From an uncultured bacterium (lineage in GTDB: Bacteria > Chlamydiota > Chlamydiia > Chlamydiales > FEN-1388), in the NCBI GenBank assembly GCA_964512205.1, contig CAZEGK010000004.1, forward strand, positions 34,634-98,633: 64,000 bases of DNA, read 5' to 3'. A program made the translations under genes and the position numbers. The notes beneath the pieces are model-generated. The model ran no database searches and was not told the origin of the DNA. It saw nothing but the letters and a program-made list of their open reading frames with translations. Positions 1 through 64,000 of the stretch are shown piece after piece; the stretch's first letter is position 1, and every line of letters begins with the position of its first letter.

Positions 1-216
1 TATGAAGTTGAGGCCAAGTTCATAGTACTCTTGCAGAGCCTCATGATAGGGCGAGAACTGATAGGGAGAAACAAGCTGCTCTTCTACCGCTTTAAAGAAG
101 GTGCTAAATGTATCAAGCGGTGGATGTGCAACTGCTTGTTCATAGCTTTTGCAAAAGGCCAAAAAACCTGCTTTAAGCTCTTCAGGAACCCGTTTGTTTT
201 GCATTGCAGACTGCAT
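1..216 (-). CDS. 5' part of a gene running off the window edge; possibly plant-type glycerol-3-phosphate acyltransferase (PlsB/ATS1-like)
   Basis: Minus-strand frame is open from ATG at 216 to position 1 (MQSAMQNKRVPEELKAGFLAFCKSYEQAVAHPPLDTFSTFFKAVEEQLVSPYQFSPYHEALQEYYELGLNFI...). It is absent from the ORF track because it has no in-window stop; the listed + ORF 31..228 is its antisense shadow. The product guess rests only on remembered Chlamydia gene order (plsB beside rng/cafE), not on motifs. Confidence 0.35.
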   Translation of the reverse strand, partial: MQSAMQNKRVPEELKAGFLAFCKSYEQAVAHPPLDTFSTFFKAVEEQLVSPYQFSPYHEALQEYYELGLNFI

Positions 217-241
217 GTAGTCACTTAATTTATTGCTCACG

Positions 242-1777
242 CTATACTTCAATAGGTTTTTGGTTGATCGTTGATACGAAATGGTAGTCGTTAATATGGA
301 TCGTATCGCTTATATCAAATTCAAGGCGAGCATTGAGCGATTCTGCAAGCTCCTGGAAGAAGTCTTTGTCGTGCTGGCCAAGATAGTGGTCAAGCTGCGG
401 GTGGACAACAAGTTTAAGGGCAAATTGCTGCTGGCAGTTTATCACCTTTTTGATGTCGCGTTCAATTTCTATAGAGACGCTTTCGTGGCTCTTTACGCGG
501 CCGGATCCATTACAGTAGGGGCATGCGCAAAACATTGTCTGAGAAAGCGATCCACGACTTCTTTGACGTGTCATCTCAACAAGGCCAAATTCACTCATGC
601 CAAGTATTGTGCACTTTGCTGAGTCTTCTTTCATGCAGTCTTTTAGATGTTCAAGCACTCGGCGCTGATTTTTTCTTGAGCGCATATCAATAAAGTCGCA
701 GATAATAAGGCCGCCTATGTTGCGGAGGCGAAGCTGCCTTGCAATTTCTTCTGCAGCTTCAAGGTTAATGCGAACGAGCGTCTCTTCGACATCTTCAGAC
801 TTAAAGTTTGAGCTTCTGCCGGAGTTAACGTCGATGGTATGCATAGCTTCTGTCTGATCAAAAAAGAGGTAGCCGCCGCTTCCGAGCCAGATTTTACGTC
901 TCAGGCTTTTTTCAATCTCTTTTTCCACACTAAAGCGTTCAAACATCGGCACTTTGTCGCGGTAGTATTCGATGCGAAGGGGATGCTCTTCCTCGTATGG
1001 ACCATAGAGGCGCTTGCAGGTTTGATAGACGTTGTAGTCATCGACGAGAACGCGGTCGAGCTTTTTGTCAGCTGCTAAGAGGACTGCTCGCTTGATAAGG
1101 TCAGACTCTTCATACAAAAGTTCAGAGCTTGGTGCCTGCTTAAAGCGCTCGATAATAGTCTGCCAGGTCTGCATGAGCTCTTCAGCTTCTGCAAAGAGCA
1201 TCTCTTGCGTTGCATTTTGGCTTGCCGTTCTGCAGATGAGGCCCATATCCTGGGGCATCTCAAATGAACGGATAATTTTTTTGAGTCGATCGCGATAGCC
1301 GCGATCTTCAATTTTTCTTGAGACACCTCGGTGGGGAGAGTTTGGCAAAAGCACCAGATAGCGGCCAGGGAGGGAAATTTTTGAAGTAAGCCTTGCACCT
1401 TTTGTACCGATTGGTTCCTTCACCACCTGCACGATCACTGATTGATCTGGTTTTAAGACCTGATCGATTTTGAGATTTTGCGTTTTGTCTATCGTGCTGA
1501 TGTCATAGTCAAGATCAAAGTCCATATCAAACATCTCTTCAAACTTTTTGGTGTTTTCGATGATGTCTGAAATATGGATAAAGCCATTTTCACCTTCACT
1601 GATGTCGATGAAGGCGGACTGAATGTTATGTAAAATGTTAGTTACACGACCTTTGTAGATGTTGCCGGTCATTTGGCGTTCTTTTTTTCGTTCTACAACA
1701 AGATCTTGTAATACGCCGTTTTTCAACAAGGCAAGGCGCATTTCCTTGGATTCAATATTTAAAAGAATTTCTTGCAT
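242..1777 (-). CDS. rng: Ribonuclease G/E family (RNase G, CafA)
   Basis: S1 domain (GNIYKGRVTNILHNIQSAFIDI), an RNase E/G catalytic-core-like region (IICDFIDM, LVEMTRQR) and a CPYCNGSG zinc-link-like motif. Start moved to the internal ATG at 1777 (MQEILLNIE...), which is preceded by AGAGGAAAAA; the track start at 1861 would overlap tyrP. Confidence 0.85.
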   Translation of the reverse strand: MQEILLNIESKEMRLALLKNGVLQDLVVERKKERQMTGNIYKGRVTNILHNIQSAFIDISEGENGFIHISDIIENTKKFEEMFDMDFDLDYDISTIDKTQNLKIDQVLKPDQSVIVQVVKEPIGTKGARLTSKISLPGRYLVLLPNSPHRGVSRKIEDRGYRDRLKKIIRSFEMPQDMGLICRTASQNATQEMLFAEAEELMQTWQTIIERFKQAPSSELLYEESDLIKRAVLLAADKKLDRVLVDDYNVYQTCKRLYGPYEEEHPLRIEYYRDKVPMFERFSVEKEIEKSLRRKIWLGSGGYLFFDQTEAMHTIDVNSGRSSNFKSEDVEETLVRINLEAAEEIARQLRLRNIGGLIICDFIDMRSRKNQRRVLEHLKDCMKEDSAKCTILGMSEFGLVEMTRQRSRGSLSQTMFCACPYCNGSGRVKSHESVSIEIERDIKKVINCQQQFALKLVVHPQLDHYLGQHDKDFFQELAESLNARLEFDISDTIHINDYHFVSTINQKPIEV

Positions 1778-1855
1778 TTTTTCCTCTTTCCGAAGGTGTA
1801 ATAGTAGCAAAAATTGCCCTTTTACGATACTATTTCGTCGATTTTGGAGATATCG

Positions 1856-3013
1856 ATGCAAATTAACGCTTTACGCACCTTTGGGGGATCTCTCATTGTT
1901 GCAGGGACATCTATTGGTGCGGGGATGCTTGCCCTTCCGGTAGTTACGGGTCCGGCAGGCTTTATTCCCTCTATAGGAGTTCTTGTAGTTTGCTGGGCAT
2001 TTATGACGATGACCGGCCTTCTCTTTGCAGAGCTATCGCTTTGGCTGAAAAGCGATGCCAACATCCTCAGTATGGCAAAGAAAACACTTGGCAAACCAGG
2101 GCTTTTTATTACCTGGATTCTCTACCTCTTTCTTTTTTATAGTTTAACGATTGCTTATATGGTTGGGGGAGGCAATTTGCTCACTGAGCTTTTTGGTACG
2201 GGCTCCTCAGACACTATTCGTATTTTACTTTTTTCTTTAACTGCTGTTGCGGCAATTGCACTTGGCAAAAAGATAATTGATCCAGTCAATCGCCTGTTGA
2301 TGATAGGGCTTTTTGTCGCATATGGTGCCTTTGTTGTTATTGGGCTTCCTACTGTAAAGAGCGAGCAGCTTCTCTTTTCGGACTGGAGCTTAGCATCACT
2401 TGCGCTTCCTGTTACCTTTACCTCATTTGGCTTTCAAGGCACGGTGCCGACGCTTGCATCCTGGATGCACTATGATAGAAAGCGTCTCTTTAGAGCGATT
2501 ATCATAGGTACAACCCTCACCCTTATCCTCTACATTGTCTGGCAATGGCTATTTTTAGGAATCGTTCCAAGAATGGGTCCTAATGGCCTTTTAGAGACTT
2601 TGAATGAAGGACGAGATGCCGTCTATCCGCTGCAATACTTCACAAATAGTCCATGGATCTGGGGTCTTGGTCGCGCTTTTGCATTTTGCGCCCTTACTAC
2701 CTCATTTCTAGGTGTTGGAATTGGGTTAATAGATTTTTTAAAAGACGGGTTAAAGGTGCAAAGTAGGCCACTGCTTTTGCTACTTGCTTTTGGACTGCCG
2801 CTTATCATAGCGCTTTGTTATCCGCATATCTTTTTGCAAGCACTTGGGGTTGCAGGCGGATTTGGCTGCGCAAGCCTTCTTGGCGTTTTGCCAATTATTA
2901 TGGTGTGGAAGGCAAATATTAACACTTTTCAAAAGAAGACCTATATCCTTCTTCTTGCCTTTGTCATATTTGAGATGGCAATCGAACTCTCTAACATTGT
3001 ACAAAAATTATGA
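1856..3013 (+). CDS. tyrP: Aromatic amino acid (tyrosine/tryptophan) permease, HAAAP family
   Basis: N-terminus GGSLIVAGTSIGAGMLALPV closely resembles E. coli TyrP/Mtr (FIVAGTTIGAGMLAMP). Polytopic and hydrophobic throughout. Start chosen at MQINALRTFGG (1856). Confidence 0.8.
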   Translation: MQINALRTFGGSLIVAGTSIGAGMLALPVVTGPAGFIPSIGVLVVCWAFMTMTGLLFAELSLWLKSDANILSMAKKTLGKPGLFITWILYLFLFYSLTIAYMVGGGNLLTELFGTGSSDTIRILLFSLTAVAAIALGKKIIDPVNRLLMIGLFVAYGAFVVIGLPTVKSEQLLFSDWSLASLALPVTFTSFGFQGTVPTLASWMHYDRKRLFRAIIIGTTLTLILYIVWQWLFLGIVPRMGPNGLLETLNEGRDAVYPLQYFTNSPWIWGLGRAFAFCALTTSFLGVGIGLIDFLKDGLKVQSRPLLLLLAFGLPLIIALCYPHIFLQALGVAGGFGCASLLGVLPIIMVWKANINTFQKKTYILLLAFVIFEMAIELSNIVQKL

Positions 3014-3462
3014 AAGAAAAATTAAAAATTTACGTCGAGCGAATCCGCGAAGGAAATATCGAAACGATAGATGAGAAGCTTCCTCCGGACTTTATGGAAA
3101 ACAAGGAGCAGGATGTTAGCTTCAAATCTCCCATTGAGGTAGCAGGGGAGGCCTATGTAACTGACGACTTTCTCCTCATCCGCATGAGCATAAAAACAGA
3201 GGCCGTCCTTACTTGCGCGCTTTGTAACGAGCAGTTTTGCTTCCCAATCGACATTGAAGATATGATTCAGGAAGAGCCTCTCGAAGAGATAAAAGATGGC
3301 GTCTATGATCTTTTGCCCCTTATTCGTGAAACCATTTTTCTTGAAATTCCCTTCTACCCCCAATGTGGCATAACCGCCTGCACAAGGCGAAAAGAAATAG
3401 AACCCTATCTTAAAAAAGAGCGGCCAGCCGAAGAAAACAGCCCCTTCAAAGATCTTTTGTAG
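3010..3462 (+). CDS. yceD: YceD/DUF177 family protein (23S rRNA accumulation protein)
   Basis: 150 aa, acidic, with paired Cys motifs (LTCALCNEQF ... PQCGITAC). It lies in the canonical position upstream of rpmF-plsX. ATGA overlap with the tyrP stop. Confidence 0.7.
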   Translation: MKEKLKIYVERIREGNIETIDEKLPPDFMENKEQDVSFKSPIEVAGEAYVTDDFLLIRMSIKTEAVLTCALCNEQFCFPIDIEDMIQEEPLEEIKDGVYDLLPLIRETIFLEIPFYPQCGITACTRRKEIEPYLKKERPAEENSPFKDLL

Positions 3463-3469
3463 GTAAAAT

Positions 3470-4849
3470 ATGAGCGCAATCGGTGATTGCAAGGTAGCTA
3501 TTCGATTTGCAACTGCAGAAGAATGTAAAAAAGAGCGCACTTGTTCACTCTCATCTGTACTAAAACATGGAAAAGAGCTTGTACGCTCTGTAGTAAACAC
3601 GCTTGGCCTCTTTACCTCCGGATTTAATCTTCACAAAATAGAAGCAAGGTCAAAAGAGCCAAATGCCATCATTAACCAGTGTCCTTTTTTAGCTTTTACT
3701 GGCATCCCGACACATCATGCGGCAACGATTGGAGAGCTAAGTCGGGAAATCTTGAAAACACATCGAGGAGATGAATCTCGCGGATTTGTGATTGACAATG
3801 GACCAAATTCCATCTTTGGATTTATCAAAGATATGTTAGGGGATAGGGAGCTATCACCCGATGATATCATGTTCACCTGCTCGCCAGAATATACAAAAAC
3901 GTATAAAAGAGTATTGGATCGCCATTTCTCCTCCAGGGCAATAGCAGGGGCAAGGGAAAAGATCGAAAAGATGTGCGCATCATTTACAAGAGGGCTCCCT
4001 ACAACGGTCAATGCCGAGCAGTTATCTCTTCGAGTTGCCGTCGCTAGTTTGCAGATAGTTCTTTTTGATGACTATGATGCAGAACCTCAATTTGCAGAAA
4101 GTATAAATTGTTTCTTTGAATATATTTTGCGAAAATTTGAGCAAAAGCCGACTGTTGATCTGCAAATAGAGCTGCATAGAGGCCTTTTTTGGATGACAAT
4201 AGAGAGAGGTTTAAAAGAGGGTAGGGGTGCCATAGGTGCTATTCAGAGAGAGGAACTGCTATCTGAAAAGCAGCTTAAAATGTGTATCTTTTCTCTCTTT
4301 TTTGCCGGTATGGACAGCACGAGATGGTCACTTACCCATTGTTTGTATGAGGTTGCAAAAGATGAGTCTTTGCAGTCCACAGATGAATCGCTAGTAAAGC
4401 AAGTAATTGTAGAGTCGCTTCGCATTCATCCGCCAGTAATTGGAGTCTCGCGAGTTGCTGCAGCCCAGCTTTCTATCGACCAAATAGAGCAAGAGGAAAC
4501 AAAGTCTTACTTTATTTTTAAGGGAGATCTCCTTCTTCCTGCACCAAATCTTGTAGGTCGAGATCCTCGGCTTTTCCCAGAAGATCCAAATCACTTTAGA
4601 CGAAATCGACATGACCCCTCAAAAATCCCTGCATTTTTGCCAGGACTACCCTGGCATCCTTTTGGATATGGGGTCCATCTTTGCCCTGGCGCTTCACTCT
4701 ATAATGAACTTGCCCCGCTCTTTTTGCGTGCACTACTTAGCAACTACAAGATTTCGACAGACAGGCCGGATCTTACGGCTACAGGCTCATTTATTAATAA
4801 AATAGATGGTCCGGTCAGGCTCAAGCTTCAAATTATTTATTGGTTCTAA
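3470..4849 (+). CDS. Cytochrome P450 monooxygenase
   Basis: Heme-thiolate loop FGYGVHLCPGASL (FxxGxHxCxG), K-helix ExxR (ESLRIHPP), I-helix AGxDST (FFAGMDSTRW) and a PERF-like DPNHFRRNRH. No N-terminal membrane anchor. Confidence 0.85.
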   Translation: MSAIGDCKVAIRFATAEECKKERTCSLSSVLKHGKELVRSVVNTLGLFTSGFNLHKIEARSKEPNAIINQCPFLAFTGIPTHHAATIGELSREILKTHRGDESRGFVIDNGPNSIFGFIKDMLGDRELSPDDIMFTCSPEYTKTYKRVLDRHFSSRAIAGAREKIEKMCASFTRGLPTTVNAEQLSLRVAVASLQIVLFDDYDAEPQFAESINCFFEYILRKFEQKPTVDLQIELHRGLFWMTIERGLKEGRGAIGAIQREELLSEKQLKMCIFSLFFAGMDSTRWSLTHCLYEVAKDESLQSTDESLVKQVIVESLRIHPPVIGVSRVAAAQLSIDQIEQEETKSYFIFKGDLLLPAPNLVGRDPRLFPEDPNHFRRNRHDPSKIPAFLPGLPWHPFGYGVHLCPGASLYNELAPLFLRALLSNYKISTDRPDLTATGSFINKIDGPVRLKLQIIYWF

Positions 4850-4951
4850 GAATTGTCTATAAGAAAGCCGGGTTCTTTGATCATAAAACCGTTGCAAATT
4901 AGTAAGAGATTGCGTATGCTATTTCACACTAAACTTAAGGAGTAATTTGTC

Positions 4952-5131
4952 ATGGCAGTACCACGTAATCGCCATTCGAATGCGCGTAAAAATTCTAAGC
5001 GTGCTCACCACGCAAAAAAGCCAAAGTGCCTTTCTGTATGTTCTAACTGCGCAAGCCACAAGGCGCCACACGTAATCTGCGGCTCTTGCGGATGGTATGC
5101 AGGACGTGCTGTTCTTGCAGAAAAAGCATAA
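4952..5131 (+). CDS. rpmF: 50S ribosomal protein L32
   Basis: Hand translation gives MAVPRNRHSNARKNSKRAHHAKKPKCLSVCSNCASHKAPHVICGSCGWYAGRAVLAEKA* (59 aa, below the track cutoff). Typical L32 N-terminus MAVP.nR.S..R...RR.H plus CxxC...CxxC. AAGGAG at 4937-4942 lies 9 nt before the ATG. Confidence 0.9.
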   Translation: MAVPRNRHSNARKNSKRAHHAKKPKCLSVCSNCASHKAPHVICGSCGWYAGRAVLAEKA

Positions 5132-6002
5132 GCATAGAATAGGCATAGATCTCATGGGGGCCGATGTGTCCCCTGAGCATATCTTCAAGGCTGTCTCAAG
5201 CCTTCCTTCCGATAGTACATTTGTTTTCTTTGGCACAAGCGATTTTGTCGTTCGAGGTCATGAGTTTATTCTCTGTCAAGACGTTGTTACGATGCACGAT
5301 AGCCCAAGTCATGCACTTCGCCAAAAAGGCGACTCTTCTCTTTTTACAGCTATTCGCGCACTTAAAGATGGTACCATTGATGCGCTCATCTCTGCCGCCA
5401 ATACAGGAGCCCTTCTTGCGGGTGCAAGATCTATTTTAGAGCATTTTCCAAACTGTACAAGGCCGCCTCTTGCCTGCTTTATCCGGGCACAATCTGGAGA
5501 AGATGTGCTTCTTCTCGATGTCGGGGCAAGTCCTGAGGCATCAGATGAGCTCTTATGTCAGTATGCGCAGCTTGGCGCAGCCTGTATGCAAGCTCTGCAA
5601 AATAAAAAGCCCACTGTTGCGCTTTTAAATATAGGGGAAGAGCCAATAAAGGGGACTAGCGAGCAAAAAGGTGCGCTCAAACTTCTGCAAGAAAACCCCT
5701 CTTCACTCTTTGACTTTATCGGCAATAAAGAGCCCTACGATATCTTTGCTCACACGGCAGATGTTTTTGTGACAAATGGCCTTATAGGCAATCTTTTCCT
5801 AAAAAGCTGCGAAGCTGTAATCCGCTTTCTTGCAAAGGATATCCCAAGCCAAGAAAAGGGGGCCATGCTCCTTGGAGTTAATAACCTTATTCTAAAATGC
5901 CATGGCAAAGCAAGCGAAGCTGCTATCCAAAGAACCGTTTTGCAAACCGAAGAGCTCCTCTCCCAAAACATCATTCCAAAGCTTAGGCAGTTAATAGCCT
6001 AA
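5097..6002 (+). CDS. plsX: Phosphate acyltransferase PlsX
   Basis: RIGIDLMGAD near the N-terminus, with LISAANTGAL, NIGEE and GN..LK motifs typical of PlsX; directly follows rpmF. The start is uncertain (ATG 5097, GTG 5106 or TTG 5115; all overlap the rpmF end). Confidence 0.85.
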   Translation: MQDVLFLQKKHKHRIGIDLMGADVSPEHIFKAVSSLPSDSTFVFFGTSDFVVRGHEFILCQDVVTMHDSPSHALRQKGDSSLFTAIRALKDGTIDALISAANTGALLAGARSILEHFPNCTRPPLACFIRAQSGEDVLLLDVGASPEASDELLCQYAQLGAACMQALQNKKPTVALLNIGEEPIKGTSEQKGALKLLQENPSSLFDFIGNKEPYDIFAHTADVFVTNGLIGNLFLKSCEAVIRFLAKDIPSQEKGAMLLGVNNLILKCHGKASEAAIQRTVLQTEELLSQNIIPKLRQLIA

Positions 6003-6006
6003 ACCT

Positions 6007-6258
6007 GTGGTTCGCTTTTTGTTCGCTTTTCTGTCTATATTTTTATTAAATTGTGGAAGGTCTGTTGAGCACTACCCATATTCTAGAGAGAAGAGGACTA
6101 CTGTTCATAACTCATTTCATACATGTAAACGCTTGCCATACAGCATATTTTCATATAACTTGTGTGGAGCTTTAGGGATGCTTCCAGCAAAGGGGCCGGA
6201 TACTCCAATTCGTGCGATTTATGAAATAGTAGATAATAGGATGTACTATGTCGATTAG
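6007..6258 (+). CDS. Small hypothetical protein with N-terminal hydrophobic signal-like segment
   Basis: GTG-start ORF; MVRFLFAFLSIFLLNCGRS looks like a signal or weak lipobox. No family recognised. Confidence 0.3.
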   Translation: MVRFLFAFLSIFLLNCGRSVEHYPYSREKRTTVHNSFHTCKRLPYSIFSYNLCGALGMLPAKGPDTPIRAIYEIVDNRMYYVD

Positions 6259-6727
6259 TCAATGTGAAGCGGGAAGAGAGCTCTTTATGAGCTACGCACG
6301 TGACAGAAAAGAGCTATTTAAAGAGACTCGCAGTCGTTTAGAGGATAGATGGAAAGATGGCAGGCAAGTAGAGCCTAAGGTTTATGCCAATTTGCCCTAC
6401 GATAAATGGAAAGCAGAACAACAAGCCGCAGAAGCTGCAGCTGATAACGCTTTAGTAAAACAGATGATGACAATTTTTTTGGACACGTTCTGCAAGACGG
6501 CTGACGAGCGAAGAGATGTGGACTATTTTTTTACGCAAAAAATTGCAAAAAAACTAGCCAAGAAGCATGACAGAGACTATCTGAATATTACTTCACAGTC
6601 TTCAGCTTTCATGCGCATACTGTGGCGTAGTGCAAGACCCATGAAAGCTGAAGAGGTGAGTAGCAACCGCAAGTTTTGCCCCAATTTTCTAAAAGGCCTA
6701 CGAGCATACATTGCCTCATTTTGTTAA
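6248..6727 (+). CDS. Hypothetical protein (charged, helical composition)
   Basis: 159-aa ORF with protein-like composition; no motif recognised. Confidence 0.45.
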   Translation: MSISQCEAGRELFMSYARDRKELFKETRSRLEDRWKDGRQVEPKVYANLPYDKWKAEQQAAEAAADNALVKQMMTIFLDTFCKTADERRDVDYFFTQKIAKKLAKKHDRDYLNITSQSSAFMRILWRSARPMKAEEVSSNRKFCPNFLKGLRAYIASFC

Positions 6728-6969
6728 AGGAATAGGACATTCAATGACACATGCCTCTTCTCCCCGGGAAGTGTAAAGGGCCGGATCCTTTCATTTGCCG
6801 CTTGAAGGGGCCTTCTCTAAAGTAAGATTCAATGCGACGCTAAGGAACAAAAACTCAAAAAAAGTGCAACTGGAAATCCTTTTACTTTAAGTAAGGTTCG
6901 ATAAATCAGAAATAGGTCATTATGAAAGTGGTTAATGCTATAATGTAATGATCGCACGAGGAGCGCTTT

Positions 6970-8715
6970 ATGCAATTAGGTTCAGAGTTGCCATATATGG
7001 AGATGAGGCCATGGGAGCTTGATCCATCTACAAATAGGCCAAAAAATGAGGGTAAATGTCTTGCTGCGCTTAGGCTCTTGCAGGAAAATCCCGGCTGGGC
7101 ACACACAAGCGATGCTGGCACATATGGTAAGCTGCTACTTGACACTGTCTCTGAACCTGGTACTCAAGTGCACAAAATACAACAGGCAATTTTGCGCTCC
7201 ACGCCGGAACTTTTTGATAGTGTAACGGTAGAGTTTACCTCAGCAGAACCAATTCAAGTTGCAAAAGTGAGACTGCTTGCATTAGGTGATTTTTTTAATC
7301 TTTCTTCAGTAAAAAAGATGCGCGAGGGGCAAAACAACGTGTGGAAATTTGCTCTGCCAGAAGACGTGCTGCAGAAAGACGTGGAGTCATTTTTAGCCTA
7401 CATCCAAACAGGCAAAATAGCAATTACACCAGATAATGCCATAGCTCTTTTTGATCTTGCTCTACATTTTGACATACAGTCTCTTGGCAAGCAATGCGCT
7501 AGATACTTATTAGAGTGCTTGAACGAGGATATCACGCAATTTCCTACGTTACTTCAGCTAGTGGCATCTCGTCCTGAATACCATGGGTTTGTTGCAGATG
7601 TAAAGTGTCAAATTATTAGATATACTGGATTTTTTAGATATAAGAGTTCACAAAGTGCATTAGCCACAATTCCTCCAGAAAAACAGCCCGATTGCGACTA
7701 TCTTTTAAAGCTTGGAGAAGAAGCATGCTTATATGGCTGCTGTGTTGAGCTTGATACACATGGCAGAAGATGTTTTACATTTGACATGGAAAAGAGATCC
7801 TTCCCGTGTCTTGAAAAGATTCAAAAAACATGTGGCATGCAGGCGATTATCGCGAGCTATCATTTAGACGATAAGGATCTTCGGCGCATAAGCGAAATTT
7901 GCGGAGATAGCTTAGAATGTCTAGAATTTAAATTTAATTGCATGAATAATTGTGAAGGCTGTAGAGAATTTCCTGCGCTTGTATCACTTGATAGTAATTA
8001 CTCTTCTCTTACAAATAAAGGTCTTGAGCACATCAGTCATATCGCTCCAAAGTTAGAAGTACTAAAAATCAATAACTCTACAATAACGAGTGTTAAAGGG
8101 TGCAAGAAGTTTGAAATGCTTCATACTTTAGAAGCTTGTGAGCTCGATCTTGATGATGAAGAAGTGCGTCATTTGAGTCTGCTTGCTCCCAATTTGCAAG
8201 AGCTGCATCTTTCCTCCAATAAACTATTAAGAGATTTTACAGGCTGTCAATTTTTACATCTTCTTAAATTAGATCTTTCGGGTACAAAAATCGATGAATG
8301 GTCCTTGCAGTCTTTAGCTGCTGTCTGCGGCAACCATCTACAGGTTCTCCGTATTGATGACTGCGACAGTGCAAGCTTTGAAGAGTGCAAGTGCAAGTTT
8401 TCAAATTTACGAGAATTATATGCAAATAATTTTTCCAAAAAACCAGCTGATGTCTGGTTACAGAATATAAGCAAATATTTAGGCGAGCGTTTAGAGATAC
8501 TTGAGGTGATCGATACGCGTATTACAAGTTTTGCCGGTTGTTACTTTCCCAAACTTAGAAGGTTAGAAGCCGATTATACTCGGCTTACAAATGAAGGGTT
8601 GCAAGCCTTAAGCAAGAGCGCAGCTGACACTTTAGAAGAACTTAACGTAGAAGATTGCAAGTATCTGGTCCCAGAAGACTTTAAAAAATATTTTCCTAAA
8701 CTAATCGACCAGTAA
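6970..8715 (+). CDS. Eukaryote-like BTB/POZ domain plus leucine-rich repeat (RNI/F-box-LRR type) protein
   Basis: BTB-like block VTVEFTS...KVRLLALGDFFN...FLAYIQTGKIAITPDNAIALFDLALHFDIQSLGKQCARYLLECL, followed by about 8 LRRs of the CxxLxxLxL type (LECLEFKFNCMNNC..., LEVLKINNSTITS, LQELHLSSNKL, LKLDLSGTKI, LQVLRIDDCDS, LEILEVIDTRITS, LRRLEADYTRLTNEGL, LEELNVEDCKYL). Confidence 0.8.
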   Translation: MQLGSELPYMEMRPWELDPSTNRPKNEGKCLAALRLLQENPGWAHTSDAGTYGKLLLDTVSEPGTQVHKIQQAILRSTPELFDSVTVEFTSAEPIQVAKVRLLALGDFFNLSSVKKMREGQNNVWKFALPEDVLQKDVESFLAYIQTGKIAITPDNAIALFDLALHFDIQSLGKQCARYLLECLNEDITQFPTLLQLVASRPEYHGFVADVKCQIIRYTGFFRYKSSQSALATIPPEKQPDCDYLLKLGEEACLYGCCVELDTHGRRCFTFDMEKRSFPCLEKIQKTCGMQAIIASYHLDDKDLRRISEICGDSLECLEFKFNCMNNCEGCREFPALVSLDSNYSSLTNKGLEHISHIAPKLEVLKINNSTITSVKGCKKFEMLHTLEACELDLDDEEVRHLSLLAPNLQELHLSSNKLLRDFTGCQFLHLLKLDLSGTKIDEWSLQSLAAVCGNHLQVLRIDDCDSASFEECKCKFSNLRELYANNFSKKPADVWLQNISKYLGERLEILEVIDTRITSFAGCYFPKLRRLEADYTRLTNEGLQALSKSAADTLEELNVEDCKYLVPEDFKKYFPKLIDQ

Positions 8716-8751
8716 GTCTGGTCTAGTTCTTCTGTGAGCAGGGCCGGCCCC
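8706..8751. repeat. Junction repeat copy A (last 10 nt of the BTB-LRR gene, its 3' flank, and a GC-rich core)
   Basis: cgaccagtaagtctggtctagttcttctgtgagcagggccggcccc; repeated at 16393-16437 with a single 1-nt indel. Confidence 0.85.
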
Positions 8752-9052
8752 GCTCGTTGAGCTAGTTACAAATTTTCTGCAAGATCTTGATTTGTGGATA
8801 GGGTGTAGCTAACGGTAACTTTTGCAAAGAGCTTGGGGATGCGCAGCCTATCCCAGTTTTTTGCTCCCAATAGGCGGTTGCTTTTCAGTTCATGGCGATA
8901 ATCTGGCAATCTGCCTTTTCCTGAGCAAAAAAGATGCCAGGTTTTATAGCATGTCTTGGACCTTGCGGGCCATCGGGTGTTATAAGGACTACTTGATTGC
9001 TTTTAATAGCATCGGCAATCTGTAAAAGGGTGGCCTGTCTTGAATTGTGAGG
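8733..9052. repeat. Left ~320 bp direct repeat (decayed copy of the DUF374 gene 3' end)
   Basis: Colinear with 23107-23427 (offset 14,375 nt). I count about 20 substitutions and no indels by eye. Confidence 0.9.
8766..9052 (-). pseudogene. Orphan 3' fragment of a DUF374/LPLAT-like gene (paralogous to 23140..23748)
   Basis: Encodes ...HNSRQATLLQIADAIKSNQVVLITPDGPQGPRHAIKPGIFFAQEKADCQIIAMN*. The intact gene has ...HNSRHAALLQTVDAITSNKVVLITPDGPRGPRHAIKPGIFFAQEKADCQIIAMNWKATSYWELK.... TGG->TGA creates a premature stop and the 5' two-thirds is missing. Confidence 0.85.
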
Positions 9053-9363
9053 AAGCTTGTGCCGCAAGAGCAGTTTCTCCAAAAAGATGCAGGCAGCTAT
9101 TGCCCGTATCTTGAGACCCAATTGTTACATCTGGTTTATGCTTTGCAAAGAGCCGTATGATAGTAACATCGCCAGATTCCACAGCTACATATAAAGCACT
9201 TTTTCCCTGCTAACTCGATTTACGTTATCAGGGGTAATAAGGCGCTCGATCTCTTTAAGGGGGTTTTTTCTAGTATCGCACTATGAAGAATCTCTTCAAC
9301 TGCTACTACCGGCTGCTGAGATCCAAATCCAAGTCTTGCAATACCTGATTGTAAAAAATTCAT
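9053..9363 (-). pseudogene. Ankyrin-repeat protein gene remnant (at least 2 frameshifts, 3' truncated)
   Basis: Hand translation gives three frame pieces. ATG at 9363 gives MNFLQSGIARLGFGSQQPVVAVEEILHSAILEK. After a shift, NPLKEIERLITPDNVNRVSREK. After another shift, GKSALYVAVESGDVTIIRLFAKHKPDVTIGSQDTGNSCLHLFGE, which fits the ANK consensus G.tALh.A...G...iv.lL. It ends at the junction with the DUF374 fragment. Confidence 0.55.
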
Positions 9364-9554
9364 ACTGAAGTGATCGCTTTAATTGAGATTGTTTATCGAT
9401 TTTCTCAAGACAGGTTCTCAAAAAATACATTTAGATCAAAGTTGAACGAGCAGCAGAAAGCTTCGGAAAAAATCTATATTGCATAAAAAAAACTAAATTT
9501 GTACGTTGTTTCGAAACTTTGCTGGGTATCTTTGCTCAGCCTGTAACAAAAAGG

Positions 9555-12500
9555 ATGAAAATGATACGAAAATTTCAAATAGTATGCCTCACAGTTCTCT
9601 TTGGACTGTTTTTTGGGCAGGTTTCTGCTGCAGGCAAATGTAGAGGCTGTAACGACTCGAGCTCTCACTCTACTAAACAGAGAAGACATAAGAAAACATG
9701 CAAGCTATGCTCGCTCAAAGCGACAGAAATTGATGTTGGCACGCTTCGCGCAACAGAAATCGAAGCTGAAAAGATCGATGCTGGGGAGATCACTGTCAAT
9801 GGTTGTGAAACTGTCCGGGGAGTGGTTGTTGCGGAAAGTTCACTCGCAAATCCATGCTTTACCTTCACATGTAATGCACTTGTGAACATCCAAGATATTA
9901 ATATCGAGAAAAAACTTTTAGAATCTCCCCAGACTCTGACAAATCCATTAGAGGCTTTGCCGATTTTGACTCCAGGCTCTGATGAAAGCTGCCCGGAAGT
10001 CCCTGTAGGTGGAGATCCTTTGGTTACTGCGATTGTGGACCAAGGATTTTCTTTTCAGCAAGATTGGTTGATCTTTACCAACACAAGCGATCTTCCAACA
10101 GCACCAAGTCCAACAGCTAGTGCGGGACCCTGGTATTTTGAAAAAGAACCATACCAGACAACTAACAGAACAGTTATCACATGTGGATGCCGCGAAATTT
10201 ATGATCCTACTTCGCAAAGAGATGATGAGCAGTATCCTCCACATGAGCCCAATACAAATTCTACCATTGAAATTACCTTTGATACGTCAATTTTAGACCC
10301 TCTCGTATCTGAAGTATCGTTGGAACTTGAATATGCCTATTCTTCAGAAGCCAATTACGACTTCTTTACAATCTCCTCAGGCACTACAACCTTTTTCCAA
10401 GGATCGGGTCCTGGACCGAGTGTAGACAATCCATACAACAGAGGCACTCTTACAGTCAAAGTGCCTAAAACTTCATCTGTTATAATTAATTACTATAGAG
10501 ACCCTGCAGTGTACGGCGGTGTTGATTCGGTCTACTTTACAATCAACAAGGCAATACCTGTTTTCCCAATTGAAGTTCCTACACGCCTGCAACTAAAGCG
10601 CGGCAATACTGTTCTCAAAGATTATGGGTATTTGATTGACCTTGATGGCACTAAAGTAAATGAACTCGTGGTGGATTGCCCAATCAGCATTCAAGCCGGA
10701 GATCAACTCTGTTTAGAGGCAGATCCTACGATCTATCAAACCTACAACGTTTCTGCTGAATACCAAAATATTCCTCAGATTAAAGATCATCGTTCCAAGG
10801 AAAACTTTTTTGCACCTGTGCAAATTAATAACCTCGGGTACAACAACCGCTTTCCAACAGATCTTTCAACACTGGAAGGTTGGTACAACACCGACGATCA
10901 GTTTATCCAAAACCTCGTATATATCCAGCAGGTGCAAAATTGCGATACCAATGGCATTCCACAGCTTTCTCTATCTCGCTATTCACTCGCAAGTAGTGGA
11001 CCTTTCTTTGTAAATGGATATTGGAGCGGCACTGCACCTAGCTATTTTACACAGGTAGGAAATAATAGATTTCAAGATAACGCAAGCTTTCTCTTCTATA
11101 ACTTTGATCCTCTTACAGGAGAGATGCGACTAGATCCAGATCCTAGCAACTTGCCTGGTATTGGCAGTACAGGCTACACTGTGTTTAAGCCTATCAAAAA
11201 TACAGACCCCAGATACTGGCAGTATAATTTTGATCTGGTAGATCCGGAACACGAATTTAACCCGCCAATAAACTTTTTTGACTTTGTTGGAGAGTATTAC
11301 AAAACAGGCTATATCTCGTCACAATTTGGAATTTCTTCCTATCCTACTTGGCCTGATATCAATCCTTTAAACCTCGATCAAACTCAATACGCGGCATCAT
11401 TTGGTGTGAGCTCAAAAGCACAGTATGATGATCTATTTCGTCGTTTGAGAGATATTGGGGTTCAACGAAAATATGGCGTACAGAGATTTATCTACTGGCC
11501 ATATCCAGGATCTGATCTCACAGATTCGCAAAAAGCGAGCCTTCGCTGGGTAGTTAACCAGAATCGCTATCCATTCTTAGGCTTTGTAACAAAATTGGAA
11601 AATGAAGGTGAAAATACCTTTGCACGCCTCTGCCCAGGAGAGACGGTCTATCTGAAAGGCACAAATACACGCTTTGACGATTTTCCACTTCGTCTTGCTA
11701 TGGATGGCTATCATACAGGGCCAAAACCAGGACCTGAATTTATGCAAACCTATTCAGGTACTGACCCACGCACAGATGATCCAATCCCATCTGATTTAAG
11801 CTATAATATTTATGATCAGTGGAGCTACTATACAGCCCGCCTTCCTATTACTATAGATGAGAGCAACAACAAGATCTATTCTCGAGGTGGAGGACGCTCT
11901 AGATTTGGAGATGAGCCTTTTTACTTAGATCTACTTGTGAACTCTAATCCGCCACTTGGACTTGGACCATACAGTGTCTACTCAAGCCTTTTGGGACCAA
12001 ACGTTGGTTTAAATCCAATTGCAGGCAATGTCGTGATTGCAGATCCTATTGATGCAAGCACACCGCTCAATAACGCAGCTGAAGTGAACGGCAACGTACT
12101 TATTGTAGTCTTTGGTTCTGTTGGAAGTGGCACAATTGTTGCAAATGCAGCAGCTGCCGGAGCTACTGGAGTCATTATAGTCGATGATACAGTGGAATCA
12201 CTTGCTGATTTTAGCATTGGAGGTGCCGGAGTCATTCCTTCTGTGGCCATTACAAATGTAGATGGAATGGCGCTTATCGATGCTATTACTGATGGTGCAG
12301 AAGTAGATGTTCAAACAGAGCTTAATAGCCCTATCTTTGAAACAACACTTCCTTCTGGAACCTATTATCTCAGCGATATTTATCAGTTACTATATGATCA
12401 ATATCTTGCTGGAGAGACAGAGTTTTTCATCGAAGTTGGAAACTTCATATCAGGTGAATATGGGGTAGATGATTTATTTGTTCTTTCTGGAACAGCGCAA

Positions 12501-14549
12501 GCGCTTCTATTTGGTCCAGAAGATCCAAATTATCCTTCAAATTTCTTTGGACCTACTGGTCTTGATGTAGGATACCTTTGGGATCCGACTGATGTACCTT
12601 TGGTCTCTGAATACCAAGGATTGTCAGAGAATTTCTTTGATGGCTCTTATGCCCAGATTTTGCCTGGCGAGTATAAGACTCATACTCCGCTAACATCAGA
12701 AGAGGCTCAGGCCCTTATTGATGCACTGGATAACGAAACTGTAACTGTGGAGACTCAGCACGGACCAATCACGTACGAGTCAACATATGAAAACTTTGTA
12801 GCCTGCATCAATGAACTCAGCATGCAGAAAGGAACTGAGGATCACACGATGCTTACTCCATGGGTACATAAATGTGACAATGGGCTATTTGAACTGCCTA
12901 TTTCTATGCAGTCGCTGTTAAATGATTTGAAGCTTATTGACTTTGATGAAACAGCTACTTATGTAGCACCATTTAACGATCTAGACGATGAAAACTCTGC
13001 TATTCCAGGAGTCCCTATATCCGCTACTTTTGCGCCTACGCTCTATTGCATAAGCGTGAGAGCTACCGGAACTGGCCATCCAGGAGAGTTCTCCGAAATG
13101 TACAACGCTGGACTCGATAGATCAAGTATCGAAGATCAGTCTCGTTCAGAAGGAAGACTTGAGTGGATTGTACCGAGAAATGGAGATATTTTAATATATC
13201 CCGAGGGAACGGTATTGCCTATCGGAGATCTGAGTGGTCGTTCTGTTGAAATTCCAATTGTAAACTATTTGGAAGATCCACAATGGCTCGGATACACGAC
13301 AAATAATGGAGCACCTGATTATAACTTCATTCCTTATGTCGAGAGCACTGGCCTTGGGCCATTTGCAGATACTGCTGTGGCGGGTTCTTGGTTAATTGGA
13401 GTTATGCAGCCTGAAAAGACACGTGAAATTTTGCAGCTTGCACCAAATGATCCAGTACCAGGTATTGGCTATATCACATGGTATGAATCGATGTGGTCGA
13501 GTGATGGAGATTCCTCACTTTTACCTTGGTATGATCCAAACTTTAGTTCGGTGGATCCAGCAGCCTTAGTGGCTGTAGGAAGAGTGTTGCAGTACTTCAA
13601 TGAGAATGACGTTAAACACATCATTATCGATGTAAGAAACACCATTGGAGGAGGCGAGCCCTTCTGGAACGCTTTTGCCGCAGCGGTTGGAGGAAAGCGC
13701 TACTTTAACGTTACCGATGTCACACCAGTACTGTCTTTAGAGCCTAACGGAATTACTTCTGTTCGTACTACAGCCAACTTTCAAGTGGCGAAGGAAAATG
13801 CAGGAGTAGTTACCTACAACTATCAAGACACAATTTTGGATTGTAATCCAGATGCGTTTGTGGCTGCAGGTTTTACCGACTACATTCCGGGAGGAATATG
13901 GAATGGCGAAGTGACAGGTCAGGCTGATTTAGGACTTAAATCCAACATCATCTGGCTTTCCAATGCAACTGCAATTTCAAACCCTCAGTACAAATGTTTA
14001 CTTGTGAAGGGAACAAGTAAGGACCAAGTTGAGTATAATGGCGATTTTGGACGCTCTACCCAATTTATTGAGTATGGTGTCTACTATCGACCCTTCTCGA
14101 CTAGTGGGAATTACGATTCCTATATCAACTGGTGGACCAAAAATCGAGCTGGTGCCGAAGAAAATCCTCGTGGTTTGATGTATGCGCTCGATCGCTGGGA
14201 AGCAAGCCGATCAGGCTATATGGATGGCAATGTGGATGCACAAGGCGGTGTGTTGAAGGGACTTGATCAAGAATTTAGCAACCTTCATAGACCACAAATT
14301 AAGTGGGATATGAATGCTAACGTCTTCTTCCAAGATATCGGCTATACCATAGGCAACATTGGAACAAGTGTGGATCCGGTAACAGATGGAGAGCCATGGC
14401 TACAAGATCGCTACACCGGAATTGCGTTTGATAATCCGCTTACCTTCCGCGACTCAACTCTTGAGAGATGTGTTCAGATGGTATGTGATCCAAACGTCAG
14501 TTCGCACTTCTATCAAGATGATGGCTACGGATATGTGTCCGAGCCGTAA
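9555..14549 (+). CDS. Giant secreted protein with PA (protease-associated) domain and C-terminal S41 (Tsp/CPAF/tricorn-core)-like signature
   Basis: Signal peptide MKMIRKFQIVCLTVLFGLFFGQVSAA (alternative start 9561, 5 nt after AAGGA). Cys/Lys-rich leader GKCRGCNDSSSHSTKQRRHKKTCKLCS. PA-like block NGNVLIVVFGSVGSGTIVANAAAAGATGVIIVDD...GGAGVIPSVAITNVDGMALIDAI (about nt 12040-12300). IIIDVRNTIGGGEP (nt 13621-13665) resembles the S41 DxRxNxGG motif, followed by IIWLSNATAISNPQ...LLVKGTSKD. Confidence 0.85.
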   Translation: MKMIRKFQIVCLTVLFGLFFGQVSAAGKCRGCNDSSSHSTKQRRHKKTCKLCSLKATEIDVGTLRATEIEAEKIDAGEITVNGCETVRGVVVAESSLANPCFTFTCNALVNIQDINIEKKLLESPQTLTNPLEALPILTPGSDESCPEVPVGGDPLVTAIVDQGFSFQQDWLIFTNTSDLPTAPSPTASAGPWYFEKEPYQTTNRTVITCGCREIYDPTSQRDDEQYPPHEPNTNSTIEITFDTSILDPLVSEVSLELEYAYSSEANYDFFTISSGTTTFFQGSGPGPSVDNPYNRGTLTVKVPKTSSVIINYYRDPAVYGGVDSVYFTINKAIPVFPIEVPTRLQLKRGNTVLKDYGYLIDLDGTKVNELVVDCPISIQAGDQLCLEADPTIYQTYNVSAEYQNIPQIKDHRSKENFFAPVQINNLGYNNRFPTDLSTLEGWYNTDDQFIQNLVYIQQVQNCDTNGIPQLSLSRYSLASSGPFFVNGYWSGTAPSYFTQVGNNRFQDNASFLFYNFDPLTGEMRLDPDPSNLPGIGSTGYTVFKPIKNTDPRYWQYNFDLVDPEHEFNPPINFFDFVGEYYKTGYISSQFGISSYPTWPDINPLNLDQTQYAASFGVSSKAQYDDLFRRLRDIGVQRKYGVQRFIYWPYPGSDLTDSQKASLRWVVNQNRYPFLGFVTKLENEGENTFARLCPGETVYLKGTNTRFDDFPLRLAMDGYHTGPKPGPEFMQTYSGTDPRTDDPIPSDLSYNIYDQWSYYTARLPITIDESNNKIYSRGGGRSRFGDEPFYLDLLVNSNPPLGLGPYSVYSSLLGPNVGLNPIAGNVVIADPIDASTPLNNAAEVNGNVLIVVFGSVGSGTIVANAAAAGATGVIIVDDTVESLADFSIGGAGVIPSVAITNVDGMALIDAITDGAEVDVQTELNSPIFETTLPSGTYYLSDIYQLLYDQYLAGETEFFIEVGNFISGEYGVDDLFVLSGTAQALLFGPEDPNYPSNFFGPTGLDVGYLWDPTDVPLVSEYQGLSENFFDGSYAQILPGEYKTHTPLTSEEAQALIDALDNETVTVETQHGPITYESTYENFVACINELSMQKGTEDHTMLTPWVHKCDNGLFELPISMQSLLNDLKLIDFDETATYVAPFNDLDDENSAIPGVPISATFAPTLYCISVRATGTGHPGEFSEMYNAGLDRSSIEDQSRSEGRLEWIVPRNGDILIYPEGTVLPIGDLSGRSVEIPIVNYLEDPQWLGYTTNNGAPDYNFIPYVESTGLGPFADTAVAGSWLIGVMQPEKTREILQLAPNDPVPGIGYITWYESMWSSDGDSSLLPWYDPNFSSVDPAALVAVGRVLQYFNENDVKHIIIDVRNTIGGGEPFWNAFAAAVGGKRYFNVTDVTPVLSLEPNGITSVRTTANFQVAKENAGVVTYNYQDTILDCNPDAFVAAGFTDYIPGGIWNGEVTGQADLGLKSNIIWLSNATAISNPQYKCLLVKGTSKDQVEYNGDFGRSTQFIEYGVYYRPFSTSGNYDSYINWWTKNRAGAEENPRGLMYALDRWEASRSGYMDGNVDAQGGVLKGLDQEFSNLHRPQIKWDMNANVFFQDIGYTIGNIGTSVDPVTDGEPWLQDRYTGIAFDNPLTFRDSTLERCVQMVCDPNVSSHFYQDDGYGYVSEP

Positions 14550-14568
14550 GTAGAAGCCATCTTCAGAA

Positions 14569-14604
14569 AGAGTAGACCGCATCCTGCAGTCTACTCTTTT
14601 TTTT
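14569..14604 (+). terminator. Rho-independent terminator after the giant ORF
   Basis: Stem agagtagac (14569-14577) / gtctactct (14589-14597), followed by a T-run ending at 14604. Confidence 0.75.
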
Positions 14605-15293
14605 CATTAATAGTCTTTAAAGTTTTGAGTGACTCGCATAAGCTTAAGTTTTTTTTCCAAATAGACCTCCAATTCGTGAGCGTAGCTCTTTGGAGTGCGG
14701 TGATTATTCACCGCTCTCAATTTCGACCACGCCCTTAGTCACAATAGCTTCCAAAGCTTAAAATTGGGTTCACTATTTGAATAACAATTTTCTATCATAA
14801 TGTTGAAGCTATTTATGTCTTGGAAGTTACATAGGCTATTGTATGTACTTCGAAATACAGAGCTGCGAATAATCGCAGCACTAGAGAAGCGAGCTACGCT
14901 CGCAACCTGCAAATCTCCAAGATAGGCCGATTGCAATAGTCACAGTTTGTGAATCCAAAATTATGCTAAGGCACTAATCGATAAAAAAACATATACCCAT
15001 CTTTCGCTGCATCATCAGGCATGTTTTTTGTTGTGATACCTGGCTGTCATTGAATGTTACCCATGTCCCATCTGGTTATGGCACATGAGAGAAGTAGTGT
15101 CCTCGATTTGTGGTCATCACTTGGTGCACTACAATCGAGATAAGTTCATAGTTCTTCCCGATACTGTTATGCTTCTATCTGAATTGCCTACCCCTTTTTA
15201 TCTTTGTAAATTAAGTGATTTATGTTGCTTTTATTTATATAAAGTATGTAGAATATTTTATTATTAATGCCTTAAAATTCAAGGAGTTGAATT

Positions 15294-16073
15294 ATGTCTT
15301 ATAATCTGCAAACTATTCAGTCGAGATTACAGAGAATAGAGGACTATTTTCGAGACCCTGAACTTCGCACGATCATCACCGGCGGCGTAAGCGATATGAA
15401 ACCCGAAGATATCCGCAACAAAGATGTTCATAGAGGGCTTGAAGAGGGCTCATGGCCACGTAATCTTCTTCAGAGTGGCAGAGTTGATGTCCTTAATCGC
15501 TTTGTTACAGCTATTACAGCGCTTGAACAAAGAACCGAATGGGGTAATTGGGGCGTAGATAGTGACAAAAATGCTCATGCGCCTATCTGGGTGCGCCTTG
15601 TTGATAAGCTCAATCAAGCTATACTGAAAATGCCTGCGGTTGTTCTGTCCTCAGACGATGCTCAGTCAGTTACAGAGCTCTATAAGCGCTATGAAAATGT
15701 AAAACACGGCATTAAAGAACGTCGCGAAAAGCATGAGGGGGTCGAGCGCGATTTTAAAGTTATATTTGCTGATGAAAAGTATGATGAGCTTGTAAAAATT
15801 ATCGTTCCTGATGCCTATGGTGAAGTTTCGCCAAAGCATCTGCATAAGTTTATCTTGGAAGTAAAAGACCAAATACTTCGCGAGCGATTTATGACGCTCT
15901 ATTACGAAGCGTTGACAGCTCACGCTAAAATGGGCTTTGCCAAAAAGCTTGCCGACTACTTCGTCAACTTTATGCCAAATTATGGAAAAACATTTGTGGG
16001 TGAAGCGCCCAAGAGCGATCTTCAACTCGTAAGTGCGTATAATGCAATCTTTAGAAAGGCAGCTGATGCTTAA
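15294..16073 (+). CDS. Hypothetical protein (259 aa, soluble, charged)
   Basis: AAGGAG lies 7 nt upstream of the ATG. Protein-like composition; no family recognised. The antisense ORF 15666..16139 was judged a shadow. Confidence 0.6.
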   Translation: MSYNLQTIQSRLQRIEDYFRDPELRTIITGGVSDMKPEDIRNKDVHRGLEEGSWPRNLLQSGRVDVLNRFVTAITALEQRTEWGNWGVDSDKNAHAPIWVRLVDKLNQAILKMPAVVLSSDDAQSVTELYKRYENVKHGIKERREKHEGVERDFKVIFADEKYDELVKIIVPDAYGEVSPKHLHKFILEVKDQILRERFMTLYYEALTAHAKMGFAKKLADYFVNFMPNYGKTFVGEAPKSDLQLVSAYNAIFRKAADA

Positions 16074-16101
16074 AAAGATGGCTGCATAGATACTGTGAAC
16101 C

Positions 16102-16135
16102 GAGAATTCAGGCACGGTCACGTGCCTGAATTCTC
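16102..16135 (+). terminator. Strong hairpin downstream of the 259-aa gene
   Basis: Perfect 15-bp stem gagaattcaggcacg / cgtgcctgaattctc with a 4-nt loop. There is no clean T-run, so terminator function is uncertain. Confidence 0.45.
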
Positions 16136-16392
16136 TCATTTATTGACTCGTTTGCAAAGCTTTGTCAACACCCTCAACTATCAGCTCTCCTCTCTATTTC
16201 CATCTTATCGTGGATGATTGCATTTTCTGCGGCGAAAATGGCCTTTGTTTTATGAAGTAACATTCAGGCAAGGTGGCAGCGTCGATTCGCAAGGCGTTGT
16301 TCGGAAGTGAGTAATCAGGTGCTTGGAAGTTGATATAGTGAATAAAAGTGGATGTGATGGACGTTGTCCATAAGAAGTTTTTTGGTGCTTAC

Positions 16393-16437
16393 CGACCAGT
16401 AAGTCTGGTCAGTTCTTCTGTGAGCAGGGCCGGCCCC
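16393..16437. repeat. Junction repeat copy B (internal copy of left flank plus GC-rich core)
   Basis: cgaccagtaagtctggtcagttcttctgtgagcagggccggcccc matches 8706-8751 except for one missing t. The sequence diverges immediately after ggcccc. Confidence 0.85.
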
Positions 16438-16541
16438 CCTTTCACCTTTCGGTAGGCAAGCCGATGCCTCTTAATATGCGTTGCTCGGGATTACAAAGAT
16501 CATTATCTTTATTTTTGCGCTTTGCACTCAAGTAATATTTT

Positions 16542-16626
16542 TGCCAGAATCTCCAATAAAATTGGAGAAACTGGCAAAAATATGGCGAAATACAACCATT
16601 TTCTCCAAAAAAATTGGAGAATCTGG
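16542..16626 (+). promoter_or_regulatory. Two inverted repeats upstream of abiEi (candidate antitoxin operator pair)
   Basis: IR1 16542-16576: tgccagaatctccaat-aaa-attggagaaactggca (16-bp arms, 2 mismatches). IR2 16596-16626: ccattttctccaa-aaaaa-ttggagaatctgg (13-bp arms, 2 mismatches). Shared half-site CCAnnnTCTCCAA. IR2 ends 25 nt before the ATG. Confidence 0.5.
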
Positions 16627-16650
16627 TAGAATTAGGGTAGGAGCGTGAAC

Positions 16651-17268
16651 ATGGAATTATTACGTTCTTTTGACACAGCCTATATTGAAACACAGACTTT
16701 GCTCCCTTTACTGAGTAGCTACACCAATCCCCATGATGTTATTTCGCGCCTTTGTAAGAATGGGGAGCTCATTCGCCTAAAAAACGGCTTCTACATCATT
16801 GCAGAAAAAATTAAGAATTCCAGAGTACCGTATGAACAGATTGCTAATCTCCTTTATGGTCCTTCCTATATCAGCTATGAATGGGCTCTTTCTTATTACG
16901 GGATGATCCCTGAAGGGGTATATGTGCTAACATCTGCAAGTTTTCTTAAGTCCAAAAACTATAAAACAGCTCTTGCTACCTTTGAATATACTCCCTTAAG
17001 CAAGCAGCGCTATGTTGTTGGGATAGATTTAAAAGAAAACAGTGCGGGGAATTTTTTGATTGCAACTCCTGAGAAAGCTTTAGCTGACCTTGTGCACCAA
17101 AAAAGCAAGCATCTTTCAAGTAAAGACCTGCTTATAGACCTTGTGGAGGCACGAAGGATAGATGAAAGTGATTTGAAAAATCTTGATAAATCACATCTTG
17201 CAGAGATAGCTGAGAGTTATCGTTCAACTGCAGTACATACACTTCTCAACGTTATAGGTCGCATATGA
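16651..17268 (+). CDS. AbiEi-family antitoxin (type IV toxin-antitoxin / abortive infection AbiE)
   Basis: N-terminal wHTH-like ...VISRLCKNGELIRLKNGFYII..., then LLYGPSYISYEWALSYYGMIPE and ATPEKALADL, typical of AbiEi_4 proteins. TAGGAG lies 7 nt before ATG 16651 (the track used GTG 16645). Confidence 0.75.
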   Translation: MELLRSFDTAYIETQTLLPLLSSYTNPHDVISRLCKNGELIRLKNGFYIIAEKIKNSRVPYEQIANLLYGPSYISYEWALSYYGMIPEGVYVLTSASFLKSKNYKTALATFEYTPLSKQRYVVGIDLKENSAGNFLIATPEKALADLVHQKSKHLSSKDLLIDLVEARRIDESDLKNLDKSHLAEIAESYRSTAVHTLLNVIGRI

Positions 17269-17408
17269 CAAAGCCTACTATTACAAAAATGCTTGAGCAT
17301 TACCAAAATTCAAAAGTTCAAGAGCAGACAAAACTTCGCGAAATTCTTCATTGGTCTAAGGACTATTTCCACGCGCTGGTTGATCATATTACGGTTGAAA
17401 AGTCTTAA
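17265..17408 (+). pseudogene. Truncated AbiEii-like toxin (N-terminal 47 codons only)
   Basis: ATGA overlap with the abiEi stop. MTKPTITKMLEHYQNSKVQEQTKLREILHWSKDYFHALVDHITVEKS* resembles the start of AbiEii nucleotidyltransferases (ML..Y......ALREI.Q...L) but stops before any NTase motif. Full-length toxins are several-fold longer. Confidence 0.5.
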
Positions 17409-17415
17409 GGTGTGT

Positions 17416-17950
17416 TTATGCCTTTTTTACAAGGCATTCGAAGAGGCTCGAATCGAGGTAGATTTTGCCATCTTCTGCTGCTATGTTGTACTTGAGCATT
17501 TCATCGGTAATATCGGATAAAAAAGCTTCTTTTTGTTCGACGACATAGTGTAAGGAGCAAAAGGCTGCAGCGAGATCAAATTGCTCAATAAAGTTCATTG
17601 AGGCGATATCAAGCTGCTGAAAGAGCAGGTTTTGCAATGTGAATGATTGTGAGGAATGAGCTATCATATGTTGCGATATATCGATGCCTGACAAGGCCTT
17701 GGTGTATATACTATCTAAAACTATTGATGCCGGTAATGAAACGTTTAAGCACATCTTAGGCCAACTCCACAAATAGAGTGAATCGCATACCCCGGCCCCT
17801 TATACACAGCTGGCATCCCAAGCAGTTTGTTTTTTTCGACAATGCCGCTAAGCGATGCTGAGGCATCGAGAATCGAATACTGCGAATGCACATGTAGGTG
17901 AACAAATGGGCCCATGTTCTTATTCCCTCACAACCTGAATTTATACCCAA
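17416..17950 (-). pseudogene. Class I SAM-dependent methyltransferase remnant (frameshifted, C-terminally truncated)
   Basis: ORF 17416..17772 has ALSGIDISQHMIAHS and FDLAAAFCSLHYVVEQKEAFLSDI (post-I and motif II/III-like). The upstream piece 17756..17950 is in another frame (…KKTNCLGCQLCIRGRG…, a degenerate motif I). It abuts the truncated abiEii. Confidence 0.5.
17763..17803. repeat. ~41-nt repeat family, copy 1
   Basis: aactccacaaatagagtgaatcgcataccccggccccttat; about 33/41 identical to 20761-20801. Confidence 0.75.
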
Positions 17951-18144
17951 ACAACTTCAAGGGATGCTCCTCGAGCTTGCGATAATTATTTTACTTGACG
18001 ATTTAGATTTTTTGAGCTAGAAGTAATCAGATTTAAATTTTATCTGAGAGGCTTTCTCGAAATTCCGCACGAGTTTTGAAAAGTCTCTGCAAGACCTCCT
18101 GTTGCCCTAAAGTGTCCTATTTAACATAAAACAATGGAAAAGCT

Positions 18145-20415
18145 ATGAAGTTTTTAAGTTATTTAGCTGTCCTTGGCCTGTGTGCTGGAACAGTAAGTGC
18201 AGATGATTCGTGCTGCAAAAGTATAAAAAAAGAATTAAAAAAGATTGCCAAAAGGCAAAAACCAGATTGCTGTGAAACTACGCCAATCTGCCAAAATGTG
18301 ATTAACAGAAATGGCGGAACACTCCTTCTCAATAAATCTGGTACCTATGCACTTACAGAAGATGTTGTGGGAACATTAATTGTAGTAGCAGATAGCGTCT
18401 GCATCGATCTTTGCTGCCATACACTGAGTGCTGGTGGTAGAGCAAGTGCAATCGTTGCAAATGGCCATGAAGGACTTGATGTCTATAACGGACGCATTAT
18501 CAATACAACAGATGCAGCAATCTTAGTGCAGGATTATGACTCAGTAGAGCTTTATGACCTTACTATGAGTGGAAATGTCTTTGATTCTATCCGTGAGCAG
18601 AATTCTGTCGATCTTCGTGTGCATAATGTAAATTTTGTAAATGACAATGAAGGTGAGCGCGCGCTCTACTTTAATTCATGTGACAATATAGTTGTTAAAA
18701 ACTGCAATGCATCAGGCTTTTTAAGCACTATTGGAGCGATTATTCAGTTCGATACCTGCAATGCAGGATCACTTGAAAATATTGATGTTACAAGCAATAC
18801 CAAAACATCCGCAGCAGATGTTGATGAATTTAGTGCTGGCACTGCGTTAGTAGCAGTAACAGAAAGTACGGGCGTTGATTTTGTTCACGTAAAAGTAAAC
18901 AACAACACCTTTGACAACAGCGTACCTGTTGCCGATCAGAACAATCATTGGAGAACAGCTGAGGCTATTGCCTTCTTTTCTTCAAATAACTGTTCACTTC
19001 ATCAATGTGAAACAAGTAACAATACTGATGTTGCTGGCAATGTCGCTACAACAGATACAGAAGATTACATGCTCCTTTTCATTTTTTGTGACAGTTGTAT
19101 CGTAACAGAACATCAATCAAATACCAATAGCTGCACGCAGCCAATACTCTATTTTGTTGCAATTGGGTGCTTAGATTCAGCTAACAATAGATTTGAAGGT
19201 TGTCAGGCAAATAGTAATTTAGTCTCAGAATTATTTGTCCTACCTGGCTCCGAATCTGGTATGGTCCCTATGTGGGTTGCCGAGTATTTTGATTTTGCAT
19301 TAAGTAATGGAAATGTGCTACGAAATTGCCAGGCTAACTTTAATACTGTTACATTAGGTGGAGCAGGCCGTACTGATTTTGATAGTGCCGCTTACAATGA
19401 AGCCATATTAGTTGGAGGAACTGATAGCGTAGTTGATCATTGCCAAGCAAATAACAATACGATGGGAGATAATCAACCATTTACAGCAGCTTTGGGGATT
19501 GCTTCTATTGGAACCAATACAAAGATACTTAATTCAACCGCAGATAACAATACTGGTGGTGGAGAGTCGTTTGGTATTAATTTGTTTTTTTCAAATTTGG
19601 GGAGTCATGGCCGTAATCCACTCATCTCAAATTGCTCAGCAAGTTCTAACGGTAACTGGGGAATCCAGGTTGGATTTGATGGTGATTTAACAGAAACAAT
19701 TCTTGATGTTGTGATCGAAGATTGTGTTTGCAACAAAAATGGAGGTCAATCAGGTCCTGCAGCAGGAATCATTGTTGTACCTGTTCAACCTGGTGCAACA
19801 AATATCTTCATTAAAGGTTGTCAAGTCTATGATACAACGTCCTCTGATGGCGATGCCACAGGAATTAGTGTAACGAACGCAAGAAATGTAGTGATAGAAG
19901 ATTGCGAAGTCTTTACTACGACAGCGGATGGTCTTGGCCATGGCATTCTCTTTGATACAGTTACTGACTCCAAAATTATACGCACACAGGTTCATGAGAA
20001 CCAAAATAGCGGCGTAGAAATTATTGGCGACAATAGCAACATTGCGATTATCGAATGTATTGCTATGAGTAACAACATAGGTTTTGATTTTGCTATTGGA
20101 TCCACAGCATCATGCAGCCTTGTTCAAGACTCTCGTGCTATAGATAACAGCGTAGCTGGATTTGCTTACCCTATCGGGCCGCTTACTGTTACCTTCATTG
20201 GTAATGAATCGCAGTGCAATGGTGAGACCATATGTGCAAACTATTCAAATTTAAATGGCACCATCAATCTGCAGGAACTTAGCTGGTTTGATGGTTCTAT
20301 TACACCGGTTAACCCTGTAGGACCGGGTGCAGCAGCCCCTGGTGCACGCTTTACAAACCTTATTGCAGTACCGACATTTACTTCAATTGCGGGCTGCATT
20401 GCACCTCCTCCGTAA
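18145..20415 (+). CDS. Secreted right-handed parallel beta-helix repeat protein with Cys-rich N-terminal module
   Basis: Signal peptide MKFLSYLAVLGLCAGTVSA. Leader DDSCCKSIKKELKKIAKRQKPDCCETTPIC. Repeated PbH1-like turns (NVVIEDCEVFTT..GHGILFDTVTDSKIIRTQVHENQNSGVEIIGDNSNIAIIECIAMSNNIGFDF; NIVVKNCNASGF; NCQANFN / HCQANNN / GCQANSN). No C-terminal autotransporter barrel is evident. Confidence 0.8.
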   Translation: MKFLSYLAVLGLCAGTVSADDSCCKSIKKELKKIAKRQKPDCCETTPICQNVINRNGGTLLLNKSGTYALTEDVVGTLIVVADSVCIDLCCHTLSAGGRASAIVANGHEGLDVYNGRIINTTDAAILVQDYDSVELYDLTMSGNVFDSIREQNSVDLRVHNVNFVNDNEGERALYFNSCDNIVVKNCNASGFLSTIGAIIQFDTCNAGSLENIDVTSNTKTSAADVDEFSAGTALVAVTESTGVDFVHVKVNNNTFDNSVPVADQNNHWRTAEAIAFFSSNNCSLHQCETSNNTDVAGNVATTDTEDYMLLFIFCDSCIVTEHQSNTNSCTQPILYFVAIGCLDSANNRFEGCQANSNLVSELFVLPGSESGMVPMWVAEYFDFALSNGNVLRNCQANFNTVTLGGAGRTDFDSAAYNEAILVGGTDSVVDHCQANNNTMGDNQPFTAALGIASIGTNTKILNSTADNNTGGGESFGINLFFSNLGSHGRNPLISNCSASSNGNWGIQVGFDGDLTETILDVVIEDCVCNKNGGQSGPAAGIIVVPVQPGATNIFIKGCQVYDTTSSDGDATGISVTNARNVVIEDCEVFTTTADGLGHGILFDTVTDSKIIRTQVHENQNSGVEIIGDNSNIAIIECIAMSNNIGFDFAIGSTASCSLVQDSRAIDNSVAGFAYPIGPLTVTFIGNESQCNGETICANYSNLNGTINLQELSWFDGSITPVNPVGPGAAAPGARFTNLIAVPTFTSIAGCIAPPP

Positions 20416-20424
20416 AGCAATCAT

Positions 20425-20454
20425 TTGCCCATCTCTACTTGATGAGGTGGGCAA
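20425..20454 (+). terminator. Hairpin after the beta-helix gene
   Basis: 11-bp stem ttgcccatctc / gaggtgggcaa (one G-U pair) with an 8-nt loop, 10 nt after the stop. No T-run. Confidence 0.4.
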
Positions 20455-20760
20455 CTCCATCAAAAACAATAAGGAATAGTTATCAAGATTCGCACTTACT
20501 TCGCTTTATGTGTATCCACGGACCGTTAAATCTAGTGTTTTTGCTTTTGAATGGAGCGTGTGCACAGTGGCGCATACGAAGGGAAAGCTGATAACAAATT
20601 GGGGATATGGTACTGGGGGAGAGTATTTTCAATATGGGCAAAGACCCCTAGCAAGAGTTGCTCAATTGTAGAAATCTCGGCTTACAGCAGCAAGGAAAAA
20701 TCAAGAATTAGAGAAATTTGCGACTAACCTAGTCGATAATTTAGGCTCATTTGTTTGCGA

Positions 20761-20801
20761 AACTCCACAAATCGAGTGAACTTCAGATCCAGGCCCCTTG
20801 T
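20761..20801. repeat. ~41-nt repeat family, copy 2
   Basis: aactccacaaatcgagtgaacttcagatccaggccccttgt. Its flank (tttaggctcatttgtttgcg) also weakly resembles the flank of copy 1. Confidence 0.75.
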
Positions 20802-20854
20802 GCGGAGGGGGGGGTATTTCGGAGGGCCGACAAAAAGCCGGCGCGTTACTAGGT

Positions 20855-21676
20855 TTACGCTAGAAGCCCTACCATTTGTAAAATGCGAGCACATTCAACA
20901 AGCTTATCTTTTGTAAAGATGGCGAGTTTATTTTTTGCATTTTCAAGGTGATACTCAGCTGTTCTGTAAGAGATGCCCAAGCTTTGAGCTTGTTCTTTAG
21001 CAGTTTTGAGCTCGCAAGCAGCAAGCAATGCCTCTTTTTCGCGCCGAGAGAGTGTTTTGGCAAAAGTAAAGAGAGAGGGGGAAACTCCAATTTGCTGGAG
21101 AAACTGAGCGTGACTTTCTGGATTAGGGAGGCAATTACTTCCATAGCTTTTGTTATAATAGCGATTCTTTCCCTTTAACTCAGCTAAATTGATGCTAGTT
21201 TCTTCTGATAACGTTTTGAATTTCTTGGTTTCGGCCAAAAAGTAGTTAAGATAGCTGTTAAGTAGAGGCAGATTATTGCTATAAAAAGAGGGTAGAGTGA
21301 GGAGCTTCTGACGAGAAGCAAAGCCAAAGATATGTGCCTTGGACGCGCTCTCTTTGCGTATAATAATAAGCGGATGATGCAGCGGGTGTTTTTGTTCTAA
21401 GTTACGAATAACTTTTTCGAAATGTGTGTCAAAATCAAGATAAAAATAGCCAGGTGTTAGGCATGAGGGTGCTACAAGGAAATGCGCGTCATTATACCAT
21501 TGACTCTCATAAAAATAGCTCAACTGGTCATGAAAGTTAGAGGTATTTGAAAGATATCCTTCTTCGGTAATCTGGATATGCCAGAAATTGTCAATGCCAA
21601 AATTGCATTTTAATGGGTCGGTAATTTTCTTTAAGGTATCCTGGCACCTTTCGTTATATGTAAAAAAATCCCTCAT
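20855..21676 (-). CDS. LuxR-family transcriptional regulator (autoinducer-binding-like N-domain plus C-terminal HTH), paralog 1
   Basis: C-terminal LuxR/GerE HTH LSRREKEALLAACELKTAKEQAQSLGISYRTAEYHLENAKNKL. The N-domain aligns by eye with paralog 2 (31717..32535). Lengths are 273 and 272 aa. Confidence 0.8.
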   Translation of the reverse strand: MRDFFTYNERCQDTLKKITDPLKCNFGIDNFWHIQITEEGYLSNTSNFHDQLSYFYESQWYNDAHFLVAPSCLTPGYFYLDFDTHFEKVIRNLEQKHPLHHPLIIIRKESASKAHIFGFASRQKLLTLPSFYSNNLPLLNSYLNYFLAETKKFKTLSEETSINLAELKGKNRYYNKSYGSNCLPNPESHAQFLQQIGVSPSLFTFAKTLSRREKEALLAACELKTAKEQAQSLGISYRTAEYHLENAKNKLAIFTKDKLVECARILQMVGLLA

Positions 21677-21730
21677 CTTGCACCTTTGTAAAAATAATTA
21701 TATTACAATCTATGGTTTTTGTCAAGGGAA

Positions 21731-21789
21731 TATAACAAATTTGTATAACAAATTCCTGCTGGAACTAGCCAGTCGTTCCAGCAGGAATT
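21731..21789. promoter_or_regulatory. Repeat/palindrome cluster in the spacer between the lipase-like gene and LuxR paralog 1
   Basis: Direct repeat TATAACAAATT x2 (21731-21741, 21744-21754) containing the palindrome ACAAATTTGT. A perfect 14-bp inverted repeat aattcctgctggaa (21751-21764) / ttccagcaggaatt (21776-21789) with an 11-nt spacer. Confidence 0.45.
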
Positions 21790-21801
21790 GCGAGCGGGTT
21801 A

Positions 21802-22695
21802 TTAAAGAGTTTTTGCTAGTGCTTCAAGAGTTGATCTAAAAGTAAATAGCTTATGGCATGTGGTATCAACCGCTGAGGCATATCCTGCAATGTGCTGTTT
21901 CATTTCAGGTGTTACATGAGTTAAGGTTTTCATTGATAACGTAGGTTTTACGGAGCATGGAATTAAGGTGACATCGTAGTCTCTCATGCAAGAGGCATAC
22001 TTTGTGTATCGCTCTTCAACACCCGCTACATTATCAGGATTTCCTGTCCAAAAATTATTCACAAATTCTGGAATTCTTTCAGGTCCCCATTGATACTCTC
22101 TAAACCAATCCTCTTTAAATTGAGCAACTACAGCTTCTTCTAATGGGACCTCATCAAGGCGCATTCTGTCGGTAAGCTTTATAATTTTTTCTAAAGTATG
22201 TTCTAGGTCAAATTTGTCATTACCAGCTCTACAAATCATGTCGCCCTTGGCAACATAATTTTTAACATTGCCTGCAAGCATTTTGGGGATCATTACAACA
22301 CCACCAAATGAGTACACATCAACTAGATCTGCTATTTCTGGCTGTAATTTTTCAAGGGCAAGTTTTGTGATGAGTGCCCCATGGCTATGTGCAAATACAG
22401 GAACTCGTTGATTGCCAGACTTTTCCACCTGTTCACGCATACAGCGAGCAAATTGAGTTGCAATCTCATCAATTTTTTGTCTTTGTTCTTCGCTATTTGT
22501 GAAAAACTCTCCCAGCCCAGTTGGATTATTAAAAACAACTAACTTACGAGAAAAAATTGAGCTTAGAAGGCTGGTTTGATCATTAAGATTCCCTCTTTGT
22601 CCTTCATCATCATGATTAGAGCAAATTCCATTACAATAGACTAATGGTGTCTGTTGGGTAGTACCCGGGATTTCAAAGATTCTTACTGCTTGCAT
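21802..22695 (-). CDS. Alpha/beta-hydrolase fold protein (lipase/esterase-like)
   Basis: Nucleophile-elbow-like VFAHSHGALI (xHSxG) after a beta-strand. TAGGAG lies 6 nt before the ATG. Family not identified further. Confidence 0.55.
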   Translation of the reverse strand: MQAVRIFEIPGTTQQTPLVYCNGICSNHDDEGQRGNLNDQTSLLSSIFSRKLVVFNNPTGLGEFFTNSEEQRQKIDEIATQFARCMREQVEKSGNQRVPVFAHSHGALITKLALEKLQPEIADLVDVYSFGGVVMIPKMLAGNVKNYVAKGDMICRAGNDKFDLEHTLEKIIKLTDRMRLDEVPLEEAVVAQFKEDWFREYQWGPERIPEFVNNFWTGNPDNVAGVEERYTKYASCMRDYDVTLIPCSVKPTLSMKTLTHVTPEMKQHIAGYASAVDTTCHKLFTFRSTLEALAKTL

Positions 22696-22755
22696 AAATA
22701 ACTCCTATCTGTATTATTAAAAAATATAAATTATAAAACTGAATTTAAACCAATT

Positions 22756-22787
22756 AAAACTAATAGTAAAAACTAATAGTAATAGTA
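22756..22787. repeat. Tandem 13-bp repeat in the AT-rich region upstream of the lipase-like gene
   Basis: aaaactaatagta x2 (22756-22768, 22769-22781) followed by the partial unit atagta. Confidence 0.8.
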
Positions 22788-23052
22788 TAAAGTTTATTAT
22801 GTATGGAGATTTTAAAAACACCGTATAAAATACGGGATTTAGAGGCTTCACTTGTCTTGTTTAAGGGCAAGTAAGGCAATGATCTTCGCCTTAATAATTA
22901 CTGGCATCATCGTGTTGAGAATTAGAGGATAGTTCGCATGCTTTTCATAGGTTTTTATGCACTTGCTATAAGCTTTTTTCTTAAAGTAGAATTGGGTACG
23001 AAAATGCCATGGTAGTGACGGCGATGGCGACGTGGATAGGGAATAAAATGAG

Positions 23053-23087
23053 AAATCCACTTAATGTGGAGACCCCAGGCCCCTTGT
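23053..23087. repeat. ~41-nt repeat family, diverged copy 3
   Basis: aaatccacttaatgtggagaccccaggccccttgt shares both ends (a.tccac ... ccaggccccttgt) with copies 1 and 2. It lies 20 nt from the right direct repeat. Confidence 0.5.
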
Positions 23088-23106
23088 TGCTGTATGCGCT
23101 CTGATA

Positions 23107-23427
23107 TGTGAGCAGGGGCGGCCCCGCTCGTTGAGCTAGTTACAAATTTTCTGCAAGATCTTGTTTTGTGGATAGGGTGTAGCTAACGGTAACTTTTGCA
23201 AAGGGCTTGGGGATGCGCAGCCTATCCCAGCTTTTTAGCTCCCAATACGAGGTTGCTTTCCAGTTCATAGCGATAATCTGGCAATCTGCCTTTTCCTGAG
23301 CAAAAAAGATGCCAGGTTTTATGGCATGTCTTGGACCTCGCGGGCCATCGGGTGTTATGAGGACTACTTTATTGCTTGTAATAGCATCGACAGTCTGTAA
23401 GAGGGCGGCATGTCTTGAATTGTGGGG
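23107..23427. repeat. Right ~320 bp direct repeat (intact 3' end of the DUF374 gene plus 33 nt downstream)
   Basis: See 8733-9052. Confidence 0.9.
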
Positions 23428-23748
23428 GACAAAGATTGGTTCAACGTTAGTGAATGTTTTGCCATAGGCTGCAAGGAGCTTGCCATCTTTGCTGTTGCTG
23501 ACAACTATGGCAAGTGGCTTTTCCTTGAGGACTCTACGGATAAGGGAGGCTAGGAAGAGGCCATCGTGCCAGAGGGCTACAATAAGCGGGCTCTTTGCTG
23601 CTTGCACAAGCTCTTTCTTGCCCTCAATTTTGATTCGTAGTGTGGCAAAAAGAAGACTTGTCACTAGGCGAAGACAAAACGCAAGCAAAGCAATCACTGG
23701 TTTCATTCGCAAGAGATTAGAGAATCGCACAGATCTCCTGCGCAGCAC
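23140..23748 (-). CDS. DUF374 / lysophospholipid-acyltransferase-like protein
   Basis: LIVALWHDGLFLA, VSNSKDGKLLA and LITPDGPRGPRHAIKPGIFFAQEKADCQII match the DUF374 (COG2121) pattern. The 5' end overlaps the lpxB 3' end by 32 nt. Confidence 0.75.
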   Translation of the reverse strand: MLRRRSVRFSNLLRMKPVIALLAFCLRLVTSLLFATLRIKIEGKKELVQAAKSPLIVALWHDGLFLASLIRRVLKEKPLAIVVSNSKDGKLLAAYGKTFTNVEPIFVPHNSRHAALLQTVDAITSNKVVLITPDGPRGPRHAIKPGIFFAQEKADCQIIAMNWKATSYWELKSWDRLRIPKPFAKVTVSYTLSTKQDLAENL

Positions 23749-24817
23749 GCTTTACAGGTGAGAGATCGCCGACGACATGTTTTTTAAGTTCCATACAGCC
23801 TTCAACACATTCTTTATAGCGCTCAGGATCGCTTTGAAAGAGCTCTAAGGCATCTGCAATGTCTTTTGGCTCTACTGGAGGGCGTATTTTTTCAATGAAG
23901 AGCTCTTTCTTTGCCAAAATATTGACGATAGAGAAAAAGGGCATCTGATCGAGCTTCATCACATATCGGGCCATGAGGCGATTGAGCGTCGAGAGCTCGT
24001 AGGTAACTACAGTTGGTACATTATGGAGCGCAAGCTCAAGGGTGACTGTGCCAGATTTTGCAAGCGCCAGATCACTTTTCTTCATCAACTCATAGCGAGC
24101 ATTGAAAGGAACTTTTACCATATCTTGGGGTAGAGGTTCACTTGTACAGACGCATAGTTGCATGGTCGGATGTTTTTGCTTGAAGAGCCGTGCAGCTTCA
24201 AGCTGTTTTTTGAGGTTTCTTTTGATTTCATCGGGCCTCGATCCGGGAAAAATCGCAAGAACAGGCCTGCTTGGATCAAGATGAAGACTTAGTCCATTAT
24301 CATTTTGTATAAGCTCAGTTATCGGATGGCCAACAAACTGCGTTTTGAGCGATGTATGGGCAAAGTAGGCTGGCTCAAAGTCAAATAGAGTAAGCAAGAG
24401 GTCAAAATATTTTGCCATCTCATCAGCACGCTCTTTCTTCCAGGCCCAGACAGTGGGGGCAACAAATTGCACGATCTTTCCCTTATAGCCCTTTTTACGA
24501 AGAGCGCGTGCAAGCTTTAGGCCAAAACTTGGCTGATCGATGATGAGCACCATTTCGGGGTTTCGTTTGAGGATTTCTTTTTTGATTTTGCAAAATGAGC
24601 GGATGAGACGGGGTAGCGCTTTTAAAACGTCGCTAATGCCCATTACCTGAAATTTTTCCATCGGTAAAATACATTCAAGCAAGTAGCCAGAGCTTGGGCC
24701 ACCAACTCCCCAAAAGTGATAGATAGGAAGCTGTTTTTCAAGTTCTACGAGAAGCATCGCTGCATAAAGGTCAGCGCTTGTCTCTCCAGCAAATATAAAT
24801 ATATTTTTTTCTCTCAT
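23717..24817 (-). CDS. lpxB: Lipid-A-disaccharide synthase
   Basis: IFIFAGETSADLYAA at the N-terminus, with size and overall pattern typical of LpxB (GT19). Confidence 0.9.
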   Translation of the reverse strand: MREKNIFIFAGETSADLYAAMLLVELEKQLPIYHFWGVGGPSSGYLLECILPMEKFQVMGISDVLKALPRLIRSFCKIKKEILKRNPEMVLIIDQPSFGLKLARALRKKGYKGKIVQFVAPTVWAWKKERADEMAKYFDLLLTLFDFEPAYFAHTSLKTQFVGHPITELIQNDNGLSLHLDPSRPVLAIFPGSRPDEIKRNLKKQLEAARLFKQKHPTMQLCVCTSEPLPQDMVKVPFNARYELMKKSDLALAKSGTVTLELALHNVPTVVTYELSTLNRLMARYVMKLDQMPFFSIVNILAKKELFIEKIRPPVEPKDIADALELFQSDPERYKECVEGCMELKKHVVGDLSPVKRAAQEICAIL

Positions 24818-25401
24818 GTGGCTTTTCGTATAAAGTAGAGGTTCCTGCTATAGGGGATGATGCTTAAAAGGGGCCCTATAAAGTTTGGGATATCCTCTAA
24901 AATTAAAAAGTAAATCATGGTGATAATGGCTCCAACGAGCGAAATCCACCAAAATGTCTCGGTAAGCTGCCCCTCTTTTTGTGTCTCCTGCTGCCACCAC
25001 TGCACCCAAAAACGCGCTGCGTAGCAGGATATGCCAATAAGTCCAAAGAGATGTACAGGGGAAGTAAAGTGAACGGCCCATGTAAATGGGTTATAAGCAA
25101 GAGTAAATGCTGCAAAGAGTGTGAGGGCAAGGATCACAATCGCAAGGGGTGCCTGTTTTTCTCGAGGCTGTTGTAGATTGAGGTTTCGCATGCTCAGTAT
25201 CAAGTTTTGCGACTGCACAAGGCTAATTGCTGGCTGCAGCTCATTCATCGAATAGATATAGAGGAGAAGATTTCCAATAATAGAGAGCTGCCAGAAGCTT
25301 TTTGGTGTTACCGAACGCATTTCTCGCTCGGAATTGAGCCACTGTACAAAGAAGCGAAGTCCAAATGCAATTTGTGCAATATAGCCTAGTGAAGAAATCA
25401 T
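24814..25401 (-). CDS. Membrane protein with two LAB_N (lipid-A-biosynthesis N-terminal) domains
   Basis: Two copies of the G..aq..F..RF.vQW..SE...s..P..FW..S..G pattern (GYIAQIAFGLRFFVQWLNSEREMRSVTPKSFWQLSIIG; GLIGISCYAARFWVQWWQQETQKEGQLTETFWWISLVG). 4-nt overlaps with both neighbours. Confidence 0.75.
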   Translation of the reverse strand: MISSLGYIAQIAFGLRFFVQWLNSEREMRSVTPKSFWQLSIIGNLLLYIYSMNELQPAISLVQSQNLILSMRNLNLQQPREKQAPLAIVILALTLFAAFTLAYNPFTWAVHFTSPVHLFGLIGISCYAARFWVQWWQQETQKEGQLTETFWWISLVGAIITMIYFLILEDIPNFIGPLLSIIPYSRNLYFIRKAT

Positions 25402-54533: not shown

Positions 54534-55652
54534 ATGATCGAAGGCTTTTTGCTCCTTTTTTTTGTCGCTACAATTTTTTTTGTATATAGGTCTGTGCATT
54601 TGCAGATTGAGCTTGCAGAGACGAAAATTCGACTTGAGCAGGCTGAGGAAAAGCAAAAGTTTGTAGGTAATGCTGAAGAAGTAATGAAAAATTCCTTTAA
54701 GGTGCTTGCTGCAGATACGTTGCATAGCCAGCAAGCTGCGATTAGCGATGTGGTAAAGCCTCTCAAAGAATCTTTAGAGAAAGTGGACTCAAAGATCCAA
54801 GAGCTCGAAAAGTCAAGAATTGGCGCCTATGCATCAATTACTGAAACGTTGAAGCATCTCAATAGCTCCCATACAGCGCTCTTTCAAGAGACAAGTAAGC
54901 TTTCGAGAAGCCTCAGGGCATCAAATGCACGAGGGCAGTGGGGAGAGATGCAGCTTCGCCGCGTTGTGGAGCTTGCTGGCATGGTGGAATACTGTGATTT
55001 TGTGACTCAGCATACAGTCCAGCAAAGTGACGTGCGCCATAGGCCGGATCTCATCATCAAACTTCCTAATGATCGCGTTCTTGTAGTGGATGCAAAAGCA
55101 CCCCTGCAGGCCTATCTTGAAGCGATAGAGGCTCGCGACGAAGAGCAAAAGAATATAAAGCTCAAAGAGCATGCAAAGCAGGTAAAAAAACACCTCCAAG
55201 ATTTAAGCGAGAAGGGATATTGGGAAAGCTTTAGCGAATCGCCAGAATTTGTTGTGCTCTTTTTGCCTGGTGAGTCGATCTATGCTGCTGCTTTAGAAGC
55301 TGATCCTCAACTTTTAGAGTTTGGGCCGCAAAAGCGGGTCCTTATGGCAACGCCTACGACGCTTATAGCCCTTCTGAAAGCAGTATCACTTGGCTGGAGA
55401 GAACAGGTGATGAGGCAAGAGTCGCAAAAGATCGCAGAGCTTGGCCGCACCTTGCATGAGCGGCTAGCTACCATGACGGATCACTTTATCCGACTTAAGC
55501 GTGCAATTGATTCAACTGTAGAGGCCTACAACAAAGCGGTCGGGAGCCTAGAATCGAGAGTGCTTCCATCCTGCAGACGTTTTGAAGAGCTCGGCGTTAC
55601 AAGCGGCCAGGTGATTCCGGACCTTGAACCTATAGAAAAGATAACAAAATAA
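54534..55652 (+). CDS. rmuC: DNA recombination protein RmuC
   Basis: N-terminal TM plus coiled coil, then RGQWGEMQLRRVVELAGM, PDLIIKLPN...VVDAK and VLFLPGES. Start moved to the internal ATG (MIEGFLLLFF...). Confidence 0.85.
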   Translation: MIEGFLLLFFVATIFFVYRSVHLQIELAETKIRLEQAEEKQKFVGNAEEVMKNSFKVLAADTLHSQQAAISDVVKPLKESLEKVDSKIQELEKSRIGAYASITETLKHLNSSHTALFQETSKLSRSLRASNARGQWGEMQLRRVVELAGMVEYCDFVTQHTVQQSDVRHRPDLIIKLPNDRVLVVDAKAPLQAYLEAIEARDEEQKNIKLKEHAKQVKKHLQDLSEKGYWESFSESPEFVVLFLPGESIYAAALEADPQLLEFGPQKRVLMATPTTLIALLKAVSLGWREQVMRQESQKIAELGRTLHERLATMTDHFIRLKRAIDSTVEAYNKAVGSLESRVLPSCRRFEELGVTSGQVIPDLEPIEKITK

Positions 55653-55653
55653 T

Positions 55654-56118
55654 ATGCAGTTTTTACTTTCAGAATGTGCACCATCCGATCTTTTGCCTTT
55701 TGCTCCATTAGATCTAACATTTACCTGGAAAGATGAAACACTTGTCCATGTTGATATAAAAGAAGGTGCGGGCACTGTTTTTGTGAGCGGTACGCAAAAT
55801 GATGTTATAATGACAAAAAAATGGCTTACAAGCTACTTTCAGGGTAAAAATTGCACAATTCGTCTGCCGAAATTGTCGCCTGTGCAAGCGCGCCTCCTTA
55901 TGATCCCATTTGCCACGACAACTACCTACGGCGAGCTTGCAGGAGATAAAAAAGGCGCTAGAGGTGTTGGCAGGGCATGCGGGGCAAATAAGATGCCTCT
56001 TGTAATTCCCTGCCATCGAGTTGTAGCTAAAAATGGCTCTCTCTGCGGATTCAATCGAGGACTTTCGATCAAAGAGATCCTTCTTACTCTTGAGCAAAAA
56101 ATAAACTCGATGAAATGA
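55654..56118 (+). CDS. ogt: Methylated-DNA--protein-cysteine methyltransferase
   Basis: Active site IPCHRVV, preceded by TYGELA and GANKMPLV. Confidence 0.85.
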   Translation: MQFLLSECAPSDLLPFAPLDLTFTWKDETLVHVDIKEGAGTVFVSGTQNDVIMTKKWLTSYFQGKNCTIRLPKLSPVQARLLMIPFATTTTYGELAGDKKGARGVGRACGANKMPLVIPCHRVVAKNGSLCGFNRGLSIKEILLTLEQKINSMK

Positions 56119-56154
56119 AATGGGCCGGATTTATTTCAAATAGAATTCCGAAAT

Positions 56155-56541
56155 TTAGAAATAATTATCCAAACAATAATCACCCGTTGTCGGTGCAGGT
56201 TGTTTATCGTCAGTTAGGCGATAATAATAGATGGTTAAATTGCATTTTTTAAAATACCATGCATGAGGCACGCTATCATCAAAAAATACGAGCGTGTGGT
56301 CTGAGATGATCTGCTCAGCGCTTTTAACGCCATACCACAATTTTGCAAATCCACTTTCCTTTACCAAAGCGACAAGGGGTCTATCACCGCTTGAGAAATA
56401 TCGAGTGTGGGTTGGAAATTCTCCAGAAAATTCGTTTCTGTTTTCAGTTGCAAGTAGCTGAATTTTCTGAAAATGATTGAGTATAGTCGTTAAATTTTCG
56501 CTTTTGAATTCCATGACGATTGGATATTCAATCATGATCAA
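56155..56541 (-). CDS. Hypothetical protein (128 aa)
   Basis: ORF with protein-like composition; no family recognised. Confidence 0.4.
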   Translation of the reverse strand: MIMIEYPIVMEFKSENLTTILNHFQKIQLLATENRNEFSGEFPTHTRYFSSGDRPLVALVKESGFAKLWYGVKSAEQIISDHTLVFFDDSVPHAWYFKKCNLTIYYYRLTDDKQPAPTTGDYCLDNYF

Positions 56542-56665
56542 GGCCCTATATGTACTAATAGAGATTATTGGATGTAAGCAAATGGGTCAAGAGATATCCA
56601 TTATATAACCCCAGCTGAAATTGCCTTACGTGTAGATGCTCTCTCGAGTTTACTCAATCGTATAA

Positions 56666-57253
56666 CTACCTCGTCTTTTCCTTCTCAAAATCGTCGTGGA
56701 TGCTTGGTTTTTTGTACTGCTTCTCGTTGTAGTAGGTAATAAGGGCATCCACAAGTGCATCTGGGTTTCTATTGTAGATAATTTTTGCTCCTGTTTTCTT
56801 TCGTATCATTTTTACAATGGATTTTATGCCAGATGTTATGCCGCCTGTGCCTTCTAAAATGCCAATTAATTTCCCTTCGTCGTAGGCAATAGAAAACTCT
56901 CCGAGTGTTCCAGATCTTCCTCCTACAATGATGACAATATCTGAGCTTCGAATATTGACGACTTCTCTCCCCATGAGGCCGCTTCCTGTGAAAATGAGTA
57001 CCTGATGATAGGTAGTAGGGGATTGATACCTAAGCATATGTTCCCGCTCGCTAAGTGCAGGAGATATTCCAATAACAAGCCCTGCTGCTTCACTTGCTCC
57101 TTTGGCAGCAGCAAGCGGCATTCCAGGACATGCGCCCGTGATGGTTATGCAGCCCTTTTTAGCTATGGCAGAGCCAAGTTCGTAGCAGAGTTTTTTATGT
57201 TTTGCAGTAATTTTACCTGTTGCAGAGCCCATAACACCGATTTTCAGTTGCAT
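56666..57253 (-). CDS. TIGR00725 / LOG-like (SLOG superfamily) Rossmann protein
   Basis: IGVMGSATG, ITGACPGMPLAAAKGA, VIGISP and VGGRSGTLGEF follow the LOG/TIGR00725 pattern (GGgxGtmxE-like). Confidence 0.7.
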   Translation of the reverse strand: MQLKIGVMGSATGKITAKHKKLCYELGSAIAKKGCITITGACPGMPLAAAKGASEAAGLVIGISPALSEREHMLRYQSPTTYHQVLIFTGSGLMGREVVNIRSSDIVIIVGGRSGTLGEFSIAYDEGKLIGILEGTGGITSGIKSIVKMIRKKTGAKIIYNRNPDALVDALITYYNEKQYKKPSIHDDFEKEKTR

Positions 57254-57500
57254 AGTGCCTTCCCCTCGATTTCACCTGCTTATAAGCGCGAAATAGAGCT
57301 TAGGCAAGTAAAAAATAGATATGTCACTTAATCAATAGTGCTAACAAAAAAGCACAATGTTGGTGGCGCCTATATCGAATTTATGAATAATACGCATTTG
57401 TAAGAACTGGCTGTTTGGGATGGTCGTGTGTGAATTGTGGCTGCGATTAACGTATACCCAAATTAGCAGACGGTGTTGATACTAGAGGGTGTGATGTAAG

Positions 57501-57902
57501 ATGCTTACGAAAGAGTGTATAGAAAAAATATTTGAACCTGTTTTAACTGCAGACTGGCATACGTTTTTTACTAATGCCGTTCACGACAAGGTTCACTGGG
57601 TTATTCCAGGAAGTTGTGAAATGTCTGGTAAGTATCATGGCAGATCTGAAGTTATGGCCGCCTGGTCTAAAATTGGCCAATATTTAGATACAAGTCGTGC
57701 TAGACATATTGTTATAGACCGAATCTTGATAGACGGTGAGTATGCAGCAGTCGAAATGCACTATCTTGATGCTTTTTCAATTAAAGGCACTTTCTACCCG
57801 CAAACCTACTGCTGGGTAATGAAGTTTACTCATGATTTACAAATCATCGAGCTTACAGCCCATGTAGATACGCAGCTTATACATACTATCATGAGTGAAT
57901 AA
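57501..57902 (+). CDS. SnoaL/NTF2-like fold protein
   Basis: 133 aa. DKVHWVIPGSCEMSGKYHGRSEV...ILIDGEYAAVE...YCWVMKFTHDLQIIELTAHVD matches the SnoaL-like pattern. Confidence 0.65.
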   Translation: MLTKECIEKIFEPVLTADWHTFFTNAVHDKVHWVIPGSCEMSGKYHGRSEVMAAWSKIGQYLDTSRARHIVIDRILIDGEYAAVEMHYLDAFSIKGTFYPQTYCWVMKFTHDLQIIELTAHVDTQLIHTIMSE

Positions 57903-57931
57903 ACCAACGATCTTTTTCACGCAAATTTTGC

Positions 57932-58444
57932 TTAAATCAACGACCTAGAGTTATTTGCCGGCTTTCCAATGAAAAGTGTACATGGAAGGGTTTCTGGTGA
58001 GCCTGTAGAAAGCCATGAACTAATGCGGTGATTTCCCTCTAAAAGCTGGTATTTTTCTTTTTTGGGATCTCTCCAGAGGACAATGCCATCAAGTGATGCA
58101 ATTGAAAATATCTCTTCCGATGGGTAGAGAACTTCTACGTTATCTTTTATCCATTGAAGGGGCAATCTATTTGCAGTAACTTTTCGCCATGAGCCCTGTT
58201 CACGCGGCTCTTGCCAAAGGATATATTGTCCTCTGACTGTATGAAATACTCTTTGAATTTTCTCGCAAGATGCATCTTGGGAAGCAAGAAGTTGTCTGTC
58301 AGGAAAATCCTCTCGAATTATGGCGACTCGTCGTAGAGCTTTGGAATCCCACTCGCTATAAAGCCAAGCCTTCTTAATCGCTAGTGTAGAGGTTATTTTT
58401 TCATATTCAGAATCTGGTGGATACTTTGTTCTAGTTGGTTGCAT
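57932..58444 (-). CDS. Hypothetical protein with possible ParB/Srx-like GNHR motif
   Basis: YQLLEGNHRISSWL resembles the ParB/sulfiredoxin-fold motif (y.vvdGnHR..A). The rest is unrecognised. Confidence 0.4.
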   Translation of the reverse strand: MQPTRTKYPPDSEYEKITSTLAIKKAWLYSEWDSKALRRVAIIREDFPDRQLLASQDASCEKIQRVFHTVRGQYILWQEPREQGSWRKVTANRLPLQWIKDNVEVLYPSEEIFSIASLDGIVLWRDPKKEKYQLLEGNHRISSWLSTGSPETLPCTLFIGKPANNSRSLI

Positions 58445-58470
58445 TTTATGTCTTAATAGGCTGTTTTAGT

Positions 58471-59595
58471 TTATTGCTGCATGGTTTTTTCAAGAATGAC
58501 GAGCGTCTCGATCTGGTCTGTTCCTGGAAAAAAGAGGTAGCTTTTGGCAAAGCATATGGTCCAGCTTGGAAAAGCTCTTTTTATCTCTTCTAGATCTCGT
58601 TCAAGTGAGGTGTAGTCGCATGAGATGTAGGCGAGTTGCTTTAGGCTATCGATTCTAAAGAGCTTTTGGATAAGATCCTTTCCCAGCCCTTTTCTAGGAG
58701 GGTCGACAATGCAAATGCTTGCACCTATCACGAGGTCAAGGCACTCATCCGCTTTGGCGGTCTCGTAGGAGAGCTTATTTTGCTCGCTTGGTTCAAGTTT
58801 TGCTTTTGCAAGTTCAAAGTACATTTTTGCGTGAGGCTCTATTTCTACAAGGCGTACTTCTTTGCATTTTTTTGCTAGAGAAATACCTATAGAGCCTATT
58901 CCTGCATAGAGTTCTGCTACTACCTGATCATCTAGTAGCTTTTCCCTGAGGTCATAAATGAGTGCTTCATACATCTCGAGATTTGCCTGGCCAAAATGCG
59001 ATGGTCCAAAGGCTATATTGCATCCTGCAATATCTTCCCAGACAGCATCTTCGCCTACAATTTTTTGCCAAGATTTTCCAAAGATCGTATTGGTAGGTTC
59101 CGTATTAAAGTTTACCCAGATGGAGTGCCAAAGAAGAGGGTCGTAGAGTTCTTCTATACGTGCTTTCCAGTAGGGAGTTAGCTCTTGCATGTTGAGTACA
59201 AGGCTCAGTTGTACGCGATTTGTTGTGCGTTCTACAACGCACTGGATGTAGCGAAGGTCTCCTCTGTGGGTTTTTTCATCGTAGGGGATAAGATTCTCTT
59301 TTTTGAGTCTTGCAACTGCTTCGTTAATGCGTAGATGGTGGACTTTGCAGTGAGGAATATCAAGTACATCATGCGTGCCTTTTTCAAACAAGCCAATATG
59401 ATCGCCTCTTACAGCAAGCTTTGCCCGGATTCTCCAGCCAACAAGCGCTCCTTGCTGGTATTCAAGCGGTATGGAAAAATAGTTTTTTGCTCTTTGGTAA
59501 AGCTCTGGCGGCGTTTCGCATGAATTTTGGGTGCATCCGCTACATTTTGGAAAGTGAATGCATCCAATTACCTTTCCTTTTGCATCAATTCGCAT
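58471..59595 (-). CDS. RNA (uracil-C5)-methyltransferase, RumA/TrmA family
   Basis: N-terminal Cys cluster C..FPKCSGCTQNSC, SAM motif ELYAGIGSIG, VDPPRKGL and catalytic YISCD. Confidence 0.85.
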   Translation of the reverse strand: MRIDAKGKVIGCIHFPKCSGCTQNSCETPPELYQRAKNYFSIPLEYQQGALVGWRIRAKLAVRGDHIGLFEKGTHDVLDIPHCKVHHLRINEAVARLKKENLIPYDEKTHRGDLRYIQCVVERTTNRVQLSLVLNMQELTPYWKARIEELYDPLLWHSIWVNFNTEPTNTIFGKSWQKIVGEDAVWEDIAGCNIAFGPSHFGQANLEMYEALIYDLREKLLDDQVVAELYAGIGSIGISLAKKCKEVRLVEIEPHAKMYFELAKAKLEPSEQNKLSYETAKADECLDLVIGASICIVDPPRKGLGKDLIQKLFRIDSLKQLAYISCDYTSLERDLEEIKRAFPSWTICFAKSYLFFPGTDQIETLVILEKTMQQ

Positions 59596-60407
59596 AGGGC
59601 TTCTATCAGTTCATCTTGTTTTGAGCTAGAGACTAAAGCGGTAAATTTTCGCTCAGGATCGTCCTCTAGGCTATTTCGTATCTGTTCTATAGATGTCTTT
59701 TCACCATATAGCTTTACCAGTGACCTAAAGAAAGCAACGCTACTTACTTGCGATATTCTCGTGTCAAGGAGTGAGTGGCCAAAGCATAAAAAGGCATTTC
59801 TTCTTGTCTTAAGCGTATATTGTATCCCAGACATGCGTAAAATATCTTCTATTTTTTCCAGTTTACAAAGCGTTTCAAGCATAAAATCATTTTGAAACGT
59901 ACAGATTGTGTGAAGAGGGGTTTCGCCTGTTGCTTCATCTTTTTGCTCAATAAGCTTGCTAAACCAGGATCTTTTGCTAAGTTTTTCTACTACAGTGATA
60001 TAGGGGGCAAAATCTTGCTGCTCCGCAATAAAATGGAGGATATTTCTGCCTTTTATAGCAAAAACGGACGTTGGATCCTTTACCTGTTTGAATCGTCTAC
60101 GATTAGCTATTAGCTCTACAAAGCCTGACAAAGGGTTTACTTTTCTTTCAGGAAATGGGCTCGCAGTTCTTATCTCATGGGTGAGTTTTAAAACCTCCCC
60201 TGCGTCGATATGGGATTCTTGCTTTAGAAGGGGTGGTGGTGGCTCTTTAGGGGGCAGTTCTGGCGCGGGCTTAGCATTTTCTATCTGAAGATTTGCTAAG
60301 AGGATGTCTAGAGGGCTTGCCTCGCTATCTGAGGATGTCTCAGTTGAGCTGACCATAATGGCGAATTCATCCTCAGTGAGGGATCTTCTTCGTGATGCGG
60401 GATTCAT
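59568..60407 (-). CDS. Hypothetical protein with disordered Pro-rich N-terminus and degenerate ankyrin-like repeats (effector candidate)
   Basis: PAPELPPKEPPPPLL. ANK-like units GRNILHFIAEQQDFAPYITVVEKL and GETPLHTICTFQNDFMLETLCKL. The 3' end overlaps the start of the methyltransferase gene by 28 nt. Confidence 0.55.
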   Translation of the reverse strand: MNPASRRRSLTEDEFAIMVSSTETSSDSEASPLDILLANLQIENAKPAPELPPKEPPPPLLKQESHIDAGEVLKLTHEIRTASPFPERKVNPLSGFVELIANRRRFKQVKDPTSVFAIKGRNILHFIAEQQDFAPYITVVEKLSKRSWFSKLIEQKDEATGETPLHTICTFQNDFMLETLCKLEKIEDILRMSGIQYTLKTRRNAFLCFGHSLLDTRISQVSSVAFFRSLVKLYGEKTSIEQIRNSLEDDPERKFTALVSSSKQDELIEALCELMQKER

Positions 60408-60457
60408 AAAACCTCTAATTATTCGTGTTTACCCTAACAAAGTGAATAAAAAGGTGC

Positions 60458-60480
60458 AATTATAATAAGATTTTATAATT
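60458..60480. promoter_or_regulatory. Perfect AT-rich dyad AATTATAA-N7-TTATAATT in the divergent promoter region
   Basis: Read directly. It lies 51 nt upstream of the 279-aa gene start (60407, minus strand) and 93 nt upstream of ATG 60573. Confidence 0.35.
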
Positions 60481-60572
60481 AAACTTTATTATTGATAATA
60501 AATTAAAAATATGGATAATAAGAAATGGATAGGGGAACCATATCCAACCGGCTTTTAGCCGAGGAGGTTTGT

Positions 60573-60776
60573 ATGCATATGAAGAAGATCTTACAGAAGA
60601 TCGCACACCTCGAATTTGTAAATGACCAACTCTCAACGGAGCTACAATATGTAGACAAGCTTTTGAGAGCTGTGGGCTTTTCTGAGGGTCTTACCACCGT
60701 CAAGGCAGCAGCACAGGAGCTTTTCGAAGAAGAAAAGCAAAAGGCTACTACAAAAGACAAGCCACCCTTTGAGTAA
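60573..60776 (+). CDS. Small hypothetical protein (67 aa, coiled-coil-like)
   Basis: GAGGAGG lies 5 nt before ATG 60573 (the track start at 60525 lacks an SD). Confidence 0.5.
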   Translation: MHMKKILQKIAHLEFVNDQLSTELQYVDKLLRAVGFSEGLTTVKAAAQELFEEEKQKATTKDKPPFE

Positions 60777-60858
60777 TCATTTTAGGAACTAATGAAGCCT
60801 TGCTTTATTAGTTCCTTTTTTTCTACCATGCAAAACCACACATATTGGAGGTTTTGCA

Positions 60859-61332
60859 ATGACACCAGCACCTATAGGCCAAGGCCCAGATCAAGTAGCT
60901 CTTCCGGCTGAGAGCTTTTATTCTAAGGCATCTAAAGCGTTTGGACGGGCAATTGATTACTTCACAGAAGAGCTTTTGCCGATGCCCGAGAAAAAAGTAA
61001 AAGAGGTGGCAAAGGCCCATCTACCAAAGGCCACTACGGCTTTTGTCTTTGCAAGTATGTATGATTCCTCTTGGCTAATTAATGCAGGATCCAGTGTAGC
61101 GTTGCAAAAATTTACCCATGAGGAATATCAACAAAGGGGAGATAGGGAGTTTACTCGACAAGCGAGCGTCTTGCTCTTTGCCATCCATACGATTAAGGCA
61201 GTCTATAATGTAAGAAACTTTTGGAGCTCGCCAAGCCTTCCTGCACTTAGCGGCTTTGCAAGCGATGTCTTTGCTCTTTTTACGCTTAATAACGTCATCT
61301 TTGACAATAAGCCACTAGCTAAAAAAGACTAA
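60859..61332 (+). CDS. Hypothetical protein (157 aa)
   Basis: GGAGG lies 7 nt before the ATG; no family recognised. The 3' end overlaps the convergent SNF2 gene by 18 nt. Confidence 0.5.
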   Translation: MTPAPIGQGPDQVALPAESFYSKASKAFGRAIDYFTEELLPMPEKKVKEVAKAHLPKATTAFVFASMYDSSWLINAGSSVALQKFTHEEYQQRGDREFTRQASVLLFAIHTIKAVYNVRNFWSSPSLPALSGFASDVFALFTLNNVIFDNKPLAKKD

Positions 61333-63549
61333 GTCAGCAACATCAGTTGCCGATAGGGTATTTTCATCAAAGAGGGCATCGTGAAGGTGCCCCTTTTGCT
61401 TTTGCAGGGCAAGGATCTTTTCTTCAATAGTCCCTGCGCTATAGTAGCGCTTAATAAAGACAGTATCTTCTCTTCCAATACGGTGGGCCCTATCTATAGC
61501 CTGTTCTTCCTGCGATCTATTCCACCACGGATCATAGAGAAGGACATAGTCTGCTTTTGTAAGATTTAGCCCTACACCTCCCGCTTTTAGACTAATCAAG
61601 AAGAGCTGATGGGAGGGATCATTCTGAAAGGTATCTACAAGCTCTTGCCTATTTTTTGTCTGTCCTTCAAGCAGTAGATAACGGGGTACATTCTTTGCAA
61701 AAAGGTGTAATATGCTTGTAAACTGGCTAAAGAGCAGAATCTTCTTTCCTTCGCTGATAAGCGTTTGGATGTCACTAAGTGCTTGATCAAATTTGCCGGA
61801 TGTTTTGACCTCGTTTGCAATCTGCGGAACTAAGAGGGGATGGCAGGCTATTTGGCGAAGCCTGAGTATTGCTTCAAAAACTTCTACATTATGAGCCTCT
61901 ATTCCATCCACCTCTATCTTTTTTAAGAGGTTATTTTTAAAACTTGTTAAATAAGTGCTGTAGAGGGCTTTTTGCTCCTCGGTCATATCGACAAAGACAG
62001 GCTCATCGATTTTTGCAGGCAAATCCTTTGCTACATCGCATTTTTTACGCCTCAGAAAGAAGGGAGAGATCTTTTTTCGTATAAGGCTAAGAGGTTCATT
62101 TTTTTCTATGAGCCGAGGCTCTAGGAGCTCAAAGTGATTTACGACTTCGTCTATACTATTTTCTACGGGGGTGCCAGTCATGAGGAGTCTGAATGGGGCA
62201 GAAAGTGATGCTGCAGCCTTATAGGTTACAGTTTCGCTATTTTTTATCGCCTGCGCTTCGTCAAAAATCAACATATCAAAGGAGCGGGTTTTAAGCGTAT
62301 CGATATCTTGGCGGAGAATGCCGTAGGAGATGATTGTGATATCGCCCATTTTTGCAGGTATAAAGCTGAGGATTTCTCGTCGCCAGTTTTCAACGAGCGA
62401 AGTTGGGCAGCAGATGAGAGCGCGTCCTTCAAAGCAGGATAAAAAGGCAAGTACCTGTACGGTTTTTCCAAGGCCCATTTCATCTGCAAGAAGGCCATTT
62501 AAGCCTTCTTCATAGAGCTTGATCAACCAGTTAAGGCCCTCTTGTTGGTAGGGTCGTAGAGTACCTAGAAAAGTAGGATCTGGGGACCTCTCTAGCCTCA
62601 TGCCCTTTGTAAACGCGTCTAGGCAATAAAGTGCTTGTTTTGGGACGGTTATGGTATTTGCTGGCCCTATCTGAACATGTTCTAAAAGCTCTTTAGTGGC
62701 CATTTTGCCATCAAATGAAAGGAGGAGTGCTTCATGATCATTTAAAAGGGCAAGCTTTTGATTTGTTTGAATAGGCTCTACAATGGTGTTAAGAGTAAGT
62801 TCTTTATCTTTATAGCTTACCTTTCCACTGATGGTTTTGTTGTCTTGAAGCGAAATTTCTATATTTTTCATAAGGACAACTTCTCTTCCTTGGCTATCTA
62901 GCACTCTCCAGCCTGTTTGAATCAAGCTTTCTACTGCCTTTATCGATCGATCAGTTGGGCTGTAGTGGGAGGCTTTGCCCACCTCTTTGCGCGTAAACCC
63001 GGCGCGAATAAGTTCATTTTCTTTTGACAAAAAGCGAGTATCGAGATATCCAAATGAGCAGGTTGCATCTACGAGGACAAATTCTGGGGTTTCCTCTTTT
63101 GCATCAAGTTCTATGAGAGTTGCGGGATCTACATCCTTCTTAAACTTTCGATATTCATCCTGCGTAAGGGTTATAGGGCCTGAGAGGAAGCGGGCGATCT
63201 CCTGCCAGCCGATATGCGGATCACAAAAAGAGAGAAGCTGCCCGCGTAAAACCGCGACAGGGGATGTCTGTGCAATAAGGTCATACTCATCGAGTGATCT
63301 ATTTGCAAGATGGGCATGTACAACAAACTTTCCTTGGACCTTTTCAACAAGATATTCAAGTGTCAGCTTTGAAAAAAAGTCTGTGAGCAGGCGCCTTTCC
63401 CCGATAAAGAGCTTTTGGCTAAGGGCAAGCTTTTGAAGCTTGTCATACGCCTCAAGGGTTTTGAGCTCAAAGTATTCATTTTTTGAGCTACTAAGGACTA
63501 TTTTTAAACTTTTTTTAGAGCGCTGTAGATCGATACTGTAGGTAAACAT
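61315..63549 (-). CDS. SNF2/SWI2 family helicase (RapA/HepA-like)
   Basis: LADEMGLGKT (motif I), IFDEAQAIKN (DEAQ box), LLMTGTPVEN, and C-terminal helicase motifs (LLFSQFT, GGVGLNLT, QAIDRAHRIGQ-like QAIDRAHRIGRE). Confidence 0.9.
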   Translation of the reverse strand: MFTYSIDLQRSKKSLKIVLSSSKNEYFELKTLEAYDKLQKLALSQKLFIGERRLLTDFFSKLTLEYLVEKVQGKFVVHAHLANRSLDEYDLIAQTSPVAVLRGQLLSFCDPHIGWQEIARFLSGPITLTQDEYRKFKKDVDPATLIELDAKEETPEFVLVDATCSFGYLDTRFLSKENELIRAGFTRKEVGKASHYSPTDRSIKAVESLIQTGWRVLDSQGREVVLMKNIEISLQDNKTISGKVSYKDKELTLNTIVEPIQTNQKLALLNDHEALLLSFDGKMATKELLEHVQIGPANTITVPKQALYCLDAFTKGMRLERSPDPTFLGTLRPYQQEGLNWLIKLYEEGLNGLLADEMGLGKTVQVLAFLSCFEGRALICCPTSLVENWRREILSFIPAKMGDITIISYGILRQDIDTLKTRSFDMLIFDEAQAIKNSETVTYKAAASLSAPFRLLMTGTPVENSIDEVVNHFELLEPRLIEKNEPLSLIRKKISPFFLRRKKCDVAKDLPAKIDEPVFVDMTEEQKALYSTYLTSFKNNLLKKIEVDGIEAHNVEVFEAILRLRQIACHPLLVPQIANEVKTSGKFDQALSDIQTLISEGKKILLFSQFTSILHLFAKNVPRYLLLEGQTKNRQELVDTFQNDPSHQLFLISLKAGGVGLNLTKADYVLLYDPWWNRSQEEQAIDRAHRIGREDTVFIKRYYSAGTIEEKILALQKQKGHLHDALFDENTLSATDVADLVFFS

Positions 63550-63601
63550 AATTGATAAAAATCATAACGCAACTTATTATTTTTGTCATTTAGGCAATAG
63601 A

Positions 63602-64000
63602 ATGACTACAAAACGATTTTGGACAGAAAATGGCACCTGGGAAGAGGCGGAAAAACGCTGGGACGAGGGTGCTTCTATAAAAGAAAAAGAGCATCCACTG
63701 AAGGTGTTAAAAACTCTTCCTAATATGCCTGGTATGGCTGAAGATACCGCTAAGAACCTTAAATGGAAGAGCCTTAAATGGATGATAAGGAAAGATGAAA
63801 ACTTTAGCGTCCTCCGCCATGTGCTTAAATCGCCTTTTAAACATCTCTATAACTATTTCACTTCTCTTTGCAAAAGTAAGTCCTATGTGAGAGATGGCGA
63901 CTTTTTTCTCTATGGGATTGACTCTGTCGAGCAATTTAGAGCCTTTCTTGCAAAAGAGGACTCCCTTTTGGTAGTCGGCTTTTCCTACTGCGAAAAACCA
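63602..64000 (+). CDS. Hypothetical protein, 3' end beyond the window
   Basis: Frame open from ATG 63602 to the window edge (MTTKRFWTENGTWEEAEKRWDEG...VVGFSYCEKP). Absent from the ORF track because it has no stop. The terminal FSYCEKP faintly recalls Cys-motif DUF116-type proteins; this is unverified. Confidence 0.45.
   Translation, partial: MTTKRFWTENGTWEEAEKRWDEGASIKEKEHPLKVLKTLPNMPGMAEDTAKNLKWKSLKWMIRKDENFSVLRHVLKSPFKHLYNYFTSLCKSKSYVRDGDFFLYGIDSVEQFRAFLAKEDSLLVVGFSYCEKP

Follow-up and report, generated by a model that had tools for sequence, protein, structure and literature searches.

A repeated DUF374 gene tail that looks like the scar of duplicative insertion in the plsX|DUF374 hotspot of an uncultured chlamydia

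The window, by which we mean the whole 64-kb stretch of DNA that was analysed, carries the 3' end of a DUF374 gene twice, and this ~320-322-bp direct repeat has the look of a scar left where DNA was inserted, with duplication, at the terminator and 3' end of the gene, within the plsX|DUF374 hotspot. We favor, with a probability of roughly 55%, a reading in which the segment was built by two duplicative insertions, one nested in the other ('long target duplication' or Campbell-type), through host or trans-acting recombination; on this view the repeats did not serve a single self-mobile island as its att pair. The features of the region are as follows.

5097..6002, plus strand: plsX-type gene (FA_synthesis; Pfam PF02504, E = 5e-54), conserved left border of the hotspot
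6006..6092: conserved non-coding element adjoining the plsX stop, 78-80% identical to the post-DUF374 spacer in relatives L027 and L028 and alignable in L001
6093..8705, plus strand: Block 0, accessory, with two small ORFs and the BTB-LRR gene
6007-6258 (overlapping the conserved element 6006-6092) and 6248-6727, plus strand: small ORFs of Block 0
6970-8715, plus strand: BTB-LRR gene (Pfam BTB and LRR_4)
8706..8732, plus strand: X, the last 10 nt of BTB-LRR including its stop TAA (8713-8715), a hairpin and a T-rich tail
8733..8751, plus strand: core c, left copy, TGTGAGCAGGGCCGGCCCC, a GC-rich half-palindrome containing GGCCGGCC
8733..9052, minus strand: left repeat, orphan DUF374 tail pseudogene (W to stop, 1-nt deletion, R to Q in GPRGP, P to L in IPKPF)
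9053..16392: Block E1
9053..9352, minus strand: ankyrin-like gene, frameshifted 5' fragment (Ank_2, E = 0.04, weak)
9519-14549, plus strand: giant PA-domain gene (E1)
14678-14726 and 14859-14920: double-hairpin element, inverted pair (E1)
14977-15192, minus strand: UCH remnant (E1)
15294-16073, plus strand: 259-aa protein, no assigned family (E1)
16102-16135: hairpin with a perfect 15-bp stem (E1)
16393..16440, plus strand: middle junction, X' and core c' (49 nt, 96% identical to 8706-8754)
16441..23106: Block E2
16645-17268, plus strand: AbiEi (E2; PADLOC E = 2e-58)
after AbiEi: 75-aa ORF (E2), no match in any profile library
~17517-17706, minus strand: methyltransferase remnant (E2; Methyltransf_11/12/25 type, small-molecule SAM-MTase)
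17775-17915, minus strand: DnaE-like PHP N-terminal fragment (E2)
18145-20415, plus strand: beta-helix protein (E2)
20855-21676, minus strand: LuxR-type regulator (E2; LuxR-type HTH)
21802-22695, minus strand: weak alpha/beta-hydrolase-like protein (E2; cutinase/abhydrolase E ~5e-4, below the curated cut-off)
23107..23427, minus strand: right repeat, with core c'', 33 nt of 3' flank and the last 95 DUF374 codons plus stop
23140..23748, minus strand: intact DUF374 (LPLAT-like) gene, conserved right border of the hotspot (Pfam PF04028, E = 1.5e-12)

A repeat search, MAFFT and self-BLASTN of the whole window agree on the repeat, which spans 321 aligned columns at 93.8% identity (E = 1.6e-137), much as an earlier note on this DNA had described it (~320 bp). 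That note had also counted about 20 substitutions and no indels; there are indeed 20 substitutions, but the left copy also lacks one nucleotide of a T-run, facing base 23237 of the right copy, and this 1-nt deletion moves the offset from 14,374 to 14,375 and puts the orphan DUF374 tail out of frame. The copies are 14.05 kb apart (E1, 7.3 kb; E2, 6.7 kb). Self-BLASTN of the 64 kb reveals only one further repeat, 8706-8754 versus 16393-16440, and both repeat pairs take in the left junction.

The right copy is the functional tail of DUF374, the last gene of an lpxB-containing lipid A operon with lpxB directly upstream (PF02684, E = 2e-80), and the left copy is a decaying orphan pseudogene; the right copy had been so assigned earlier, and the reported TGG to TGA change is present in the left. 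Comparison of the two yields dN/dS = 0.55 and dS = 0.10, values that fit two initially identical copies of which one was then neutral and the other constrained. The nonsynonymous differences represent the derived state in the left copy, at otherwise invariant sites, and this copy is 8-10 points more distant than the right one from every ortholog. All relatives that have the gene (8/8) carry its tail in single copy. The public record of the DUF374 protein begins at Met15 (188 aa). The ratio of tail to N-part identity is oddly low for the window versus L001, 0.87 against 0.98-1.30 in other pairs.

The shorter repeat marks a third junction, at 16393-16440, that divides the segment between the long repeats into blocks E1 and E2. 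A 19-nt GC-rich core, c, is common to all three junctions, where the chance expectation is 0 matches. The BTB-LRR stop TAA sits within the hairpin GACCAG-TAAGT-CTGGTC of X, and X recurs at 16393-16418; the middle junction holds the fullest form of the motif, M (GCAGGGCCGGCCCCCCTTTCAC), and the right-junction core c'' is GGGGCGGCC, with one mismatch. Written as flanks around the core, the junctions read X-c-Y on the left, X-c-Z in the middle and W-c-Y on the right, and three of the four joints fall at hairpin bases or inside a hairpin. Because the third junction repeats the left one, with its stop codon, hairpin and 19-nt core, at least two nested events are indicated. The core itself lies downstream of the DUF374 stop codon, where integration needs no replacement tail, unlike classical integration into a gene 3' end. 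In the whole-window self-BLASTN the blocks showed no inverted repeats at their termini. Core c is absent from the nearest relative, and public collections gave only chance matches in high-GC organisms. In the diverged relative L004, the complete motif of the middle copy is also present, and a perfect 94-nt direct repeat within the same hotspot has the GGCCGGCC motif at its ends, a hint that recombination may use a dedicated site here and not generic repair.

Comparison with relatives shows that the whole of 6093-23106 fills the plsX|DUF374 hotspot, which elsewhere holds 0.1-8 kb of unrelated accessory genes. In L001 and L028, where plsX orthologs adjoin DUF374, and probably in L027 (flank partly on the contig), the site is empty: ~0.1-0.3 kb separates the end of DUF374 from the convergent plsX. 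The same gap in L005, L025 and L026 contains 3.5-8 kb of unrelated ankyrin, kinase, TPR, collagen-like, AAA_21/RloB and Y1-transposase genes; the IS200-like Y1 transposase of L026 lies between 28-nt perfect inverted repeats that are unrelated to the GGCCGGCC motif. No relative has the DNA between the repeat copies at this locus, and Block 0 has no match there in any of the loci compared. Since DUF374 abuts plsX in relatives, the BTB-LRR block is accessory too, and the left repeat therefore sits within, and does not border, a variable region of 17 kb. The element at 6006-6092, similar to the spacers of relatives, is the remnant of the ancestral plsX|DUF374 spacer and marks where the inserted DNA really starts on the left (~6093). 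The empty site that had been expected, with the BTB-LRR flank abutting DUF374, occurs in no relative.

The cargo is clade-resident, drawn from the chlamydial gene pool as relocated or exchanged clade genes and fragments, and not a foreign element. Orthologs of the giant PA protein are 82-86% identical in four genomes, all at other chromosomal loci, about the conservation of LpxB (87%), and the beta-helix protein is a member of a Chlamydiales family that occurs in multiple copies, without flank synteny. The description of everything between the repeats as non-core is thus misleading. The cargo includes orphan gene fragments (ankyrin 5' end, UCH, MTase, DnaE N-terminus); the ankyrin-like one, with no homolog in the relatives' loci compared, is joined head-to-tail to the orphan DUF374 tail at the novel joint 9052|9053. 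Profile matches uphold the PA domain, AbiEi, beta-helix, LuxR-type HTH and methyltransferase remnant named from sequence beforehand; the ankyrin remnant and the 'lipase-like' protein have weak matches only, and neither the S41 part of the giant 'PA/S41-like' protein nor a truncated abiEii was found, the candidate 75-aa ORF being without match. The insert contains no restriction enzyme, the decayed methyltransferase remnant being the sole related item, and a search of the cargo proteins against PLSDB gave no chlamydial plasmid relatives.

Mobility genes are absent, as the earlier note had observed for integrases, transposases and tRNAs. No recombinase reaches E <= 0.1 in any cargo ORF (Pfam, NCBIfam, PHROGs, PADLOC) or in six-frame Pfam scans of the non-ORF stretches of 8716-23139, where a hunt for degraded tyrosine or serine recombinases had been suggested. 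No integrase or transposase appears among the other scanned ORFs of the window (the remaining backbone ORFs were checked by eye only), no IntI integrase was found, and no ICE/IME module or relaxase remnant occurs in ORFs or six-frame scans. The 64-kb window also has no HUH or Y1 gene and no tRNA.

How the segment arose can be put as a path of two events that accounts for all four novel joints, in which the succession of events, the intermediate (circular or linear) and the enzymes at work are our inference. The starting arrangement would have been BTB-LRR, terminator hairpin X, GC-rich hairpin c, the DUF374 tail and the rest of DUF374; we infer this BTB-LRR-X-c-DUF374 state, since the DUF374 of the nearest relative is only 67% identical and there is no same-species genome. 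Insertion of E1 (9053-16392) would have duplicated ~347 nt of target, comprising X, c and the last 95 codons (8706-9052). The GGCCGGCC palindrome of the DUF374-proximal copy would then have taken in E2 (16441-23106), probably by recombination of the target core with the same REP-like motif on the incoming DNA, with ~20 nt of core remaining at both sides. Thereafter the distal tail copy, without promoter or 5' half, would have decayed neutrally and the proximal copy would have stayed under selection. Because the segment encodes no recombinase, joining would have been the work of host recombination or repair, or of an enzyme acting in trans. A single immobilised island in the 3' end of a gene, as proposed earlier, shares with this path the intact gene, cargo and displaced tail, the orphan pseudogene and the lack of mobility genes; it is at odds with the third junction that splits the segment, with the missing BTB-LRR|DUF374 empty site and with a core that lies past the stop codon. 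Several observations count against nested insertions: tandem site-specific accretion would likewise leave a 19-nt core at three junctions in one orientation, 19-22 nt is short for RecA-dependent recombination, and the motif at repeat ends in L004 and the low tail to N-part ratio for the window versus L001 do not fit readily.

Such accretion, in which E1 and E2 would be decayed tandem integrative elements (CIME-like) inserted successively beside DUF374, is the strongest competitor, though we consider it a good deal less probable. The 19-22-nt GC-rich palindrome would be the att core, the integrase lost or supplied in trans, e.g., by a plasmid Pgp7/8-type tyrosine recombinase, and the DUF374 tail on E1 carried along in a previous imprecise excision. 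A published route has an element decay to a CIME, after which another integrates at the att site beside the target gene (PMC5704250), chlamydial plasmids have integrases and swap genes with chromosomes (PMC7846284), and both the three co-oriented cores, with arms patterned like attL/attI/attR, and the motif at the ends of the L004 94-nt repeat fit. The very unequal identity blocks (19-22, 47 and 322 nt), in contrast, are unlike a fixed att site, and the missing integrase, relaxase and ICE/IME remnants, the clade-resident genes and gene fragments, the lack of plasmid relatives in PLSDB and the absence of the core from the nearest relative, with only chance matches elsewhere, all argue against it. 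Rearrangement in situ is unlikely: resident cargo would have undergone a tandem duplication joined at ankyrin|DUF374 codon 107 and then deletions, leaving the orphan tail and the 47-nt piece, so that the repeats would be unrelated to cargo acquisition. Tandem duplication is the commonest bacterial rearrangement, a deletion end-point would simply set the repeat boundary, and both the chlamydial composition of the cargo and the dN/dS and dS of copies initially identical within one genome agree with it. The X-c piece between E1 and E2, however, takes a duplication plus two deletions at precise places, three events at the least, and neither the joints at two hairpins or palindrome nor the parallel motif in L004 is explained.

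Still less probable is mobilisation of the blocks by a hairpin-recognising HUH enzyme in trans (Y1/RAYT-type or an IS91-like rolling-circle transposase), with the palindrome as a REP-like end or termination signal and read-through or one-ended transposition capturing the DUF374 tail. The right end of all three blocks is the same co-oriented hairpin, the motif is REP-like in L004, and L026 carries its Y1 transposase with 28-nt inverted repeats in the same gap. Yet these repeats are unrelated to the motif, the window has no HUH/Y1 gene, 7-kb blocks far exceed known IS200/IS605 or REP-associated units, and the left block ends have no conserved subterminal structures. The window lies on one MAG contig of 104.9 kb, of which public data contain no other copy, and a chimera joined via the common DUF374 tail was also weighed; we regard it as very improbable, since a mis-join crosses the repeat once and here two occurrences have four distinct flanks, the copies differ by 6% with disabling mutations in one copy only, and the nested second repeat is independent evidence of a real structure.

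Insertion with long target duplication was reportedly described by Nobusato and colleagues in 2000. Insertions of < 20 kb without integrase and with target duplications of 46-423 bp are documented (Furuta, Abe & Kobayashi 2010, PMC2853133), so the statement that no recognised element type explains the segment was too strong. As there, the insert is < 20 kb and without integrase, transposase or other mobile-element genes, and it is flanked by a long direct duplication, of a gene tail that other genomes, with the site empty, have only once; repeat lengths are long and variable (46-423 bp there, ~347/322 and ~20-47 bp here), and repeats often overlap a gene 3' end. The > 30 bp duplication that defines the class is present (322 nt; 347 nt with X), but the exact uninterrupted BTB-LRR-X-c-DUF374 target is in no compared genome. 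The class was also defined on R-M gene insertions between strains of one species, whereas here restriction and modification genes are lacking, the methyltransferase remnant being of the small-molecule type, the closest genome with an empty site belongs to another genus-level lineage, two events would be nested, and the joints carry a GC-rich palindromic motif.

CIMEs and tandem accretion (Pavlovic 2004, Bellanger 2011, reviewed in PMC5704250) likewise have att-like direct repeats beside a target gene end without integration or transfer genes, and three co-oriented cores bounding two adjacent blocks. Here, in contrast, the identity blocks are very unequal, the core lies outside the ORF, the cargo is clade-resident and one 'arm' is a 300-nt target gene copy that is superfluous for integration at the core. 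For a CIME, the direct repeats, present without mobility genes, would have to be att sites of an integrase; descent by decay from an ICE/IME is not borne out, as there are no module remnants and the cargo genes are ordinary chromosomal ones in relatives, without flank synteny. A site-specific integrative element in a gene 3' end has the flanking direct repeat but lacks a recombinase and an attB matching the outer flanks. An integron or cassette array was discarded, given no IntI, multi-gene blocks in both orientations and a motif of 20-26 nt.

MGE-free hotspots between core genes (Oliveira, Touchon et al. 2017), 27% of bacterial hotspots having no mobility protein at all (PMC5635113), resemble this interval, whose content differs in every relative and is rich in accessory, defence and effector-like genes without mobility-associated proteins. 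Their model, double homologous recombination in both flanking core genes, leaves no duplication, whereas here a one-sided duplication of the flanking core gene tail remains. On the nested-insertion reading the segment reflects fairly ordinary genome plasticity, and its odd feature is the recurrent GC-rich palindrome (the GGCCGGCC motif) at every junction. REP/RAYT systems differ in that the 64-kb window has three motif copies only, all at joints, and no RAYT; alike are the short GC-rich extragenic palindrome at joints, the Y1 transposase in the L026 gap and the dispersed and tandem copies in L004, where the motif resembles a repetitive extragenic palindrome, includes a tandem mini-array and is not positioned like a terminator. 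REP elements are said to have been recognised as join points of duplications by Shyamala, Schneider and Ames in 1990. Across 567 kb of chlamydial loci the motif is enriched, with 7 sites against 0-2 in simulations, and is limited to two hotspots.

Aligning the two segments with MAFFT and comparing the window with itself by BLASTN, we found that 8733-9052 and 23107-23427 form a direct repeat of 321 columns with 93.8% identity (E = 1.6e-137), far above chance in the whole-window self-comparison, as the earlier note had claimed. The substitutions number 20, in line with its estimate of about 20, but the copies are not free of indels, as it had stated; one nucleotide is deleted from a T-run in the left copy, opposite 23237, which changes the offset from 14,374 to 14,375 and puts the orphan tail out of frame. 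The right copy is part of the functional gene:

23107-23427, minus strand: right copy of the repeat, made up of 33 nt of 3' flank and the last 95 codons and stop of DUF374
23140-23748, minus strand: DUF374 (LPLAT-like) gene, overlapping lpxB, which lies upstream

Apart from the TGG->TGA change already reported, the left copy has the frameshift and two motif substitutions, R->Q in GPRGP, which is invariant, and P->L in IPKPF. Polarised against five orthologs, the nonsynonymous differences are nearly all derived in the left copy, whose distance to each ortholog exceeds that of the right copy by 8-10 points. Between the copies, dN/dS is 0.55 and dS is about 0.10; these values are as expected for two initially identical copies, one drifting neutrally and the other constrained. 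To judge from the sequences, a diverged donor allele would not be needed to account for the differences. The alternative that the functional gene received a foreign replacement tail is at odds with the lack of an identity break at the repeat boundary and with the uniformly greater divergence of the left copy. An assembly artefact is unlikely because there are two copies of the repeat, whose four flanks all differ, and only one copy bears disabling mutations. As a separate observation, the C-terminal half of DUF374 is 62% identical to that of the nearest relative (L001) vs 72% for the N-terminal half, a drop confined to the last ~60 residues, away from the repeat boundary; the tail is the better conserved half in 13 of 14 other ortholog pairs, and the halves are about equal in one.

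The only other repeat in the whole-window self-comparison, 8706-8754 vs 16393-16440 (49 nt, 96%), reveals a junction in the middle of the segment. It spans X, the last 10 nt of the BTB-LRR gene with the stop codon within the hairpin GACCAG-TAAGT-CTGGTC, and runs 19-22 nt into the long repeat, across a GC-rich core c (TGTGAGCAGGGCCGGCCCC). With Y denoting the DUF374 tail, the left, middle, and right junctions read X-c-Y, X-c-Z, and W-c-Y, and they delimit two blocks, E1 (9053-16392) and E2 (16441-23106). The left junction has the BTB-LRR terminator hairpin and then a second, GC-rich hairpin, which lies 16 nt past the DUF374 stop. By its sequence this junction resembles a convergent intergenic region that is still uninterrupted, and the other two look like its halves joined to unrelated DNA. 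Three of the four novel joints sit at the base of a hairpin or within one; self-comparison of the block ends found no terminal inverted repeats and no microhomology above chance matches of 7-8 nt.

To place these junctions in context, we compared LpxB-anchored loci from 26 chlamydial MAGs; the closest other public DUF374 protein is 67% identical to the one in the window. The loci share a backbone of an RNase E/G-like gene, a permease, YceD, and plsX, then a gap, then DUF374, lpxB and onward. In L001 (LpxB 87%), plsX and DUF374 are convergent and ~290 bp apart; the distance is ~110 bp in L028, and L027 looks alike. Directly 3' of the plsX stop in the window lies a non-coding element of ~90 nt (6006-6092); L027 and L028 conserve it at 78-80%, and it can be aligned with L001, even with a protein-level divergence of 60-70% in the genes next to it. 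This element is the surviving short ancestral spacer between plsX and DUF374; it may encode a small RNA or serve as a regulatory or terminator element, and an Rfam search of the window matched no family, this element included. The short spacing in the relatives and the surviving spacer indicate that, compared with the ancestral state, the whole of ~6093-23106 (17 kb) is inserted DNA. The BTB-LRR gene, taken in the earlier note for the host flank, is thus itself accessory, and the empty sites in relatives have plsX facing DUF374 (L001, L028, and apparently L027) in place of the single-island empty site that had been expected. Other relatives carry a 3.5-kb gap with AAA_21 and RloB (L025), a 4.8-kb gap with collagen-like and ankyrin genes (L005), and an 8-kb gap with ankyrin, Ser/Thr kinase, TPR, and IS200-like Y1 transposase genes (L026). 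From these sequences, the gap is a chromosomal hotspot between core genes with unrelated accessory content in each relative. Among hotspots of this kind surveyed in 80 species, 27% had no mobility protein at all (PMC5635113).

The reading we favour, with a probability of roughly 0.55, is that two nested, duplicative insertions took place without an integrase in the hairpin-rich 3' end of DUF374, within this hotspot. E1 would have inserted first, with duplication of the 347-nt target X-c-tail; E2 would then have inserted at the palindrome of the DUF374-proximal copy, leaving a ~20-nt core on either side. Recombination, by the host or acting in trans, would have done the joining, and neutral decay of the distal tail would have come afterwards. 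This two-step path is the shortest route that gives all four novel joints; the order E2 before E1 would need incoming DNA that already had the tail. The footprint of an intact gene, cargo, and an orphan tail described in the earlier note holds, but its single immobilised island of unexplained mechanism does not, since the middle junction splits the segment. What appeared to be an island with att repeats would instead be a composite, integrase-less accretion, in an uncultured chlamydia, within a hotspot flanked by core genes, and the one-sided duplicate of a core-gene tail would be one of the few traces of the joining step to have survived.

Searches for mobility genes bear out the earlier impression that no integrase, transposase, or tRNA is visible. 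Pfam, NCBIfam, PHROGs, and PADLOC searches of ORFs and six-frame translations of every non-ORF stretch returned no integrase, transposase, or relaxase, and the window contains no tRNA or tmRNA. No mobility gene was found among the ORFs scanned elsewhere in the window, and the rest of the backbone ORFs, judged by eye, are ordinary chromosomal genes. The intergenic stretches that had been proposed to hide recombinase remnants yielded none; the six-frame scan turned up three other fragments instead:

14977-15192, minus strand: UCH ubiquitin hydrolase remnant (PF00443, E = 5.6e-8), decayed and eukaryote-like, not listed in the earlier reading
~17517-17706: SAM-methyltransferase remnant, from the six-frame scan
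17775-17915, minus strand: DnaE-like PHP fragment, the first ~37 codons (MGPFVHLHVHSQYSILDAS...), from the six-frame scan

The DnaE-like fragment is divergent from the beta-helix gene and is the second core-type gene fragment in the cargo; there is no dnaE in the window. The 259-aa unknown protein, considered as a hidden recombinase, has no Pfam, NCBIfam, PHROGs, PADLOC, or PDB sequence match, and its single-sequence AlphaFold model (pLDDT 49) is too poor for a structure search. A perfect palindrome with a 15-bp stem (GAGAATTCAGGCACG-GTCA-CGTGCCTGAATTCTC, 16102-16135) lies 30 nt past this ORF and is the strongest terminator-like hairpin of the region.

Although the segment had been thought to match no recognised element type, there is a named precedent. 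Insertions with long target duplication are integrase-less, shorter than 20 kb, and flanked by direct target duplications of variable length, 46-423 bp (PMC2853133); the repeats often overlap the 3' end of a gene, and the class was described for restriction-modification genes (PMC2853133). This is the closest named precedent: the window segment is like it in size, repeat length, and the lack of mobility genes, but differs in having no restriction-modification content and in that its uninterrupted target is a reconstruction, unseen in the compared genomes. The little-known class would thereby gain a nested example, free of restriction-modification genes, from an obligate intracellular phylum. 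Among site-specific systems, the closest analogue is CIME formation with tandem accretion (PMC5704250). The three-core topology fits, but the window has no ICE or IME remnants, the core falls outside the ORF, and the identity blocks vary in length (19-22, 47, and 322 nt). The integron, IS200/IS605, REP-RAYT, and IS91-like models are each contradicted by one or more of the features tested or need a whole genome to judge.

Given the question of where the cargo came from, we asked how its genes are distributed. The giant PA-domain protein (1676 aa, 9519-14549) has orthologs at 86, 83, and 82% identity and is conserved like LpxB, yet its gene has a different locus and neighbourhood in each of four genomes (the window, L042, L043/L044, and L045); what the genomes have in common is limited to the gene itself with ~50-95 nt before it and a hairpin element of ~65 nt after it. 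The beta-helix protein belongs to a multi-copy, Chlamydiales-specific family without flank synteny. E1 and E2 are not conserved mobile units; other contigs share individual genes alone, again without flank synteny. A plasmid origin fares no better: AbiEi, correctly named in the earlier note, matches only non-chlamydial plasmids at 36-37% identity, and in PLSDB the LuxR and hydrolase-like proteins have no plasmid matches and the cargo proteins no chlamydial plasmid relatives. Composition does deviate, with GC 2-4 points under the backbone, but the tetranucleotide signal comes from the two large clade-resident genes, giant and beta-helix, and is not diagnostic of foreign DNA. The ankyrin remnant shows no similarity to ankyrin genes in the relatives' gaps, and neither the truncated AbiEii nor the S41 assignment of the earlier note was confirmed. 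With its clade-resident genes, its fragments, and its lack of chlamydial plasmid relatives, the insert is a patchwork of chlamydial genes and pieces of genes that were relocated or exchanged, not a foreign element. This bears on how Chlamydiae acquire and rearrange effector-like genes (BTB-LRR, ankyrin, UCH) when no mobile elements are evident.

Some features of these genes stand apart from the question of origin. The ~65-nt double-hairpin element 3' of the giant PA gene is an inverted pair in the window (14678-14726, minus strand; 14859-14920, plus strand) and single in the nearest relative (L042 15191-15251). Compensatory changes in its first hairpin (GCGGCG/CGCCGC, GCTGCG/CGCAGC, GCGGTG/CACCGC) suggest a conserved RNA or DNA structure. 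In L043, the ankyrin and giant gene pair lies between copies of a 114-nt palindromic repeat (29-142, 7978-8091). The cargo LuxR gene (20855-21676) encodes a 27% full-length paralog of a LuxR-type regulator (31717-32535), which, with a 207-aa unknown, occupies a second small insertion relative to L001 (30745-32622; ~76 nt at the same position there).

Generic repair leaves a single feature unaccounted for, the palindrome at the junctions, which as a minority reading may be a dedicated recombination site. GGCCGGCC, a part of the core, is expected ~0.3 times in the window and found at junctions alone, the right-junction copy being mutated to GGGGCGGCC. Locus L004 (LpxB 70%) has four copies of an extended motif, GCAGGGGCCGGCCC-TTTT(T/C)AC, all in variable DNA downstream of DUF374 and none in terminator position. 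Two of them form the right-hand ends of the copies of a direct repeat (94 nt, 100% identical; 11203-11296 / 13865-13958), with a 2.6-kb block between the copies; the remaining two lie in a small tandem array of 3-4 motif units on the opposite strand (14890-14995). A fuzzy search of 567 kb of chlamydial loci gave 7 sites, compared to 0-2 in simulations. The middle copy in the window follows the L004 consensus up to and including ...TTTCAC, so that the left end of E2 carries the motif's 3' portion, which favours motif-to-motif recombination for the second event. On the other side, the motif was not found in the nearest relative, and an exact-pattern scan for the core gave 0 viral matches and none in the first 28 loci examined. 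The idea that the core is an att or REP site of wide occurrence does not hold up: its 10 metagenome matches are all on contigs of 61-75% GC without other similarity to the window and look like chance. We consider it improbable that GCAGGG(G)CCGGCCC..TTTCAC is the site of an undescribed environmental-chlamydia system in which a trans-acting recombinase shuttles multi-kb blocks into the hotspot. If it were, conserved genes such as that of the giant PA protein would be among the shuttled blocks, every inserted block would leave behind a single motif copy, and host flank such as the DUF374 tail would now and then be picked up at block ends; a true recombination site would point to a new gene-shuffling mechanism, a minority possibility on present evidence.

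The relatives' loci also carry repeats of other kinds. In L026, the IS200-like Y1 transposase gene (313 aa, 14183-15244) lies between 28-nt perfect inverted repeats in a REPtron-like or IS-like layout. L005 has an inverted pair of a 334-nt palindromic MITE-like element (3118-3451 / 14002-14333), with further copies in L041, and L025 has an inverted pair of an unrelated 163-nt one (2461-2623 / 11824-11986). In both pairs, one copy lies in the DUF374-proximal gap and the other past the conserved lpxB block, so that the block is bracketed.

Follow-up and report, generated by a model that had tools for sequence, protein, structure and literature searches.

Genes and features of the locus

The window (the whole 64-kb stretch of DNA analysed) carries two genes for LuxR-type regulators, both on the minus strand: paralog 1 (20855..21676), coding for a 273-aa protein with a diverged ligand-binding-domain (LBD) fold and a GerE helix-turn-helix (HTH), and paralog 2 (31717..32535), coding for a 272-aa protein. 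Both assignments are based on open reading frames (ORFs), Pfam, AF2 models, and Foldseek, and that of paralog 2 also on its orthologs. The ORFs are intact, with exactly the coordinates and lengths given in the first-pass annotation, and the two genes are the only members of their family in the window. The proteins are 27% identical end to end (BLASTP of paralog 1 against paralog 2, E 2e-23), which bears out their description as paralogs. The GerE/LuxR HTH that they were said to share is found in both, PF00196 scoring 28.6 bits in paralog 1 and 44.2 bits in paralog 2 against a gathering cut-off of 23.5 bits. Placed by Pfam and residue mapping, it comprises residues 208–257 of paralog 1 (20906..21055, minus strand) and residues 207–261 of paralog 2 (31753..31917, minus strand). 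E213, I217, and G223 of paralog 2 correspond to TraR E178, L182, and G188, with a conservative replacement of L by I, while paralog 1 retains two of the three, E178 and L182, and has L at the G188 position. The N-terminal ligand-binding-like domain takes up approximately residues 1–155 of paralog 1 (21212..21676, minus strand; secondary structure, a match to YenR, and residue mapping) and residues 1–152 of paralog 2 (32080..32535, minus strand; Foldseek and profile alignments). Paralog 2 has 17 orthologs at 38–67% identity. Orthologs come from Chlamydiae MAGs only.

The neighbourhood described earlier is real, as judged from ORFs and Pfam. Upstream of paralog 1 lies a gene for a 297-aa lipase-like alpha/beta hydrolase (21802..22695, minus strand) with an AHSHG nucleophile-elbow-like motif, whose Pfam matches (Cutinase, Abhydrolase_8, DUF900, and DUF676) are all sub-threshold. 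On the other side, a gene for a 756-aa right-handed beta-helix protein (18145..20415, plus strand; ORF and a Pfam Beta_helix match) is convergent with paralog 1, not divergent from it, and is likewise no more than a neighbour. Paralog 2 is flanked by a convergent gene for a 207-aa Inc-like protein with a long hydrophobic stretch (31063..31686, plus strand) and by a divergent gene for a 441-aa protein (32698..34023, plus strand; an ORF without a family match in Pfam), both being neighbours only, and a DUF11 protein (Pfam) is encoded nearby. The window also bears BTB+LRR, Pkn-type kinase, and HtrA genes, which, like the origin of the orthologs, identify the source as an environmental chlamydia, and a DUF374 acyltransferase gene (23140–23748) sits within a lipid A cluster. 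In line with the earlier statement that the window holds no LuxI-type synthase gene, no Autoind_synth match was found among 20 window ORFs of 110–301 aa; on the 64 kb covered, the two proteins are candidate 'solos'.

Upstream regions and transcription units

The ATG of paralog 1 is preceded, at a distance of 21 nt, by a predicted sigma-70-type promoter, TTGACA-17-TATAAT, with 12 of 12 consensus positions (21697..21725, minus strand). The −35 element of this promoter is abutted by a direct repeat, two copies of ATTTGTTATA with a 13-bp period (21731..21753, minus strand), a candidate operator or activator site, exact copies of which are unique in the window to this upstream region. Next to it lies a hairpin with a 15-bp perfect stem (21751..21789, minus strand), which begins 13 nt past the stop codon of the lipase-like gene and has a folding energy of −26 kcal/mol (z −4.6, equalled by none of 200 shuffles). 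It is probably a terminator between the lipase-like gene and paralog 1. Neither the hairpin motif nor the direct repeat has a second occurrence in the window. The suggested link of paralog 1 with the lipase-like gene does not hold, since paralog 1 is insulated by the strong hairpin and has a perfect predicted promoter of its own.

Paralog 2 and the 441-aa gene are separated by an AT-rich divergent intergenic region of 162 bp (32536..32697), with imperfect AT-rich palindromes at 32622–32673. A search for a lux-box in 32536..32697 gave no convincing candidate, and no conserved motif was found upstream of the orthologs.

The proposal that the two proteins control adjacent surface- or effector-like genes is not supported, since nine related loci do not preserve the neighbour link, and this applies to the 441-aa gene as well. 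No neighbour is common to the window and seven ortholog loci of paralog 2, in which the genes alongside code for DnaA, a permease, an ABC transporter, RseP, an LRR protein, and similar proteins; even among themselves these loci share neighbours only patchily. The surface/effector-like genes form no conserved partnership with the regulators, which corrects a tempting over-reading, and the target genes of the two paralogs are not inferable from their neighbours.

The N-domain and its wider family

Pfam sees little in the N-domains. With 13.1 bits (E 0.067), paralog 2 stays short of the PF03472 (Autoind_bind) cut-off of 23, the Pfam search gives no match to PF03472 for paralog 1, and just 3 of 19 close relatives match it, weakly. 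The structural comparison was made with AF2 models of pLDDT 79.9 (paralog 1) and 85.4 (paralog 2). For both models the best 32 Foldseek matches in PDB are all AHL-type LuxR receptors, SdiA, RhlR, TraR, QscR, LasR, and CviR being in the top list. SdiA, RhlR, TraR, and QscR are the best for paralog 1 (E 4.8e-7), and for paralog 2 the best 32 are full-length AHL-type receptors, with SdiA at E 3.3e-8. The LBD-only structures of LasR and YenR align over ca. 145–150 columns with TMt 0.6–0.65 and rmsd 3.3–3.8 Å (YenR with the paralog 1 model: TMt 0.65, rmsd 3.8). Two other sensor types were tried as candidates and rejected: a PAS/VqmA-type sensor, no VqmA structure being among the 50 best fold matches of the models, and a GAF/CodY-type sensor, CodY and 3clo appearing at E ~2e-3 to 9e-3, below every AHL-type receptor.

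The detection of remote homology to the LBD at the sequence level needed a profile of the broad family, the narrow one being too weak. The family census, carried out with an N-domain-only profile at E ≤ 1e-3 and clustering at 50% identity, yielded 1,836 clusters of proteins of ~250–290 aa. GerE is present in 124 of 126 aligned members, and of the 126, 119 have E at the HTH position corresponding to TraR E178, 81 have L at that of L182, and 107 have G at that of G188. The family is currently annotated as 'LuxR C-terminal-related' and nothing more specific, and cluster look-ups returned a single specific organism label, Chlamydiales bacterium. Compared by hhalign with a TraR/SdiA reference set, the broad N-domain profile aligns over 154 columns that span TraR residues 7–167, the whole LBD (probability 95.7%, E 1e-8); against PDB sequences it ranks the TraR LBD first. 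The gap to Pfam is bridged by 36 of the 126 wider-family members, which do match PF03472 (best E 3.7e-7). The narrow profile of the paralog 2 subfamily reaches only 13.9% probability in hhalign and has no matches among PDB sequences, and a single-sequence PDB search aimed at the N-domain returned HTH matches only.

Foldseek, hhalign, and the relatives bridging to PF03472 together lead to the conclusion that, as judged from profiles and models, the N-domains of both paralogs are remote homologs of the LuxR-type autoinducer-binding domain. The likeness to autoinducer-binding domains proposed in the first-pass annotation is thereby confirmed, similarity having been found by both HMM and structure searches. 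Both genes are best placed in a large, very diverged part of the quorum-sensing-type LuxR family that has so far gone without annotation. A description of this family was not found in the literature on LuxR in Chlamydiae, Waddlia, Protochlamydia, and Simkania, and tblastn with two N-domains gave no match in 72,556 plasmids.

Pocket residues and their conservation

The six canonical LBD residues are, in TraR numbering, W57, Y61, D70, P71, W85, and G113, of which W57, P71, W85, and G113 are invariant in the reference receptor set (A8). Paralog 2 retains three of the six, reading V, Y, D, P, I (or S), and L: its Y59, D68, and P69 are the equivalents of Y61, D70, and P71, while V55 stands for W57, I84 for W85, and L108 for G113, with D51 in place of Y53. 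HMMER and hhalign differ by one residue in the register at W85. The motif pointed out earlier in paralog 2, ADYYYDQKLYANDPYL at residues 56–71, is there, and its Y...DP truly matches TraR Y61/D70/P71. Paralog 1 retains none of the six (Q, F, A, H, L (or Y), and P). The claim that it has DA instead of DP is right as to the absence of DP; the 'DA' itself lies one position off in the alignments, so that the D–P positions are occupied by A–H.

Seven positions do not vary in the paralog 2 subfamily, namely Y59, D68, P69, D51, G110, G123, and W125, and the segment of residues 50–76 is the best-conserved block (0.85 versus 0.74 for the HTH), which indicates selection on the pocket region; the conservation of this segment could alternatively reflect folding or dimer contacts, not ligand contacts. 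Across the broad family the W57 position is W in 49 of 126 members and the W85 position essentially never. Three cysteines, C34, C112, and C152, occur in 15 of 15 paralog 2 orthologs without exception, and the broad family has other residues in their place; at the position of C216, in the HTH, 76 of 126 broad-family members have a cysteine; paralog 1 has no equivalents of C34, C112, and C152.

Proposed mode of action and alternatives

The reading that we favour, and hold to be probable, is that both proteins are diverged LuxR-type one-component regulators under presumed non-AHL small-molecule control, each in its own transcription unit. Each has an N-terminal alpha-beta-alpha LBD, homologous to those of TraR, LasR, and SdiA, followed by ~50 residues specific to the family and then by the C-terminal GerE HTH. 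By analogy with characterised LuxR receptors, a small molecule would most likely act through the N-domain on folding or dimerisation, and by this route on DNA binding by the HTH. In TraR, Y53, W57, and D70 hydrogen-bond the AHL head group, and paralog 2 has D51, V55, and D68 at these positions; with D51 and V55 at the head-group sites and both W85 and G113 replaced, its ligand is unlikely to be an acyl-homoserine lactone. Paralog 1 may bind something else or act ligand-free. For the pair, a non-AHL ligand or no ligand appears more likely than an AHL, given the altered pockets. The fold and homology do point to AHL receptors, which, together with the Y61, D70, and P71 equivalents of paralog 2 and the W found at the W57 position in 49 of 126 broad-family members, would suit canonical AHL 'solos' eavesdropping, like SdiA, on the AHLs of other bacteria in the host or habitat. 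However, paralog 2 has lost W57, Y53, W85, and G113 and paralog 1 every one of the six canonical residues, a loss taken as a sign of non-AHL ligands (PMC4338825), and we regard such eavesdropping as improbable.

Ligand-independent regulators, in which a degenerate LBD-like scaffold serves dimerisation, stability, or partner docking and activity is set by expression, following its level through the developmental cycle, are conceivable, albeit rather unlikely. The complete loss of canonical residues in paralog 1, the near absence of W at W85 in the broad family, the perfect, constitutive-looking predicted promoter of paralog 1, and the lack of a synthase nearby (20 window ORFs of 110–301 aa) all speak for them, and partner-protein precedents are provided by TraM acting on TraR, QslA on LasR, and PqsE on RhlR. 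Yet the pocket-forming segment is the best-conserved one in the paralog 2 subfamily, with the seven invariant residues named above, and the domain stays intact over about 1,800 diverged clusters. The invariant cysteines of the paralog 2 subfamily (C34, C112, and C152), with C216 shared by many broad-family members, might instead make the LBD fold a redox sensor of the oxidation state of developmental forms, but this proposal is drawn from conservation and paralog 1 lacks the three cysteines, and we consider it very improbable. Scarcely credible is a spurious resemblance, with the GerE HTH joined to a novel N-terminal domain of unrelated origin: the unmet Pfam threshold and the failure of the narrow profile to match a PDB sequence would agree with it, but two independent models, the profile–profile comparison, and the bridging relatives converge, the residue register is consistent, and both Foldseek searches together with hhalign effectively refute it.

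Significance

To our knowledge, quorum-sensing-type LuxR receptors are held to be almost exclusively proteobacterial, and chlamydial transcription is usually described as being in the hands of a handful of regulators. Since a family known as 'LuxR C-terminal-related' bears a bona fide, remodelled LuxR LBD, the receptor family reaches the PVC superphylum. Relatives of chlamydia may sense small molecules through LuxR-type receptors, for which the two genes are concrete, clonable candidates in obligate intracellular bacteria, and the family forms a set of natural pocket variants useful for ligand discovery. A bolder reading, which we put forward as a speculation and deem unlikely, is that environmental Chlamydiae possess a large, lineage-expanded family of LuxR-type receptors, each genome having several distant paralogs and the family ~1,800 clusters at 50% identity, whose remodelled pockets sense small molecules made by the host or by the chlamydiae inside the inclusion. 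If true, this would mean a ligand-gated one-component layer, or even an intra-inclusion quorum signal, in obligate intracellular bacteria, helping to time the developmental cycle or effector expression; textbook accounts of chlamydial regulation include no layer of this kind.

Comparison with known systems

The chlamydial pair shares with the quorum-sensing LuxR receptors TraR, LasR, RhlR, QscR, and CviR (PF03472 + PF00196) the two-domain architecture and its order, the LBD fold (Foldseek E down to 3e-8), profile homology across the LBD, and, in paralog 2, the equivalents of Y61, D70, P71, E178, L182, and G188. In contrast to these receptors, the pair falls below the PF03472 threshold, has W57, W85, G113, and Y53 replaced, contains ~35–40 additional residues between the LBD and the HTH, has no LuxI partner in the window, and belongs to the phylum Chlamydiae, not Proteobacteria. 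VqmA of Vibrio and of phage VP882 likewise joins a ligand-binding domain to a LuxR-type HTH, and VP882 VqmA (7DWM) ranks first or second in the comparison of the HTH with PDB sequences; its sensor, however, is a PAS domain, while the top 50 Foldseek matches of the chlamydial models hold AHL-type LBDs instead.

LuxR 'solos', such as the plant-associated OryR/XccR/PsoR, PluR/PauR of Photorhabdus, which have non-AHL ligands, and SdiA, also lack an adjacent synthase. Solos with non-AHL ligands have their canonical pocket residues substituted, as in the chlamydial pair, but the known ones still pass PF03472 and fall inside proteobacterial LuxR diversity, whereas the chlamydial family has diverged much further and makes up a large clade of its own. 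Such substitutions have been read as pointing to non-AHL ligands (PMC4338825). The same 2015 survey lists 11 exceptions outside Proteobacteria, with no chlamydial member (PMC4338825). The non-proteobacterial solos reported there, from Methylacidiphilum, Actinobacteria, Nitrospira, and Desulfurispirillum, have W57 and W85 substituted; they were found via the InterPro entry of PF03472, to which the chlamydial proteins are invisible. The solos of Methylacidiphilum, a member of the PVC superphylum, read L-Y-D-P-R-G, with Y61, D70, and P71 retained (PMC4338825), a pattern resembling the V-Y-D-P-I-L of paralog 2.

The two LuxR-type regulator genes

Both regulator genes lie on the minus strand where the first-pass annotation had placed them, paralog 1 at 20855-21676 and paralog 2 at 31717-32535, as intact ORFs of 273 and 272 aa in the ORF listing, and their products are 27% identical end to end (E 2e-23). 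The shared GerE/LuxR helix-turn-helix (HTH, PF00196) is confirmed at 20906-21055 and 31753-31917, respectively, with 28.6 and 44.2 bits against the Pfam gathering cut-off of 23.5, and the ADYYYDQKLYANDPYL motif quoted for the N-domain of paralog 2 spans residues 56-71. A search with a family profile gives no further member in the window. For the family's HTH, VqmA of phage VP882 (7DWM) is the first or second PDB sequence match, above TraR, SdiA, and LasR.

P0178, a more distant protein of the family sharing 24% identity with paralog 2, is encoded at 5001-5819 of CAYWZU010000015.1, flanked by genes for a CesT-type chaperone, SSB, and a Ser/Thr kinase. It comes from the same MAG as one of the paralog 2 orthologs (locus L007), which points to several diverged paralogs per chlamydial genome.

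Identity of the N-terminal domain

Sequence alone makes a weak case for an autoinducer-binding N-domain. With paralog 2, PF03472 (Autoind_bind) gives 13.1 bits (E 0.067; cut-off 23) and the NCBIfam TraR model 17.3 bits, while the N-domain of paralog 1 matches neither model. PF03472 touches only three of 19 close relatives, and a PDB search with a profile of their N-domains gave nothing even at E<=10. The HMMER check proposed earlier thus succeeds for PF00196, above threshold in both proteins, and fails for PF03472, below cut-off in both.

An exhaustive HMMER search with a profile restricted to the N-domain, without the HTH, matched 1,836 representative clusters (E<=1e-3), of which 628 reach E<=1e-10; almost all have a size of 250-290 aa, and the domain thus defines a large family. 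GerE is present in 124 of 126 aligned members; PF03472 is matched by 36 of the 126 (best E 3.7e-7), so the family includes members bridging to the canonical domain. The best PDB sequence match of this broad profile is the TraR ligand-binding domain (LBD). The canonical reference set comprised pTi TraR, seven plasmid LuxRs, and E. coli SdiA, with W57, P71, W85, G113, E178, and G188 (TraR numbering) invariant; hhalign matched the broad profile to it with 95.7% probability (E 1e-8) over 154 columns, reaching TraR residues 7-167, i.e., the whole domain.

The AlphaFold2 models, made from the family alignment, are confident, with a pLDDT of 85.4 (paralog 2) and 79.9 (paralog 1). In Foldseek comparisons with the PDB, the best 32 matches of each model consist entirely of full-length AHL-type LuxR receptors (SdiA, RhlR, TraR, QscR, LasR, and CviR; E down to 3.3e-8), and the LBD-only structures of LasR, YenR, and CepR2 match with TM 0.53-0.65 (LasR and YenR with rmsd 3.3-3.8 A across about 145-150 columns). 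Structure and deeper profiles settle the identity left weak by sequence alone: the N-domain is related to the LuxR LBD by homology, beyond fold resemblance. The first-pass annotation had made its proposal of an autoinducer-binding-like domain depend on similarity to that fold, or to PAS/GAF, in HMM or structure searches; the former was found with both Foldseek and hhalign, and the proposal holds. As for other sensors, no structure of the PAS-type VqmA is within the top 50 fold matches, and CodY and 3clo come no better than E of about 2e-3 to 9e-3.

Pocket and HTH residues

In TraR (1L3L/1H0M), the AHL head group is hydrogen-bonded by Y53, W57, and D70. Two of the three are replaced in paralog 2, which has D51, V55, and D68 at these positions; paralog 1 has N, Q, and A, and the 126 broad-family members have N (55), S (30), or D (24) at the first, W (49) at the second, and D (38) or N (36) at the third. 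Y61 corresponds to Y59 in paralog 2 and F in paralog 1 (family Y 79, F 26), P71 to P69 and H (P 101), and G113 to L108 and P (G 25). The HMMER and hhalign registers agree save for one residue at W85, which is I84 (S83 by HMMER) in paralog 2, L (Y) in paralog 1, and W in none (HMMER) or nine (hhalign) of the family. In the HTH, E178 corresponds to E213 and E (E 119), L182 to I217 and L (L 81), and G188 to G223 and L (G 107). In the comparison of six pocket residues with canonical receptors, suggested earlier, paralog 2 retains three of six LBD and effectively all three HTH residues, and paralog 1 retains none of six and two of three.

By the usual definition of the quorum-sensing (QS) LuxR family, both proteins fail two defining tests, namely the PF03472 threshold and the set of six invariant residues, and are therefore classed as a divergent variant and not as ordinary members. 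They are a new, divergent form of QS LuxR-type receptor; a full-text literature search found no description of LuxR-type LBDs in Chlamydiae, LuxR or GerE are not mentioned by de Barsy (2016) on chlamydial transcription factors, and the NCBI label for one protein of the family is just 'LuxR C-terminal-related transcriptional regulator [Chlamydiales bacterium]'.

Residues Y59, D68, P69, D51, G110, G123, and W125 are invariant in 15 paralog 2 orthologs, and conservation within the protein peaks in segment 50-76 (0.85 vs 0.74 for the HTH); purifying selection acts on the pocket segment. Cysteines C34, C112, and C152 of the LBD are invariant in 15 of 15 orthologs, at positions where the broad family has other residues; C216, in the HTH, is shared by 76 of 126 members. 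All four may be redox-relevant.

Neighbouring genes and regulatory DNA

The neighbours described earlier for both paralogs are present according to the ORF listing and domain searches. Upstream of paralog 1 lies the gene for an alpha/beta-hydrolase-like (lipase-like) protein of 297 aa (21802-22695, minus strand) with sub-threshold cutinase/esterase matches only, and convergent with paralog 1 is that for a 756-aa Beta_helix protein. Divergent from paralog 2 is a gene for a 441-aa protein with no family match. The others are a 207-aa protein with a long hydrophobic stretch and a secreted-looking 623-aa protein (34028-35899, minus strand) with a DUF11 repeat (TIGR01451, 54.8 bits) and a weak isopeptide-forming fimbrial domain match (32.4 bits). 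The beta-helix/paralog 1/lipase-like stretch has a GC content of 0.39-0.41 vs 0.427 for the window; it is bordered by a gene for a 207-aa protein (16645-17268, plus strand) with weak sub-threshold AbiEi antitoxin-like matches.

The DNA upstream of paralog 1 (21697-21789, minus strand) has a compact architecture in the order hairpin, direct repeat, promoter. The hairpin follows the lipase-like stop codon and has a 15-bp perfect stem, AATTCCTGCTGGAAC-N9-GTTCCAGCAGGAATT (-26 kcal/mol, z -4.6); a unique tandem direct repeat, ATTTGTTATA x2, abuts the -35 of a perfect 12/12 TTGACA-17-TATAAT promoter. With its own predicted promoter and the hairpin toward the lipase-like gene, paralog 1 is transcribed independently. 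The region between paralog 2 and the 441-aa gene has AT-rich imperfect palindromes only, and no conserved upstream motif was found among orthologs.

The claimed partnership with surface/effector-like genes is not borne out. Of seven loci with a paralog 2 ortholog, every one from Chlamydiae or an uncultured MAG and one of them labelled Rhabdochlamydia, none has a neighbour in common with the window; their flanks encode DnaA, an amino-acid permease, an ABC transporter, RseP, an LRR protein, DUF1543, and a HAD hydrolase. Both known paralog 1 orthologs also differ in arrangement, and the tie of paralog 1 to the lipase-like and beta-helix genes falls with the intervening hairpin, its own promoter, and the convergent orientation of the latter gene.

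No Autoind_synth match occurs among the 20 ORFs of 110-301 aa in the 64-kb window, in agreement with the earlier claim that it holds no LuxI-type synthase; its DUF374 acyltransferase gene adjoins lpxB in the lipid A cluster.

Further window genes (BTB+LRR, Pkn-type kinase, HtrA, SNF2, lipid A cluster) fit an environmental chlamydia. The 581-aa BTB/POZ leucine-rich-repeat protein (6970-8715, plus strand) is eukaryote-like and typical of environmental chlamydiae; an LRR protein 31% identical to it (L007:4284-5930) is encoded directly upstream of the paralog 2 ortholog of that locus. A 459-aa cytochrome P450 domain protein (3470-4849, plus strand) is unusual in a chlamydia-like genome. A 194-aa protein (53126-53710, minus strand) has a LexA DNA-binding domain (55 bits) and may be an SOS-type regulator, and the protein encoded at 56666-57253 (minus strand) belongs to SLOG cluster4 (LDcluster4, 144 bits), a nucleotide- or ligand-binding fold at times tied to signalling or defence. 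PA is the only recognised domain of a 1,676-aa protein (9519-14549, plus strand), whose gene contains CCTTCTGGAAC twice, 1.3 kb apart, which hints at internal repeats.

Possible mechanism and comparison with known systems

The domain architecture, homology, and altered pocket are established for both regulators, and the N-domain would gate dimerisation and DNA binding on a non-AHL small molecule, as is probably truer of paralog 2 than of paralog 1. It is rather unlikely that the domain is instead a ligand-independent scaffold or is controlled by a partner protein. True AHL eavesdropping is improbable; in a 2015 survey, residue losses of this kind were taken as pointing to non-AHL ligands (PMC4338825). 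Redox sensing through C34, C112, and C152, which are invariant and subfamily-specific, has a slimmer chance still, and a spurious N-domain resemblance is hardly credible next to the Foldseek and hhalign matches.

From the PVC superphylum, the survey gives Methylacidiphilum proteins with the residue pattern L-Y-D-P-R-G, akin to that of paralog 2 (PMC4338825). VqmA is close to the family in its HTH sequence, but the sensor domain of the family is AHL-receptor-like and not PAS.
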